64,000 nucleotides of DNA, taken from Thermoplasmatota archaeon. Lineage in GTDB: Archaea > Thermoplasmatota > JAKEGO01. The notes under the pieces are model-generated. The model was given only the letters and a program-made list of their open reading frames with translations. It had not been told where the DNA came from and ran no database searches. The position numbers and the translations under genes were made by a program. Position 1 is the first letter of the stretch. Every line of letters begins with the position of its first letter. The DNA lies in assembly GCA_028279595.1 (NCBI GenBank), contig JANQNK010000001.1, forward strand, positions 1-64,000. Reading direction: 5' to 3'. Shown here piece by piece: positions 1 through 64,000 of the stretch.

Positions 1-165
1 GACCAAGGGGCGAAGTCGATTCCTGGCGCCGAATCAAAGTACTTGGGTTGAAGTGGAATGGTCCCCTCTCTTGGCAACGATAGATCGTGAAGAAGCTTCT
101 TCGGTCGACTTCGTTCCACATTTTGTAAATGTGGATTAGTGTAAACCTGTTAAGGAGAAACATTG

Positions 166-3100
166 TCACTCATGTTTCCTCAGATTCACGAAAATAATTG
201 TTGTTAAAGAAAGAAGAATTATTCCGTAATCGGGAATCCCTGTCGCGCCATTAGATTTCCGTTTGATAACTGTCACATCAATTTTTCTTTCAATGGTCGT
301 ACCACTTTCGACAACAGCGCGAATCGTGAACTCGCCTTCGTTTCTGAGGTCGGTACTGAACTGAAGTGAGATTGAACCGTTAAGGTTCATCGTGACATTA
401 TCGACCTCTTCATCATTAATGAGCACCGTGATTTTACCATTATTCCAGTAGTAGGATTGCTCTATAAGAACGAATATTAGCAATGAGGAATCTTCAATAG
501 TAGGATTTGCATTAACTCTCAAGGTCATTGTTAGAACGCCCTGGTTCCCGGTGAAGGGATATCTATCTGTAACATTATTCGAACTGTTGATTATGTATGG
601 TTCTTCACCGATACCATCAAGGTTGACGTCCTGACCATCGTAATTCGACCACCAATTGCCTTCTGACACATTGTCGTCCCAAATGTTAAATGAGTTTTCA
701 TCATGCGCGAGTGGTAGAGTTCCGTTTCCACCGGTAATCGTATTATGATGAATGTAATTGAATTGGCATCCTTGTCTAATCATGATAGCGTATTTCGTTG
801 AATCTGTGAACGAATTCCAGCGAATCTGATTGTATTCCGTGGCTTTTTCACTTCCATACATGTAAACGCCGTACTTGTTGTCGACGAACTCGTTATATTC
901 GATTATGTTATCTGTTGAATTAGTGTTTATCAGGACTCCATCGACGCAATCAATGAACTCGCAGTTTACGATTTTATTATCATGTGATCCGACGAGCTCA
1001 ATGCCGACTGAATTACCCGACACCGAGACGCTTGAAATGATTGAATCATTCGTATATGCAAGGTCTATCGCCTTCGTCGTGTTTGAGAAGGTAAGACCAT
1101 TGCTTGTCATATCAGAGCAGTTCGCGATTATGACCTGTCCCGCATCGGAAGGTACAGTGATGCTTGAGGTATTGGCGTAATAGTAAACTGGATTACCGTT
1201 AACCGTGTTCGATGTCGAGATGTTATGAGAATTCCAATGATCGAGAGAATCACCAGCGATATTAATCCCGCAACCGGTGAATTTGTTGTCACGCAGCGTG
1301 ATATTCCTTGGATTGAAGAATGACACACCAGCTTCGTTTGATTTGATAGTGTTACCTTCGATGATCGAGTGATCACCCGTCACGATGATACCGAGCGGAT
1401 TGTATGAGCATTCATTCTCGATCAATTCAGATCTCATGCCTCCGGATAGACCACAGTAGTAGTTGTATGAACATTGTGTATTCTTAATCCAGCTTCCTGT
1501 TCCTGAATCCAGGAAACCGTAGTAATTATAATCACATACATTGTCCCTTGCCATTAAATCTTCCGTATCGTGAACATAGATACCGTACCAATCATTGAAA
1601 GAGCAGTTGTTGTCAACGATAGTGGTTCTGTATGATAATCTGGAATGGATACCCCATTGACATTCCGATATTGAGTTCTTCCAGTAAGTACAGTTTTCAG
1701 TTTCGAAATCATATATCCCTATAAGATTCTCAGAACAATTATTACGTTCAATAAGGCAATCAGCAACACCGAATACACCGATACCTGTACTCTCTGGCGC
1801 ATTCGAACTGTTCGAAACGTGGAATCCATTAAAAATACAATATTCAGCCACGATTCTCACAACATCTCCTCGACCTTGACCGTTAATGAGTGTTGAAACA
1901 GAACCGTTTCCTATGATTTCCAAAGTTCTATTGACGATAATATTCTCATAATAGATTCCATCATAGACAAGGATCGTATCCCAGTCGATTGAACAGTTTA
2001 TTGCATCTTGTATCGAATGGAAATCTACCCAAGCTCCTTCATCATCATCAACGATCCAAGTTATTGGGCGACGCCCAAATGGCTCAATCAACGGATAATA
2101 ATCAATTGCACTTGAATTTCCCAGAATATAATAGGGTTCATCTGCAATTCCATCGCGATTACTGTCAATATTGCTATGATCCGACCAGTAATTTCCGATG
2201 TTCGAATTATTCCACACAATCGCCGTACCATTGCAAAACGCTTGAATCGAGTTGTTTATGAATGCATTATTGATGACTTCACAATTGTATGAATAGCCAT
2301 TGATTTTTATTCCATATTCAGAACTATTACTGATCGTATTATCATGAATCTCGATATGATATATTCTATGTTCTTGATATATGTAGGAATCTAAGTAAAT
2401 TCCAGAGCGATTTGAATTAACAATAATATTCTCCCCTATTGAGATGTTAGAGCTTCCAAAACTAAGTTGGATACCATAACTAATAAAATTTGATATTCGA
2501 TTAGATATTAAGGAAATATCTGATGAACTTTGAACTCTAAAACCATAATATCCGCGTATATAATCTCGGTCATTTAATATTGTATTATTCTTGACAGAAA
2601 TATTCGTACATTCCCACAAATTAATCCCACTGTGGTGATTTTTAATGGTGTTATCGGCAACGAGAACATTTTCAGAACTAAGAGCTAACCCATTATTCTG
2701 ACTATTTCTAATATTGTTATTAATAAACTGAGAATTCACTAACTCCAATCTAGCTCCGTGATGGGAATTATTGTAGATATTGCATTGTGAAATAATTGAA
2801 TCTCGGCCGCGTAATAATATTCCATCCTCTTCATTTAAATATGCACTACAATTATCAATAGTAATATTCGAATTGGGCCAGTAAGACAGGATGCCCCAGC
2901 GGCTAAAAGAAAAATCGGATGAGTTGATATATACATTACTACAATTTTCTAGGTAAAGAGCCGCGTCACCGTTTTCCGTGAAAGTACAATTATTTATTGA
3001 GATATTACTGCAACCTGAAAGGCTGGCTCCATTTCCATCATTGGAGTATCTATTACCATTTGAGTGAATACTGCTGAGACTCAAATTGACATTTGAAGAA

Positions 3101-3573
3101 TTAATAATGCGAAGGCCCGTAAAATTGGAGTTTAATATTTCACAGCTATTAATACTCACTTTTGTGGAGTTTTTTATGAGGATCGTTGGACGTTGCCAAT
3201 ATTTTGCACCACCCTTTTGAACTGACATGCTTTCCATTGTAACTTCTACGCCATTAATTGTTAGGATCATTTGATTTCCAATTCCGACAATAAATGTATT
3301 TGTAGTTCCATTCCCAATAAAATGGAGACTTGTATTAATGATGTTATCTTCTTTGTATTGACCACTAAATATTCGAATAGTATCATTATTGTCTGCTACG
3401 TCGATTGCATCACCTATCGAGTTGAAGTCTGCCCAAGATCCAAGATCGTCGTCAACAACCCACATAGTAGCCGTGGCGCTGACTGAAATCATTAGAAGGA
3501 GGATTGTTGAATATATAACCATCATCAATATTTGTAATATCAATGGTTCTTGCCGACTTCTTAACATAAACAC
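166..3573 (-). CDS. Secreted parallel beta-helix (NosD/PbH1-type) surface protein, two tandem beta-helix modules, Ig-like domain, C-terminal IPDY-TM-basic anchor
   Basis: Hydrophobic N-terminus; two modules starting WVVDDDLGSWADFNSIGDAI and WIVDDDEGAWVDFHSIQDAI; Asn/Gly/Ile-rich repeats; GNxWSD..DGI.D.PY caps; tail IPDYGIILLSLTTIIFVNLRKHE. AT-rich. True start may be a slightly downstream Met. Confidence 0.85.
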   Translation of the reverse strand: MFMLRSRQEPLILQILMMVIYSTILLLMISVSATATMWVVDDDLGSWADFNSIGDAIDVADNNDTIRIFSGQYKEDNIINTSLHFIGNGTTNTFIVGIGNQMILTINGVEVTMESMSVQKGGAKYWQRPTILIKNSTKVSINSCEILNSNFTGLRIINSSNVNLSLSSIHSNGNRYSNDGNGASLSGCSNISINNCTFTENGDAALYLENCSNVYINSSDFSFSRWGILSYWPNSNITIDNCSAYLNEEDGILLRGRDSIISQCNIYNNSHHGARLELVNSQFINNNIRNSQNNGLALSSENVLVADNTIKNHHSGINLWECTNISVKNNTILNDRDYIRGYYGFRVQSSSDISLISNRISNFISYGIQLSFGSSNISIGENIIVNSNRSGIYLDSYIYQEHRIYHIEIHDNTISNSSEYGIKINGYSYNCEVINNAFINNSIQAFCNGTAIVWNNSNIGNYWSDHSNIDSNRDGIADEPYYILGNSSAIDYYPLIEPFGRRPITWIVDDDEGAWVDFHSIQDAINCSIDWDTILVYDGIYYENIIVNRTLEIIGNGSVSTLINGQGRGDVVRIVAEYCIFNGFHVSNSSNAPESTGIGVFGVADCLIERNNCSENLIGIYDFETENCTYWKNSISECQWGIHSRLSYRTTIVDNNCSFNDWYGIYVHDTEDLMARDNVCDYNYYGFLDSGTGSWIKNTQCSYNYYCGLSGGMRSELIENECSYNPLGIIVTGDHSIIEGNTIKSNEAGVSFFNPRNITLRDNKFTGCGINIAGDSLDHWNSHNISTSNTVNGNPVYYYANTSSITVPSDAGQVIIANCSDMTSNGLTFSNTTKAIDLAYTNDSIISSVSVSGNSVGIELVGSHDNKIVNCEFIDCVDGVLINTNSTDNIIEYNEFVDNKYGVYMYGSEKATEYNQIRWNSFTDSTKYAIMIRQGCQFNYIHHNTITGGNGTLPLAHDENSFNIWDDNVSEGNWWSNYDGQDVNLDGIGEEPYIINSSNNVTDRYPFTGNQGVLTMTLRVNANPTIEDSSLLIFVLIEQSYYWNNGKITVLINDEEVDNVTMNLNGSISLQFSTDLRNEGEFTIRAVVESGTTIERKIDVTVIKRKSNGATGIPDYGIILLSLTTIIFVNLRKHE

Positions 3574-3697
3574 ACTCTACCTCTGGCACATATATATGAT
3601 TTCTCACCCAAATTTCCTGTTACTGCATATGATCACAAATCTCTAGATGTGGGTCGACATACATTATTATCATCTTATCTTGCCCACATGACATCAA

Positions 3698-6628
3698 TTA
3701 CGGTGTATATTGTGGGTCTGGAGATTTTTTCGGATTATTATCATCTTCATTTCCAATTGAATATATACCATCCCCATCGTAATCATTCCACCAATTACCG
3801 TTAGTGCCGTCGTCCCAGGAATTCAATGAACCATCATCATCTGCTTGATCTTCAGTTGATGTGCTTCCATCACCATTATCGACAAAGTTATTATAGTGAA
3901 TTAAAGTGCCCCCAGTTCCACTGCCCAGTGATACACCATAATCATCGTTTGAATCAAATGTGTTGTACCAAAGTACATTATCATCAGCATTCGTACCCCA
4001 GATATAAATTCCGTAGTTGTTGTTTCCGGTATTATCTCCCTCGTCGTTACTGCCTGCTCCATTTATATCATTTAGAATCAAATAATTATTATCACCACCG
4101 GAGGTCAACCAGACGTTGTGTGAATAGCTATTTGCGATGATGTTTGCAATAATCAAATGATTAAAGCAAGCATTTGAATGGTAAAATCCACTCTCGGTAG
4201 CGGCATCCCCATTTTGTGAGATGTTATTATTAATTATCTTTATTGAATCACTGTCAATAAAAATAATTCCGTGATCATCATTGTACGAACAGTCGTTATT
4301 CAAGAGCCAATTATGATCAGCGTGATCCACCTTCATTCCTGCTTTTGAGTTGTCCGAACAATCGTTTAAGATTACATTGTTGTATTCCGAGTAACTAGTG
4401 CCACTTGCATCATCAATATAAATCCCGTATTTATTCTGGTTTTCATTTTGTTTATACAGACTATTAAGAGCAATGATATTATATCCTGCGTCACTTCCAA
4501 GATATATACCGCTTCCTTCACCTTGGTTTGCACCGTTGTCGTAGCAAGTATTGAGGATTACAGTATTTCGACGACAGTAGTCACTATTTGGATTAACGCT
4601 CCCAAGCCGTATACCATGTTGATCGTTTCCGTATACAGTATTACCTTGAATAATATTCCAGATAGTTGAGTCGTCGTCAAATTCAATCCGGATTCCAACA
4701 TGACTATTATCATAGCAAGTGTTGTCAATCACAATATTTCGGTCTACGTTCTTAAGATCAATTCCAAATTTACTTGAATTCATTTCGTTACCGTAAATGA
4801 TGCAATCGTTTTTCAAGCTGGTAAGTGCATGATAATTTGAACCGCTGCTGGTGATCTTAAATCCGGCGATAACACAATTAATTTGATTAAGTATGATCGG
4901 TTCTCCGATTCTTGCTGGATTTTCGGAATCGATCATGACATATTCATTTGCACCGGTCCCTTCGGGTCGTGCGAACAATCTTTCGGTATTGTTAAGCCAA
5001 ATCGGAAATGTCTCAATATTCGGATTCGAATTATCGTACTTACCCCAATCCACGGCTATGACCTTATCATTCCATCCGACAGCAGCAGTAAGTCGTTTGT
5101 ACGGATTAGCATATGTGCCTGCAGGTCCAGATGATGTGTAGTCAGAATCAACGTAATAGAAATTCACGCCCGAAGTAAGTGGATTCGGTGCGTTCTCTCC
5201 AAGACCATAAATATATTCGCTATCACCCCAGTAATTACCCCATGTATCCGTTTCTCCCCAGGTATTAGTGCCATTAGAACAATAATCATACGCGTTCCCA
5301 TCAGCATTTTGAAGAAAATTATTACATTTAGATGGTGCACCAGAATTACCGATGAGAGCTTTCGCATCTGAGATATATATCCCATAATCTTCGTTCCATA
5401 GAAAACTCGAACTCTCAACAACAACGTTATAGTTTGTTCCGTCATCATCAGCATCAATATATAATCCATCCTCACCACAATGATATAATACACAATCTTC
5501 AATTTCATAATCATATGAAGTATTCACACTGTTGCCGATATCAATTCCATTATAAGCAGCATCGAGAATATTGCATGAAGTTATGTCGATGTCATCACAA
5601 TTTGAGAGAGATATCCCATCATCACCAACATTCATAATATTACAATCAGTAACTCGACTCGTAATATCGATCGAGTCTGTTGACGATAGATGTATTCCAT
5701 TGTTATTGACGTTTGAAATATTACATTTAATAATTTTAAAATCTGAGCAGTCCCCGAGATAAATTCCATGGGCGCTTTGAGTGCTTGTTTCCTCAGATAT
5801 ATGACATTTGACTATTTTAATTTCATCAACATTTGAACAATAAATTTGATCATAAATATTATTTGAGATTGGACTTTCATCAATTAGGTAGTTCGTGCCA
5901 CCTTCAATCCTAATTCCGTTTCCATTATTTTCAAATACATAAGTATGGAATATTTTGATGTAATCTGAATAACTTGAAGAATAATCGTCAATTTCAATAC
6001 CATTATCACCGTTTGCAAATATGAAACAATCTTTTATATCTGTATAGTCGGAAGAGAGTCCATTCACATTTCTGAACCGTATTCCATCATGATCATTATT
6101 AAATATTCGACATGATTCAATCAGAACCTTATCACATGATACTAAGTCTATCCCACGGTTGTTATTAAAGATGGCACAATTTATAATGTTGATATTCTGA
6201 ACATTTGTAAAATCAATACCAGAACTCCCTTCGTAAATTAAACACTGTGTGACATTGATATAATTTTCACTTGTAGTATCCTGATCGTTTAATAATATAC
6301 CACCACCAAAAATCGTGAATCGTTTAATTTCGACATCAGTTCGACCAGAACTGATAGTGATATCCCCATGAATATATCTTGAATTCTGATCTTCTCCATC
6401 GATTAATAGATTCTTGCTTACGGTAATATCCTCGTGATATATACCCGCCTTGACTTCTATCGTATCACCGTTATTTGTATTAACGTTATTAATTGCCTCT
6501 TGGATTGTTGTGTAATCTTCACTACCACTATCACCTACAGTCCATGTAGTTGCAGTGGAAAAACCAGCGAATCCGATTAATCCAACGAGCAATACAAATC
6601 CGATTATGCTTCTATATGCGATTTTCAT
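3698..6628 (-). CDS. Secreted parallel beta-helix repeat protein (NosD/pectin-lyase-like), no C-terminal anchor
   Basis: Signal peptide, WTVGDSGSEDYTTIQEAIN start motif, many GIxL/N-C-I-xN repeats, WDDGTNGNWWNDY cap; GAGGGGG RBS upstream; AT-rich. Confidence 0.85.
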   Translation of the reverse strand: MKIAYRSIIGFVLLVGLIGFAGFSTATTWTVGDSGSEDYTTIQEAINNVNTNNGDTIEVKAGIYHEDITVSKNLLIDGEDQNSRYIHGDITISSGRTDVEIKRFTIFGGGILLNDQDTTSENYINVTQCLIYEGSSGIDFTNVQNINIINCAIFNNNRGIDLVSCDKVLIESCRIFNNDHDGIRFRNVNGLSSDYTDIKDCFIFANGDNGIEIDDYSSSYSDYIKIFHTYVFENNGNGIRIEGGTNYLIDESPISNNIYDQIYCSNVDEIKIVKCHISEETSTQSAHGIYLGDCSDFKIIKCNISNVNNNGIHLSSTDSIDITSRVTDCNIMNVGDDGISLSNCDDIDITSCNILDAAYNGIDIGNSVNTSYDYEIEDCVLYHCGEDGLYIDADDDGTNYNVVVESSSFLWNEDYGIYISDAKALIGNSGAPSKCNNFLQNADGNAYDYCSNGTNTWGETDTWGNYWGDSEYIYGLGENAPNPLTSGVNFYYVDSDYTSSGPAGTYANPYKRLTAAVGWNDKVIAVDWGKYDNSNPNIETFPIWLNNTERLFARPEGTGANEYVMIDSENPARIGEPIILNQINCVIAGFKITSSGSNYHALTSLKNDCIIYGNEMNSSKFGIDLKNVDRNIVIDNTCYDNSHVGIRIEFDDDSTIWNIIQGNTVYGNDQHGIRLGSVNPNSDYCRRNTVILNTCYDNGANQGEGSGIYLGSDAGYNIIALNSLYKQNENQNKYGIYIDDASGTSYSEYNNVILNDCSDNSKAGMKVDHADHNWLLNNDCSYNDDHGIIFIDSDSIKIINNNISQNGDAATESGFYHSNACFNHLIIANIIANSYSHNVWLTSGGDNNYLILNDINGAGSNDEGDNTGNNNYGIYIWGTNADDNVLWYNTFDSNDDYGVSLGSGTGGTLIHYNNFVDNGDGSTSTEDQADDDGSLNSWDDGTNGNWWNDYDGDGIYSIGNEDDNNPKKSPDPQYTP

Positions 6629-6909
6629 TTAGTCCCCCTCTGATAATGAGTCCGTGAATTAGTCAATAATAAGTACTCTGACCTTTTTTTTACATGAGTT
6701 GTGAATATGATACTTAAAAGAGAAATGTCCTTACTATTAATTAATAATAATGGTATTAATAAAAATAATTTTGGAATCAAGGCACGCTCAATACATAAAT
6801 TGAACTTGGAGATCCAAAATAAATTACCCTCCATTATGATGATAAATCGTAAGAATTCTAATACAAGAAATTTACGGTCATTATTGAAGTGTCAATCAGC
6901 TTGAGTATG

Positions 6910-6931
6910 CAAATCCCGTCCGGTCCATCCT
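6910..6931 (+). repeat. tRNA-Ala 3'-end fragment (attR-like), copy 1
   Basis: CAAAT-CCCGT-CCGGTCC-A = partial T-loop, T-stem 3' strand and acceptor 3' strand with U70/A73 of archaeal tRNA-Ala; 6914-6931 is identical to 7089-7106. Confidence 0.7.
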
Positions 6932-7083
6932 CCCCACTTCAATTACACATTGTTCTAGTCGGTGGAGGAGGATGCCGGTGGGATTCTTTCAAACCTAGAC
7001 GACTTGTTCCAATACAATACAATTACCATCACAAGCCGTCAAGGCCCTCGAAAAGTGTTCAATTCCAGTTCAGGTCCTTTCCT

Positions 7084-7106
7084 GCGGGTCCCGTCCGGTC
7101 CATCCT
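7084..7106 (+). repeat. tRNA-Ala 3'-end fragment (att-like), copy 2
   Basis: 18-bp exact direct repeat TCCCGTCCGGTCCATCCT, preceded by GCGGG, which can pair with CCCGT as a T-stem. Confidence 0.65.
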
Positions 7107-7140
7107 TAATTATTAATACTGATGAGTCCGAATAGAAATC

Positions 7141-8853
7141 ATGGGGATCGAACGAGCCTTAGTATATTCATTCTTAGCGTGTGTATTCATCGCTCTTGTT
7201 TTAACGAGCGCTTCGGGAGCTACAATTATCGTCGATCGCGATTGGCCTGGGGCGGATTTCGACAATCTTCAGATGGCCGTCAACGCTGCAGAACCGGGTG
7301 ATACTGTCCGGGTACATGATGGGACCCATAACGGCTCGCTCCATGTGAACAAGACCGTGTCCATCATCGGGAATGGCACCAACACGATCATCAGGCAGAA
7401 GGCCACGGACTATTACCCTGTGATCTCTGCTGATGGATGCAGGCTGTCCAACGTTCGGATCGTTCAAGACGTCTACGACACCGGTATCGAGGTCAGCGCT
7501 AATGATATAATGATCGATAATGTGACCGTGAATGCTTATTACAATGGCATTCACGTCATCGATTCAACGAACGTATCGTTATTTCACGTCACGGGTCAAG
7601 TCCATGATGAGCGCGATCACTACAACATCTTGTTCGAACATTCGATGGATTGCACGGTCAGATGGAATCACCCCGAAGAAGGCCAAGAGTACAACATCGG
7701 AGCGATCGATCCTTATGGAAACGGATCAAAGAGGATCCGTATCGCGGATATTACCGGCAACGTAACCATGGAGGGCTCAGAGAACATCACGATCGAAAGG
7801 ATCGTCGGCAGAGTCGATGTTGAGAAATCCGATGACGGCATCATCACGGGGATCACAAACGGGATAGATGTCGATGAATCGAGTGGGATGATCATAAAGA
7901 ACAATACACTCGCAATGAGATCAGGGATCTCTGTCAGTCGATCGGAGAACTGTACGATACGCGGCAACTCGATTAGTGGCGGTCAAACTGGGCTCTACGC
8001 CGGCGGCAATAACATATCGATCTCCAATAACAGCATTCGTTGGAATGAATATGGGATCAATGTCAATTCTTTGACCAATTCGATCATCGAGAACAACACC
8101 ATAACCGGAGTCGATAAGGGCATTCATGGTGGATACTGGTCCAACTATGGGAATCATAAGGTCATCATCAGGAACAACCTTATCGAAGCCGATCAGGCAG
8201 GAATTCGATCGATGAACGACGGACAGATAATCAACAATACGATGATCAATTGTGGTCTTGTCGTCTGTGGTGGAGATCAATCGGTGATCGAAGATAACAC
8301 AATGAACGGTCTACCAATCGTTTACTGGTACGACAGAGAAGCAGGACTTTTCACTGGAAAGGTCGGTCAAGCCATCCTTTACCTCTGCCGAAATGTCACT
8401 GTTGCTGGCGTCATCGCTAACGACGGATCGTCGGGCATAGAGATCGATATGTGCTGGAACCTCACAATAGATGGAAACAAAGCATGGGGGAACAGCCTGT
8501 ATGGAATTCGAATAGCCAACTCTTACAAATGCACGATAGCCAGTAATCACCTCAGCAATAATGGTAGGCATGGATTGTTCTTAGTCAGACTAAAACTGAG
8601 CTCTGTCACGAATAATGATATCAATCACAATGATGGATATGGGATCTTCAATACCTACTCATGCGAAGAGGTTACATATTCTGGCAACGATTTCAGGAGC
8701 AATGGCATCGCAGGTTACCTGCACGAACCCGCCGCCGACGACCCTCATGAAATCACCGTCGAGGACGGGATCGTCGCAACTATCATCGCCATCATAGTGA
8801 TCAACGTGATCATCGTCCACTTCTACAGCGAGTCGAACAGGTCAAAGCGTTGA
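7141..8853 (+). CDS. Membrane-anchored parallel beta-helix (NosD-like) protein
   Basis: Signal peptide, IIVDRDWPGADFDNLQMAVNAA motif, beta-helix repeats, C-terminal TM helix plus basic tail; intermediate GC. Confidence 0.85.
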   Translation: MGIERALVYSFLACVFIALVLTSASGATIIVDRDWPGADFDNLQMAVNAAEPGDTVRVHDGTHNGSLHVNKTVSIIGNGTNTIIRQKATDYYPVISADGCRLSNVRIVQDVYDTGIEVSANDIMIDNVTVNAYYNGIHVIDSTNVSLFHVTGQVHDERDHYNILFEHSMDCTVRWNHPEEGQEYNIGAIDPYGNGSKRIRIADITGNVTMEGSENITIERIVGRVDVEKSDDGIITGITNGIDVDESSGMIIKNNTLAMRSGISVSRSENCTIRGNSISGGQTGLYAGGNNISISNNSIRWNEYGINVNSLTNSIIENNTITGVDKGIHGGYWSNYGNHKVIIRNNLIEADQAGIRSMNDGQIINNTMINCGLVVCGGDQSVIEDNTMNGLPIVYWYDREAGLFTGKVGQAILYLCRNVTVAGVIANDGSSGIEIDMCWNLTIDGNKAWGNSLYGIRIANSYKCTIASNHLSNNGRHGLFLVRLKLSSVTNNDINHNDGYGIFNTYSCEEVTYSGNDFRSNGIAGYLHEPAADDPHEITVEDGIVATIIAIIVINVIIVHFYSESNRSKR

Positions 8854-10962
8854 ATCCTTCTTCCAGAATGTCGTTAGCTCTGCCATCGGGTCCGCCGACA
8901 GTCTCAATCCCGGGATCTCCTTGGTGTAGTGATTTGCCCTCTTATCGAGGATCATGGCGACACCTCGGTCCTCCTCCGACCGGATGAGCCGACCAATGGC
9001 CTGCCTTATCTTCCTCCCCGCTGGAGCATGGATCGTGTATTCGAACCCACGACCGAACTTGATGTCGTAGTAATGCTGCAAGGCTCTCTGTCTCGCCGTC
9101 GGCTTCGGGAACGGCATTCCTACGATGACCACCATCTCGAGTTGCTCACCGGGGAAGTCCATACCCTCGCCGATGCGGCCGCCCATCACACCGAAGAGAA
9201 CCGGTTTCTTCGTGGAGATCGTCGGGCCTTCGGTCTCGGGGACTGCTACCTTGTCCACGGCGTCGGGGTCAGGGATGGCCTTCTTGTACTTGTTGACAAG
9301 GGTCATGAACTCGGCCTGAGACATTCCCTGCCTCTCGACGAACATCGGCCTCTTGACGCGGGCCGTCAGGCCGGAGTCCAGGAACTCGTTCATTAGGCGG
9401 TACGAGGGGAAGAAGACGGCGGAGGAACGGTCGACATTCCCGAGCCAGGTCAGAAGGTAGTTCATCATCCTAGCCCTGTTGTCATGGTCGAACCTGATCT
9501 CCTCGTATCTTGTGGTGACGTCGTTGATGTAGCCGACCTTCAGGTTCTTCGCGGGGAAGGGTGACGGTACGATCAGCAACGGGGTCTCATCAGGAAGCCC
9601 TATCGAATCCCTGTACTCGTCGAGCGGACGGAGCGTTCCGGACATGTGTACGGACGAGTGGAACGCGTTCACTGCTCCCGTCACCCTCGCCGGGTCCATG
9701 CAGAAGGCCTCAATCGCAGGGTTCGGTCCGCCGATGACGAGCTGCATGTAGTCCTCCTCCATCATCTCCCGCCAGAACGTGAGGAAGTTGGAGAGGTTGA
9801 AGAGGTACGACCTGGGCAATCTTCCGGCAGCCCTCTTGGCATCACGGATGGCTGAGCCATGTCGATGTAGGTCCGTGAGTATCTCGCCGACCCTGAGGCT
9901 CGTCACTCCGAGCCTGGACATGAGCTCCGTACCGACCTCGTACGGAGGCAGTGCGCCATCGTCCTCGTAGACGTACTCCTCGACGAGGTCGGTGATGATC
10001 TCCCTCAGTATCGCGATGAACTTGACAGCCTTCGTCTCCTCGGCAAGGAGCGGGTCCTTTGCCGACCTGGCCTCGGCGTCGCATCGGTCCAGCGAGGCCA
10101 TGGAAAGGGAAGCGGATGCGAGGTCCCGGGCGAAATCCGGAAGATTGTGAGCCTCGTCCACCACCAGCACGATGGTGTCGAGGGTGCCCATCATGCTCTC
10201 CATCCTGCGGCGCATGAACGGATGGAATGCGAAGTTGTACGGGACCACCGTGACGTCGGCCTCCGGGATCAACCTCTTTGCGGCCTCGTAGGCGCATATC
10301 CCGCGGGAGTGACACTCCTCAGAGAACCGTTCAGCAGTGGGGTGCTCCGACCACACCCATTCTGCGAGGGCGTTGATGTCGTGGTCGAGGAGCCCGGCGA
10401 AGTATCCGCAGGGTTTGATGCCCCGTCTCTGCTCGATCCGGTCCCGCCGCCTCTGCTCCTTGGAAGGACGGTCGTCGGACATCAGCAGGTCAGCCAGGCC
10501 GACACGGGACTCCGCCTCGAGGACCTCCTCGTCTATCGTCCTGGAAAGGGTGCTCTCCCTTTCACGCGCAAGCCTGGCCTCCCTGATGGCGGCCTTCTTC
10601 CTGTCCGCACACAGCAGAGTATGCTCCTCCGGGGTCGACGACTTCAGTTCCATGTCGTCCTTGGCCAGAAGGCAGAGGTTCCTCCTTCCCTGCAGGGCGA
10701 TGACGCGAATAGGTCTCTTCTCGGAGATCGCCCGGGCCTCTGCTATCACCTGTTTCTGCTGGGCGTTCGTCCTGGTGGAATAGAGTACCTTGAGCCCCTT
10801 GTCGAGGGTTACGTCGAGTATCCCCGCAAGGGCGGAGACCGTCTTCCCCGTCCCCGTCGAGGCCTCGATGACGACCGCCCTCTCCTCCTCTACCACCGAG
10901 CGGATCGCGTCGACAATGGCCATCTGTCCGTCCCTCGGAGGATACGGGAATATTTCGGACAT
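8842..10962 (-). CDS. xpd: XPD/Rad3-family FeS ATP-dependent DNA helicase
   Basis: Walker A EASTGTGKT, DEAH box, SGTL, EGMDF, QAIGRLIR; FeS cysteines C97/C118/C185/C223. Confidence 0.92.
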   Translation of the reverse strand: MSEIFPYPPRDGQMAIVDAIRSVVEEERAVVIEASTGTGKTVSALAGILDVTLDKGLKVLYSTRTNAQQKQVIAEARAISEKRPIRVIALQGRRNLCLLAKDDMELKSSTPEEHTLLCADRKKAAIREARLARERESTLSRTIDEEVLEAESRVGLADLLMSDDRPSKEQRRRDRIEQRRGIKPCGYFAGLLDHDINALAEWVWSEHPTAERFSEECHSRGICAYEAAKRLIPEADVTVVPYNFAFHPFMRRRMESMMGTLDTIVLVVDEAHNLPDFARDLASASLSMASLDRCDAEARSAKDPLLAEETKAVKFIAILREIITDLVEEYVYEDDGALPPYEVGTELMSRLGVTSLRVGEILTDLHRHGSAIRDAKRAAGRLPRSYLFNLSNFLTFWREMMEEDYMQLVIGGPNPAIEAFCMDPARVTGAVNAFHSSVHMSGTLRPLDEYRDSIGLPDETPLLIVPSPFPAKNLKVGYINDVTTRYEEIRFDHDNRARMMNYLLTWLGNVDRSSAVFFPSYRLMNEFLDSGLTARVKRPMFVERQGMSQAEFMTLVNKYKKAIPDPDAVDKVAVPETEGPTISTKKPVLFGVMGGRIGEGMDFPGEQLEMVVIVGMPFPKPTARQRALQHYYDIKFGRGFEYTIHAPAGRKIRQAIGRLIRSEEDRGVAMILDKRANHYTKEIPGLRLSADPMAELTTFWKKDSTL

Positions 10963-11023
10963 CGGCCTTGCCAGTGGGCCAGTCGGTATTAAGGCTTTGT
11001 TAGAACGGTGAAAGTGAACGTGT

Positions 11024-12751
11024 CTATCGTGCAGATCCGGCGACCCTCTCGTTGAGGTACATCTGGACGGCCGTGTCGATTACAGAACGTGTCTCGTCCG
11101 AGAGTGCCACGGCGGACAGCACCTCATCGAGTCCGGGGCCTGGCAGGCACCAGTAGGAAGGTATGTAGGTCCCCTCGAACGGCGCGTCGTCCGGGATCTC
11201 GACGAGTGCGCGGAGGAATACCAGGAGCCGAGTAGTTCCGTAGACCCTGCGGCTGTAGTACGGGGCTCCCCTGGGTATCAGGTCCATGTCCCGGCCGAGG
11301 GCCTCCATCGCCCGTCCGGTCACGCCGAAAAGAACGGATGTCCTGCGCTGCAGCGCCTTCATCACCGTGGGCCCCCCGTCCACCGTCGCAGTCTGCCTGA
11401 GGTACGAGAGTATCGCTGCCGAGATGACGTCCCTGTCGGTGTCGAAGTCCTTCCTGCTGACGGAATCGACCAGGGCGTCGAGGCCTCCCGACACCGCCTC
11501 TCCGAGGTCCCGACTCGATATTATCGACGCCGTCGAGTACATCGAATCCTCCAGCGCCTTCACCAGCGGAGATTGGTCGTAGAGGAACGCCGGGCGGTAC
11601 TCTGGATGGATCGCCTCCTCGTCCACGAGGAGGTCCGGCGACAGTGTGTTCGGGATCGATATATTGGCCGTTACCCTTCCGCCGGTCAGTCTGGTCATCC
11701 CTGCCTCGAGCTCCCGTGCGCGACCGTTCTCGAAGACCTTGATGAGGTTGAATATCGTCGACCTGCCGAGGGTCATGAGGCGTCTTTCAGGCCACGGCTT
11801 GAGCCTGTCGATGGCCACCATCGCCCGCCTGACATGCTTGTTCGACACGATCTCCCTGATCGCGTCGTCGGAGCTAGAGCCCACGTGGAAGTGTCCGTCG
11901 ATCCCGTTGATGAATAGCGCCCTGACGGCCCTCCTCGGCTCGTCCACACTCTCCAGGGCCTGCTCGAGTGCTGCGATGAGAAGTGACTCGGCCGACCGTG
12001 ACAGCGGATCGTGGTAGATCGTCCTGTAGGCAGCGAACCTCGCGGCCAGGATTATCTCGATCCCTCGGATGGCGTCACCGCGAACCACTATCCAGTCCCT
12101 TCCCGCCTTCTTTCCAGCGTACATCGACCTCTCGACCACGGACCTGAACAGTGTGCCCAGGTCCCGTCCGAAGGGGATGCCGGAGTAGTGAGCGTCCCTT
12201 ATCAGGTAGTCCATCCTGTCTGCGTCGACGTCGGAAGAGAGTATGGATGAAAGGATGCCAGCCTCCCCCGAGATTATCCTGAAGACGTCCGGAGCGAGGT
12301 CAGGGGTGATCTCGGAAAGTTCCGAACCCACGAACTCGAGGGTGAAGTCCTCGTGACCCCGCGCCGGTCTCCACCCGTGGCGGACGAGCTCCCCTCCATC
12401 GACGTGGAAGATATCGACGTCCGGACTCCACGACGGGTTACGGCGCAGAAGGATCTCCATGGCGTGGGAGAACGGGCCGTGGCCGACGTCGTGGACCAGG
12501 GCGGCCATGCGAACCGCGGCCAGCCCCTCCTTGTCCTTGACGAGACGTTTGTGCATGAGGGACGCCCAGTAGAGGACACCGAAGGAATGCTCGGCCCTCG
12601 TATGTGTGGACCTAGGATAACGCAGATAGGTGAAACCGTTCTGCTTGACCGAACCCAGACGGCGGAACCTGGCGCCCTCCGTCACGGTCCTCTCGGTATC
12701 ATCGAGGGCTATCCTCGCGTTCAGAACGGGGTCCAGGACCGATTCGGGCAC
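11024..12751 (-). CDS. HD-superfamily phosphohydrolase (SAMHD1/dNTPase-like, COG1078) with C-terminal extension
   Basis: RLGSVKQ, HTRAEHSFGV, HDVGHGPFSH and DADRMDYLIRD motifs. Confidence 0.85.
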   Translation of the reverse strand: MPESVLDPVLNARIALDDTERTVTEGARFRRLGSVKQNGFTYLRYPRSTHTRAEHSFGVLYWASLMHKRLVKDKEGLAAVRMAALVHDVGHGPFSHAMEILLRRNPSWSPDVDIFHVDGGELVRHGWRPARGHEDFTLEFVGSELSEITPDLAPDVFRIISGEAGILSSILSSDVDADRMDYLIRDAHYSGIPFGRDLGTLFRSVVERSMYAGKKAGRDWIVVRGDAIRGIEIILAARFAAYRTIYHDPLSRSAESLLIAALEQALESVDEPRRAVRALFINGIDGHFHVGSSSDDAIREIVSNKHVRRAMVAIDRLKPWPERRLMTLGRSTIFNLIKVFENGRARELEAGMTRLTGGRVTANISIPNTLSPDLLVDEEAIHPEYRPAFLYDQSPLVKALEDSMYSTASIISSRDLGEAVSGGLDALVDSVSRKDFDTDRDVISAAILSYLRQTATVDGGPTVMKALQRRTSVLFGVTGRAMEALGRDMDLIPRGAPYYSRRVYGTTRLLVFLRALVEIPDDAPFEGTYIPSYWCLPGPGLDEVLSAVALSDETRSVIDTAVQMYLNERVAGSAR

Positions 12752-12825
12752 GGCCAGGATAATCGGCTCACGATAGATAATCCTGTGGGAAACGTTTAAT
12801 TAACTTGCTGGACAATTCTACTGGC

Positions 12826-14109
12826 ATGAACGTCTGCCCCGAGTGCTACTATACTGGCAACACCGGAGTCTGTCCGGAGTGCGGCAGCGAGATGATCCCG
12901 TATCTCGATGACGCCCACGATTTCGAGGAGTTCAGGCGTCCCCGCGAACGCCGTGTCATCTCCCGGCACGGGGGCACGATCATAAGGGTCGTGACGGTAC
13001 TGGTGATCCTCATGCTCCTTTGGTTCTACACTGGAGGCAACATCATGGAGGCGTTCCTCCCCCAGAGCGGTCGGGTCTTCCCGGAGGACACCGAGTTCAC
13101 TGTCAAGAAGTCAATAATCCTCACATCGGAAGCGGACGGTTCGGATATGACCTATGACCTCTACCTTCCCGAGGACAACGATTACCAGGAGGTCCTGGAC
13201 ATCGAGATATCGCCACCGGGTACTATGGACCCCGGCAATTCCCTTCACATTGAATGGGAGTATGACAACGTCCCGAACGGCCAGTCCCGAAGGATCGAGC
13301 TCAATTACACCATCAAGACCAAGGCGAAGAAGCAGAAGATGGACTCATCGGACTCCGGGACCATCGGAGACATTCCCCAGAACTACATCGATTCATACAT
13401 AGCCCCATCGCGTCCCGAGACGGGAGCGCCCGACAACGCGATCAACGGCCAGCAGTGGTGGAACGATGACCAGAACGTCTGGACCATCGATCCGATGAAC
13501 CCAGAGGTCCAGCTCAAGGCAACCGAGCTCGGTCAGGGGAAGGTCAATGTCTACGATCTCGTCAAGGCCGTCTACGACTGGACCAGGGACAGATGGTCCT
13601 ACTCGACAGCGGGCGGCAACCTGAAGACCTGCCAGGAGATGCTCAACTCCGAATCCGGCGACTGCGACGACCAGTCCGTAGTGATGATCTCGGTACTTCG
13701 CGCCATGGGCATACCAGCCTGGCTGGAGCTCGGTGTCCTCTACAACAAGGACGCAAACAGCTGGGGCGGTCATGGGTGGGCCAATGTGGTAATCCCGAAG
13801 GGGAGCTCCCATATCATCGGTCAGATCGATGTCGTCAACGACGAGTTCCTGTTCCGCGACCCCTGGCGATTCACCGAATACATCGACGACGGCGACGGTT
13901 ACGATCTCCACGAATACTACACTGTCTTTCACGTGAGCGGCGGGGACGGCAACTTCGAGGTCAAGTATCATACTGTGGCCTACGAGGAGGACGGCGAGAT
14001 ATGGCTCGACAAGACCACGCCGTTCGTCGGCACCGAGGGTCTGGTCATCGCAGTTGCCGTTGTTGCGCTTGTCTACAGGAGAAAGCAGAGGATACAACAG
14101 GCTGATTAG
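12826..14109 (+). CDS. Transglutaminase-like protein with N-terminal Zn ribbon, TM helix and C-terminal sorting-like anchor
   Basis: CPEC..CPEC; TM; GDCDD (Cys), GHGW (His), QID (Asp) triad; tail TPFVG-TM-RRKQR. ATG 12826 is preferred over TTG 12805. Confidence 0.85.
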   Translation: MNVCPECYYTGNTGVCPECGSEMIPYLDDAHDFEEFRRPRERRVISRHGGTIIRVVTVLVILMLLWFYTGGNIMEAFLPQSGRVFPEDTEFTVKKSIILTSEADGSDMTYDLYLPEDNDYQEVLDIEISPPGTMDPGNSLHIEWEYDNVPNGQSRRIELNYTIKTKAKKQKMDSSDSGTIGDIPQNYIDSYIAPSRPETGAPDNAINGQQWWNDDQNVWTIDPMNPEVQLKATELGQGKVNVYDLVKAVYDWTRDRWSYSTAGGNLKTCQEMLNSESGDCDDQSVVMISVLRAMGIPAWLELGVLYNKDANSWGGHGWANVVIPKGSSHIIGQIDVVNDEFLFRDPWRFTEYIDDGDGYDLHEYYTVFHVSGGDGNFEVKYHTVAYEEDGEIWLDKTTPFVGTEGLVIAVAVVALVYRRKQRIQQAD

Positions 14110-14173
14110 ACCGTCGTCTGAGGGCTGTTAAGAGGGTAGGGCTCCGACCTACTGAGTGCCTTTTCTGGTATCC

Positions 14174-15556
14174 TCACCTTCGGAACCTGTTCTTCCTGGC
14201 CTCGGCAGTGATGAAGATCGCAAAGACCGCTGTCAACGCAACCATTACGCCGAACTCCGGTACCTGCTCGGGAGCGTCGTTGTCGGTCCTGTTGGTCTGA
14301 GGTCTCTGGTCCGTCTCGTTGCCAGGTCCGTCTATCGGATAGGGATCGTCCGCGATACCGTCTCCGTTGTCATCAGTATTGTTGTGATCGTTCCAGTGGT
14401 TACCGGCAGTGTCGTTCTGCCACCAGTTGTTGCCATCGTCGTATCCCTGTGAGGATGTCCCGTTGTTGTTGTGGAAATTGTTGTAGTATACCCAGATGTA
14501 GGTGGCCATGTTCAGCATCACGCCATAGTTCGAGTTGTTGAATATCTCGTTGTGATAGATCTCCGACCAATTCGAGGACGTGTACTGGACACCGGGTCCG
14601 GTGTTCTGATAGAAGCTGTTGTTGAACGTGTCGATGGAGTCCGAGTTCATCACCTGGAGTCCACCGCCCGTGTTCAAGAAGACGTCGTTGTATTCAACGG
14701 TCATGTTGTCTGAATCGCCGATATATATCCCATCATCACCATTCATGTATACGTCGTTGCGGGCGATCTGCGAGTTCTTGGTATAGATGAAGTAGATTCC
14801 AGTGAACGTCTGGCCGTAGACCTGATTGTCCCTGACCGTGATGTTGTCGAACTGCCACTTCCGGCCCCCGATCAGATAGAAGTCCACGCCATACGTGTTG
14901 TACATTATCGAATTACCCTCGATCGATATGTTGTTCTGCGTGCCATCTCCTCTGATACCATCGTTCTCCTTGCCTCCCCGCCTGGTATTGTTGTAGATCC
15001 AGTTCATGTGGATATCGATGAATTCGGTATTGTAGAGATAGACGCCGTCGCCATTGAATCCGATATGACAATCGTACACGAAGATGTCCGAACAGTTCGA
15101 GATCCAGATCCCCGTCTGGTTGTTGTCCATGACCCAGCACATCTCGATACGGCCGTTCATGGAACCTGCACCGCCGGAGCCCGTGAAATTGACACCAAAG
15201 TCGCCGTTCGTGATGTTCATGCTCATCAATGTCACATTCGTGGCGGTCACGTCGAACACGGTCCCCGATCCACCGCCGTCTACGATGGTCTCCATGGACC
15301 CGTTGCCGATGATCGTTACCGATTTGTTGACGATCACGTTCTCCGAGAAAGTCCCATTGTACACATAGATGGTATCGCCATCATCCGCTGCGTCTATCGC
15401 ACTCTGGATGTCCTGGAAGTCCGTCTGCGAGTGCATCTCGTCATCCACGATCCAGACCGCTGCCCCCGCTGTGCCGACGGTCAGCATTCCCACAACAAGC
15501 ATTACCACCATACTCAAGCATGTGCTACGCATCAAGATCCCTCTGCGAATTGACAT
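14174..15556 (-). CDS. Parallel beta-helix (NosD-like) protein with PEF-CTERM sorting signal
   Basis: WIVDDE..DFQDIQSAID, GNHWND..DGIADDPY, tail VPEFG-TM-RKNRFRR; GC-rich codons. Start may be ATG 15532. Confidence 0.88.
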   Translation of the reverse strand: MSIRRGILMRSTCLSMVVMLVVGMLTVGTAGAAVWIVDDEMHSQTDFQDIQSAIDAADDGDTIYVYNGTFSENVIVNKSVTIIGNGSMETIVDGGGSGTVFDVTATNVTLMSMNITNGDFGVNFTGSGGAGSMNGRIEMCWVMDNNQTGIWISNCSDIFVYDCHIGFNGDGVYLYNTEFIDIHMNWIYNNTRRGGKENDGIRGDGTQNNISIEGNSIMYNTYGVDFYLIGGRKWQFDNITVRDNQVYGQTFTGIYFIYTKNSQIARNDVYMNGDDGIYIGDSDNMTVEYNDVFLNTGGGLQVMNSDSIDTFNNSFYQNTGPGVQYTSSNWSEIYHNEIFNNSNYGVMLNMATYIWVYYNNFHNNNGTSSQGYDDGNNWWQNDTAGNHWNDHNNTDDNGDGIADDPYPIDGPGNETDQRPQTNRTDNDAPEQVPEFGVMVALTAVFAIFITAEARKNRFRR

Positions 15557-15598
15557 GATGTACGGGGTTTTTAAATATTCTTAATTCCCGGGGCGCCA

Positions 15599-16327
15599 TC
15601 ACTCCCTGAACATGTCCACCAGCTGCTCCGCGTCCTCGAGCATCGTGATGTTGTTGAAGATCACATGGCCAGTGGCCCCTTCGATGGTGCCGAGCAGTGA
15701 TCGGATGTCGTCCTTCGTGTAGTTGTAGTAATAGGGGCGCTCTCCGGGTGGCGAACCGTTCAGTCTGAAGTATATCTCACCCTCGGTCACCGGATTACGT
15801 GCGAACGGATCGACGGCGTGGATGACATCGAGCCCCTCCAATGCACCTGTGACGTCGGCTGTTGTCCATCCCCGTGGCTCCCAGGCGCACCTCTGCTCCT
15901 CCGAGGCCATCTCCATGAAGGCCCTGAGGTTCTGGACGTTATCCTCCGTCGCGTCGAACGACGGAGGGGTCTGGAACAGGATAACTGATGCATCCAGGGC
16001 ATCCGCGAACTCGGAGAGCTCCGCCCACCCCTCAAGCACCTCCTTCGACATCCTGAAATGGCCGTATCGGGACTTCTTCCTCGGCCCAACCTTGATGCCT
16101 GCTCGGGCATATGAGGGGCTGGTGGCCGGATGCGTGATCCCCTGCCACGCCTTGACGGTGAAGTCGAAGTTCACGGGCGCCCTGCTCCTCATCGTCTCTG
16201 CCGACTCGATCTTGGGTATCTTGAGAAATGTCTTCTGGACCTCCACGGTCTCCAGCTGTCTGTAATAGGCCTCCCGCCTTATCGGGAACCCGGAGGTTCC
16301 CACCAACGGCCCCGCCTGGCCTCGCAT
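15599..16327 (-). CDS. DUF72 (YecE/UPF0759) family protein
   Basis: VGTSGF, VEVQKTF, FTVKAWQGITH, LFQTPPSF, WEPRG, YFRL motifs. Confidence 0.88.
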   Translation of the reverse strand: MRGQAGPLVGTSGFPIRREAYYRQLETVEVQKTFLKIPKIESAETMRSRAPVNFDFTVKAWQGITHPATSPSYARAGIKVGPRKKSRYGHFRMSKEVLEGWAELSEFADALDASVILFQTPPSFDATEDNVQNLRAFMEMASEEQRCAWEPRGWTTADVTGALEGLDVIHAVDPFARNPVTEGEIYFRLNGSPPGERPYYYNYTKDDIRSLLGTIEGATGHVIFNNITMLEDAEQLVDMFRE

Positions 16328-16386
16328 GCAGCCCAATCGTCAGGCGAGGGATAAATATATTGTGGTCCGGTCCGTTCGAGGCCGTG

Positions 16387-17214
16387 ATGAAGGTCCTCGT
16401 GAGGGCGCTCAAGGACGACGCCAGCGTCAACATCGCCGACAAACTCGTCTCCATCAGGGAGTTCGAGGAAGAGGGTGAGTTCGAGGGCTACCCGGTATCG
16501 AGATGGAACGATTGGCATCTCGTTACGACACCGGAATACCATATCGACAACGAGCACCTCGACCGGAGGATATCTAATACCTTGGGGGATGACGTGGAAC
16601 TCATGGTGTTCCTCTCCAGGCACAGGAGCGAGAGCGGCGCCAGGTCGCTGACCGTCCACCCTCCCGGGAATCCTGCCTCGGCGGACCTCGGTGGTGTTCC
16701 GAAGACGTTGGTCCCCTCTGCCCCTCACGAGATGACGGCTGCCCTTCGGAATCTGGTCGGGACAGCAGAAGGGCTCGACTACGCGGTCACCTTCGAGGTG
16801 ACCCATCACGGTCCATCCCTCGAGGCCCCGACGCTCTTCATCGAGATCGGCTCGTCAGAGGCCGAATGGAACGACCCCGAGGCGGGCAAGGCCGTCGCGG
16901 AAGCGGTCTCCGGAATTATGGGCGGCATCGACCTATCGACCACAACGCTTATCGGCATCGGCGGAGGCCACTACGCCCCCAGGTTCACCGAGATAGTACA
17001 GGGGTACAATGCGTCCGTCGGACACATGATCCCGACCTACCACGTGGACAACATCGACGCTCCGCTCATCCTCCAGGCCATGGAGAAGACCGGCGCTGAC
17101 GGCGCCTACCTTCACAGGAAATCGATGAGGTCAGAACCCCGCAGGAGAATCATAGGATTGCTCGAGGACCTCGGGATCAAGGTCTACCGCGCCTCCGACC
17201 TCGAACCGCTGTGA
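16387..17214 (+). CDS. dtdA: D-aminoacyl-tRNA deacylase (archaeal DTD2/GEK1 type)
   Basis: SRHRS, LTVHPPGN, EVTHHGP, FIEIGS, GGGHYAP motifs; start at MKVLVR after a TATA at ~16351. Confidence 0.92.
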   Translation: MKVLVRALKDDASVNIADKLVSIREFEEEGEFEGYPVSRWNDWHLVTTPEYHIDNEHLDRRISNTLGDDVELMVFLSRHRSESGARSLTVHPPGNPASADLGGVPKTLVPSAPHEMTAALRNLVGTAEGLDYAVTFEVTHHGPSLEAPTLFIEIGSSEAEWNDPEAGKAVAEAVSGIMGGIDLSTTTLIGIGGGHYAPRFTEIVQGYNASVGHMIPTYHVDNIDAPLILQAMEKTGADGAYLHRKSMRSEPRRRIIGLLEDLGIKVYRASDLEPL

Positions 17215-19030
17215 CGGCGACCAGTGCCAAGGTCATCAGGACCAGATCGAAGCCGGGGATGCCATCGTCGTTACCACTGTCACTGGTTCCCGTCTCAGCG
17301 ATGTTATCGACCGTCACTGTGATGGAGGCCGTGACGTCGGCTCCCTCATCATGGCCCATACGAGCGGTTATGATATGGGGTCCGTCCTCCACGGAGGCGG
17401 TATCCCAGACAAAGGTCCAGCTCTCGGTTCCGACAGCCTCGGACCAGCCCCCACCGTCAAAGGAGACCTCGACCAGCTCCACCACGCCGGGGGACGATGC
17501 GGTACCCGAGATCGTGATCGTACCCTCGACCGTTGCTCCCTCCACAGGCCCCTCTACAGAGACCCATGCCCAGGTACCTGAACCACCGATGCCGATGGTG
17601 GCGATCCCCGCATCTATGTGCCCCCCGTTGAAGCTCTCGTCGTAGGTATCGTCCGAGACCGGGAAGTCCGAGGAGTTCGTGTATCCGACCATCGAGAAAC
17701 CGCTTTCCGATCGGACGAGGCCGGTAGCACCGTCGGTCCCGTTCCGTCCGACGAAGGTCGAATGGTACAGCCCGTCTGGTCCTGGCCTCAGGGTCAGGAA
17801 GACCATGTCGGACTTGCCCTCCATCCACCTGTCCGTCGCATCCTCCGTGGTCGGGAAATCGGTCGAGAAAGAACGTCCGACAACGTGGGCGGCCCCCATG
17901 CTGTGGACCACTGCGCCCGCCTCGTCGGCCTCGGTCCCCCCGATGTAGGTCGAGTAGACCAGGTCCGAGCCTTCCTGCGATATGGCCGACACCGTGAAGT
18001 CCCTGTCATCGTTCGTCCCCGTCAGCGCGTCGGAGTAGGCGTCCGACGTGGTCGGGAAGTCCTCCGACAGCGAATATCCAGCAACCCAGATCGGGCCGTC
18101 CGCAGATCGCGATATCCCGTTCGGAACATCTGCCGCGGACCCGCCGAGGAACGTGGAGAAGACCAGGTCCGATCCATCCGCATTCAACTCCAGGATGAAG
18201 TAATCCCTCCCTCCGTTGTGTATCGTGTCGTAGGCGCCGGTCGTGGTAGGGAAATCGTTCGAGGTAGTGTCCCCGGTCATGGCGGCATGCCCGTTGCCGT
18301 CGATCACGATATCCCTTGCACCCTCGTAGTCCCATCCTCCGAAGTAGGTGGAATAGACAAGGTCGGAACCCTCCTCATTGAGCTTGAAGGCGAATCCGTC
18401 CCACCCCGCAGCATAGTATGTCCTGTCATAAGCCCCCTCCGTCGTCGGGAAGTTCGGCGAGTTGGTATGGCCCGCGACGTAGGCCATTCCCGATCCATCG
18501 ACCGCCACGCCGGCGTATCCCACCTCGTACTGGACTCCCCCCACGAAGGTCGAGTATTCCAGGTCAGACCCGTCGGTGGCCAGCTTGAACACGACTACAT
18601 CGCTGTCTCCTGCGTGTGCCTCTTGATAGGCTCCGGACGTGGTCGGGAAATCGGTGGAATCCGTCCTTCCGGTCACGAAGACGTACCCGTCATGGTCGAC
18701 CTCGATCCCGTAGGCGAGGTCGTTGTCGCCGCCACCCACGTATGTCGCCCAGACAAGCTCCCCGCAATCGTCGGTGAGTTTCGCGACGAAGATGTCCCTG
18801 ATCCCGTTGAAGGTCGTATCGAAGGCCCCGTCGGTGACCGGGAAGTCCTCCGAATAGGTGTCCCCAGCCACATAGATGTGGCCGTCGTCGTCCGCAGCGA
18901 TCACTATCCCGTTGTCGGAGTTCGCTCCCCCGAGGAACGTCGCACCCTCGAGTCCATAGTCGCCGGATGCGGCCGGCATAGCTGAGATCGAAAGAACGAC
19001 AACCAGTAGTACCAGCATCAACAGCTTCAT
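17177..19030 (-). CDS. SBBP beta-propeller repeat surface protein with Ig-like domain and PGF-CTERM
   Basis: Signal peptide; about 7 repeats of Y.AG.T.S.DFPTT.GAYD / L.YSTY.GG; tail IPGF-TM-RGRRR. Confidence 0.85.
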   Translation of the reverse strand: MKLLMLVLLVVVLSISAMPAASGDYGLEGATFLGGANSDNGIVIAADDDGHIYVAGDTYSEDFPVTDGAFDTTFNGIRDIFVAKLTDDCGELVWATYVGGGDNDLAYGIEVDHDGYVFVTGRTDSTDFPTTSGAYQEAHAGDSDVVVFKLATDGSDLEYSTFVGGVQYEVGYAGVAVDGSGMAYVAGHTNSPNFPTTEGAYDRTYYAAGWDGFAFKLNEEGSDLVYSTYFGGWDYEGARDIVIDGNGHAAMTGDTTSNDFPTTTGAYDTIHNGGRDYFILELNADGSDLVFSTFLGGSAADVPNGISRSADGPIWVAGYSLSEDFPTTSDAYSDALTGTNDDRDFTVSAISQEGSDLVYSTYIGGTEADEAGAVVHSMGAAHVVGRSFSTDFPTTEDATDRWMEGKSDMVFLTLRPGPDGLYHSTFVGRNGTDGATGLVRSESGFSMVGYTNSSDFPVSDDTYDESFNGGHIDAGIATIGIGGSGTWAWVSVEGPVEGATVEGTITISGTASSPGVVELVEVSFDGGGWSEAVGTESWTFVWDTASVEDGPHIITARMGHDEGADVTASITVTVDNIAETGTSDSGNDDGIPGFDLVLMTLALVAVTAVRGRRRGRP

Positions 19031-19081
19031 TCGGATCTCCCCGTTTCAGATAGAACTTGGATTAGATAACACTGTCTGCGC

Positions 19082-21673
19082 TCAATCCGCCTTGGTCTTC
19101 CTCTTCAATTCGGCCAGGGCGTTGAGGGCTTCCATCGGGGTCATGTTCTCGACGTCCAGCTCCTTCAGCCTGGTCTCGACGGCGCTCTCCTGGAACAGGA
19201 CGTTCTGGACCATCCTGCGCCTCTTCCGCGGTACGTCGGGGGTCCTCCGCCCCTCCAGGTTCTCGAGGACCTCGTTCGCCCTGTCGATGACCTCCTGCGG
19301 AAGGCCCGCCAGTTTGGCGACGTGGATGCCGTACGAGCGCTGGCTCGGCCCCGGGACGACCTTCCTGAGGAAGGTTATCCTGTGACCCTCCTCGCTAACG
19401 GCGACGTTGTAATTGGCGACGCCCTCGAGCCTATCCTCCAGGACCGTGAGCTCGTGATAGTGGGTAGCGAACAGCGTCTTGGCCCCGAGCCGCTTCGGAT
19501 CGTCGATGTACTCCGCCACGGACCAGGCTATCGACATGCCGTCGAAGGTGCTCGTCCCCCTTCCGATCTCGTCGAGCAGTACCAGGCTCCTCGACGTGGC
19601 GCAGTTCAGGATGTTCGCCAGCTCGAGCATCTCGACCATGAACGTGCTCTGCCCGTGTATGAGGTCGTCGAACGCCCCAACCCTGGTGAATATCCTGTCC
19701 ACGATGCCGATCATGGCTCTGTCGGCAGGGACGAAGGACCCGGCCTGCGCCATGAGTGCGATGTGGGCGACCTGCCTCATGTACGTGGATTTTCCGGCCA
19801 TGTTCGGTCCGGTTATCAGAAGCACCCTGTGGTCGGAGCAGTCGAGGTTGGTATCGTTGGGAACGAACGGCTCGTCGAGGTGCGCCTCGACCACCGGATG
19901 GCGTCCCCCCTTGATCTCGATCCTGTCCGAGTCCTCGATGGACGGTTTGACGTACTGGCTCAGCTCTGCCCGCTCCGCAAGAGCGGCTACGACGTCGATG
20001 GTCCCGACGCCCTCCCCCATGCGCTGGATGTCGTCCGCCCTGGCGGCCACTTCCTCACGGACCCTGACGAAGATGTCGTACTCGAGACTCTCCAGCCTGC
20101 CCCGGGCGCTGAGGATCCTGTCCTCCATGCCCTTCAGTTCCTCCGTGATGAAACGCTCGGAGTTCACCATGGTCTGTTTCCTGACGTAATCCTCGGGGAC
20201 CTTGTCCAGGTTCGCCTTCGATACGTCGATGTAGTATCCGAAGACCTGGTTGTACTTGACCTTCAGGCTCTTGATGCCCGTCTCAGCCCTCTGACGGGCC
20301 TCGTACTTGACGATCCACGACCCGCCGTCCCTGACCACCTCCCTGAGCTCGTCCAGTTCACCGTCGAATCCGTCGCGTATCATCCCGCCCTCGCGGACTG
20401 TCGCCGGCGGGTCGTCGACCAGCGCTCTCTGTATCAGGTCCTCGATATCATCCAGGTCGCCGACGTTCTCAAGGGATCCGAGGAGGAGTCGCGAGCTCGG
20501 TGTGAAGCGCTCCTTCAGTTCGGAGGCCTTCCTCAGCGAGACGAGCATCGCCACGAGGTCCCTCGGCGATGCGCGTCCGTAGACCGTCCTGCTCACCAGG
20601 CGCTCGAGGTCGGAGATGGAATCAACGATCTCCCTGACCTCCTTCCGGACGAAGAGGTCGGACGCCATCTCCTCGACAGCATCGTGACGATCGCTTATCC
20701 CGTCGACGTCCATGAGCGGATGCTGCAGCCACCGGCGGAGCATCCTCGATCCCATGGCTGTCTTCGTCATGTCCAGGAGTTCGAAGAGGGTCCCCTTCCT
20801 GCTCCTGTCCCTTATGTTCTCGAAGACCTCGAGGTCCCTGAGGGTGACCGAATCGAGGACCAGGAAATCGGAGGTGCTGTAGGCCCTGAGGTTGGAGATG
20901 TATGAGAGCGCGCCACCCTGCATCTCCTCGACGTAGGCCAGGGCAGCGCCGGCGGCGCTGATCAGAGATGGCTTCCCGGCGCATCCGAAGCCTTCCAGAC
21001 CGGCCACCTCGAAGTGCCCCGTCAGTCGTTCGGACGCGATGTCCTCCTCGAACAGGACAGGATTCCATCTGTTGAGTACGGCAGCGCTGTCTTCGGCGAT
21101 CGAGGCTTCCAACGCAGGCGGCAGTGGCAAACCCTCGGGAGCGATCACCTCGGCGGGCTGGATGCGGGCCAGTTCGGTGATAGCCTCGGCAACGGCCTCA
21201 TCACCAGTCAGCTCCGTGGCCAGGAACTCTCCCGTCGATGTGTCGATGGCGGCGAGGCCGATCCGTCCGAGGTCGGCAGATATCGCGACCAGGTAATTGT
21301 TCGCGGTCTCGGGCAAGAGGTTCTCCTCGACTATGGTTCCGGGCGTGATGACCCGGACCACCTCGCGCTTGACGAGCCCCTTGGCCTGCTTCGGGTCCTC
21401 CACCTGCTCGCAGATGGCGACCCTGTGCCCTTTCCTGATGAGCTTCGCGAGGTAGGTGTCCAGTGCATGGTACGGGATCCCAGCGAGGGGGACCGCCTGT
21501 CCGTTGACCCCCTTGTCCCTGGCGGTAAGCACTATGTTGAGCTCCTTGGACGCGATGACCGCGTCGTCGAAGAAGGTCTCGTAGAAGTCTCCCATCCTGA
21601 ACAGGAGGATGGCGTGCTGATACTGCGATTTGATGGATAGGTACTGCTTCATCAGGGGCGTGAGCCTGCCCAC
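19082..21673 (-). CDS. mutS: DNA mismatch repair protein MutS
   Basis: TPLMKQY, FRMGDFYETF, TGPNMAGKSTY, STFMVEM, DEIGRGTS, FATHYHEL; GTG start 5 nt after a GGTGA RBS. Confidence 0.96.
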   Translation of the reverse strand: MGRLTPLMKQYLSIKSQYQHAILLFRMGDFYETFFDDAVIASKELNIVLTARDKGVNGQAVPLAGIPYHALDTYLAKLIRKGHRVAICEQVEDPKQAKGLVKREVVRVITPGTIVEENLLPETANNYLVAISADLGRIGLAAIDTSTGEFLATELTGDEAVAEAITELARIQPAEVIAPEGLPLPPALEASIAEDSAAVLNRWNPVLFEEDIASERLTGHFEVAGLEGFGCAGKPSLISAAGAALAYVEEMQGGALSYISNLRAYSTSDFLVLDSVTLRDLEVFENIRDRSRKGTLFELLDMTKTAMGSRMLRRWLQHPLMDVDGISDRHDAVEEMASDLFVRKEVREIVDSISDLERLVSRTVYGRASPRDLVAMLVSLRKASELKERFTPSSRLLLGSLENVGDLDDIEDLIQRALVDDPPATVREGGMIRDGFDGELDELREVVRDGGSWIVKYEARQRAETGIKSLKVKYNQVFGYYIDVSKANLDKVPEDYVRKQTMVNSERFITEELKGMEDRILSARGRLESLEYDIFVRVREEVAARADDIQRMGEGVGTIDVVAALAERAELSQYVKPSIEDSDRIEIKGGRHPVVEAHLDEPFVPNDTNLDCSDHRVLLITGPNMAGKSTYMRQVAHIALMAQAGSFVPADRAMIGIVDRIFTRVGAFDDLIHGQSTFMVEMLELANILNCATSRSLVLLDEIGRGTSTFDGMSIAWSVAEYIDDPKRLGAKTLFATHYHELTVLEDRLEGVANYNVAVSEEGHRITFLRKVVPGPSQRSYGIHVAKLAGLPQEVIDRANEVLENLEGRRTPDVPRKRRRMVQNVLFQESAVETRLKELDVENMTPMEALNALAELKRKTKAD

Positions 21674-21686
21674 GGGCGTCACCAGC

Positions 21687-21920
21687 TCACTTGAAGACCG
21701 CACCGGTGTAGGTCTTAGTGGCCTTGATGCCGTCGACCGTCCGGATGGTCTCAACTATCTCGCTCAGGTGCGTGATGCCCTCCGCTTCCACCTTGGCCAT
21801 GATGTCGTACTCGCCGAAAAGAGGATGAATTTCCACGATCCCATCGGACATCTGGAGGGTCTTCAGTACGGACTGCTCCTTACCCGGTTCCGTGCTGATC
21901 AACACGTATGCTATTACCAC
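21687..21920 (-). CDS. Stand-alone Lrp/AsnC ligand-binding (RAM) domain protein
   Basis: AYVLI..EPG, FGEYDIMAKVE, IRTVDGIKATKT; GAGGTGA RBS. Confidence 0.85.
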   Translation of the reverse strand: MVIAYVLISTEPGKEQSVLKTLQMSDGIVEIHPLFGEYDIMAKVEAEGITHLSEIVETIRTVDGIKATKTYTGAVFK

Positions 21921-21980
21921 TGCATCACCTCTGTGTCTCCGATGGGGAGGGAACCATATAAGGGTATTGACCGGGCTTCT

Positions 21981-22775
21981 TCAACGGGCCTTCCTCATGT
22001 CCTCGGCAAGGTTCCACGCGGCCTTCCGCGCCGCGTCGGCGTAGTCCGTCCCGGAAGATGCGTAGATGATCCCCCTGGATGAATTGATGAGCACCGGGCC
22101 CTGCGCGGCAGCCTTGACGGCGGGTCCCAGCTCTCCGCCCTGGGCGCCGATCCCCGGAATGAGAAGTGGTATCCCGGGCGCAGCCGCCCGGACCTCGTCT
22201 ATGGCTCCCGGGACCGTCGCGCCCACGACCAATCCCGCGTTGACCCCGTCCATCTCCGCGACCATGTTGGCTATGGCGACGTAGAGCGACATTCCTCCCG
22301 TGTGTGCCTTCTGGACCTCGCCTGCGGTCGGGTTCGATGTCCGCGATAGGACGAAGGCCCCCCTGTCCGGGCGCTCGAGGAAAGGGATGAGCGATTCCCT
22401 GCCGAGATAGGGGCTCACGGTCACCGCATCGAAGCCCATCGTGTCGAAGACCGCCTCCGCGTACTTCTGGGACGAGTTTCCGATGTCCCCTCGCTTCGCG
22501 TCCAGAAGGGCTATCCTGTCCGACGGTATCGCCCTGCGCGTCTCCTCGAGGACCCAGACCCCCTGGTGGCCCATGGCCTCGTAGAACGCAGCGTTGGGCT
22601 TGTAAGCCGCCGCGATGTCCTTGGTCGCGTCGATCATCCTGATATTGAACTCCAGCACGCCCTCCGGCGTCCTCGGGATCCCCTCGGGCATCCTGGAAAG
22701 GTCTGGGTCCAGGCCCACGCAGAGGTAGGAATCGACGGCAGCGATGCTCTTCGAGAGTCTGTCAACGAACCTCAT
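21981..22775 (-). CDS. pyrF: Orotidine-5'-phosphate decarboxylase
   Basis: LCVGLDP, YKPNAAFYE, DAKRGDIGNS, PGIGAQGG, NSSRGII. Confidence 0.95.
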   Translation of the reverse strand: MRFVDRLSKSIAAVDSYLCVGLDPDLSRMPEGIPRTPEGVLEFNIRMIDATKDIAAAYKPNAAFYEAMGHQGVWVLEETRRAIPSDRIALLDAKRGDIGNSSQKYAEAVFDTMGFDAVTVSPYLGRESLIPFLERPDRGAFVLSRTSNPTAGEVQKAHTGGMSLYVAIANMVAEMDGVNAGLVVGATVPGAIDEVRAAAPGIPLLIPGIGAQGGELGPAVKAAAQGPVLINSSRGIIYASSGTDYADAARKAAWNLAEDMRKAR

Positions 22776-22836
22776 CGCTGAGCCCATCGGCCCGGGGGTA
22801 GTTATGGTTTTCTGACGTCTTCGAACCTGGGTGAAT

Positions 22837-22875
22837 GTGCGCTCGTCGCCGTCCCGTAGGGGCGACAAGCGCCTC
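22837..22875 (+). repeat. GCGCTC-hairpin-AACGCG family element (copy H)
   Basis: gtGCG-CTC-GTCGCC-gtcccgtagg-GGCGAC-AA-GCGCCTC, between divergent pyrF and JAMM genes. Confidence 0.7.
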
Positions 22876-22961
22876 GGGACCTCAGATCCAGTATCGCGGG
22901 ACCCTCATCCAGTTACCTGCTGTGGAAATCACTAAATAATCGGACATGGCATGCACACGGG

Positions 22962-23339
22962 ATGGTAGTGCCGACAAAGATCGACAGACCCCTTCTCGAA
23001 ATGATCTTCGAGGCGTCCAAGGACTCCCATCCTTACGAGTTCGGGGCCCTCCTGAGAAAGGATGGCGACACGATAACCGAGCTTCTCCTGCTTCCCGGAA
23101 CGGTCTCGAGCACCCAGAGCGCTCTCTTCAAGCTCTACATGATGCCCATAGACCACGATGTTGCTGGGAGCGTCCACAGCCATCCGTCGCCGAGCCCCTA
23201 CCCGTCCAACGCGGACATCAGTTTCTTTGGCAACCTGGGCGATGTCCATATCATCTGTGCCAGTCCCTACAACGAGAGGTCCTGGCGCGCCTACAACCGG
23301 AAGGGCGAATCGACCCGGCTCGATGTCGTCGAACTCTGA
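22962..23339 (+). CDS. JAMM/MPN+ (Mov34) metalloprotease
   Basis: E...HSHPSPSPYPSNAD JAMM motif. Confidence 0.88.
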   Translation: MVVPTKIDRPLLEMIFEASKDSHPYEFGALLRKDGDTITELLLLPGTVSSTQSALFKLYMMPIDHDVAGSVHSHPSPSPYPSNADISFFGNLGDVHIICASPYNERSWRAYNRKGESTRLDVVEL

Positions 23340-23341
23340 TT

Positions 23342-25009
23342 TCAGGCCTTCCTCAGTTCTCTCCGGAGTATCTTTCCGGAGATCGTCTTCGGAAGCTCAT
23401 CAACGTATTCGACGAGTCTCGGATACTTGTACGGGGCGGTGGTCTCCTTCACGAAGTTCTGCAGCTCCTTCGTCAGCTCGTCCGATGGTTCGAAACCAGC
23501 TGCAAGCACGATGAACGCCTTCACAAGGACTCCCCTGGTGCCCTCCGGGTCATCGGCGCCGACGACGGCGCACTCGGCCACCGCGTCATGTGCGACCAGT
23601 GCCGACTCGACCTCGAACGGGCCGATCCTGTATCCAGAGGACTTGATGACGTCGTCGGACCTGCCGACGAACCAGAAGTATCCGTCCTCGTCGACGTATC
23701 CGCGGTCGCCTGTATAGTAGAAGTCGCCGCGGAAGGCCTTCTCCATCTCCTCGGGGTCCTTCCAGTACTCCATCATGAGTCCTGGCGGTCGGCCGTCACC
23801 CAGATAGATGGCGATGTTGCCCTCCTCGCCGACCGGGACAGGGCCTCCGTCGTCGTCCACGATCCTCATGTCGTGGCCTGGCGTCGGCTTGCCCATGGAC
23901 CCGTACCTGAGCGGGAAGTCGGGCGAGTTCGCGATGATGCAGACCGTCTCGGTCTGTCCGTAGAAGTCGTAGATCTCGACGCCGAAGGCCTCGCGCCATA
24001 CCCGGATGACCTCGGGGTTCAGCGGCTCGCCCGCTGACATGCAGTGCCTGAGGGTCAGTTTGTACTTCTTGAGGTCCTTCTGGATGAGCATCCTGTAGAC
24101 CGTCGGCGGGGCGCAGAACGAGGTCACGCCGTACTGCTCCATCAGCCCGAGGAGCTTGTCAGGGACGAAGCGCCCCGGCGTGTCCCACTGGATGACAGCT
24201 GCTCCGACGATCATCTGGCCGAAGAGCTTTCCCCATGCCGCCTTGGCCCATCCGGTGTCAGAGACGGTCCAGTGAAGATCCGTGCCCCGAAGGTTCTGGG
24301 CGTGCCTTGCCGTGACCTCGTGGGCCTTGGCGTACCTCTGGGCGTGGAGCACCATCTTCGGATGTCCGGTGGTGCCGGACGTGAAGTATATCCACATCGG
24401 GTCGTCGGCGAGGGTCGGCTCGATGGTGTTCCTGTCGACGACGTCGGATGCCTCGGCCATCTCGCTCGAGAAGCAGTGCCACCCCTCCATTTGACAGTCT
24501 ATGGACATGAGGTGCTTGACAGTCGGACACTTCTCGACGACGCGCTCGACCCTGCCGGTGTGTACCATGTCGGTGATGACCATGGTCGCCTCGGACCTGT
24601 TCAACCTATACTCGATGTCCTTCGGTTTCAGCTGGGTGGTCCCCGGCATCGGGATGACCCCCATCTTGATCATGCCGATCATGACGACGTACCACTCGGG
24701 GATGCTGTTCAGGATGACCAGCACGCGGTCGCCCTTCTTGATGCCTATCTTCCTGAGGACGTTGACGAACTTGTCCGATTCCTGGCTCAGCCTGAAGAAG
24801 GTGTGATAGCGGGCGGCGTCCCCGCTCTGGTCTATCGATATCAACGCCAGCTTGGTCCTGTCCTCTGCCCACTTGTCGACGACGTCGAACCCGAAGTTGA
24901 AGTGGTCGGCGCTCAGTTCGACGTGGTCGATCTGAACTGGTTCTTCCACTGCTGGCTCGGGCGTCTCCGGTTCTGGCTTCCTTATCTCCGGCTTAGTGAG
25001 GAGCGGCAT
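23342..25009 (-). CDS. AMP-forming acyl-CoA synthetase (medium-chain/ACSM-like)
   Basis: YFTSGTTGHPK, YGQTET, TGD, GRSDDVIKSSGYRIGPFEVE, LPKTISGKI. Confidence 0.92.
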   Translation of the reverse strand: MPLLTKPEIRKPEPETPEPAVEEPVQIDHVELSADHFNFGFDVVDKWAEDRTKLALISIDQSGDAARYHTFFRLSQESDKFVNVLRKIGIKKGDRVLVILNSIPEWYVVMIGMIKMGVIPMPGTTQLKPKDIEYRLNRSEATMVITDMVHTGRVERVVEKCPTVKHLMSIDCQMEGWHCFSSEMAEASDVVDRNTIEPTLADDPMWIYFTSGTTGHPKMVLHAQRYAKAHEVTARHAQNLRGTDLHWTVSDTGWAKAAWGKLFGQMIVGAAVIQWDTPGRFVPDKLLGLMEQYGVTSFCAPPTVYRMLIQKDLKKYKLTLRHCMSAGEPLNPEVIRVWREAFGVEIYDFYGQTETVCIIANSPDFPLRYGSMGKPTPGHDMRIVDDDGGPVPVGEEGNIAIYLGDGRPPGLMMEYWKDPEEMEKAFRGDFYYTGDRGYVDEDGYFWFVGRSDDVIKSSGYRIGPFEVESALVAHDAVAECAVVGADDPEGTRGVLVKAFIVLAAGFEPSDELTKELQNFVKETTAPYKYPRLVEYVDELPKTISGKILRRELRKA

Positions 25010-25097
25010 TCCTTATCACCGCGCCACCCTAAAATGTCCTCATATTTAAGCGGGACCCTTGGAATCGTCAGAAGACGTTGACCGGGCTGGAATCGTT

Positions 25098-25138
25098 CGG
25101 CGCTCGCCCCCGACGCTGTCGGGGGGCCGACGCGCCTC
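25098..25138 (+). repeat. GCGCTC-hairpin-ACGCG family element (copy E)
   Basis: cgGCG-CTC-GCCCCCGAC-gct-GTCGGGGGGC-CGA-CGCGCCTC; shares 15 bp exactly with 63298-63312. Confidence 0.75.
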
Positions 25139-25218
25139 GCTAGAAGAGCTCAAGATGGCGGACCATGCCACCCTTAGTCTTCATCAATAGTAATATAATG
25201 AGAGACCGTTCACCCAAC

Positions 25219-25878
25219 ATGAACTTCCGTGACCTTCAGATGCTGAAGGAGATCGCGATGCTCGGCGGTGTCGACTCCTACATCACCGTCAAGACTGGCG
25301 ATCTGGCAAGGCGCATCGGATGCGCCCAGCAGACCGCCTCGCGGATGGTCCTGAACCTTCTCAGCCTGAACCTGATCGAACGGAGCCCGAAGACACGGGG
25401 ATACGACCTCCGACTCACCCAGGACGGCGTGGACCTGCTCTTCAAGGAGTACCTCGACTACATCAGGATATTCGAGGTAAGGGAGAAGCTCGTATTCTGG
25501 GGAATGGTCTCCTCCGGCTTCGGCGAGGGCCACATCTTCGTCCAGAGGAAAGGGTATCAGGACCAGATCGACGAGAAGTTCGGCATCACGCCGTTCCCCG
25601 GCACGCTCAACATCCAGGTCGCGCTGAAGGAGCGGCCGAAGCTGAGGCTGCTCGACGTCCTTCCGTGCGAGTACCTCCTCGGTTTCGAGGAGGAGGGCAG
25701 GGCCTACGGTAGGGTGAAGTGCTTCAGGGCCAGTCTGAACAACACCGCGGACGTTATCCTTGTGAGGCCGGAGGTCGGCGGCCACGCTGACGTGGTGGAG
25801 CTGATCGCCCACGAGAGCCTTCGGGAATCATTGGAGCTCGACGACGGCATGTGGGTATCGGTCGAGGTCGAGGCCTAG
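25219..25878 (+). CDS. ribK: CTP-dependent riboflavin kinase with N-terminal winged HTH (RbkR/RibK type)
   Basis: wHTH LARRIGCAQQTASR; GMVSSGFGEG, PFPGTLN, VELIA..LR motifs. Confidence 0.85.
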   Translation: MNFRDLQMLKEIAMLGGVDSYITVKTGDLARRIGCAQQTASRMVLNLLSLNLIERSPKTRGYDLRLTQDGVDLLFKEYLDYIRIFEVREKLVFWGMVSSGFGEGHIFVQRKGYQDQIDEKFGITPFPGTLNIQVALKERPKLRLLDVLPCEYLLGFEEEGRAYGRVKCFRASLNNTADVILVRPEVGGHADVVELIAHESLRESLELDDGMWVSVEVEA

Positions 25879-25977
25879 ACTCGGGATCGGGCACCCGAAC
25901 TCCTCCCACATCACCGCTGTTTCCACTCAACATCGATGGAAGGCCCTCCCAGGCATCGAACTTTCCATGTGTAACTG

Positions 25978-25985
25978 TTATATAA
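25978..25985 (+). promoter_or_regulatory. TATA box of the rps12-rps7-fusA operon
   Basis: TTATATAA about 45 nt upstream of the TTG start; GTGGTGG RBS-like sequence. Confidence 0.6.
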
Positions 25986-26030
25986 TAGAAGGGTTAATGT
26001 GCCGGCACTTCGACAGTAAGTGGTGGTAGA

Positions 26031-26459
26031 TTGGCACGAGGACTCCATGCTGCGAGAAAGCTGAAGGCCGAACGGAAGAAGTACCGCTGGAAGGACTTCT
26101 ACTTCAAGAGGCGGGAGCTGAAGCTCAAGGAGAAGGCGGACCCGCTCGAGGGGTCAGCGCAGGCCAGGGGCATCGTCATAGAGAAGGTCGGCATCGAGGC
26201 GAAGCAGCCCAACTCTGCCATCAGGAAGTGCGTCAAGGTCCAGCTCATCAAGAACGGCCGCCAGATAACGGCCTTCGCGGTGGGGGACGGCGCCATCAAT
26301 TTCATAGACGAGCACGACGAGATCCTCGTTGAGGGCATCGGCGGTCGTCTGGGGCGGTCCTACGGCGACCTGCCCGGGGTCAGATACAAGGTGATCAAGG
26401 TCAACGGCGTGTCCCTGGACGAGATGGTCAGGGGCCGTAAGGAGAAGCCGCAGAGGTGA
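26031..26459 (+). CDS. rps12: 30S ribosomal protein uS12 (S12P)
   Basis: [33 protein letters not shown]. Confidence 0.98.
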
Positions 26460-26464
26460 TGTCA

Positions 26465-27037
26465 ATGGTCGAGGATCTTACACTTCTGTTCGGCAAGTAC
26501 GACCTGAGCGACGTCGCATGTCGCGACCCGGGTCTCGCGAACTACATCAACCTCACGGTCACGGGCGTCCCGCATACCGGTGCGAGGCACTCGAGCCGGG
26601 CGTTCGGCAAGACGAAGATCAACATCGTCGAGCGGCTCATCAACAGGCTGATGATGTCCGAGAACTACACCGGGAAGAAATCGAAGTCCTACAAGGCGGT
26701 CATGGATTCGTTCGACCTCATCGAGAAGCGAACGAAGCAGAACCCCGCCCAGGTCCTCGTCGACGCACTGGTCAACTCGGCACCACGGGAGGAGATCCTG
26801 CGCCTGAGGTTCGGAGGCATATCCGTGCCCAAGGCAGTGGACATCGGCCCGTCGAGGAGGCTGGACATCGCCATCGGCAACCTCTGCCGCGGCGCGATGA
26901 AGACCACCTACAAGAACAAGAAGGCGGTCTCGGAATGCCTGGCCACCGAGCTCATCAGGGCCTCGAAGAAGGAGATCGAGAGTTTTGCCGTCTCGAAGAA
27001 AGAGGAGATCGAGAGGGTTGCGGGCTCCGCCCGTTGA
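26465..27037 (+). CDS. rps7: 30S ribosomal protein uS7 (S7P)
   Basis: NIVERLINRLM, NPAQVLVDALVNSAPREE, PKAVDIGPSRRLD, KKEEIERVA; GAGGTGA RBS before ATG 26465. Confidence 0.97.
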   Translation: MVEDLTLLFGKYDLSDVACRDPGLANYINLTVTGVPHTGARHSSRAFGKTKINIVERLINRLMMSENYTGKKSKSYKAVMDSFDLIEKRTKQNPAQVLVDALVNSAPREEILRLRFGGISVPKAVDIGPSRRLDIAIGNLCRGAMKTTYKNKKAVSECLATELIRASKKEIESFAVSKKEEIERVAGSAR

Positions 27038-27049
27038 GGAGGCGATCCC

Positions 27050-29254
27050 ATGGGAAGGAAGGAAGACAACATCAAGAAGGCCATGACCATAATGGACCAG
27101 CTCAAGTTCATCCGCAACATAGACATTGCGGCGCACATCGACCACGGAAAGACAACGCTCAGCGACAACCTGATCGCGGGCGCCGGCATGATGTCCGAGG
27201 ACCTCGCCGGGAAGCAGCTGCTCCTCGATTTCCACGAGGACGAGCAGGAGCGCGGGATCACCATCGACTCCGCCAACGTCTCCATGGTCCACGAGTTCGA
27301 GGGACAGGAATACCTCATCAACCTGATCGACACCCCGGGTCACGTCGACTTCGGCGGTGACGTCACCAGGGCAATGAGGGCGGTCGACGGGTGCGTCATC
27401 GTGGCGTGCGCGGTCGAGGGCGTCATGCCCCAGACCGAGACCGTCGTGAGGCAGGCCCTCCGCGAGAAGGTCAAGCCCACGCTGTTCATCAACAAGGTCG
27501 ACAGGCTGATCAACGAGCTCAAGGTGACACCCGAGCAGATGCAGGAGCGCTTCGTCAACATCATTACCGAGGTGAACCGGCTCATCGCCAAGATGGTCCC
27601 ACCCGAGTTCAAGAACGAGTGGGGCGTCAACGTCGAGGACGGCTCAGTCGCGTTCGGTTCCGCCTACTACAACTGGGCAATCTCCGTGCCCTACATGAAG
27701 GCCACCGGGATCACGTTCAAGGAGATCTACGACCACTGCGCTCAGGATGATCAGAAGACCCTCGCCAAGAAGGCCCCGGTCCATCAGATCCTCCTGGATA
27801 TGGTCATCGACCATCTCCCGAACCCGATCGATGCCCAGAAGTACCGTATCCCGCACATCTGGCACGGCGATCCCGAATCAAAGGAGGGCACGTCCATGGC
27901 CGATGTCAATGCCAACGGCCCGACCGTCTTCATGGTCACCAAGATATTCATCGACCCACATGCGGGGGAGATCGCGGCAGGCCGTCTGTACAGCGGAACG
28001 ATAGAGAAGGGCCAGGAGCTGTTCGTCAGCGGAATGCCGAAGCCGAACCGTGTCCAGCAAGTGTCGCTTTTCGTCGGCCCCGACAGGATCAACGTCGACA
28101 AGATCATCGCCGGGAACATCGTCGCAGCGGTCGGTCTGAAGGACGCGATCGCAGGTTCGACCGTCACGTCGAGCGACGAGATAGAGGCCTTCGAGAGGAT
28201 AGTCCATATCTCGGAACCGGTCGTGACCGTGGCCATAGAGGCGAAGGCGGTCAAGGACCTCCCGAAGCTCATCGAGGTCCTCAGAAAGGTCGGGAAGGCG
28301 GACCCGTCCCTGCAGATCGAGATCGACCAGGAGACCGGGGAGCATCTCATCTCGGGTATGGGCGAGCTCCATCTCGAGGTCATCCAGAACAGGATCATAT
28401 CCGAGCACGGCGTGGATGTCACGTCCTCCGAGCCGATCGTCGTTTACCGCGAGACAGTCAACAGCCAGGCCGGACCGTTCGAGGGCAAGTCCCCGAACAA
28501 GCACAACAGGTTCTACATCGTCGTCGAGCCCCTCGAGGACGAGGCCGCGGAGGCCATCCGGAACGGCAAGATATCCTACGGCAAGGTCAGGAAGAAGGAC
28601 CGGAAGGAGGTGGGGAAGGCGCTCGAGGAGTGCGGACTCACCAAGGACGAGACGAAGCACCCGGTCTACGTACACGGACAGAACGTCCTGCTCGACATGA
28701 CCAAGGGTATCCAGTACCTCTACGAGACCATGGAACTGGTCCAGCAAGCCTTCGAGACCGCAATGAAGGTCGGGCCCCTCGCGGGCGAACCGATATCCAA
28801 GGTCAAGGTCAAGCTCATGGACGCCAAGCTCCACGAGGACTCCATCCACAGGGGTCCCGCCCAGGTCCTCCCGGCGGTCAAGGCCGCCATCTACGGCGCC
28901 GTCCTGCAGGCCAACGACGTGCTGCTCGAACCGCAGCAGCGTGTCTTCATCACCCTGCCACAGGACCAGATGGGAGCCGCCACCCGCGAGCTCCAGTCGA
29001 GAAGGTCAGTCATCGAGGAGATGGACGCGGACCAGGGCGACCTCGCGATAGTCACCGCAAAGGCTCCGGTGGCCGAGCTCTTCGGCTTCGCCGGGGACAT
29101 CAGGTCCGCGACACAGGGCCGGGCCCTGTGGTCCAGCGAGCATGCTGGCTTCGAGGTGCTTCCGAGGGAGCTCCAGGACAAGATCGTAAGCGACATCCGC
29201 GCCCGGAAGGGGCTCAAGCCCGAGCCGCCCACCTGGCAGAACTACGTCGCTTGA
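27050..29254 (+). CDS. fusA: Translation elongation factor EF-2
   Basis: [26 protein letters not shown]; diphthamide loop [14 protein letters not shown]. Confidence 0.98.
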
Positions 29255-29304
29255 AACACCGCTACCCACCGGGCATCTGTCCGGTCAATTTCATGATGTT
29301 AGCG

Positions 29305-29347
29305 GACGCGCTCGTTCCCTGACACGGTCAGGGGAACAACGCGTCTC
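29305..29347 (+). repeat. GCGCTC-hairpin-AACGCG family element (copy D)
   Basis: GACGCG-CTC-GTTCCCTGAC-acg-GTCAGGGGAAC-AA-CGCGTCTC; 29337-29350 is identical to 63326-63339. Confidence 0.8.
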
Positions 29348-29423
29348 ACCCCCTATCGGCGATGTCCCTATCTCGACCGACAGATTAAAATTACCCAAGA
29401 CAGCTTTGAATTCGGGGATACAG

Positions 29424-29810
29424 ATGGGCGGCAAGATAGTCGAGCTCGATGCAGAAGGACTGAATGAAGCCCTTGAAGGGGAGAAGCTTGTCGTCGTTGA
29501 GTTCTTCTCCCAGACCTGTCCCAACTGTCAGTCGATGGCACCCGTCTTCTCGAAGATAGCGAACGACCTCGGCGGTGAAGCGACCTTCGCCATGGTAGAT
29601 GTGCAAGCCCACACCTCGCTCGCCTTCACCTTCGCCGTGATGTCGGTCCCGACCTTCATGTTCTTCTGCAGGGGGAGGCCCATCGGCAGCATCGTCGGCG
29701 CCCTCAACGAGACCCTGCTGAGGAACTCGATCCGGGACGCCCTCTCCCACAGGGAGGAGTGCGTGACCAGATCGACGCCGATAAGTTACGACATGGACGG
29801 ATACGCCTAG
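29424..29810 (+). CDS. Thioredoxin family protein
   Basis: VVVEFFSQTCPNC, cis-Pro SVPTF. Confidence 0.88.
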   Translation: MGGKIVELDAEGLNEALEGEKLVVVEFFSQTCPNCQSMAPVFSKIANDLGGEATFAMVDVQAHTSLAFTFAVMSVPTFMFFCRGRPIGSIVGALNETLLRNSIRDALSHREECVTRSTPISYDMDGYA

Positions 29811-30055
29811 GGCATTTCGGCCGAAATTTCCCCTTTGGACGCGGGATGTAGGGGCTCCGGGTACCGCTTATAATATTGTCTTTCACTCTTTTCTGTAATG
29901 GTTCCCTTTATATACTCAAGGTGAAAGGATATAAAGGATGAGTTCTTACGACGTTGCACCGCACTCATTCGTAAGTGGGACGGACGGACAGCCTGTCTGA
30001 AGCACTACGGATCGACGACAGACGCGGACCATCGACACAGGACAAGGGAACAGGG

Positions 30056-33000
30056 ATGAAAATGAAAGCACGAACGTCATCCGGTGGCACTCCCCTGGGT
30101 GCGATCTGGAAGGAGGCGAAGAGGAACTGGAAGACCATCATGATACTGATGGTTCTGTTCCTGATCGGTCTCACCCTAAGATCGTACTACTACTACCAGG
30201 AGAGTGTTGAGAGCGAGGTCGAACTCTCTGGGAACGATCCCTATTATCACAAGAGGGTCATCGACTACGTTCAGGATGAGAAGACACACCTGGTGAGGGA
30301 CCCGCTCCTCGGGTACCCGGCCAAGCCGCACAACCCGCGGCCGCCTCTGTTCGACTGGTCCATCGCGGTCGAGGGACTCGTGTTCGGGACCTTGTTCGGC
30401 AGTCTCGGGGCGACCACACTGTTCATAACCCAGATGACGCCATCGTTCTGGGGGGCGCTCACCATCATCCCGGTATACTTCCTCACGAAGGAGTACTTCG
30501 GAAAGAAGGCCGGCCTGTGGGCGGCACTCTTCCTAACGATAATGCCCTCCCACATCGACCGTTCATCCTTCGGTTTCGCTGACCACGACTCGTTCGTACT
30601 CTTCTTCGTGGTCGTAACCTTCTTCTTCCTCGCGAAGTCGCTGAGGCATCTGAAGGCGAAACGATGGATAGACAACTTCCTCTCCCCGAGGAGCGTGGCC
30701 AAGGGCCTAAGGAGGTTCGGGAACGAGAACTTCCTCTCCCTCGGATACGCCATGATGGCGGCGTTGTCGCTCGCCACCATAGCCCTCGCCTGGAAGGGAT
30801 TCAGCTACGTTGTCGCCATAATCATGGTTTACTACCTCGCGCAGTTGATCATCAACACGTTCAAGCACGAGGACTCCACGGGGGTCGCGGCGGTCATCCT
30901 GATATTGTTGACCGTGCCGCTCCTGCTGGCCCTTCCGGCATACGGCTCGATGAACATGATCTGGTCCCAGTGGGGGCTCAGACCCGTCATCTACATCTAC
31001 GTCGGCGCATGGGCATTGACCCTGGCCTTCGTCCCGACCAGGGACGTTCCGTGGATCATCCTGCTTCCTGCACTGGCCATTGCGGCCGGCATTGTCTACA
31101 CACTGCTGAACATGTTCAATCCGGATCTCGCCGAGACGCTCATCAGCGGCGGCGGATACTTCGTCAAGACGAAGCGGTACTCGACGATCGCAGAGGCTCA
31201 GGCACCCATCCTCAGCCGGCTCATAGTCAGTTACGGACCGGTGACCTTCTTCTTCGCCCTCATCGGGATACTGTTCGCCTTCGTCCGCTTCACGCGGCAC
31301 TGGAGGACCGATGAACTGTTCATCGTGATCTGGGCGTTCGTCTCGATCTTCATGGCCATCTCGGCCGTTCGGTTCATGTTCAACGCCGCACCGGCGTTCG
31401 CCATCCTTCAAGGATGGATCGTCTTCCTGCTGTTGAAGAAGACAGACTTCCGAGCAATCTCGCGGTCACTTCAGGGATTCTCGGGCCAGTTCTGGTACGG
31501 ACTGCGCAAGGGCCTGAGGGTGCGCCACGTGGCCGTGGCGCTGTTCATGGTCTTCATGGTGGTACTGCCGAACTTCTGGCTCGCGTTCGATGCATCCCTC
31601 CCGTACGAGAAGAAACGGGAGATCGACAACCAGATATACGACTCCATGCCCGAGTTCCTCCGGCCGGAGAAGTACAACGAGCAGAACACCCTCTGGTGGA
31701 CCGGCGCCTTCGGACAGGGCTTCCCGTCCGAGTACTGGCACGAGTTCTTCGAGTGGCTCGCCCAGCAGGACAACGAGTACGAAACGGAGGAACGGCCAGC
31801 GTTCATGAGCTGGTGGGACTACGGCATGTGGTGCGTCGAGATCGGCGAACACCCCACCGTTGCCGACAACTTCATGAACGGTCACGAAATGGCCGGGAAC
31901 TTCATCGCCTCGCCCAACGAGACGAACTCGCTGTCTCTCCTCGTCGTCCGGACGCTCGAGTACGAGCTCCGGGACACGAAGGGCGAAAACGAGGCGACCG
32001 CTCTGATCAAGGAGCACCTCGGCGATGAGAACGGCAGCCTGTTCATCGATGCCATCAGGAACCCCAGGAAATACATCGACAGGATCAACGCCCATCCCGA
32101 ACTGTTCGGCAACAAGGACGGCCTCCGGGTCGGTAACGCCCGGTTCGCCATGGCCTCCCACGTCATCGAGAAGAACCTCGAGGACGAGGAGATCATCGAC
32201 TTCCTCGTCGACGCCGAGAGACTGACCGGCAACTGGATACGGTACTTCGCCGTCGATTCGAGGATGTTCCCGTTCAGCTACTACAACACCGGTATCTTCT
32301 ACGCTCCGATCACACTTTCGGACCACGCGGTCTCCGACTACCTCGACACCATGGTGCAGGTGGGCAACCAGCTCTACACACCTGAGGAGTTCGAGAGGCG
32401 CCTCGCGCTGGACCCGGACCTCGAGGCGGACGACCTCGTTCTGACCTACACGCCGGCGTTCTTCGACACCATGTTCTACAAAGCCTACATCGGTTACAGC
32501 GCCCTCGACATCGGGGGCAATCTGTCCATGGGCATCCCGGGGATCTCCGGGGAGCTCGCGGCACAGCCGCCGATGCAGGGCTGGATGATGAAGCACTACA
32601 AGCTCATCTACAAGACGACCTACTACAACCCGTACAACTCGTCCCTCCGGACGAAGCACCAGGACGACTGGGAGATCATCCACTTCGACGAGGCTGTCGA
32701 GAAGCAGGGTGACGAGAACGTGACCGGGACGGTCGATACCCAGACAGGACTGGTCCAGGGCGTCATGGTCCTCAAGTACTACCACGGTGCGAAGATATCC
32801 GGCCGTGTGACGACCGAGGGCGGCGTGGGCATCCCCGGCGCCGTCGTCACGATATACGACGAGTACGGCATCCCGCACGACCTTGCGGAGACCGACGACG
32901 AGGGCAACTACAATGTAATAGCACCCTCCGGGGAGGTCGTCCTCAGGGCGAGCAAGGGCGGCGACTTCAACCCGTTCTTCCAGACCTTCAACGATGTCCT

Positions 33001-36000
33001 CCAGGAGGAGAAGTTCAACATCACCGAGGCCCAGGCAGAGAGGCTGACCGAGGACCTCGACGGAGACGGACGGTACGACTACCTGATCGAGATGGACCTC
33101 ATCGCGAACTCCACCCACATCAACGGGACACTGTTCTGGGACGACGACGGCGACGGAGACCTCGACGACAACGAGGAGGTCATAACGGGCGCCGAGGTCG
33201 AGCTCACCGGCTCGAACATCATCTCGCTCACGACCGACGGGGAGGGCAACTTCAGCACTCCCGACGCCATCGAGACGGACTACGAGTTCGTCTTCATCCA
33301 GGACGGCAACAGGTACGAACTGGACCAGACGATATCATCGGACGGCAATCAGTCCGTCGAGGAGATGGTCCCGATCGAGGGCCTGACCGTCGAGGGGCGC
33401 GTCACGATAAACGACTCCAACGCAAGGGACGTCGAGGTAACGCTCCATGACACCGAGGCCGACATGACATACGTCACGGAAACCAACGGCAAGGGACTCT
33501 TCACGTTCGAGCGCATCCTTCCCGGAACGGACGGGAACGCGGAGTTCGAGATCACATTCGAATACGAGGGCTCCATCCCGGTCACCAGGACGTTCAACGG
33601 CCGGCTCGGCAGGAACGAGGAGGTCAACGTACAGCTGACCGGCGCCTCGGTCCTTGACGGGACGGTGACGGTGGACATGGACGGCGACGGGATATCCGAC
33701 GGCACGGTCCCGAACGCCCTGGTGGTCGCAACGGGAGACGGGACATCCTACGAGGCGATGTCCGATGCCAACGGCGACTATTCGATGGTCGTACCCGAGG
33801 GGAGCTTCATCGTATCTGCCCGCTCGGCGAACGCCGACGGACAGCTCGGCGGCGACGCCAAGGGTGAATCCCCAGGGTCGGCCAACGTCCGTATCGAACC
33901 GCTGTACTGTCTCGGCGGAACCGTCTACATCGACGGCGACGAGGACGACGAGTTCGACCAAGGGATCGATTCGGTCAGCTCGAACGCGCTGGTATCGATC
34001 ACCGGCTCATCCCAGTGGTCCGGCGTGGCCAACCAGGACGGGACCTTCACGGCCCTCCTTCCATACGGCGATTACTATGTGACCGCATCCCACGACCCGA
34101 CCGGCACCAATAGCACATACCTGAACACCAGCTGGGTCTCCCTGGACGCGTCGAGGTCCATCGACCTTCAGCTTACCCAGAGCGAGACCGTCAGCGGTTA
34201 TCTCTACTGGGACAGGAACGACAACGACCTTCCGGACGGTGACGAGTACATCGACGGTGTGCCGTTGACCTTCACTGGCGACCACGAGTTCACGACCATG
34301 ACCGGCGGAGCCCAGTTCCAATCGACCCAGCTCTTCGGGAACGGCTTCTTCTTCAACACGTTCTCGTACTCGACGGGATCCAACGGGTCCTTCGAGGCAC
34401 AGCTGATCCCGGGGAACTACACGGTCTCGATACCGAACTTCGAGGACGTCGAGCTGCCGGAGGGCGACGACATCCTCCTGGATATGACGCCTCTCGAGAC
34501 GACCTTCAGGGGCGACGTCTGGGCCGACGGGAACTTCGACACGGTCGTCGATCCATGGGAGGTCCCCTCGGCGGGCCTCGAGATCACGTTGACGAACACA
34601 CGGGACCAGAACGACGTTATCGTGACGGCCACCGGTGCGAACGGCCGCTTCATCGCATCCCTGATGCCAGGCACCTACGAGGTCAGCATCAACGGGACCG
34701 ACGGCAACGACGTCATGTTCCAGGGCGGAACATTGCTGGACATCCCATACGGCGAGGCCGAGGTCGAGACCGATATCCTGGTCTACCAGCTCTTCCACGT
34801 CATCCCCGAGTACTACATCGACGGGTCCCAGGAGGACCTCGTCTTCGGGCCCGACGACGAGTTCAGGATCGTGGCCTCGGAGGCGAGATGGAACCTGAGC
34901 GTCCCGAACGAGTTCGGCGATCCGGACTGGACCGAGGGCGGGTTCATCTTCCCCGGCGAGTACGACGTCTACATATCCCACGACGGCTACGCCTACATGG
35001 GAGACATCAACGCGACCCAGAGCCAGTCCTACCGATTCGACCTCCGGCCGGGGGTCCAGTACACGGGCGAGGTCAGGACGGTCGATCAGGGACAGACGGT
35101 CAACCGGGACGTCGGAGAACTGGCGATCTCGTTCAGGACCCAGGACGATGTATACCTCACAGAGTTCCTAACCCTGGACCCGATCGGCAACGATTACAAT
35201 TTCAGCGCATTCCTCCCGCCGGGGGACATCGACGTATCGATAGACCATACCCATCTGAACGACGTCTATCTGCTGGATGGACCGCTCACCAACGGTTCCA
35301 TCGAGATGGTCCGTCACTTCAGGATCACCGGGAAGGTCTATTACGATGAGGACCAGGACGGCAACCGCGACTCGAGGGAGGGCCTCGAGGGTGTCGAGCT
35401 GTCGTTCACAGGCGACAACACGTTCAATGTCACCACCGAGGAGAACGGGGATTACACTGTCTATCTGCCCTTCGGCACCCACGGATCGTACAACATCTCC
35501 TTACCCTCTTCCGACTACGTCGAGATCGCTCCTGACCTGGTCGCCGTGCCTGCTGGCACCACGCACATAAGGGTCCAGCCGAGGAACCTCACGGTAACCG
35601 GTACGACCTTCAATGACATCGACATGGACGGCCAGTCCGATGCTGGCGAGGCGGTCGACGCCGACAGGATAGTGTTCATACCCGATTTCGGCACGACGGT
35701 CTCCGTTACACCGTCCGGCGCGAACTACACGGTAGACCTTGCTCCAGGGCCTTACACGGTACACGCCTACTCCGACGACCATGCGGTGATCACCGAGGTG
35801 GACGTTTCCATCGGCAACGATACCGTCATCGACCTGAACATGACCGAGGCCGTCAGCGTAACAGGTACGATCTACTATGTCAACATGACAGGGGATACCA
35901 TCCTCCCGTCCACAGCGGACCTGAAGAAGGAGTTGAGCCTGGCGGGAGATGAGGGAACCATTCTCGTCCCTGTCCATACCGGCCAGTATCAGGTCGTGGT

Positions 36001-37300
36001 GCCCGTCGGCAGGTACAAGGTCAAGGCTACTGCCGAGATGGACGAGTACGGCATCACGAGCGAGTACGCGGTCAACAAGAACTACCAGTTCGAGACCGAG
36101 ATCATGAACTTCGAGCTCCCCAGGGACGACGACTATTCCGTCAGGGTCCGCTGGGACGAGGAGGCCGTAAGGACGCTGCCCGGCACGATGGTGGACTACA
36201 CGATCACCGTGCAGAACACCGGGAACATGCTCATGAACCGCGTCGACGTCACCTCGCAGAACGCACCGGACGGCTGGAACGTCACCTTCGGGAACGAGAC
36301 CTCCACGAGGGTGGACCTCGGACTGAACGAGACCGTCGAGGTCGTCGTGACCATCGCACTGCCATCGGTCACGGAATCCGGTCTCCAGGATGTCAGGATC
36401 AGGGCTGTCCCCCTCGAGGCGGCGTCGGACGACGACTCCGAGACCCTCGAGGTCAACGTGAGCGCGACATACTCGTTCAAGCTTGATGTACTTCGTCCCG
36501 AGAACGGCATTGGCCAGAACATGACCGCCATCATCGATTTCGTCGTCGTGAACCTGGGGAACGCCGAGGACACGTTCATCATCGAACCCCCTGTCGATCC
36601 GGCCGGGTTCACACTCGATATGATGAACGGGACCATGCACCCGATGATCGACACGGACGGTGACGGAGAGCTCGACACCGGCCCGATAAGGGCCTTCGAG
36701 CCCCAGCCGGTGTTCATCAACGTGACCACCGCGGCCGACGCGACCGGCAAGGTAAGCCTGCCCGTGAGGGTAACATCCGTCACATCGGGGATCACGAAGA
36801 CCGCCTATCTGTCGATCCAGGTGATAGACCCCGACATAGGGGTCAACTCGCTGGTGGCCACCGAGACGGCCATCGGCGACGACACGTTCGTCGACCTCTC
36901 CTTCAACGTCTCGAACACGGGGCTCCGCGATGTGGACAACATCGACATCGAGTTCTTCATGGACGGCGATCCGATCGGTTCACGCGACGATGTGATCTAC
37001 AACGGCGCGCCGGTCGGGAACGGGACCATCAACTCGCCGATCGGGCTGAACCTGTCGCTCTCGGTGAGCATCCAGGTGAACTCGACTGGAACGCACACCT
37101 TTGACGTTGTCGTGACACCTGCCGACGATCCCGACGCCCACATGGGCGACAACAGGGCGTCGACGGAGCTGAAGGTTGGGAAGACGGCCTCTGACGACGA
37201 GGGCGCCGACGATTCCATCGTCCAGTTCCTTGCGGTCGCGATAGTCATACTGGTCCTGCTCATCGTGTACGGGGTTTACAGGAGAAAGAGGCGCTGGTAG
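30056..37300 (+). CDS. aglB: Oligosaccharyltransferase AglB/STT3 with giant Ca-binding beta-sandwich extension and C-terminal TM
   Basis: GNDPYYH, ADHD, TIAEAQ, SWWDYG, TVADNF motifs; about 13 TM helices; long DxDxDG-containing repeats; C-terminal TM plus RRKRRW. Confidence 0.93.
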   Translation: MKMKARTSSGGTPLGAIWKEAKRNWKTIMILMVLFLIGLTLRSYYYYQESVESEVELSGNDPYYHKRVIDYVQDEKTHLVRDPLLGYPAKPHNPRPPLFDWSIAVEGLVFGTLFGSLGATTLFITQMTPSFWGALTIIPVYFLTKEYFGKKAGLWAALFLTIMPSHIDRSSFGFADHDSFVLFFVVVTFFFLAKSLRHLKAKRWIDNFLSPRSVAKGLRRFGNENFLSLGYAMMAALSLATIALAWKGFSYVVAIIMVYYLAQLIINTFKHEDSTGVAAVILILLTVPLLLALPAYGSMNMIWSQWGLRPVIYIYVGAWALTLAFVPTRDVPWIILLPALAIAAGIVYTLLNMFNPDLAETLISGGGYFVKTKRYSTIAEAQAPILSRLIVSYGPVTFFFALIGILFAFVRFTRHWRTDELFIVIWAFVSIFMAISAVRFMFNAAPAFAILQGWIVFLLLKKTDFRAISRSLQGFSGQFWYGLRKGLRVRHVAVALFMVFMVVLPNFWLAFDASLPYEKKREIDNQIYDSMPEFLRPEKYNEQNTLWWTGAFGQGFPSEYWHEFFEWLAQQDNEYETEERPAFMSWWDYGMWCVEIGEHPTVADNFMNGHEMAGNFIASPNETNSLSLLVVRTLEYELRDTKGENEATALIKEHLGDENGSLFIDAIRNPRKYIDRINAHPELFGNKDGLRVGNARFAMASHVIEKNLEDEEIIDFLVDAERLTGNWIRYFAVDSRMFPFSYYNTGIFYAPITLSDHAVSDYLDTMVQVGNQLYTPEEFERRLALDPDLEADDLVLTYTPAFFDTMFYKAYIGYSALDIGGNLSMGIPGISGELAAQPPMQGWMMKHYKLIYKTTYYNPYNSSLRTKHQDDWEIIHFDEAVEKQGDENVTGTVDTQTGLVQGVMVLKYYHGAKISGRVTTEGGVGIPGAVVTIYDEYGIPHDLAETDDEGNYNVIAPSGEVVLRASKGGDFNPFFQTFNDVLQEEKFNITEAQAERLTEDLDGDGRYDYLIEMDLIANSTHINGTLFWDDDGDGDLDDNEEVITGAEVELTGSNIISLTTDGEGNFSTPDAIETDYEFVFIQDGNRYELDQTISSDGNQSVEEMVPIEGLTVEGRVTINDSNARDVEVTLHDTEADMTYVTETNGKGLFTFERILPGTDGNAEFEITFEYEGSIPVTRTFNGRLGRNEEVNVQLTGASVLDGTVTVDMDGDGISDGTVPNALVVATGDGTSYEAMSDANGDYSMVVPEGSFIVSARSANADGQLGGDAKGESPGSANVRIEPLYCLGGTVYIDGDEDDEFDQGIDSVSSNALVSITGSSQWSGVANQDGTFTALLPYGDYYVTASHDPTGTNSTYLNTSWVSLDASRSIDLQLTQSETVSGYLYWDRNDNDLPDGDEYIDGVPLTFTGDHEFTTMTGGAQFQSTQLFGNGFFFNTFSYSTGSNGSFEAQLIPGNYTVSIPNFEDVELPEGDDILLDMTPLETTFRGDVWADGNFDTVVDPWEVPSAGLEITLTNTRDQNDVIVTATGANGRFIASLMPGTYEVSINGTDGNDVMFQGGTLLDIPYGEAEVETDILVYQLFHVIPEYYIDGSQEDLVFGPDDEFRIVASEARWNLSVPNEFGDPDWTEGGFIFPGEYDVYISHDGYAYMGDINATQSQSYRFDLRPGVQYTGEVRTVDQGQTVNRDVGELAISFRTQDDVYLTEFLTLDPIGNDYNFSAFLPPGDIDVSIDHTHLNDVYLLDGPLTNGSIEMVRHFRITGKVYYDEDQDGNRDSREGLEGVELSFTGDNTFNVTTEENGDYTVYLPFGTHGSYNISLPSSDYVEIAPDLVAVPAGTTHIRVQPRNLTVTGTTFNDIDMDGQSDAGEAVDADRIVFIPDFGTTVSVTPSGANYTVDLAPGPYTVHAYSDDHAVITEVDVSIGNDTVIDLNMTEAVSVTGTIYYVNMTGDTILPSTADLKKELSLAGDEGTILVPVHTGQYQVVVPVGRYKVKATAEMDEYGITSEYAVNKNYQFETEIMNFELPRDDDYSVRVRWDEEAVRTLPGTMVDYTITVQNTGNMLMNRVDVTSQNAPDGWNVTFGNETSTRVDLGLNETVEVVVTIALPSVTESGLQDVRIRAVPLEAASDDDSETLEVNVSATYSFKLDVLRPENGIGQNMTAIIDFVVVNLGNAEDTFIIEPPVDPAGFTLDMMNGTMHPMIDTDGDGELDTGPIRAFEPQPVFINVTTAADATGKVSLPVRVTSVTSGITKTAYLSIQVIDPDIGVNSLVATETAIGDDTFVDLSFNVSNTGLRDVDNIDIEFFMDGDPIGSRDDVIYNGAPVGNGTINSPIGLNLSLSVSIQVNSTGTHTFDVVVTPADDPDAHMGDNRASTELKVGKTASDDEGADDSIVQFLAVAIVILVLLIVYGVYRRKRRW

Positions 37301-37385
37301 GGAAAACGGTCCAGACCGCGTATTTCATATACCCAGCGCGAGCTGGGCCATTTCGATATCTGTAGTTCGGGGACGGGATCCGAGT

Positions 37386-37985
37386 TCAGTCCTCATCGTG
37401 CTCGTCGAACGTATAGAGCGGGTGATGCCGTTTCCGTCCGGTCTTGATCATCTCGAGAAGGTCCTTGAACCTGGGATCGCCTGCATCCCTCATCATCTCG
37501 TAGATCAGCGACTGCGACGTCGTCACGACCGCCCCCAGCTGACCAAGCCGATCCAGGGCGCGCCTGTGGTCCTCGGGGTCCATCGAGCCCACTGCGTCAG
37601 CGACGACGTAGACCCTCATACCCCGATCGAGGGCTTCGATCGCCGTCTGCAGGATGCATATATGCGTCTCGATCCCTATGAGGACCACCGTGTTGCGGCC
37701 CAGGTGGACCGCCTTGTCGGCGAAACTCCTGCAGGCGAACGCGTTGAATACCTTCTTCTCGTCGGGGTTATATCTCGGCAACGCCGACTCGACCTGGGCT
37801 ATCGTGGAGCCTAGACCTGCAGGGTTCTGCTCCGTGACCAGTATCGGCATGTTGAATATCTTAACGCCGTTGATCGTGAACAGGACCTTGTCGAGGACGA
37901 CATCGTGCTCGGCCACCCTCGGGAAGAGCTTCTCCTGGATATCGACGACTAGAAGGAACGTGTCATTGACGTCTATCAGAGGCAT
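37386..37985 (-). CDS. Isochorismatase-family cysteine hydrolase (YcaC/ISOC-like)
   Basis: LLVVDIQEKL, TEQNPAGLG, GIETHICILQT. Confidence 0.9.
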   Translation of the reverse strand: MPLIDVNDTFLLVVDIQEKLFPRVAEHDVVLDKVLFTINGVKIFNMPILVTEQNPAGLGSTIAQVESALPRYNPDEKKVFNAFACRSFADKAVHLGRNTVVLIGIETHICILQTAIEALDRGMRVYVVADAVGSMDPEDHRRALDRLGQLGAVVTTSQSLIYEMMRDAGDPRFKDLLEMIKTGRKRHHPLYTFDEHDED

Positions 37986-38032
37986 GCACCCTCCATGCTG
38001 GAGGGCGGTAAAAACGTTTGTGCCATTGGACC

Positions 38033-40981
38033 TCACTCGACTATGAACTCGAAGCTGCAACCGGCGCATCTGACGGTAGCGGGACGCTTCGCTGGAATGT
38101 AGACGGCGACCCCGCACATCGGACAGGGGGCCTCTGTCGCCATCGAGACCTCGTCATCGACCGCCTCGGAGGTGGGAGGTTCCGGCTCGGACACCTCGAC
38201 CTCCTCCCCAGGCTCCTCTTCCATCTCCTCCTCGACCTCTTCCTCTATCTCGTCGACGATCCTGGAGGGACGCCTTGCGGGGATCCGGTGCCCCTCCTCG
38301 GACGGAAGCAGGGCCTCAAGTTCCTCGAGCTTCTTCTTGAACTTCTTTGCACGCCTGGTGTGCTTCTCGTCGTCCTTCTTCAGCTTTCGGATCTTCCGCT
38401 GTGAGCCGGCGAGGGCGATCAACAGGACCAGGATGACCACGATGAGGACCATCGCTACCAGGTACATGATGTCGAAACCATCGTCATCATCATCCGAGAC
38501 CGCCTCCTTGACATGGAGGGGAACATGGGTGTCCATGGTCTCGATCCCATCGGAGGTCAGATACTGGGCTGTCAAAGTCACCGTGTAATCGCCAGCGACA
38601 AGGTCGGTGACCATGACCGTACCGTTGGGCGATGTTACATTGTATGATTTGGCTATGGTATCATAACGATGATCCTGCCGTATTGTTAGGAATGCTCCAA
38701 GAAATTCACCATCCCCCCCCCATGGATTCGTTTGATAGCCCAATACGAACGTTTTCCGGTTCTCGACCGAAGTGGGTACATGGACCTCGGCCCACCCTTC
38801 GAAATAGAGGACGATGGAACCCTCAACGGCCCTTCCATTGTCGAAGGCGCGGACGGTCACCTTGACGAAATCATCATCCCAGCCCGAAGGCACATATATT
38901 CTGAAGTCACCCACTGAAGAGCTCAAGTTCCCCGATCGAAGGCCGCCCAAGGCCTCGTATTCGATGACCGCATCTTCGGTCACATTTGGAACTGCATATC
39001 TGATCATGAACCCGTTCCCACTCCGGCGAACTGGATATTTCCCTACATGTTCGATAAAGACCTGGGACGAGGTCACCTCGATGTCTAGCGAACCCGTGAC
39101 CAGGGATCCGTTCACCACTGCCGATCCAAGGAGTCTTACTGTTCCGTCGGACTCCGGCATGGTGATCGTTATCTCCTCCTCGGTGGTCCCTGCATCAAAC
39201 GCCCCATCAAGGAATTCAGCCACGTAATCGACCCTGGCTGTGACGGATTCATTACTATCCATAACGACTACGTTGTAGTCGGCATCCTCCCCAGCTACTA
39301 CGATCTCAGGTCCAATGAATGAAAGGCTGCGGGATCCTCCCGAGACCGATACGATATGCCTTGTGGTAGGATACCCGACCGATGATATCGAAATCGAGTG
39401 GCTGCCCTCCTCCATGGATCCATGAAAAAGGACCGCTTTCCCGGAGCCATCCGTGGTCAGGTCCGTTTCCTCGCTCCCGACCTCGACCTCAATATCGACA
39501 TTCCTGACCGGTGATGACACCTTCTCGATCGTATATCCGGAGGATTCAACGAAATAAATGAGGTCACCCACTCGCATCAACGGTCTGTCGAATGGGTCGG
39601 TCCCCTCTGACATCGGTGGCACATAGGAGGTGACATCGCCATGCGGAGTCCGGATCCACCAAACCGGCCTCTCCCCGAGAATCTCGGTCGAGATCGTTAG
39701 CTTCAGAGGCTCGTCGGTCCCGAAGTGCGTGGCCCCCTCGACAGTTATGATCGGCTCTCCGAAGGCCAATGGCACGGTCTTCCTCACGGTCCTGGACGAG
39801 ATGTTGAGATAGAACTCGATCCTGTTATCGGCGCCGGTGGCCCAGAGGGAGTCTCCGTAGACCACGTCAGGCACGCTCGTGAACGTGTCATATCCGTTGA
39901 GCTTGTTGAGCTGGTCCTGGACCCTCTCCACACCGTCCACGGTGTTGTAGATCACGTCCCAGTCGAGCTCCTCGAAGTCATCGAGCCCCATGCCGATGTC
40001 CCGTGCCGAGAAGTAGGTCTTGGTCAATGAACCAGGTTCATACACATCCATGGTGGTGTCGGCCCAGAGGTCGCAGTAAGAGACGTGGATCCTATCCCTG
40101 AACATCGTTACGCCGTCCAGCAACATGGTCAAGGTGTAGAATCCCGGGTCCCCGGAGCCCGGAAGGGCAACGTCGGTCGTCTCGTATATGTTCGAATTCT
40201 GTACGCTTCCGGAGGGGGAGATGACGCTCATGTCGAGGTCTAGCGAGGTGTGGACCGTTATCGTCTCGCCGAAGTGATAGATGTCCTTTGCAGGGAACAC
40301 GGAAACATCCGAGACGGTGAACGTACCGATCAGTCCACCGAACTCCGTCCTAAGCTCATAGATGCCGGGGTCGTATGTCAGCGGTATCTCGAACCCGCCC
40401 TCGGGGCCTTCGAGGGGATCGCTGACAGAGGAGTGCTGGTCGTCGTAGACCTCGATGGTCCCGACATCGGTGACGTTCGTGACGGCAAGGTCGTTGAGGA
40501 CGGAATACCAGACGGTGTCCCCGGGGGCGTAGAAGGTCCGGTCCGTCGTAACACCCAGCAGGTCCAATGAGACGCTGTCCAGGAAGAACCCGTCACCGCC
40601 GCCCCAGCCGTCCTGGCTGTCGGGGTCGCATACTGAATAGACGTAGGTTCCAGCGTATGGATAAGAGGTGGCAAGGCTAACGTTGAACCAGCCATCGGCC
40701 TCGGAAGTGAACGGCCATCCCTCCGGGAGGTACGATCCGTCAGGGAACATGGTGTACAAGGCGGCGCTGTCGATGAGGGGTGTTCCCCCGTCATGCACGA
40801 ACACCGTCATGTTGACGTCCCCACCCGGGAGGAGTGCTCCAGTCCCGGGATGGTCGACGCTCTCCATCGTGAGGTCGGCCTCGAAACCGGAGGCACCACC
40901 CGCTGCCATGGCTATCGTTAGAATACATACTATCATCAGGCCCCGCACAACCCAACTCATCGTGTCCACCCGTCCACGCAT
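38033..40981 (-). CDS. Large single-pass membrane protein: MG/Ig-like ectodomain, TM, acidic linker, C-terminal Zn ribbon
   Basis: Signal peptide; TDRTFYAPGDTV-type repeats; TM near residue 840; CPMC...CAGC at the C-terminus. Confidence 0.75.
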   Translation of the reverse strand: MRGRVDTMSWVVRGLMIVCILTIAMAAGGASGFEADLTMESVDHPGTGALLPGGDVNMTVFVHDGGTPLIDSAALYTMFPDGSYLPEGWPFTSEADGWFNVSLATSYPYAGTYVYSVCDPDSQDGWGGGDGFFLDSVSLDLLGVTTDRTFYAPGDTVWYSVLNDLAVTNVTDVGTIEVYDDQHSSVSDPLEGPEGGFEIPLTYDPGIYELRTEFGGLIGTFTVSDVSVFPAKDIYHFGETITVHTSLDLDMSVISPSGSVQNSNIYETTDVALPGSGDPGFYTLTMLLDGVTMFRDRIHVSYCDLWADTTMDVYEPGSLTKTYFSARDIGMGLDDFEELDWDVIYNTVDGVERVQDQLNKLNGYDTFTSVPDVVYGDSLWATGADNRIEFYLNISSRTVRKTVPLAFGEPIITVEGATHFGTDEPLKLTISTEILGERPVWWIRTPHGDVTSYVPPMSEGTDPFDRPLMRVGDLIYFVESSGYTIEKVSSPVRNVDIEVEVGSEETDLTTDGSGKAVLFHGSMEEGSHSISISSVGYPTTRHIVSVSGGSRSLSFIGPEIVVAGEDADYNVVVMDSNESVTARVDYVAEFLDGAFDAGTTEEEITITMPESDGTVRLLGSAVVNGSLVTGSLDIEVTSSQVFIEHVGKYPVRRSGNGFMIRYAVPNVTEDAVIEYEALGGLRSGNLSSSVGDFRIYVPSGWDDDFVKVTVRAFDNGRAVEGSIVLYFEGWAEVHVPTSVENRKTFVLGYQTNPWGGDGEFLGAFLTIRQDHRYDTIAKSYNVTSPNGTVMVTDLVAGDYTVTLTAQYLTSDGIETMDTHVPLHVKEAVSDDDDDGFDIMYLVAMVLIVVILVLLIALAGSQRKIRKLKKDDEKHTRRAKKFKKKLEELEALLPSEEGHRIPARRPSRIVDEIEEEVEEEMEEEPGEEVEVSEPEPPTSEAVDDEVSMATEAPCPMCGVAVYIPAKRPATVRCAGCSFEFIVE

Positions 40982-41048
40982 CCACTTCGGATTATTAAAT
41001 CCTTTTTAAAGGAACGGGAAATGGGGACCGATCCACTAGAAAACCAAT

Positions 41049-41267
41049 TCAGCGCCAGTGCGCCCTGTCTATCTCCCTGTCCTTCTTGGCCTTCTTCTTG
41101 TACTCCTTGTAATGCTCCTGGCAAAGGTGGACGCGTCTCTTAACCGCGTGCCCCTTCTTCTTCGCTGGCGCGGCCACCTCGAGATACGGTGAGACCCTTG
41201 AAAACGGCAGGGACCTCGTCGCCTCCTTCTCGCATCCGGTCACGCCGCACTTCGGTTCCGGTGTCAT
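41049..41267 (-). CDS. Small basic Zn-finger protein (C-x4-C...C-x2-H), conserved hypothetical
   Basis: MTPEPKCGVTGC...VHLCQEHYKEYKK, 72 aa; host-like codon usage. Confidence 0.75.
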   Translation of the reverse strand: MTPEPKCGVTGCEKEATRSLPFSRVSPYLEVAAPAKKKGHAVKRRVHLCQEHYKEYKKKAKKDREIDRAHWR

Positions 41268-41370
41268 GGTGATCCTGCATCGATAATCCCCACCGTATTT
41301 ATCGATGCCGGTTGAATGGGGACCCAGGCCCCCGAAAAGTATTAAGAACGCTAAGGGGTCTCTAGTCGGT

Positions 41371-42864
41371 ATGCCGGGCTCATGGAGATGGGGTATCATA
41401 CTATCTATCCTCATCATCGTCCTCGTATCGCAGGGTGGGTCCGCAAATCGGGGATGGAGCGCCTCATACGGGGACGAGGTCCATTCGGCCCGCTTGGTCG
41501 ATGACTCCCTCTATCTCCTCATCGAGCAGGACTCCGTGATGTACCTTTCAAGGGTCGACAACGGCAGCCAGGTATGGCGGTATCCCCTCCCCGAGGGAAG
41601 TCCGGTGGTGGTACCCGCTGTATCCGGGGACATTGTCGTCACTCCTTTCGGTCGGGGTACCGCGGGCATCAACATAACCGACGGCAGCCTCATGTGGAAC
41701 ATCTCGGTCGAGCTGGCCGACGACCCCGAGATCGACGGTGCATTGATGTTCCTCCCGAACGGGTCGAGGCTCTCTGCGCGGTTCACCGGTGCACAGCACG
41801 AGGAGCTATGGAACGCATCGCTCTTCGAGGACCTCCGTTTCATTCTCCCAATCGATGACCTCGTGGTCCTCGGACACGGCGACGGCGTTGTCTCGGCGCT
41901 CAACAGGTCCGACGGCTCCACTGAATGGTTCGTGATCCCCGAAGGCGTCGAGCTTGGCCGGCCTCTCGTCGCGGGCGACGTGATCTACGTGGTCAGCGGC
42001 AACTCAACCTCAGGTGACCTGAACGCCATCAACGTCGGCGGATACATCGAGTGGACCCGGGAGATCGGTCCGACGGAGGCTCCTCCGCTGGCGTTCGACG
42101 GCATCACCGTGGTAACGGTCGACGGCCTTGTACGCTCGTATACCGAGAACGGGACGGCAACGAGATTGAACAGCACTGGATTGGCCGTATCCGATGCCTT
42201 TTCCGCCGACGATCGGATCTACGCCCTCACCCCCTCCGGCAACCTTACCGAGGTCATTCTTATGAACGGTTCTGCCGTCCCCGGTTGGAACCTGAGCGTC
42301 GGGACCCGCCTGGCACCGGTCGGTGTCGGTGACGGCCTAATACACGTTCATGATGGGAGTGGAAGCGTCATTGCCATCGATGGCGTCCCGTTGCAGGACC
42401 CGTTCCTCGTTCCCGGCTCGCTTTTCCTGGCGCACGATCCCCCCCTCGAGGGTTACGAGACGACCGTCAACTTCGGTGTCGGGAACCGGGGCACTGCACC
42501 CTCCAGCATTGTGGTCTCCGTCAACATCGACGGCGAGGAGTTCGATAGGAAGGCCGTCGCCATCGGACCCGGCGACGTCATCCCGATCGAGGTCCCGTGG
42601 AAACCCTCCCTGGGGGATACCACGGTCACGGTCTCGATGGAGGTCGATGGCGATGAGATATCCTACACCGACGACGAGCTGGAGATGACCACCGAGGTCG
42701 TGCAGACCGTCGAAGAGGACGACATGGAATTCCTCATGACCATCCTCGTAGGATTCGTCATACTATGGGGTCTCCTGATAGTCATCGCCATCGTCTGGAG
42801 GAAGTACGTCCACCGGACAAAACGTGTTGGCGGAAAGGGAGAGGCCGAGGAGGATGAGAAGTAG
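41371..42864 (+). CDS. PQQ-like (BamB-type) beta-propeller plus CARDB domain membrane-anchored protein
   Basis: Signal peptide; repeated G...W blades; VGNRGTAPS..IGPGD..VPWKP CARDB; C-terminal TM. Confidence 0.78.
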   Translation: MPGSWRWGIILSILIIVLVSQGGSANRGWSASYGDEVHSARLVDDSLYLLIEQDSVMYLSRVDNGSQVWRYPLPEGSPVVVPAVSGDIVVTPFGRGTAGINITDGSLMWNISVELADDPEIDGALMFLPNGSRLSARFTGAQHEELWNASLFEDLRFILPIDDLVVLGHGDGVVSALNRSDGSTEWFVIPEGVELGRPLVAGDVIYVVSGNSTSGDLNAINVGGYIEWTREIGPTEAPPLAFDGITVVTVDGLVRSYTENGTATRLNSTGLAVSDAFSADDRIYALTPSGNLTEVILMNGSAVPGWNLSVGTRLAPVGVGDGLIHVHDGSGSVIAIDGVPLQDPFLVPGSLFLAHDPPLEGYETTVNFGVGNRGTAPSSIVVSVNIDGEEFDRKAVAIGPGDVIPIEVPWKPSLGDTTVTVSMEVDGDEISYTDDELEMTTEVVQTVEEDDMEFLMTILVGFVILWGLLIVIAIVWRKYVHRTKRVGGKGEAEEDEK

Positions 42865-42913
42865 AGACCGGGCTGGGCCCGGACTTTGAGGATTGGCCTA
42901 TCGTGATGCAAGA

Positions 42914-43054
42914 TCAGTACATCGCGCTCTTCTTCTCCTCGAGGGTCCGGAGGACCAGTGCCAGATATCGCTGAAGGTCTTCAGGGCGTTCGTCGGAGTG
43001 CTTCTTTATGAGGGTCGCCGCCGCCTCGAAGCCATCGATGAAATCCGAATACAT
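42914..43054 (-). CDS. Unannotated small protein (46 aa)
   Basis: MYSDFIDGFEAAATLIKKHSDERPEDLQRYLALVLRTLEEKKSAMY; GGGGGAGG RBS; TATA-like ATAAAAA at ~43094-43100; GC3-rich codons; below the ORF-track cutoff. Confidence 0.7.
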   Translation of the reverse strand: MYSDFIDGFEAAATLIKKHSDERPEDLQRYLALVLRTLEEKKSAMY

Positions 43055-43235
43055 TTTGCCTCCCCCTTCCTTGAGATAGCATTGCCGTCGAAGTTTTTAT
43101 CTAGATTGGTATGAAATTTTGACATGGGAAATACACTCATTCGTTCGTGTTCAATTGTTTTTCCGCAAGGGAGCCAGACAGGTCCCGGTGCGGTCCTTCG
43201 GTGGTTTTTAAATAGAACTGGGGCGATTGGGCGGC

Positions 43236-43853
43236 ATGCCCGGAAGGCCACTCGACGAGTTCGACTCCAAGGAGCTCCTTGCGAAGCACGGGCTCAAGGT
43301 CCCGCACATGTTCAAGCTCGGCGAGGTTCGAGCGACGATCGAGTATCCGGTGGTCCTGAAGGCGGTCTCCGCCGACATCAAGCACAAGACCGAGGCGGGG
43401 GCCGTGGTCCTGGACATCGGGTCCGACGAGGAGCTCGAGCTGGAGGCGGAGCGGATGCGCGGACGGCTTCCCGGCGTCGAGCTCATGGTCGAACAGATGG
43501 TCCCGAAGGGTCTGGAGGCGATCGTCGGGGTCGTGGACGATGCCACGTTCGGGCGCGTCATCATGGTCGGCCTCGGCGGCACGATGGCAGAACTCCTTGC
43601 GGACACCTCGTTCAGGAAGGTCCCTATCACCAAACGGGACGCCGAGGAGATGGTGGCTGACCTCGAACACCGGGAGATTTTCTCCGGGTTCCGCGGATAT
43701 CCGGATGTCACTGATGAGCTCGTAAGGACCCTCGTCGCCATATCTGACCTGGTGGAGGTCGAGAATATTGTGGAAATGGACCTGAATCCAGTGGTCCTCA
43801 ACGAAAGCGGGGCGGTGATCGTCGATGCCAAGATCTCGGTCGGCAACGAATGA
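43236..43853 (+). CDS. acdB: ADP-forming acetate/acyl-CoA ligase beta subunit (ATP-grasp)
   Basis: LDEFDSKELL, YPVVLK, HKTEAGAV, FGRVIMVGLGG, EMDLNP; TTTAAATA TATA upstream. Confidence 0.88.
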   Translation: MPGRPLDEFDSKELLAKHGLKVPHMFKLGEVRATIEYPVVLKAVSADIKHKTEAGAVVLDIGSDEELELEAERMRGRLPGVELMVEQMVPKGLEAIVGVVDDATFGRVIMVGLGGTMAELLADTSFRKVPITKRDAEEMVADLEHREIFSGFRGYPDVTDELVRTLVAISDLVEVENIVEMDLNPVVLNESGAVIVDAKISVGNE

Positions 43854-44010
43854 CCCTTACCTGGAATCCCTGGGCAGGAATCCCCTGCTAAGAGGCTTCA
43901 TCGAGAGGAAACTTCATCACAAATTGATCAGGATCGGTCTCATCTGGTCGGTCATCGCCATGGTGATCGCGCTTTCCTATATCGTCTACGTGGTCTGGTC
44001 GGGCGCCTGA
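43825..44010 (+). CDS. Small single-TM membrane protein
   Basis: 61 aa with a C-terminal hydrophobic helix; GGTGA RBS 6 nt before the ATG; fills the gap between acdB and the Toprim gene. Confidence 0.55.
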   Translation: MPRSRSATNDPYLESLGRNPLLRGFIERKLHHKLIRIGLIWSVIAMVIALSYIVYVVWSGA

Positions 44011-44465
44011 TCGGACTTGCCATTCTTCCCTTCCCACACCGAAGGGTCCAGCCGTTCCTCCGCCCTTCGACGAACGTTCTCGAGGAGGGCGGGCAGTGCC
44101 TCAACGGTCCTGACCTCCCCGCGGGCGATCCGGGCGAACCGCCTCCTGTATTCGAGGTCCCATTCGACGGACTCTCCCTCGAGGTAAGTGGTGAGCCGGC
44201 GGGCGATGGTCCCGCCCGTCCTGTCCCAGTCCGTTAGTATGATGACGCGCGAGAACCTCTTCGCGAGGTCCGAGGCGAAGTTGACGAGGCTCATGCCCAC
44301 GTTGACCTTAAGCACCTCGCCCTCGAGCCCCAATCTCAAGAGTCCGGCGATGTCCTTGTCACCCTCCACCACGACCGGGTACCGGAGGTTGTCCTCCACG
44401 AGGTCCTCGATGGTCCTCTCGAGTTCGGCGAGGCGCTCGGTGTCGGTCATCGTCCGGGAATCCAT
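43986..44465 (-). CDS. Small Toprim-domain protein (UPF0292-like)
   Basis: VVVEGDKD and ILTDWDRTG Toprim motifs. Confidence 0.88.
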   Translation of the reverse strand: MDSRTMTDTERLAELERTIEDLVEDNLRYPVVVEGDKDIAGLLRLGLEGEVLKVNVGMSLVNFASDLAKRFSRVIILTDWDRTGGTIARRLTTYLEGESVEWDLEYRRRFARIARGEVRTVEALPALLENVRRRAEERLDPSVWEGKNGKSDQAPDQTT

Positions 44466-44633
44466 GTCAAAGATATAATACAGTAACGAGCCGCCGTAGG
44501 TGGTATGGTGAACGAGCCAAACAGCACTTTAGAGCACGTTATCGGCACTTAGGGCCGGATCCGCCGTGTCAAATTATTGCACAAATCTACTTATATACTC
44601 ACGGCCGCGATAACTTCTCAGACGCACGGAGGC

Positions 44634-46616
44634 ATGGAAATGGGAAGCGATCTTCCGGTCAGGATAGGCCTGCTCGCGCTGTTCGTACTTATCACAGTAT
44701 CCTTCATGATAGCCCTTGTCGAGGGCTCCATCACCACAGAGTACGAGGGATACCTCGGATCGGCCGGCGACGACGTGGAGATCCTCATCTCCGTGACCAA
44801 CGACGGCAATGCCTCCGACACGGCCGCCATAACTGTTGATGACACAAACGGATGGCCTGTGGCTGTCCCCGTCGATTTCAATATCGATGCTGGTGAGACC
44901 CTCGAGCGCACCGTGACAATATCCATTCCCGAGGACGCCCTTGCCACAGAACCGAACACTGTCGACATAACCTACGAGCTCGACAGCAGCGGTGAGACAG
45001 GTACTGACACAGTCCAGATCGATGTCGAGCAGGTGTTCGACATCAATGCATCTCTTTTCGGAGGCCCTTACTCTGCCGCCCCTGGTCGTTCCTATCTCAT
45101 CCACCTGATGCTAACGAACAACGGGAACGGCGATGACCTCGTTGCCGGGGAACTGTATGCTCCAAAAGGCCCTGCTGGACAGGGTCTCTACGATATCCAT
45201 CACGAGACCTTCTCTGTGCTCCTTTCTCCGGCCGAGTCGAAGACCATGATCATAATGTCCACCATCAGTCGAATGGCGGATCCCGGGAACGAGACCTTCA
45301 GGACGATCATCTATGCAAATTCATCTGGCGGGAACGATGACCATGAGCTATTCGCTGAGATCGGCGTTGACGATCACGATACCTGGATCAGGAACCTGAA
45401 TGCGACCATGGAGTCGCATGGAGAGGTCGTCGGGGAGTCCATTACCGCGACCGCGAAGTTCGGAACGGTGTATGCGAACGCCAATCCTCTTGCACCAGTT
45501 GCGAACCTCACTGTCTCGGTCCATTCCTCGGCGGCCAAGGGCAAGGAGATGCTGGATTCGAATACCACCTCTGCATTGATCAAGGACTTCGACGCGGATA
45601 CGCTGATAATGTCCCTGGACTACCCTACCACTGACTACGACGATTACGTGATACGTGCTACTGTCGAATACCTCGGAACGACATGGGACCTTGTCGAGGA
45701 GACGATCACCCTGGTCGAACCGGAGTTCGCCTTCGACTTGAGGTGCCTGGACGACGAGGTGACCCTCGCTCCGGACGATGACATGCACACGTTCGACGTC
45801 GCCATCGAGAACACCGGTAACGTCGCTGACACCTACACGGTCGATATCCTCTCCGAGACCCCGCCCGTCCTGTTCAACAACGGACAGATGACGATCACAC
45901 TCGAGCCGAACGAGGAGGTCCACATCTACGTCACCTTCGATCCCTCCATCCAGATGGGCAGACACGTAGCCCAGGTTCGAGTCGTGTCCCAGGGTTCGAG
46001 CGCGGAGATGACCGAGGATGTCGAGGCGAACGTTGCCGAGGCTGAGGACAAGGAAGGCGGTCCGTTCGGTGACATACCGACGGATATCGTGGTCGGCGCG
46101 ATCGTCGCCGGCGCACTGATGTTCTTCTTCTTCGGGACGGAGATCGGTTGGCTCTCACTGCTCGCATTCGTTCCGCTCTATTACCGCGTCACGGGGAAGC
46201 AGGTCCTCGACAACTACGTCCGCGGTAAGATCCACGGATACGTCATCGCAAATCCCGGCGACCACTACAACGGCATCAAGGGGCACCTCGGGATCAACAA
46301 TGGCACCCTTGCCTATCACCTCAAGGTGCTCGAGAGGGAGAACTATCTCAAGTCAAGGATGGACGGCAAGTACAAGCGTTACTATCCATACGAATCGATG
46401 ATCCCGAGCAAGAAGAAGCTCTCGCCGATACAGAAGCTGATCGTCGAGAAGCTGAAGAACAACCCCGGAGTGTCCCAGAGGAAGCTCGGAAAGCTCTCCG
46501 GGGAGAGCGTGCAGGTGGTCAACTACCACATGAAGCAGCTGGAGGACGCAGGGGTCGTGGAGATCGAGAAGCTCGGCAACCGGAGTAAGTGCTACGTTTG
46601 CGAGGGTTGGAAGTGA
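44634..46616 (+). CDS. Membrane-anchored transcriptional regulator: Ig-like ectodomains, TM, tandem winged HTH
   Basis: Signal peptide; three xNxGNxxD Ig-like repeats; TM; RGKIHGYVIANPG..GTLAYHL and NPGVSQRKLG..VNYHMKQL wHTH domains. Confidence 0.82.
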   Translation: MEMGSDLPVRIGLLALFVLITVSFMIALVEGSITTEYEGYLGSAGDDVEILISVTNDGNASDTAAITVDDTNGWPVAVPVDFNIDAGETLERTVTISIPEDALATEPNTVDITYELDSSGETGTDTVQIDVEQVFDINASLFGGPYSAAPGRSYLIHLMLTNNGNGDDLVAGELYAPKGPAGQGLYDIHHETFSVLLSPAESKTMIIMSTISRMADPGNETFRTIIYANSSGGNDDHELFAEIGVDDHDTWIRNLNATMESHGEVVGESITATAKFGTVYANANPLAPVANLTVSVHSSAAKGKEMLDSNTTSALIKDFDADTLIMSLDYPTTDYDDYVIRATVEYLGTTWDLVEETITLVEPEFAFDLRCLDDEVTLAPDDDMHTFDVAIENTGNVADTYTVDILSETPPVLFNNGQMTITLEPNEEVHIYVTFDPSIQMGRHVAQVRVVSQGSSAEMTEDVEANVAEAEDKEGGPFGDIPTDIVVGAIVAGALMFFFFGTEIGWLSLLAFVPLYYRVTGKQVLDNYVRGKIHGYVIANPGDHYNGIKGHLGINNGTLAYHLKVLERENYLKSRMDGKYKRYYPYESMIPSKKKLSPIQKLIVEKLKNNPGVSQRKLGKLSGESVQVVNYHMKQLEDAGVVEIEKLGNRSKCYVCEGWK

Positions 46617-46623
46617 TGCCCTT

Positions 46624-47019
46624 ATGATAACCATGGACACGATGAGGAAGGCGCTCGTGAACACCTTCGATGGAAGGATGAACGAGGTGGAGGCCGCCAA
46701 TCTCGCCGAGTTCGTGATGAACTTCTTCGGCTACAACGACAGGATACTCGACAACTACCTCGAATCGGGCGACAGGAACATCTTCTACATGCTCGAGGAC
46801 GAGGGACTTCTCCACGCAACACAGCAGGAGATATCGATAAAGGTCGGCCAGAGGTGGCGCCTGAACTTCTGGGTCCTCAAGACCCATGTGATAGAGCAGA
46901 GGGCGACCTGTCCGTGCGTTCAGGAGGAGACCTTCACGTTCCAGTCCCTCTACGAGGACGTCTGGAAGACAATGGCCCATGACGAGCCCCATGTCAGCGC
47001 CCACGGCGTCGTACACTGA
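46624..47019 (+). CDS. DUF6015-like conserved Thermoplasmata protein
   Basis: FFGYNDRILDN.L...DRNIFYMLED.GLL...WR..FW pattern (family recalled from memory, not searched). Confidence 0.7.
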   Translation: MITMDTMRKALVNTFDGRMNEVEAANLAEFVMNFFGYNDRILDNYLESGDRNIFYMLEDEGLLHATQQEISIKVGQRWRLNFWVLKTHVIEQRATCPCVQEETFTFQSLYEDVWKTMAHDEPHVSAHGVVH

Positions 47020-47039
47020 TAATTGCTCGGAAGCCCCAG

Positions 47040-47837
47040 TCACCATTCAGGTAAGCTGGCGTTCGTCAGTGCATTAGCGACCTCTGTGGGTCCCGATGCC
47101 CTGATGAGGTGGTCGAGCACCCTGCTCTCGTTCCTCACACCGATCCCGACATCCTCGAAATCGATCCCGGGATAACTTATGGCCATAAGTATCAGGGGTT
47201 CCGGTGGGGCGGTTCCGAACGACGCCGTAACGTCCGGCTTCTCTATGGCCGTCCTTACCCCTTCGACGGTAGACTCCCCTCGACCGACCGCAATGACAGC
47301 TGCTGCGATCCTTCTGACCATGTTCCAGATGAAAGCCACACCCTTCACATCCAGGACCAGCACTCCGGTCCCGTTCCGCTTAACGCGGACATCCAGCACC
47401 TTCCTCACAGTCTCCCTTTCGTCCTTTCTTGAGAAATTCGAAAAATCGTGTTCCCCGATGAACAGGCGGGCGCACTCTGCCGCCAGGTCTGGATCCACCG
47501 CAGGGTCCGTGATCAGATACCTGTACCATCTCCACGATGCGAACCTGGGATTGAAGTCATCATCGACGACAGCTATCCCCGTCACCGCGACCCCGTCCAG
47601 GGAAGCGTTGAGCCTCCCGGTGTCGATGGGTCCGTCGCTTCCAACGGCGCAGACGTTCCCGAGGGCGCTAACGCCCCGGTCGGTCCTGCTTCCCGAATGT
47701 ATCTCGATGGAACCGAATTGCTGTTTTATACCGTCTATGAGCGCTCCTTCGACTGTCCTCTTTCCTTCAACTTCGGGATATCCCTCGAAATCGGTCCCGT
47801 CGTAGGCGAAACGAAGCGCGCTTCTCAATACGGTCAC
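47040..47837 (-). CDS. truA: tRNA pseudouridine(38-40) synthase
   Basis: AYDGTDF, SRTDRGVSA, FNPRFA, GEHDFSNF, FIWNMVRRI. Confidence 0.92.
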   Translation of the reverse strand: MTVLRSALRFAYDGTDFEGYPEVEGKRTVEGALIDGIKQQFGSIEIHSGSRTDRGVSALGNVCAVGSDGPIDTGRLNASLDGVAVTGIAVVDDDFNPRFASWRWYRYLITDPAVDPDLAAECARLFIGEHDFSNFSRKDERETVRKVLDVRVKRNGTGVLVLDVKGVAFIWNMVRRIAAAVIAVGRGESTVEGVRTAIEKPDVTASFGTAPPEPLILMAISYPGIDFEDVGIGVRNESRVLDHLIRASGPTEVANALTNASLPEW

Positions 47838-48928
47838 GCTCCGTCAAGGGTCTTCTTGAGGACATCGGAGGTCTCCCTCGCCACGTCCATCCAAGTGCGG
47901 CCTTTGACGGCCTGGAGTCCGCGTGCCCCCATCTGCTCCCTCAGGGTCCTGTCTCCCGCAATCTCAGTGAGGGCTTCCCGGAGCTCCTCCTCGGTCGAGA
48001 ATAGGCGCCCGGCCCCCTCGGCGAGTATCTCGGGGATCCCGCCGGTCCTCGAAGCGATCACCGGTTTCCCCGAGGCCATACCCTCGAGGATCACGTTCCC
48101 CAGCGGCTCGTATAGGGTCGGATAGACGATGATGTCAGCAGCCTTGTAGTAGGACGGGACGTCGTCGAAGGGGACGACACCCTTGAAGAGGACGCGTTTA
48201 CCGAGCCCTTCCGCCTCCTCCCTGAGGTCCCTCTCCGACGGTCCGCCGCCTATGACCAGAAGGCTGCCCTTCCTCAGTCCCTTGACGGCCTTGATCAGGG
48301 GCGAGACGTTCTTGTGCGGCGACAGGCGCCCTATGTACGCGATGATCGGCCTTTTGAGCTTGACCTCGGCCGGCTCGGCCCCGTCGAACCGTTCGAAGTC
48401 GACGCCGTTCGGGATGAGACTGATCTTGTTAGGTTCTATCCCGTACTCCTCCGCCCCCTTGGAGATGTACTTGCTTATGGAGATGAGGTGGTCGGCTCTC
48501 GAACACGTCGCCCGGTCCATCCTCACGTACTTCGGGATCGAGAGATTGACGTAGCTCCAGCTCGCCGAGCCGGGAAGGTTCCTGTAGGCCTCCAGTTCCT
48601 GGGCCCAGATGTTGTGGAGCTTCACTACGGTCGGCGGGTGCCTCCCCTTCAGTAGTCCGTGGGCACAGATGCCGTGTCCATGGACAACGTCTATCGTCCC
48701 CATGATCTCGCGGGCCTTCCTGGCAGAGAACTGCGTGTATGGTCTCGGGACCCTGTGCACGGTGACGCCGTCGTCGTCCTCCATCTTGGGCGCGCCCGGA
48801 GCGGTCGCCGAGATGATGCTTATCTCATGGCCGAGTCTCTGTAGTGAGTGCGCAAGCTGGTAGGTGTGTACAGTCGTTCCCCCCGCGTGCCTCGGCGGAT
48901 AGTCCATTGACAGGTGCAGTACCCGCAT
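47834..48928 (-). CDS. Glycosyltransferase family 4
   Basis: YPPRHAGG, IPNGVD, GRLSPHKN, EPLGNVILEGMASG. Confidence 0.92.
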   Translation of the reverse strand: MRVLHLSMDYPPRHAGGTTVHTYQLAHSLQRLGHEISIISATAPGAPKMEDDDGVTVHRVPRPYTQFSARKAREIMGTIDVVHGHGICAHGLLKGRHPPTVVKLHNIWAQELEAYRNLPGSASWSYVNLSIPKYVRMDRATCSRADHLISISKYISKGAEEYGIEPNKISLIPNGVDFERFDGAEPAEVKLKRPIIAYIGRLSPHKNVSPLIKAVKGLRKGSLLVIGGGPSERDLREEAEGLGKRVLFKGVVPFDDVPSYYKAADIIVYPTLYEPLGNVILEGMASGKPVIASRTGGIPEILAEGAGRLFSTEEELREALTEIAGDRTLREQMGARGLQAVKGRTWMDVARETSDVLKKTLDGA

Positions 48929-48971
48929 CGACACGCGATGGCTCTGTTCCCTTAATAACGGTTCGCCGGGT

Positions 48972-50147
48972 TCAGCGCTCAACGACCATGGTGACGGCGT
49001 TGCCGCCTCCGAGGCAGACGGCCTCCATGCCGCGGTGCACGTCCCTGTTGATCATGGCGTAGATCATCGTGACAAGGACCCTTGCTCCGGAAGCACCGAT
49101 CGGGTGTCCGATCGCCACGGCTCCGCCGTGAACGTTGAACCTCTCGTCCTTGATCCCGAACTCCTTCTGGACCGCCACGGAAGCCGAGGCGAAGGCCTCG
49201 TTGTGCTCGATGAGGTCCATGTCCTCAATGGTCAGTCCCGTCAACTCCAGCTGCTTGTTGATGGCCGGAATAGGCGCGCTCATGACGTGCTCCGGTTCCA
49301 TGCCGGATGTGGCGTATCCACGGATGGTCACGAGGGGGGTAAGTCCCATCTCCTCGGCCTTGTCGGCCGACATGACGACCAGGGCGGCCGCACCATCGCT
49401 GATCTGCGATGCGTTGCCTGCGGTGACGACCCCATCCTCCTTGAACGCCGGCCTGAGCTTGGCCAGCTTCTCGATCGTCGTGTCCGCCCTGACGCCCTCG
49501 TCCCTATCCAAAGTGACCATGTCTCGCTTGACCTTGACCTCGACCGGGAGCATCTCGTCCTTAAAGAGTCCCTTCTCGTGGGCCTCCGCAGCCAGCTTGT
49601 GGCTCCGCAGGGCGAACTCGTCGATCTCCTCCCGGTTGAGTCCGAACCTCTCGGCGACTATCTCCCCGGTTATCCCCATATGGAAGTCGTTGTAGATGTC
49701 CCACAATCCGTCGTTCACCATCGAATCGACGATCTTGTCGTTACCTAGCCTGTAACCGCTTCTTGCCTTGTACAGGACGTATGGCGCGAGGTCCATGTTC
49801 TCCATGCCGCCGGCGACGACTGTGTCGTACTCACCGGCCCGTATGGCGTTGGCGGCCATCATGACCGTCTTCAGCCCGGAGCCGCAGACCTTGTTGATCG
49901 TGCAGGCGCCCGCCTCGTACGGGATCCCTGCCCTGATCGCCGCCTGGCGTGCGGGGTTCTGACCCATTCCGGCCTGGACCACCTGGCCCATTAGGACCTC
50001 CTGGACATCGTTCTTCTCGATACCGGCTCGCTTGACCGCTTCCTCGATGACGAGTCCGCCGAGCTCCACGGCAGGCGTGTTGGAAAGTGTTCCAGAGAAT
50101 CTGCCGACGGGCGTGCGAACTCCGCTGACTATGACTACGTCCTTCAA
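48972..50147 (-). CDS. Acetyl-CoA C-acetyltransferase (thiolase)
   Basis: INKVCGSG, NEAFA, GHPIGASG, CLGGG; TTG start 4 nt after GGTGA. Confidence 0.95.
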   Translation of the reverse strand: MKDVVIVSGVRTPVGRFSGTLSNTPAVELGGLVIEEAVKRAGIEKNDVQEVLMGQVVQAGMGQNPARQAAIRAGIPYEAGACTINKVCGSGLKTVMMAANAIRAGEYDTVVAGGMENMDLAPYVLYKARSGYRLGNDKIVDSMVNDGLWDIYNDFHMGITGEIVAERFGLNREEIDEFALRSHKLAAEAHEKGLFKDEMLPVEVKVKRDMVTLDRDEGVRADTTIEKLAKLRPAFKEDGVVTAGNASQISDGAAALVVMSADKAEEMGLTPLVTIRGYATSGMEPEHVMSAPIPAINKQLELTGLTIEDMDLIEHNEAFASASVAVQKEFGIKDERFNVHGGAVAIGHPIGASGARVLVTMIYAMINRDVHRGMEAVCLGGGNAVTMVVER

Positions 50148-50237
50148 AGTATCACCGTTCCTGGGTATGACCATGGGATACATAATCCTTTCACCTGTAG
50201 ATGCCGCACCGTGGTGGGAATCTGACAATGTGGATGA

Positions 50238-50277
50238 TAGCGCTCGATGATGCGCCATGGCATCATCAACGCGCGTC
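50238..50277 (+). repeat. GCGCTC-hairpin-AACGCG family element (copy A)
   Basis: taGCG-CTC-GATGATGC-gccatg-GCATCATC-AA-CGCGCGTC, between pycA and the thiolase. Confidence 0.78.
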
Positions 50278-50304
50278 ACTAGCAACGGATCTGGAGTCGG
50301 GGGA

Positions 50305-51759
50305 TCACTGATTGTTGCCCTGGTTCGCGGCGATGAAAGCGCTTACACCCGCCATCGCAGCAGCGGTCTTGGCTCCCCCGCCCTGCTCCTTCTGTTCCTT
50401 GACGTACTCGACCACCCTGTCGAGGATGCCGTAGCGCGGGATGTAGCTGGTGTCGTAAGTGCCGGACTTGAAGACATCGTCGTTCATGACGACGGTGTGG
50501 AACGGAATGTTGTGCCTGACCCCGGAGATCTGGAACTCCCAGAGGGCGCGCTTCGTCCGCTCGATTGCCCTCGGGCGGTCCTCGGCCCAGACTATGAGCT
50601 TCGCTATCATGGAGTCGTAGAAGGGCGGGATCTCGAAGCCGGCGTAGACGCCACTGTCGATCCTGATGCCCGGGCCACTCGGCTCGGCGTACCTGACGAT
50701 CTTTCCGGGCGCCGGAGCGAACTCGGCGAGCGGGTCCTCGGCGTTTATCCGGCACTCGATGGCGTGTCCACGTGGGACGATGTCCGCCTGCTCGTACTCG
50801 AGGTCCAGACCGGACGCCACCCTGAGCTGTTCCCGGGCGAGGTCGATGCCGGTGATGGCCTCGGTGATCGGGTGCTCCACCTGAAGACGCGTGTTCATCT
50901 CCAGGAAGTAGTACCTGTCGTCCTTGAACATGAACTCGCAGGTCCCTGCATTGTAATACCCGGCGGTCTTCGCGGCGAGGATGGCCTGTTCGCCGATCTC
51001 CTCCCTCAGTTCGGGGGTGAGGGCGCAGCTGGGGGTCTCCTCGACGAGCTTCTGATGCCGCCGCTGTACGGAGCACTCGCGCTCGTAGGCGTGGATGATG
51101 TGACCGCTCTTGTCGCCGATGATCTGGTACTCGATGTGCCTGGGGTCGTCGATGAACTTCTCGATGAACACGGAGTCGTCGCCGAAGCTGTTCAGCGCAA
51201 GACGCCGAATGGATTCGAGGGTCTCCTCCATCTGGGCCTCGTTCTCGACCATCTGGATGCCGATGCCGCCGCCTCCAGCGCTGGCCTTGAGCATTATCGG
51301 GTATCCGATCTCGTGTGCGATGTCCTTGGCCCTCTCGTGGTCGGCGATGGCCTCGGTCACTCCGGGAACGACACTGACCCCTGCCTCGATCATGGACTTC
51401 TTGGACTCGATCTTCGAACCCATCAGTTCCATGGCGCCCACGGGCGGTCCGATGAACTCGATCCCGTTCTTGGCGCACATCCCCGCGAAGGTGAAGTTCT
51501 CCGCCAGGAAGCCGTAACCCGGATGTATACCATCGGCACCGCACTCCAGCGCGGTCTCGATGAGCTTGTCCATTACCAGATAACTGAGCTTGGCAGGCCC
51601 CGGACCGATGTGGTACTTCTCGTCGGCGTATCTGACGAAAAGGGCAGACGCGTCGGCGTCCGAGTAGACGGCAACCGTCGATATGCCCAGTTCCTTGCAG
51701 GCCCTCATAATTCTGACCGCTATCTCGCCCCTGTTCGCGATCAGGACCTTGTTCAGCAT
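50305..51759 (-). CDS. pycA: Biotin carboxylase (pyruvate carboxylase subunit A type)
   Basis: VLIANRGEIA, HPGYGFLAEN, RECSVQRRHQK, EMNTRLQVEH, YDSMIAKLI. Confidence 0.9.
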   Translation of the reverse strand: MLNKVLIANRGEIAVRIMRACKELGISTVAVYSDADASALFVRYADEKYHIGPGPAKLSYLVMDKLIETALECGADGIHPGYGFLAENFTFAGMCAKNGIEFIGPPVGAMELMGSKIESKKSMIEAGVSVVPGVTEAIADHERAKDIAHEIGYPIMLKASAGGGGIGIQMVENEAQMEETLESIRRLALNSFGDDSVFIEKFIDDPRHIEYQIIGDKSGHIIHAYERECSVQRRHQKLVEETPSCALTPELREEIGEQAILAAKTAGYYNAGTCEFMFKDDRYYFLEMNTRLQVEHPITEAITGIDLAREQLRVASGLDLEYEQADIVPRGHAIECRINAEDPLAEFAPAPGKIVRYAEPSGPGIRIDSGVYAGFEIPPFYDSMIAKLIVWAEDRPRAIERTKRALWEFQISGVRHNIPFHTVVMNDDVFKSGTYDTSYIPRYGILDRVVEYVKEQKEQGGGAKTAAAMAGVSAFIAANQGNNQ

Positions 51760-51772
51760 GTTAGATCACATC

Positions 51773-53599
51773 CTACAGTATCTGCATGATGATGTCGCCG
51801 GATGCGACGGTGTCCCCCACTGCGACGAAGATGTCCTTGACCTCTCCATTGTGATCGGCCAGGATATCGCTCTCCATCTTCATTGCCTCGATGACCGCGA
51901 CGGGCTGACCCTCCTCGACCGTGTCGCCGACCGCGACCAGGACCTTGAGGATGGTGCCCTGCATCCCGGTCTCCTGGCCCCCCTCGATGTCTGCGGGGGG
52001 TCCAGCCGATGCAGGAGCGGCGCCTCCCTCGGAAACGGTCATGTATCCGCCCGTAGGTTCGACGCAGACCTCGTAGGGTTCTCCGTCGACCTGGACGTTG
52101 AACTGTGTCGGTATCTGTGCGGGACCGGCGCCGACCCTCTTCTCGGGCGGCTCCTCCTCGATGTATACGTCCTTCAGTTCCGGGAACTGGGCCTTCACCA
52201 TGGCCCTCGTGAACGGGTGGTCCTTGTCAAGCGGCAGCTGGTCAGAGGTGAACTCGGCCTTGTTCTCCCCCTTCAGGAAGTCCAGACCGACCTTCGGATA
52301 GATAGCGTAGGTAAGCACATCCTCCTCCCTCTTGAGGAGGCCCATGCTGTCGAGCTCGTCCCTGCGGATGTCCCAAAGGGGCTCGATGAGGTCCGCCGGG
52401 CGGCACTCGATGACCTTGTCCTTCCAGTCCGAGCCGAGCACGAGCTCCATGATCTCGGGCTTGATCTCGGCCGGAGGCCTGCCGTAGAGACCGCGGCAAT
52501 AGTCCTTGGTCTCCTCGGGGACCTTCTTGTAGCGTCCGAACAGGACGTTCATGACTGCCTGGACACCCACCACCTGGCTCGTCGGTGTGACAAGCGGCGG
52601 ATAGCCGAGCTCCTCCCTGACCCTCGCGGTCTCCTCGAGGACCTCGAAGTACTTGTCCGAGGCACCCTGCGCCTCCAGCTGGGAGACGAGGTTCGAGAGC
52701 ATGCCGCCGGGGATCTGGTGGACCATCACGGACGGGTCGACCTTCATGGCCTCCTGTCTGTGCAGATGCCGGTACTTCTTCCAGACCTCGAGGAAGTACT
52801 TCCTGATCTCCACGAGGTGCTCGAGATCGTAACCAGTGTCCCACTCCGTGCCCTGAAGGGCCGAGACCACTGACTCGGTCGGCATGTGGCCCGTACCCCC
52901 CGATATGGGTGAGATGCACGTGTCCAGTATGTCCACGCCCGCCTCGCAGGCGGCCCAGTAGGCCATTCCGGTCATCCCGCTCGTGGTATGACAGTGGAGG
53001 TCGATGGGAGCCTTCCCGCCAGCCTCCTTGTAACCGTGTATGATGTCGTACGCCCGGGTAGGCGATATCATGCCCGCCATGTCCTTGATGCACACTGTCT
53101 GGCAGCCAAGCTTCTCGAGCTCGAGAAGCTGGCTGACGTAGCGCTCCACCGTATGGACGGGACTGATCGTGTACGAGACGCAACCCTGGGCATGCCCTCC
53201 TTCCTCCAGAACGGCCTCGATGGGGACCTTCATGTTCCGCGGATCGTTCAGGGCATCGAAGACCCTGAACACGTCGCACCCGTTCTTGTGGGCGTAGTGT
53301 ATGAACTTCCTGACCATATCGTCGGGGAAGTTCCAGTATGCCACTATGTTCATCGCCCTTTCAAGCATCTGGAGCGGAGTGTTGGGCAGGTGCTCCTTCA
53401 ATGTCCTGAGCCTGTCCCAAGGGTCCTCGTTCAGATACCTGATCGGTACGTCGAAAGTAGCTCCTCCCCACACCTCAAGGGACCAGAAACCCGCCTCGTC
53501 CATCTTGTCGCAGATGGGGAGCATGTCCTCTGTTCTCATACGGGTAGCCAGAACCGATTGGTGTCCGTCGCGCAATATCTGTTCATGCAGCTGAACCAT
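51773..53599 (-). CDS. pycB: Pyruvate carboxylase subunit B (carboxyltransferase plus biotinyl domain)
   Basis: LRDGHQS, WGGATFD, KDMAG, HCH, PGGMLSN, VTPTSQ, EAMKM. Confidence 0.9.
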   Translation of the reverse strand: MVQLHEQILRDGHQSVLATRMRTEDMLPICDKMDEAGFWSLEVWGGATFDVPIRYLNEDPWDRLRTLKEHLPNTPLQMLERAMNIVAYWNFPDDMVRKFIHYAHKNGCDVFRVFDALNDPRNMKVPIEAVLEEGGHAQGCVSYTISPVHTVERYVSQLLELEKLGCQTVCIKDMAGMISPTRAYDIIHGYKEAGGKAPIDLHCHTTSGMTGMAYWAACEAGVDILDTCISPISGGTGHMPTESVVSALQGTEWDTGYDLEHLVEIRKYFLEVWKKYRHLHRQEAMKVDPSVMVHQIPGGMLSNLVSQLEAQGASDKYFEVLEETARVREELGYPPLVTPTSQVVGVQAVMNVLFGRYKKVPEETKDYCRGLYGRPPAEIKPEIMELVLGSDWKDKVIECRPADLIEPLWDIRRDELDSMGLLKREEDVLTYAIYPKVGLDFLKGENKAEFTSDQLPLDKDHPFTRAMVKAQFPELKDVYIEEEPPEKRVGAGPAQIPTQFNVQVDGEPYEVCVEPTGGYMTVSEGGAAPASAGPPADIEGGQETGMQGTILKVLVAVGDTVEEGQPVAVIEAMKMESDILADHNGEVKDIFVAVGDTVASGDIIMQIL

Positions 53600-53821
53600 G
53601 GTCACATCTCCCGTGCCAGCCGACACCTTCGGCCATTTAACTCGGTCGGGTAGTTAAAGGTTGCGGCCATGTCTGGACAAATAAGATAGACACGCCAGCC
53701 AGGGCGCTCTTTATCACAACGGCACTCCTGGATGGCCGAGAATATGCCAGTATACCCTCGGAATATCAAGCATTGTTCGAATAACCCGAAAATATGGCCA
53801 TTACGACGTTCGTCGACCTTT

Positions 53822-55495
53822 TCAGGATATCGAATCGATGAATATCTCATCGACGCCTAGACCCTTCAGGAACTCGAGCTTCTGGCCCACCCGCATCGTG
53901 TACTTCTCCATGAACACGCTCATGTCCATGGGGATCCTGCCGTACTTGTCGTCGAAGTCCTCGATATCGATGCATCCCTTTACAGGGACCTTGCCGTCAT
54001 AGATGTCGGAATCGGTCCACTCGACGCTGTTCCGTGCCACCTGGAGGAGGATGTCCAATGAGGTTTCCTTGGGGATGTCGTAGCCGAGATAGTTGTCGGT
54101 GTTGAGGACCAACGCCTTCGCTCCGGTCGCCCTCAGTCCTCGGAGGATGCACTGGGCCTCCCAGTCCATGGGGCCGCAGATGAACGGATTGGCACCGGGG
54201 ACCATCTTCAGCCTCCCCATCTGCGAGAATGGAATGTTCTCAGCGCTCGACGGCCTCGTCTGGACGGACATGTAGTAGGCGCTGATCTGGAGCGGGTCCT
54301 CGAGGAGCATCACCGGAGGCATGGTCTCGTTCTTCTGTATGATTATCAGATAATCGGGCCACGGGGCGTTCGGGCTCTCGTCCGCGATGGGAAGCCCCGT
54401 CCGAAGGCTCTCGCACCTGCCGTTGGGCGAGTAGGTGTCGCCGTAGACCAGTTGCCCGTCAGGGGTTATCATGTTGTTCTCGGCGGTGACGACCGTTCCC
54501 GGATAGATGCTTCCCTCCTCCGCGTAGTCGTCCGTCTTATTGTAGAGGTTGTCCTCGAGTCCGATGAGGCCCGTGGACCTGTCCTCCGGTGTGAATATTA
54601 TGGCGAGCGAGTCGTCGTGCCCTATCCTGACGAACTCCCCGGCCTCCGGGTCCAGGCGTTCCGGGTAGGAGTGCATCGACAGCGTGGACTTGCCGGTACC
54701 GCTGAGCCCGATGATGGCGAACGAGGTCGTCGACAGCTTTCCGTCGACGTCCACTATCCGCATCTCCTTGCTGCTGGCGTGGAGCGGCGCCCCGATCCCC
54801 TTGACCTTGAGCATGTGCCATCCAAGACGGAGCATGGCCTTCTTCAGCTCGCCGAAGTACATCGCTCCGCACAGGTATGCGACGTAGTTCTCCCTGTCGA
54901 AGATCATCAGCCCCCTCGGAGGGGCGTTCTCCTTGATCTGCGCGATGTTCCAGGTCTCCGACCAGCTCCGTTCCCAGGCTGGATTGACCCAAGTCGGGTC
55001 CACGACTATCATGATGTCTGGATCCCCTTCGCCTGCCGGGAAGTTGTTCACCACAGCGTCCAGCCCGTGCTTCGCGAACGCCTTCGGTAATAGTATGCCG
55101 ACCTTCGCGCTCCACCCGTTCCCCCGTCCGAGGGATGTCTCGACGTAGAGCATCTCGCGGTCCAGGAACCTCATGTTCCTCTCAAGGGTCAGCCTGGAGT
55201 AGAGGTCCCTCTCCCTCGCCGAGCAATATGACAGGTCGATGAACGCGTCCGGCGACCTTGCGGTGACGAAACCGGTATACGAGACCGGGATCGTGCCGTC
55301 GAAGCCGTATCTCTCGGACACGCCCTCAGGCAGCGGAACCTTCGAGAATGCGACGTTGGCCTGGTCCTTCAAATAACCGTAGAGGTCCGACGGCGCGGGC
55401 CTTTCGGGGTTGGTCTGGCCGAAAAGGGAGACGGCCTTCGACCTCAGGAGCTTCTCCGACAGTCCGGACTCGGCCTCGTTGATCCGTGATCTCAT
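53822..55495 (-). CDS. pckA: Divergent phosphoenolpyruvate carboxykinase (ATP-type)
   Basis: YFGELKK, LHAS, GLSGTGKSTLS kinase-1, IGHDD kinase-2, NGR, NPF, LNT. Confidence 0.75.
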   Translation of the reverse strand: MRSRINEAESGLSEKLLRSKAVSLFGQTNPERPAPSDLYGYLKDQANVAFSKVPLPEGVSERYGFDGTIPVSYTGFVTARSPDAFIDLSYCSARERDLYSRLTLERNMRFLDREMLYVETSLGRGNGWSAKVGILLPKAFAKHGLDAVVNNFPAGEGDPDIMIVVDPTWVNPAWERSWSETWNIAQIKENAPPRGLMIFDRENYVAYLCGAMYFGELKKAMLRLGWHMLKVKGIGAPLHASSKEMRIVDVDGKLSTTSFAIIGLSGTGKSTLSMHSYPERLDPEAGEFVRIGHDDSLAIIFTPEDRSTGLIGLEDNLYNKTDDYAEEGSIYPGTVVTAENNMITPDGQLVYGDTYSPNGRCESLRTGLPIADESPNAPWPDYLIIIQKNETMPPVMLLEDPLQISAYYMSVQTRPSSAENIPFSQMGRLKMVPGANPFICGPMDWEAQCILRGLRATGAKALVLNTDNYLGYDIPKETSLDILLQVARNSVEWTDSDIYDGKVPVKGCIDIEDFDDKYGRIPMDMSVFMEKYTMRVGQKLEFLKGLGVDEIFIDSIS

Positions 55496-55500
55496 CCGTT

Positions 55501-56460
55501 TCAGCCCTTGAGCTTCCGACCCAGGCTGGCGAAGCGGGCCAGGAGGCCCTCCAGCTGGATCCGTTCGGTCCCGCCCTCGATCAGCCTGTAGTCCACCTCC
55601 CCCAGGTGGAACAGCATCTCGATCTTGATGTCGTCGGGGATGTTGAGCTTGAATATCTCGCGGTGCATCTGCCTCAGGATGTCGACCCCGGAGAGGCCGT
55701 TGTCTATGAGCAGCTTGTCCAGGATCCCTCGGGCCGTGGTGAAACTGCCCTTGAGGGACTCGTCCAGTATCTTGGATATCTCCTCGGGCCTAGCCGAGGC
55801 GGTCACCTGGTAGATCGAATCTGCGGTGACCTTGCCGTCGAGCACTGCACCGACCTGGAGGGTGTTCACCGACCGCCTCATGTCACCCTGTGCGACGTAG
55901 AGTATGGCCTGGATGGCCTCGTCCTCGATGTCTATCTTCTCGGCCTTGGAGATCCGGAGCATGTACTCCTTGACCTCGTCGTCGGTCAACGGCCTGAACC
56001 TGAACACCGCGCATCGCGACTGGATCGGGTCGATGATCCGTGAAGAGTAATTACATGAAAGGATGAAACGGCACGACTGGGAGTACTTCTCCATAGTCCT
56101 GCGAAGGGCTGCCTGCGCCGCCTGCGTGAGGGCGTCGGCCTCGTCCAGGAATATGACCTTGAACGACATCCCGATCGGAGCTGTCCTCGCGAAGTCCTTG
56201 ATCCTCGAGCGGACGACGTCGATACCACGCTCGTCACTGGCATTGAGCTCCAGGAAGTTCTGCTTCCATCCGTCTCCGAAGAATCCTTTCGCTAGGGCGA
56301 TGGCGCAGGTGGTCTTCCCGGTGCCTGCCGGTCCTGCGAACAGAAGATGCGGCATGGAGCCAGTGCTGACGTACGAGAGCAGACGCTTCGTGATCTCGGT
56401 CTGGCCGACGACCTCCTCGAGGGTCGCGGGCCTGTACTTCTCGATCCAGACGTCCTCCAA
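55501..56460 (-). CDS. rfcS: Replication factor C small subunit
   Basis: WIEKYRP, GPAGTGKTT, LNASDERG, DEAD, QSRC; no intein. Confidence 0.96.
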   Translation of the reverse strand: MEDVWIEKYRPATLEEVVGQTEITKRLLSYVSTGSMPHLLFAGPAGTGKTTCAIALAKGFFGDGWKQNFLELNASDERGIDVVRSRIKDFARTAPIGMSFKVIFLDEADALTQAAQAALRRTMEKYSQSCRFILSCNYSSRIIDPIQSRCAVFRFRPLTDDEVKEYMLRISKAEKIDIEDEAIQAILYVAQGDMRRSVNTLQVGAVLDGKVTADSIYQVTASARPEEISKILDESLKGSFTTARGILDKLLIDNGLSGVDILRQMHREIFKLNIPDDIKIEMLFHLGEVDYRLIEGGTERIQLEGLLARFASLGRKLKG

Positions 56461-56547
56461 AGGATATCCCCCGTCCGGTCAACGCTCCATGGCATAATAT
56501 TACTTTTGGTCTCATGGGTGAAAGTGACCATGATGACTCCATCCAAC

Positions 56548-56618
56548 TCGCGTTCTCACAACGTTCCCGTCGCATGACCGACGCGCTCGATGACGACCTC
56601 GCGCCGTCATCAACGCGG
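56548..56618 (+). repeat. Tandem pair of GCGCTC-hairpin-AACGCG elements (degenerate B' plus clear B)
   Basis: B 56580-56618: GACGCG-CTC-GATGAC-N11-GTCATC-AA-CGCGG; 56578-56595 is identical to 63378-63395. B' 56548-56585 shares the ACGCG node. Confidence 0.8.
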
Positions 56619-56687
56619 ATTATTAGTTCTGAGGCACGATATTCGCAATACCTGAACCATTAAATACACCCCGCTCTTTTTCTGGCC

Positions 56688-57581
56688 ATGTTCCCTAAGA
56701 TAGACCCTAGTGCGCATGTCGACCCCCACGCGACCATTCTCGGAGACGTCGTCATCGGACCGGGGGTCTCCGTCTGGCCTGGAGCCGCCATCCGGGGGGA
56801 TCTCAACCACATCGAGGTCGGCGAGGGGACGAACGTCCAGGACAACGCCGTCGTCCATGCGACCGCCACACACCCGACGACGATCGGGAAGAACGTCTCG
56901 ATAGGGCACGGCGCCATCGTCCACGCGTGCACTATCGGCGACACGACGATCATCGGAATGAACGCAACCGTGCTTGACGGCTCCGTCATCGGGAGCGGCT
57001 GCATGATCGGCGCGAACGCCCTTATCACCCAGGGGACCGAGATCCCGGACAACAGCCTGGTCCTTGGAGTACCTGGCAAGGTCGTCAAGACCGATCCCTC
57101 GATGCCCGAGAAGACCATAATCAACGCTCAGACCTATCATAAGCTGAGGGACCTACACAAGTCTGGCAACTGCCCGGACTGGCGTGACTTCCATTACACC
57201 ATACTCCCGATCAGGATGCTCAAGGAGCACGAGGAGACGAAGCCGGAAGCGCTTGCGAAGCTCACCGAAGCGGTCAAGGCCGACGGCGAACTCCAAAAAC
57301 CAATTCTCGTCGACCGATGCCACCATGTGGTACTGGACGGACATCACAGGCTGAACGCCCTGAAGAATCTGAACCTCACGTACGCCCCGGTCTACCTCGT
57401 CGATTACAAGGACGAACGGATAGAGTTAGACTTCTGGCCGGAGGCGAAGGTGCGCGGATTCGGAAAGGACGAGGTAATCGCCACGGCGCTCTCGGGTAAG
57501 GTCTATCCGCCGAAGACCACGAGGCACATCATCAAGATCGATGTACCGAATTTCACGACGTCGTTGGATATTCTGAAGTGA
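56688..57581 (+). CDS. Fusion: gamma-carbonic-anhydrase-like hexapeptide domain plus ParB/Srx (SerK-like) domain
   Basis: N-terminal IRGD, NVQDNAVVH, IGHGAIVH; C-terminal LKEHEE, KPILVD, LDGHHR, LVDY, PPKTTRH. Confidence 0.85.
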   Translation: MFPKIDPSAHVDPHATILGDVVIGPGVSVWPGAAIRGDLNHIEVGEGTNVQDNAVVHATATHPTTIGKNVSIGHGAIVHACTIGDTTIIGMNATVLDGSVIGSGCMIGANALITQGTEIPDNSLVLGVPGKVVKTDPSMPEKTIINAQTYHKLRDLHKSGNCPDWRDFHYTILPIRMLKEHEETKPEALAKLTEAVKADGELQKPILVDRCHHVVLDGHHRLNALKNLNLTYAPVYLVDYKDERIELDFWPEAKVRGFGKDEVIATALSGKVYPPKTTRHIIKIDVPNFTTSLDILK

Positions 57582-57643
57582 ATGCACAGATCTTCCCTGG
57601 AAGGGTATAAGTAGCATCAGAGGGAATCGATAGTGGGATCAAT

Positions 57644-58993
57644 ATGAGACGGGTGCTGATGGTCGGAGTGGTATTGCTGTTCCTAATTATTATTTCTGGA
57701 ACAGAAGGAAATCCAATTTACATTGATGTGGATGCAGATGTCGAAATTGAAGACGGTTCTATTCAAAACCCTTATTCCACAATCCAGAAAGGAATCGATA
57801 ATGCAACTGCAAATGATAACATAATCATTCGGGCAGGGAATTATCGCCAATTTAGAATCAATGGTTTGAGATCATTGCAGATCTATCCGTACGGATATTA
57901 CAATGATAGTCTAGAATCAGTTACTGTATTCATTCCTCGACACAATAGATCAATCTTCATACATAACTCGACCAATATATTCATTCATGGATTGAATATT
58001 CTAGCTGAAAACGCTTATAATGGCCGTGGGGTCTATATTAACGCCAGTAACAATATTTCAATATCAAACATATCAATCTCACACCATCATTTCGATGGAG
58101 TCCAGATACGAGCTTCCGATTCTATCAAAATTTCGAACTCGAGATTTTACGATTGTGCAAAGGCAATCAAGATTCTCACTTACAATTCCTCCTCGATAAC
58201 CATTGATAATAACACTATAAGTGATTCCACAAATGGCATAAAACTTTTTCATACTCAAGGTGTCATAGTAAATAATAATTCGATTTTTCAATGCTACAGG
58301 GGAATCTATATAGATGAATCGTACAACAACGTTATAACAAACAATGAATTCTATAATAACTCACATTCAGGAGTGACAATTCTCAATAATTCATATAACA
58401 ATTCAGTCTTCAATAATCAATTCGTTAATAATGGGGATCACAATTCACAAGGGATTGATCATGGTGTAAACAACAGTTGGGACGATGGTGCATATGGGAA
58501 TTGGTGGTCAGATTACTCTGGTATCGATATTGATGGAAATGGAATTGGTGATGAACCTTATCACATCAATAGCTCATACAATGTTGCAGACCGATATCCA
58601 TTAATGGATACTACCAACATTTTCACCGTTACGTTATTTATCAATCCCAATCCATCCGTTCAGGGCCAGCTTGTAGACATAATCCTGTCAATAGAGCAAG
58701 ACGTCGATTGGGTAAGCATGAGAGTCTACCTTCACATTGATGGTGACCTTCACGATAGTTTCATGACAGACTTGAATGGAACGATAATTCACCATTTTAC
58801 ATGGAAGGCTTCAAGCAAAGGCACACACGAGATCCGAGTAACCATGGAGGGCGTCGTCACAGAAGAAGTCAACAGGACTATCGAAGTTCGTCCCTCCACA
58901 TCTGATAGCTCTACCTCAATCCCCGACTACGCGTATTTTATATTGGCCGCTACGACGGTCTTCCTCGCTACATACCGACGAAGATCCTTCTAA
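57644..58993 (+). CDS. AT-rich parallel beta-helix (NosD-like) protein with Ig-like domain and IPDY-TM-basic tail
   Basis: DGSIQNPYSTIQKGID, WDDGAYGNWWSDY..DEPY, tail IPDYAYFILAATTVFLATYRRRSF; C-terminal third is similar to 166..3573. Confidence 0.85.
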   Translation: MRRVLMVGVVLLFLIIISGTEGNPIYIDVDADVEIEDGSIQNPYSTIQKGIDNATANDNIIIRAGNYRQFRINGLRSLQIYPYGYYNDSLESVTVFIPRHNRSIFIHNSTNIFIHGLNILAENAYNGRGVYINASNNISISNISISHHHFDGVQIRASDSIKISNSRFYDCAKAIKILTYNSSSITIDNNTISDSTNGIKLFHTQGVIVNNNSIFQCYRGIYIDESYNNVITNNEFYNNSHSGVTILNNSYNNSVFNNQFVNNGDHNSQGIDHGVNNSWDDGAYGNWWSDYSGIDIDGNGIGDEPYHINSSYNVADRYPLMDTTNIFTVTLFINPNPSVQGQLVDIILSIEQDVDWVSMRVYLHIDGDLHDSFMTDLNGTIIHHFTWKASSKGTHEIRVTMEGVVTEEVNRTIEVRPSTSDSSTSIPDYAYFILAATTVFLATYRRRSF

Positions 58994-59069
58994 CGGCAAA
59001 GGATATATCACTTATCAGTTACCACGATTTCGGGAAATCTTATCTAAGACCCCTGTCCTACGAAGTTTC

Positions 59070-59831
59070 ATGCGAGCCGTTCCGCTCATCATCGTGACCG
59101 TACTGATACTCACTGCATTCACAGGATGCGTCGAAGAGGGTTCCGACTCGAAGGGCCGTGCTCCCGTCGGTGATTACAACAAGAAACTGCTGAGGGACAG
59201 CCCTTACCCGGACCTCGTCATCGAGATCGATTACGTCGAGGGATTCCAGCCCTCTAACAGCGCCGTACAGCTCCTGAAGCATCGCATCAACGAGAACAGC
59301 GACAAATCGACCGTTTCCGTCAGCCAGAGCGCCTTCGCCTCCGACGACGATGTCTACACACTTAAGGAGATCAAGAACCTCGAGTCCAGGCACAGGACGA
59401 AGAAGACCGGCGGAGATACGATCGTCGTTCACATCCTCTACCTGAACGGACGGTACTCGGAGAGCAACAACGTCCTCGGGATCGCCTATTACGCGGACGC
59501 ATTCTGCCTCTTCAAGGAGCGCATCGAGGACGTGGCCACCACGGGGATAGACAATCCTTTCCTCGTTTCCGACGAGGACATCGAGGAAGCCGTGATCGTC
59601 CACGAGTTCGGCCATCTCCTCGGACTCGTCAACATGAACTACGAGAGCGAACGGGACCACGAGGACCCCGATCACAAGCATCACTGCGTCCACGAGGACT
59701 GCGTCATGAACGCGCAGATCGAGACCAATGCCATCTCGAACCTCATCAATACGGGCGGGACGTCGAACAAACCTCCGACGGACTTCGACCCCGACTGCAA
59801 ATTCGACCTGAACAAACTCAGGAACGGATGA
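59070..59831 (+). CDS. Lipoprotein zinc metalloprotease (metzincin/archaemetzincin-like)
   Basis: Lipobox-like LTAFTGC; HEFGHLLGL; H..HC....CVM Met-turn. Confidence 0.82.
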   Translation: MRAVPLIIVTVLILTAFTGCVEEGSDSKGRAPVGDYNKKLLRDSPYPDLVIEIDYVEGFQPSNSAVQLLKHRINENSDKSTVSVSQSAFASDDDVYTLKEIKNLESRHRTKKTGGDTIVVHILYLNGRYSESNNVLGIAYYADAFCLFKERIEDVATTGIDNPFLVSDEDIEEAVIVHEFGHLLGLVNMNYESERDHEDPDHKHHCVHEDCVMNAQIETNAISNLINTGGTSNKPPTDFDPDCKFDLNKLRNG

Positions 59832-60359
59832 TCAGGCGATCCTCTTGTAATCCTGCGGATACCTTCTCGAGGCCAGGTCGGCGTAGAGTCCCTTGAACTC
59901 CGTCCACTGCTTGATATAACTGTCACTTACGTCGGCGACTATCTTTGCAGGTACACCGGCGACTATCTTCCTCGCGGGGACGACGTCCTTGTTCTTGACG
60001 ACCGCCCCTTCCGCTACAACGGCCCACTCCCCCACCTGGGCGTAGTCGCTGACCACAGCACCCATTCCTACGACGACCCAGTCCTCGAGGGTGGCATTGT
60101 GGATGATGCAGCCGTGGCCGAGTGTGACCTTCTTCCTGATGGTGCACCTCTCGTCCGGCCTGGCATGGATGACGGTATTATCCTCGACGGCGGTCCCGTC
60201 ACCGATGGTAATGGTACCGTAATCCCCGCGTATCCGAGCTCCAGGGGCGATGAAGCAGTCGGCCCCGATGGTCACGTCGCCGATCACGGTGGCGTCCTCG
60301 CAAACGTACGATCCCCTTCCGATGGTCGGCCTCCTGTCACCGAGCTCGTAGACTGCCAT
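59832..60359 (-). CDS. Gamma-carbonic anhydrase family (YrdA/CaiE-like) protein
   Basis: IRGDYG, VEDNTVIH, LGHGCIIH, AGVPAK. Confidence 0.9.
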   Translation of the reverse strand: MAVYELGDRRPTIGRGSYVCEDATVIGDVTIGADCFIAPGARIRGDYGTITIGDGTAVEDNTVIHARPDERCTIRKKVTLGHGCIIHNATLEDWVVVGMGAVVSDYAQVGEWAVVAEGAVVKNKDVVPARKIVAGVPAKIVADVSDSYIKQWTEFKGLYADLASRRYPQDYKRIA

Positions 60360-60472
60360 TGTGTCACCGTCCGTCCAAGGACCGGTTCGGATATAATGTT
60401 TGCTCCGACAGGTGTCGGGGGGAAATGGTTTATGCCCCCGTTCCCCTATCCTTGCAGGACTCGGGTGATAGC

Positions 60473-61261
60473 ATACCGGAAAAGCAATTCGCAGTAGGGA
60501 TCGACCTCCACGGCACGCTTCTCGACGACAGATGGGCGATCAGGTCCGACCTTATGGATCCACTCATCGGAGCCATGGACTCCGTCCTGGACATCTGCAA
60601 CATCTACGTCTGTTCCGGCAACGACCTCACATTCATCGAGAAGTACGTCCCCACCGACGTAAGGAAACGGTTCAAGGGATACATCCTCGAGACCGGATGC
60701 GTCCTCTCCGACGGATTCGAGGAGGCGATCCTCGTCCACGCCGATGACGTCGAGGACATCAAGAAGCTAGAGAAGGCCCTGTGGAGGGAGGGCATCCCGA
60801 ACGTCCGGTACTTCGCCAGACGTCTGGCCACCGTCAGCATGTTCACCCGGGACGAGAAGGAGGGAACCCGTCCCGAGGAGATATTCGAACGCGTGAAGGA
60901 GCTCGTCCGGCACATCGGATATGCCAGGAAGGTCTACGTGACCCATTCCAACGTGGCCGTCGACATAATACCGGTCGGATACGACAAGTTCACCGCCCTT
61001 GACTATGCGGCGAAGGGGCTCGGGACCATCGGGATCGCGGACTCCCTCAACGATTCGCACCTCATTCTCAACGCCACCTACGGCTTCGTACCTAGGAACG
61101 CCTCTCCTGCCCTGCTGCAGCTGATCGGAGGCGAGGGGAGGCAGACCGCTGTCATGAGCTCGTCGGACCCCACCCCGGGCGAGATCAGGATAAGCGACCG
61201 GGAGAGCACCGAATGTGTCATCGAAGTGCTCCGTTATATCGACGAGAACCTGCGTCACTGA
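60473..61261 (+). CDS. HAD-superfamily (Cof/SPP-like) hydrolase, probable ATA start
   Basis: Motif I IDLHGTLL, motif II CSGN, ETG, DK, IADSLND; GGTGA RBS 4 nt before ATA 60473 (alternative ATG 60425). Confidence 0.8.
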   Translation: MPEKQFAVGIDLHGTLLDDRWAIRSDLMDPLIGAMDSVLDICNIYVCSGNDLTFIEKYVPTDVRKRFKGYILETGCVLSDGFEEAILVHADDVEDIKKLEKALWREGIPNVRYFARRLATVSMFTRDEKEGTRPEEIFERVKELVRHIGYARKVYVTHSNVAVDIIPVGYDKFTALDYAAKGLGTIGIADSLNDSHLILNATYGFVPRNASPALLQLIGGEGRQTAVMSSSDPTPGEIRISDRESTECVIEVLRYIDENLRH

Positions 61262-61866
61262 CCCTTCAGGTCGCGCCAGGTCAGGACGCCCCTGTGGATC
61301 GCCGTTACCTGTCCCGCGACCGCGAACAGTATCATGACCATCTCGAAGACCGTGAAATGATAGAGTTCGAAAGAATACTCCAAGGCAGCGTACTGGAAGA
61401 TCGGCGCCAGGATCAGAATGACCATCCTCTCCGCCCTCCCCATGATGCCCGAATAGTTGCGCTTCTTGGTCAGGGCATGCGCCTGGACCCCGAGGTACGA
61501 GACAAGGAGAACGCTCACTATGGCCACGAGTCCGATCTCCGGCCTGCAGTAGGGCCCTATCGCTATCGCACCTATGATGAAGACATCCCCGTAGCGGTCC
61601 AGGACGTGGTCGAGGAAATCACCTCGCTTGGACGCCCGCCCGGTGGCCTTCGCCACCTTGCCGTCCACGGCGTCGAAGCCTGACGACATCAGTATGAAAA
61701 TGCTGGCGAGAAGAAGGTACCACTCGCCCTTGTAGAGGAACAGGCCCGCGACGATCGCCGTCACGAGACCGAGCCACGTCAATGTGTTCGGATTGAATCC
61801 CATGAACGGTTTGGCTATCCCGGACACGACAGGGTCGGCATTCTTCCTGTACTTGTCCAGGGCCAA
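61255..61866 (-). CDS. CDP-alcohol phosphatidyltransferase (archaeal phospholipid synthase, AIP synthase/PgsA-like)
   Basis: PNTLT, DAVDGKVAK...GDFLDHVLDRYGD signature; TTG start after GGTGA. Confidence 0.92.
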   Translation of the reverse strand: MALDKYRKNADPVVSGIAKPFMGFNPNTLTWLGLVTAIVAGLFLYKGEWYLLLASIFILMSSGFDAVDGKVAKATGRASKRGDFLDHVLDRYGDVFIIGAIAIGPYCRPEIGLVAIVSVLLVSYLGVQAHALTKKRNYSGIMGRAERMVILILAPIFQYAALEYSFELYHFTVFEMVMILFAVAGQVTAIHRGVLTWRDLKGQ

Positions 61867-61870
61867 TGGA

Positions 61871-63202
61871 TCACCCTTTTCTGACCGCAGCCACAACGCG
61901 GTCCACTATCGCGCCCGAGTTACCGACGTAGGTCGCCGGATCGAGGAGCTCCTCGAGGTCCTCCGCCGTCATAAGTGTGCCGATGGTCTCCTCGGCAAGG
62001 AGGTCCTTGGCGAAGTCGCCACCGACGAGCGCTGCCTTCCTTACGAGTTCGTGCGCGTCCTGACGGCCTATCCCACGCTCGACGAGGGCCATGATGACCC
62101 TCTCGGCCATGACCCGTCCGCCGGACATGGAGACGTTCTCGGCCATCCGGTCCGAGTCGACGATGAGGTTCCTGAACAGGTTGGTCGTCTTGTGGACGAC
62201 GTCGTCCGTCAGTATCGCTACATGCGGTATCACGAACCTCTCGGCCGAGCTGTTCGAAAGGTCCCTCTCGTGCCACTGGACCGCGCCCTCCCAGGCGGGT
62301 GTGAGGAATCCCCTGATGACCCGTGCCAGGCCGGTGATGTTCTCGCAGACGATCGGGTTGCGCTTCTGGGCCATAGTGGAGCTCCCGACCTGCTTCTCCG
62401 CGTGGAAGTACTCCATAACCTCGCCGATCTCTGTCCTCTGGAGGTTCCTGATCTCTGTGGAGAACTTCTCTATCGTCGCGGAGATGTTCGCACAGAGTGA
62501 TACGAACTCGATCATCCGATCCCGCTGGACGATCTGCGTAGACGCCCGCTCGGCTGTAAGTCCGAGGAGCTTCATGACGTGCTTCTCGACGGCGAGCCCG
62601 TTCGGCCCCATGGCGGCCATGGACCCGACCGCACCGGACATCTTGCCCACACAGAGGCGGGGAGTCAGCTCATCCAGCCTCTGAATGTGCCTGTGTACCT
62701 CGTCGGCGTAGACGGCCATCTTCAGGCCGAACGTGATCGGTACAGCATGCTGTCCGTGTGTCCGTCCTATCATCAGCGTGTCCCTGTGCTCGACGGCCAG
62801 GTCAACGAGGGCTCCCCTCAGCTCCTCCAGCTCGATCCTGAGGATCTCCAGGTAGGACTTGAACTGAAGCCCCGAGGCAGTGTCCACTATGTCGTATGAC
62901 GTGGCTCCAAGGTGGATGTAATGCCCGGCGTCCCCGCACTGCTCGGAAAGGGCCTTCACTATGGCCATGACGTCGTGCTTGATCTCGGCCTCGATCTCGT
63001 CGACGCGCTCTATCTTGACCTTACCCTCGGCGACGGCCTTCTCGATGTCGTCAGCTGCCTTCACCGGGACCATCTCGAGCTCGGACTGCGCCCTCGCGAG
63101 GGCCGCCTCGACCTCGAGGTAGTAACGAACACGTCTCTCGTGAGAGAAGATATCCTTGACGACGTCCCTTCCATACCTGAAATCCAGCGGGCAGACGGGC
63201 AT
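61871..63202 (-). CDS. purB: Adenylosuccinate lyase
   Basis: CPLDFRYG, KHDVMA, HLGATSYD, GRTHGQHA, GSSTMAQKRNP, HERDLSNS. Confidence 0.95.
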   Translation of the reverse strand: MPVCPLDFRYGRDVVKDIFSHERRVRYYLEVEAALARAQSELEMVPVKAADDIEKAVAEGKVKIERVDEIEAEIKHDVMAIVKALSEQCGDAGHYIHLGATSYDIVDTASGLQFKSYLEILRIELEELRGALVDLAVEHRDTLMIGRTHGQHAVPITFGLKMAVYADEVHRHIQRLDELTPRLCVGKMSGAVGSMAAMGPNGLAVEKHVMKLLGLTAERASTQIVQRDRMIEFVSLCANISATIEKFSTEIRNLQRTEIGEVMEYFHAEKQVGSSTMAQKRNPIVCENITGLARVIRGFLTPAWEGAVQWHERDLSNSSAERFVIPHVAILTDDVVHKTTNLFRNLIVDSDRMAENVSMSGGRVMAERVIMALVERGIGRQDAHELVRKAALVGGDFAKDLLAEETIGTLMTAEDLEELLDPATYVGNSGAIVDRVVAAVRKG

Positions 63203-63295
63203 GCTATCGGCCCCGGATTGCGGTGTGTCTGTAAAAAGGTTGTTCCCGGCAATTCGCCGTCCGGTCGGATGGGATGACGCGGTGACGGGGGATAT

Positions 63296-63420
63296 CCGCG
63301 CTCGCCCCCGACCCCGTCGTGGGACCAACGCGTCTCACCAACACTGTCGATGGAGCGCGTCCCACCAAATTGCAGTGCCGACGCGCTCGATGACGCCTCT
63401 CTTGGTCATCCACGCGTCTC
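63296..63420. repeat. Chained array of GCGCTC-hairpin-ACGCG elements (F +, G -, C +)
   Basis: F 63296-63336; inverted G 63328-63361 (ACGCG-CTC-CATCGAC-agt-GTTGGTG-AGA-CGCGT on the minus strand); C 63380-63420. Confidence 0.8.
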
Positions 63421-63439
63421 AAGCAAGCTGGAATATGTG

Positions 63440-63477
63440 AAAAATATCGGAGGACATCCGTCTCCGGATGCCGCTCC
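63440..63477 (-). terminator. Hairpin (GAGA tetraloop) plus T-tract downstream of the 63497 gene
   Basis: Minus strand GGAGCGGCATCCG-GAGA-CGGATGTCCTCC followed by GATATTTTT. Confidence 0.55.
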
Positions 63478-63496
63478 TTTGAAAAACGGGTCCGGC

Positions 63497-63706
63497 TCAG
63501 TCGCTTATCTGACTGATGCTCGTGACCTCTTTCTCGCCCTCCATGACCGCTCTTACGTGGTCGATGTTGACGACGAGTCCTACGAACTCCTCTCCGTCCT
63601 TGGAGAGGTAGCGCTGGGCCTTGTCGAAGGCATCGGCGGATAGGTTCACCTTGAGTGCGCCTCCCGCGTTGCTCTTCCGAATGTAGCCCATGAGCATTGA
63701 GTTCAC
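63497..63706 (-). CDS. Small conserved hypothetical protein (69 aa)
   Basis: GTG start after GGAGGTGA; MNSMLMGYIRKSNAGGALKVNLS...KEVTSISQISD; host-like codons. Confidence 0.78.
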   Translation of the reverse strand: MNSMLMGYIRKSNAGGALKVNLSADAFDKAQRYLSKDGEEFVGLVVNIDHVRAVMEGEKEVTSISQISD

Positions 63707-63920
63707 ATGTCTCACCTCCGTTTCCTTCTTCGGCCGCCGGCAACGGTCTCGGCGGCATTCCGCGATGATCGGAGGTATTGATATGGTTTCACGGGGGAGG
63801 ACGAGGAAAGTGAAAATGATGATGCAACATCCCAATGAGAGATTTTCATCCGAGCTATCTCAATATTTCACAATATACCTATTGTGACATTAATATACGA
63901 ATAACTCAATCCCGTGCCGG

Positions 63921-64000
63921 ATGGCAACAGACTTAGTTATACTTGGATTGGCGACCTGCGTCGGCTTCTACATGGCGTGGAACATCGGCGCGAACGATGT
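63921..64000 (+). CDS. Inorganic phosphate transporter (PiT family), 5' part only
   Basis: MATDLVILGLATCVGFYMAWNIGAND (GAND PiT signature); ATTAATATA TATA upstream; runs off the window. Confidence 0.8.
   Translation, partial: MATDLVILGLATCVGFYMAWNIGAND

Follow-up and report, generated by a model that had tools for sequence, protein, structure and literature searches.

A polar family of intergenic hairpin elements in a Thermoplasmata archaeon

Known hairpin repeats and the archaeal element

To our knowledge, repeats that function as hairpins of single-stranded DNA (ssDNA) are known almost only from bacteria, namely the REP/RAYT, attC and IS200/IS605 systems. Each of these has a known partner enzyme and a polarity that is partial or local. 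attC sites are read as a folded single (bottom) strand, in a strand-dependent and replication-linked manner. REP elements, whose partner RAYT, or TnpA-REP, is a Y1 HUH enzyme, include GTAG- and CGTC-tagged superfamilies (PMC3733652; PMC2817692). The excision and insertion of IS200/IS605 elements use the lagging-strand template, so that their orientation in the genome recapitulates the direction of replication (PMC5371812). PATEs, which are gene-less derivatives of IS200/IS605, have been described in haloarchaea (PMC3119063).

The hairpin elements described here form a lineage-specific family of about 90 intergenic DNA elements in the genome of an uncultured Thermoplasmata archaeon (G000; 2.29 Mb in 21 contigs, 86% complete, 88.5% coding). 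They resemble the REP, BIME and REPIN sequences associated with RAYT in being short, imperfect, intergenic palindromes present in tens to hundreds of copies, and the REP superfamily tagged with CGTC likewise lacks an associated transposase (PMC3733652; PMC2817692). Conserved ends, more variable stems and loops, and a lineage-specific copy number are also common to both. However, REPs have an unpaired GTAG or CGTC tag, whereas the archaeal element has no GTAG and contains CGTC only within its paired GACGCG/CGCGTC foot. In REPs, dimers are head-to-head or tail-to-tail and rarely head-to-tail, whereas the archaeal element is found only head-to-tail. Further differences are the archaeal host, the absolute replication polarity, and the lack of both clusters of identical copies and a detectable RAYT gene. 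Because the features that define REP/RAYT were looked for and not found, the term REP-like, which an earlier note on this DNA had applied to the family, holds as an analogy only.

Other systems share different subsets of features. Recognition of a hairpin on one DNA strand, which would apply to the archaeal element as well, and an orientation that follows replication are common to the element and IS200/IS605. The element, however, is a single hairpin of ~50 nt and not a body flanked by separate left and right ends, its copies are old and diverse instead of near-identical, and no TnpA or TnpB was found in the assembly. The likeness to attC is one of form only (a foot with conserved boxes, extrahelical bases, and a stem of variable sequence that remains paired): attC sites occur in cassette arrays next to an intI gene, whereas the archaeal copies are dispersed single sites between housekeeping genes, and the RYYYAAC/GTTRRRY core sequences are not evident in them. 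An orientation locked to replication along whole replichores is likewise a property of KOPS, Chi and the archaeal ASPS (PMC2958812). These, however, are dense words of 4–8 nt that lie mostly within genes, whereas the element is ~50 nt long, defined by structure, and only intergenic.

Copies, structure and folding strand

The window, that is, the whole 64-kb stretch of DNA that was analysed, was scored with a covariance model with filters off. Exactly the seven strong + strand copies that the earlier note had listed were recovered (40–52 bits, E values from 1e-7 to 2e-10; Table 1), and the exact blocks that it had seen in distant copies were visible as shared stretches of 15–17 nt. A search for the arm pattern gave 6 occurrences in the window, compared to 0.00 expected from 100 shuffles. 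On the − strand, the model picked up nothing but weak reflections of these quasi-palindromic loci at E values up to 5. The supposed inverted copy at 63328–63361 shrank to a solo left-arm-like decamer, and what had been taken for degenerate copies at 56548 and ~63248 amounts to arm fragments at best; the model matched none of the three at E values up to 5. One of the fragments, resembling a right arm, is possibly the relic of a copy. Thus, the earlier observation stood with respect to the seven copies, their covariation and their size, but not with respect to the inverted and degenerate copies.

Table 1. Hairpin copies and arm fragments in the 64-kb window
Feature	Position	Strand	Score (bits)	Context
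Copy 1	22835..22879	+ (model); better-folding strand −	40.0	Between divergent OMP decarboxylase (−) and JAB-domain (+) genes
Copy 2	25096..25142	+	43.4	Between divergent acyl-CoA synthetase (−) and riboflavin kinase-like (+) genes
Copy 3	29304..29351	+	47.0	50 nt past the EF-2 (+) stop, 73 nt ahead of thioredoxin gene (+); extended stem
Copy 4	50236..50281	+	49.3	Two − strand neighbours (thiolase start, biotin carboxylase stop); antisense to both
Copy 5	56579..56625	+	43.9	Between divergent RFC small subunit (−) and hexapeptide transferase (+) genes
Copy 6	63294..63340	+	49.7	First member of head-to-tail pair; 44/47 conserved in orthologous L231 spacer
Copy 7	63379..63424	+	51.6	Second of head-to-tail pair, 85 nt start-to-start; not conserved in L231
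Solo right-arm-like fragment, not a copy	56544..56559	+		From sequence; no model match
Solo left-arm-like decamer, not a copy	63352..63361	−		From sequence; no model match; adjoins right arm of copy 6

In the whole genome, the covariance model gave 86 matches. An independent scan with a PWM plus stem, in which the minor strand served as a control, yielded 92 matches on the major strand versus 1 on the minor strand at a score of at least 17, and 77 versus 0 at a score of at least 25. Altogether, there are ~88–92 copies. As the earlier note had proposed for the window, the family is intergenic: 83 of 85 model matches lie outside predicted ORFs in this densely coding genome. The scores in the PWM-plus-stem scan are bimodal, and decayed relics are few. 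Copies occur on average about once per 25 kb and are clustered, and their density is very uneven, with none between 53 and 202 kb of contig C11, none between 137 and 302 kb of contig C19, and none in the low-GC islands. Neighbouring copies are all arranged head-to-tail, 64–95 nt apart; no head-to-head or tail-to-tail doublets and no opposite-strand copy at a score of at least 25 were found in the genome. Near-identical dispersed copies are absent (the best pairs of inner regions score ~0.7), and self-BLAST of the genome revealed no IS-like repeats.

The element has a 46-nt core, or ~57 nt with a weakly conserved, TCTCACC-like tail without a T-run. Outside the core there is only weak conservation (G at −2, and A/T/G at +0/+1/+5), and the arms are nearly invariant across copies. 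The covariation of the inner stem, claimed earlier from a handful of copies, was borne out: compensatory changes affect 5 of the 6 inner pairs, 98% of the cells are paired, and the observed score was reached in 0 of 500 shuffles. The constrained arm-to-arm length also recurs genome-wide, with a loop of exactly 10 nt in 56 of 88 copies. Within this loop G1, C5 and T8 are preferred, and no register of pairing covaries above shuffles. Loops resemble each other no more among copies with a common stem than among copies whose stems differ.

Mismatches of the G·T type are strongly biased toward the bottom strand, defined as the complement of the strand written in the earlier note (118 versus 31 on the top strand, p = 4e-13; 65 versus 31 when the fixed internal-loop site is left out), whereas base composition predicts a ratio of 1.0. 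DNA folding was better for the bottom strand in all seven window copies, giving a continuous helix with one bulged G, the TT/GAG form that had been suggested for the other strand. Hence, the folding strand is complementary to the strand listed earlier, and it is always on the G-rich strand of the chromosome. From base to apex, the folded strand would comprise a CGCG foot of 4–6 bp, one bulged G, a T-A pair followed by a pair that is either T·G or C-G, a G...C stem of 6 bp in which the four inner pairs are free in sequence yet kept paired by compensatory change, and a 10-nt loop with three preferred bases. A bias of wobble (G·T) pairs to one strand is also a classic mark of RNA structure. A K-turn or another RNA motif was rejected, since G11-C35 and N12-N34 behave as Watson-Crick pairs and Rfam gave no match for the window or for two element regions.

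Polarity, neighbours and relatives

Within each of 15 contigs all copies point the same way, and in 15 of 15 cases this direction agrees with the sign of the strand-corrected GC skew (p = 6e-5); 92% of the 30-kb neighbourhoods agree with the skew. The + strand bias noticed in the window is thus part of an absolute polarity that follows a replication-type GC skew. By the usual rule, the G-rich strand of the chromosome is the lagging-strand template, which is single-stranded behind the fork. The rule is supported here because an origin-type skew switch falls on the contig that bears orc1 (C11), where orc1 is accompanied by an ORB-like box and an AT-rich stretch. Against it stands the skew minimum of C11 at ~121 kb, which is 40 kb away from orc1. 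On the basis of this general rule, the G-rich strand is presumably the lagging-strand template in this genome. The orientation of genes was uninformative as an independent proxy for fork direction: relative to element polarity the tRNA genes are split 19 to 22, and the rRNA, RNA polymerase and EF-2 genes disagree among themselves. The tetramer GTTG, an ASPS word of Thermococcales (PMC2958812), is among the most skewed tetramers of the genome and is also present in the folding strand of the element.

The orientation of the copies is independent of transcription, as claimed earlier for the window, where three copies lie between divergent genes. Relative to the element, the neighbouring genes are divergent in 28 cases, tandem in the same direction in 27, tandem in the opposite direction in 16, and convergent in 12. 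Of 83 copies, 27 are antisense to both flanking genes when taken on the strand that tolerates wobble pairs, and 16 when taken on the other. Copies abut gene ends, yet keep ~60 nt or more from gene starts. No fixed A+T-rich or promoter-like signal was found within 120 nt on either side, and no functional theme unites the neighbouring genes. An orientation that is constant relative to strand asymmetry, whatever the neighbouring genes do, looks like that of a single-stranded signal read during replication. Several other candidates were rejected. An intrinsic terminator-like hairpin does not fit the 16–27 copies that are antisense to both neighbours, nor a tail without a T-run; avoidance of restriction sites does not fit CGCG and GCGC, which are both near their expected frequencies; and genes flanked by two copies are not autonomous elements, as they encode Nop5, Memo and small proteins without a Pfam match.

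Three genomes of the class contain ~90, 6 and 0 copies. Positions differ between genera: in G001, two syntenic contigs keep the orientation of the elements, but not their positions. A scan of 185,579 species genomes with the exact-arm pattern gave only single chance matches without stems, and the matches listed for the JGI metagenomes and IMG/VR were likewise stemless chance singles. The exception in these pattern scans was one true orthologous contig, L231, from a related species at 81% identity. In L231 the orthologue of copy 6 is identical at 44 of 47 positions and conserved together with promoter-like blocks, whereas the surrounding spacer is diverged and contains indels; near the site of copy 7 there is, instead, a decayed, different copy. 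Judging from this single orthologous pair, the copies appear to be under purifying selection. Homologues of EF-2, the neighbour of copy 3, were found at 93% and 83% protein identity.

No cognate protein, which the earlier note had left unnamed, was found. Profile searches covered Y1 and Y2 HUH transposases, two Rep families and TnpB: in the 86% complete assembly, PF01797 (Y1 HUH, RAYT) had no match at E ≤ 1, and PF07282, PF04986, PF02407 and PF01719 had no significant match, the result for PF02407 being a weak negative because the control genomes gave no match either. That these searches found no reader counts against a hairpin recognised by a protein. Seven tyrosine recombinase genes are present, none of them within an array of copies. 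One, on contig C14, is beside a copy, a coincidence since the gene is part of a low-GC island inserted at tRNA-Arg; another, on C7, is near tRNA-Pro. The tyrosine recombinases examined are located in islands linked to tRNA genes, and these enzymes were rejected as partners. Rfam gave no match at the gathering score in the window, and none even at E ≤ 1 on two element regions. On the whole, the analysis supports the earlier picture of an intergenic, structure-constrained, polar element that is independent of transcription.

Possible roles of the hairpins

The elements are probably replication-linked ssDNA hairpins of a REP/attC/IS200-like kind that are selectively kept and read by a putative protein. 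Each would act as DNA, in the form of a single-stranded hairpin; with the folding strand on the lagging-strand template, the hairpin would form in every round of replication, and its putative reader would be specific for both structure and sequence. Over longer times, copies would be gained, lost and tandemly duplicated. It is conceivable, although doubtful, that the hairpins are a host mark of the replication strand that is defined by structure. A lineage-specific protein would then recognise them on the lagging-strand template in order to handle forks, control recombination or organise the chromosome. The long copy-free stretches of C11 and C19 would be odd for a general chromosomal function.

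Much of this pattern could also be produced by a selfish, non-autonomous ssDNA transposon of the REP/REPIN or IS200/IS605 PATE type, active or recently so. The gene for its Y1 HUH enzyme would then be in the 14% of the genome that is not assembled, or have been lost since, and the polarity would be only a side effect of inserting into the lagging-strand template. We consider this unlikely. Orientation along with replication is indeed a hallmark of IS200/IS605 (PMC5371812), and the copy numbers of ~90, 6 and 0 in the class, the different positions between genera, the gain or loss of copies between species that are 81% identical, the head-to-tail arrays, and the placement of copies at gene ends but ~60 nt or more from starts all suit a mobile element. 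However, Y1, Y2, Rep and TnpB genes were not found in G000, the best dispersed copies match at only ~0.7 in their inner regions, low-GC islands are free of copies, relics are few and scores bimodal, and the orthologous copy in L231 is more conserved than its spacer. Copies with the same stem do not have loops in common either, which fits an old, saturated family.

Two readings that dispense with ssDNA are less probable still. A structured RNA, in the form of a small RNA gene or of a UTR motif and likeliest from the G·U-tolerant strand, would account for covarying stems, wobble pairs confined to one strand, and a loop conserved in length and in some bases. We regard it as very unlikely, because 27 of 83 copies on that strand and 16 on the other are antisense to both neighbours, no promoter-like signal is found at a fixed distance within 120 nt on either side, Rfam is silent even at E ≤ 1, and the 100% agreement of the element with skew has no parallel in tRNA (19 to 22), rRNA or RNA polymerase genes. 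The least probable reading is a duplex-DNA site of a global regulator or nucleoid protein, with arms about two helical turns apart and an incidental potential to form hairpins. Conserved arms at fixed spacing, the frequency of copies in promoter-containing spacers (28 divergent), and the conservation of copy 6 with promoter-like blocks in L231 point in this direction. However, a duplex reader does not need inner sequences that are free yet self-complementary, strand-specific G·T tolerance and absolute replication polarity would be unexpected, 12 copies are in spacers of convergent genes, which have no promoter, and the neighbouring genes have no common functional theme.

The archaeal family is set apart by its absolute replication polarity, by selection on one identifiable strand, by covarying stems with conserved feet, and by the lack of a recognisable HUH partner. 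If a protein reader exists, it is probably of a new kind that recognises DNA structure plus sequence, and if the hairpins are a host mark, they would be an archaeal hairpin counterpart of polar sites of the KOPS, Chi or Ter type and not mobile DNA. In a class known from three draft genomes only, the elements can help to order contigs, as they mark the direction of replication at no extra cost, and such a marker would allow tests of how archaeal replication forks expose and use ssDNA.

Copies in the window and in the genome

A covariance model of the element, built from 33 copies (alignment A2) and run over the entire window with filters off, recovered exactly the seven plus-strand loci claimed in the earlier note, at 40–52 bits, and all its minus-strand matches were weak shadows cast by these quasi-palindromic sites. 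Searched for alone, the arm pattern is present in six places in the window, versus 0.00 expected from 100 dinucleotide-preserving shuffles. Three further calls, an 'inverted copy' and two 'degenerate copies', had no match to the model in the window at E up to 5: the former is made up of copy 6's right arm and, after it, a solitary left-arm-like decamer on the opposite strand, and the latter are arm fragments at most. These over-called fragments excepted, the observation is real. All seven sites are laid out as (GA)CGCG, CTC, a G-N4-C stem, a loop, the complementary G-N4-C, AA or GA, and CGCG, followed by a (T/C)NTC(A/G) tail.

In the whole assembly (2.29 Mb, 21 contigs, 86% complete), in which the window forms the initial 64 kb of contig C4, the model gave 86 matches at E ≤ 1. 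An independent scan, combining position weight matrices for the two arms with a stem-pair count, found 92 sites on the contigs' major strand versus one on the minor strand at scores ≥17, and 77 versus none at ≥25. With the minor strand as the measure of noise, the genome therefore contains about 90 real copies, on average one per ~25 kb. By our own gene calls, which make 88.5% of the genome coding, 83 of 85 matches fall outside predicted ORFs, and the other two overlap weak ORF calls.

The stems were said to differ and yet stay paired, and covariation bears this out. Across A2, 98% of the inner helix is paired; five of the six pairs vary at both of their positions, and neither shuffles nor slid registers approach the observed value. 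Among 88 copies, Watson-Crick pairs fill 481 of the 528 inner-stem cells; at the two ends of the stem, the pairs (G-C first, C-G last) are nearly fixed, and the four between them are variable. The loop is exactly 10 nt long in 56 of these copies and 11–12 nt in another 25, favours particular bases at positions 1 (G, 75%), 5 (C, 86%) and 8 (T, 68%), and displays no internal covariation in this set. Outside the 46-nt core, conservation is limited to the weak tail. Neither flank has an A+T-rich signal at a constant distance, and thus the element has no dedicated promoter.

Coordinates of the features considered, in the window, in the genome under study (G000) and in its relative G001
Sequence	Position	Feature	Remarks
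Window	1–268	Start of the window	resembles the start of contig C5 (82% identity)
Window	1–20000	May be an island	reduced GC (about 51%), confident gene calls with many gaps between them, no hairpin copy
Window	30056–37300 (+)	One very long ORF	~2,414 aa, after a thioredoxin gene
Window	near 56548	Claimed degenerate copy	
Window	62.3–63.9 kb	Segment orthologous to L231	
Window	near 63248	Claimed degenerate copy	
Window	63294–63340 (+)	Copy 6	
Window	63328–63361	Claimed inverted copy	
Window	63379–63424 (+)	Copy 7	
G000 C11	53–202 kb	Copy-free stretch	normal GC content; encloses the putative origin
G000 C11	near 121 kb	Minimum of corrected cumulative skew	origin-type
G000 C11	162–164 kb	orc1/cdc6 gene	
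G000 C11	163571–163888	Spacer 5' of orc1/cdc6 (outside the window)	41% GC, very AT-rich core; ORB-like box TCCACGAGAAAC, then a C-run
G000 C14	112.3–117.3 kb (L360:1800–6800)	Low-GC island beside tRNA-Arg	29–43% GC; tyrosine integrase and tRNA-Ala(CGC)-like gene; hairpin copy 42 nt upstream of the tRNA-Arg gene
G000 C19	137–302 kb	Copy-free stretch	normal GC content
G001 C19	8231–8454 (L028)	Head-to-tail array	period 88–95 nt
G001 C25	3400–3541 (L029)	Head-to-tail array	period 88–95 nt

Orientation and strand polarity

Copies occur on 15 contigs and have a single orientation within each; gene strands on these contigs are mixed. Relative to the element, the gene contexts are 28 divergent, 27 tandem same-sense, 16 tandem opposite-sense and 12 convergent; the 27:16 ratio is not significant, in agreement with the proposed independence from transcription. 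The plus-strand bias seen in the window is part of a genome-wide polarity. When GC skew was split into transcription-linked and strand-independent parts, the latter had the same sign relation to element orientation on 15 of 15 contigs (p = 6e-5), and 92% of the 30-kb neighbourhoods agreed. In every case, the C-rich chromosome strand is the one that carries the element as originally listed (the written strand). No other feature with this polarity was found among the genes of G000: tRNA genes are divided 19 to 22; RNA polymerase B, EF-2 and the L3 cluster run in the same direction as the written strand, and the 16S gene runs against it. Gene orientation is not biased relative to GC skew either (about 52%; tRNA genes 19:22, likewise), and the skew is nearly nil in intergenic DNA and present in coding DNA of both orientations.

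Contig C11 combines an origin-type skew minimum with an orc1/cdc6 gene that is preceded by an ORB-like box and an AT-rich stretch. Given this box, the AT-rich core and the position upstream of orc1/cdc6, the spacer is likely to be a replication origin. As a rule, the leading strand is G-rich; the skew minimum and orc1/cdc6 fit this rule, though the two markers are 40 kb apart. Because the skew switch falls within the copy-free zone, no contig shows an orientation flip. Even with elements masked, GTTG ranks in the top five tetramers of G000 for skew to the G-rich strand (8132 versus 6841); it has been described in Thermococcales as an archaeal short polarized sequence (ASPS; PMC2958812). Polarity is the sole feature that the element has in common with such words.

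Relatives, age and partner genes

The class comprises three genomes in our collection: G000 with about 90 copies, G001 (same family, other genus) with six, and G002 with none; no copy was found in 38 other genomes of the phylum. The G001 copies form two head-to-tail arrays on contigs syntenic with C14 and C18 of G000, with the same chromosomal orientation and different spacers. In the array on C19 of G001 the linkers are similar to each other, a sign that element and linker were duplicated together in tandem. A 1.6-kb metagenome contig, L231, is orthologous (81% identity) to the part of the window that includes the head-to-tail pair of copies 6 and 7. Copy 6 is identical there at 44 of 47 positions, and the spacer around it contains a 32-nt indel and otherwise aligns poorly; in the position of copy 7 there is a decayed copy with a different stem. 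Within G000, no near-identical dispersed copies were found, same-stem copies show no excess of loop similarity (3.8 versus 4.1 of 10 positions for others), low-GC islands contain no copies, and decayed relics are few. Taken together, these sequence comparisons describe an old family, with arms and pairing under selection and slow turnover of sites; a recent burst seems unlikely.

The search for a Y1/RAYT transposase gene flanked by dense copies yielded nothing: searches of the 86% complete G000 turned up no gene for an HUH transposase (Y1 or Y2), a Rep protein or TnpB, and no IS-like repeats. The genome encodes seven tyrosine recombinases; the one adjoining an element copy was rejected as a partner, being part of a low-GC island integrated at tRNA-Arg. 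The genes adjoining copies, whether in the window or in G001, are housekeeping or metabolic ones with no relation to each other. In their source records, the EF-2 homologues carry the name 'Thermoplasmata archaeon'.

The strand that folds

The main addition of this analysis is the evidence on the strand of folding. Among non-Watson-Crick pairs, the written strand has A·C (read on the complement as G·T) 118 times and G·T 31 times (p = 4e-13), a bias that persists at 65 to 31 (p = 7e-4) when the fixed internal-loop site is left out; base composition predicts a ratio of 1.0. The bases preceding the 3' CGCG are AA in 51 copies and GA in 25. This alternation corresponds to T·G or C-G on the complement, so that the 'CTC/AA internal loop' closes there: a T-A pair and a T·G or C-G pair form, and one G is left bulged, a bulge that the earlier note had mentioned. 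In DNA folding, the complement was more stable than the written strand for all seven window copies. Mismatch asymmetry and folding stability thus identify the strand selected for folding as the one that lies on the chromosome's G-rich strand, which is presumably the template of the lagging strand.

Bacterial REPs are marked by an unpaired tag, GTAG or CGTC, and occur mostly as head-to-head dimers, with a RAYT gene in addition in the GTAG type (PMC3733652); in G000, the element has no such tag, no head-to-head dimers and no detected RAYT. Like IS200/IS605, whose orientation is locked to replication (PMC5371812), it is replication-locked, but the IS200/IS605 enzymes were not found in G000 and the element copies are not alike. 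No description of such an element in archaea was found in the literature searched. Integron attC sites combine a conserved foot, an extrahelical base, a free but paired stem and bottom-strand reading. The element resembles them in its foot, its extrahelical base, its free yet paired stem and its bottom-strand folding, but lacks the context of an array plus integrase. The proposed system, REP-like by analogy and recognized as a DNA structure by a putative reader protein, holds as a working model.
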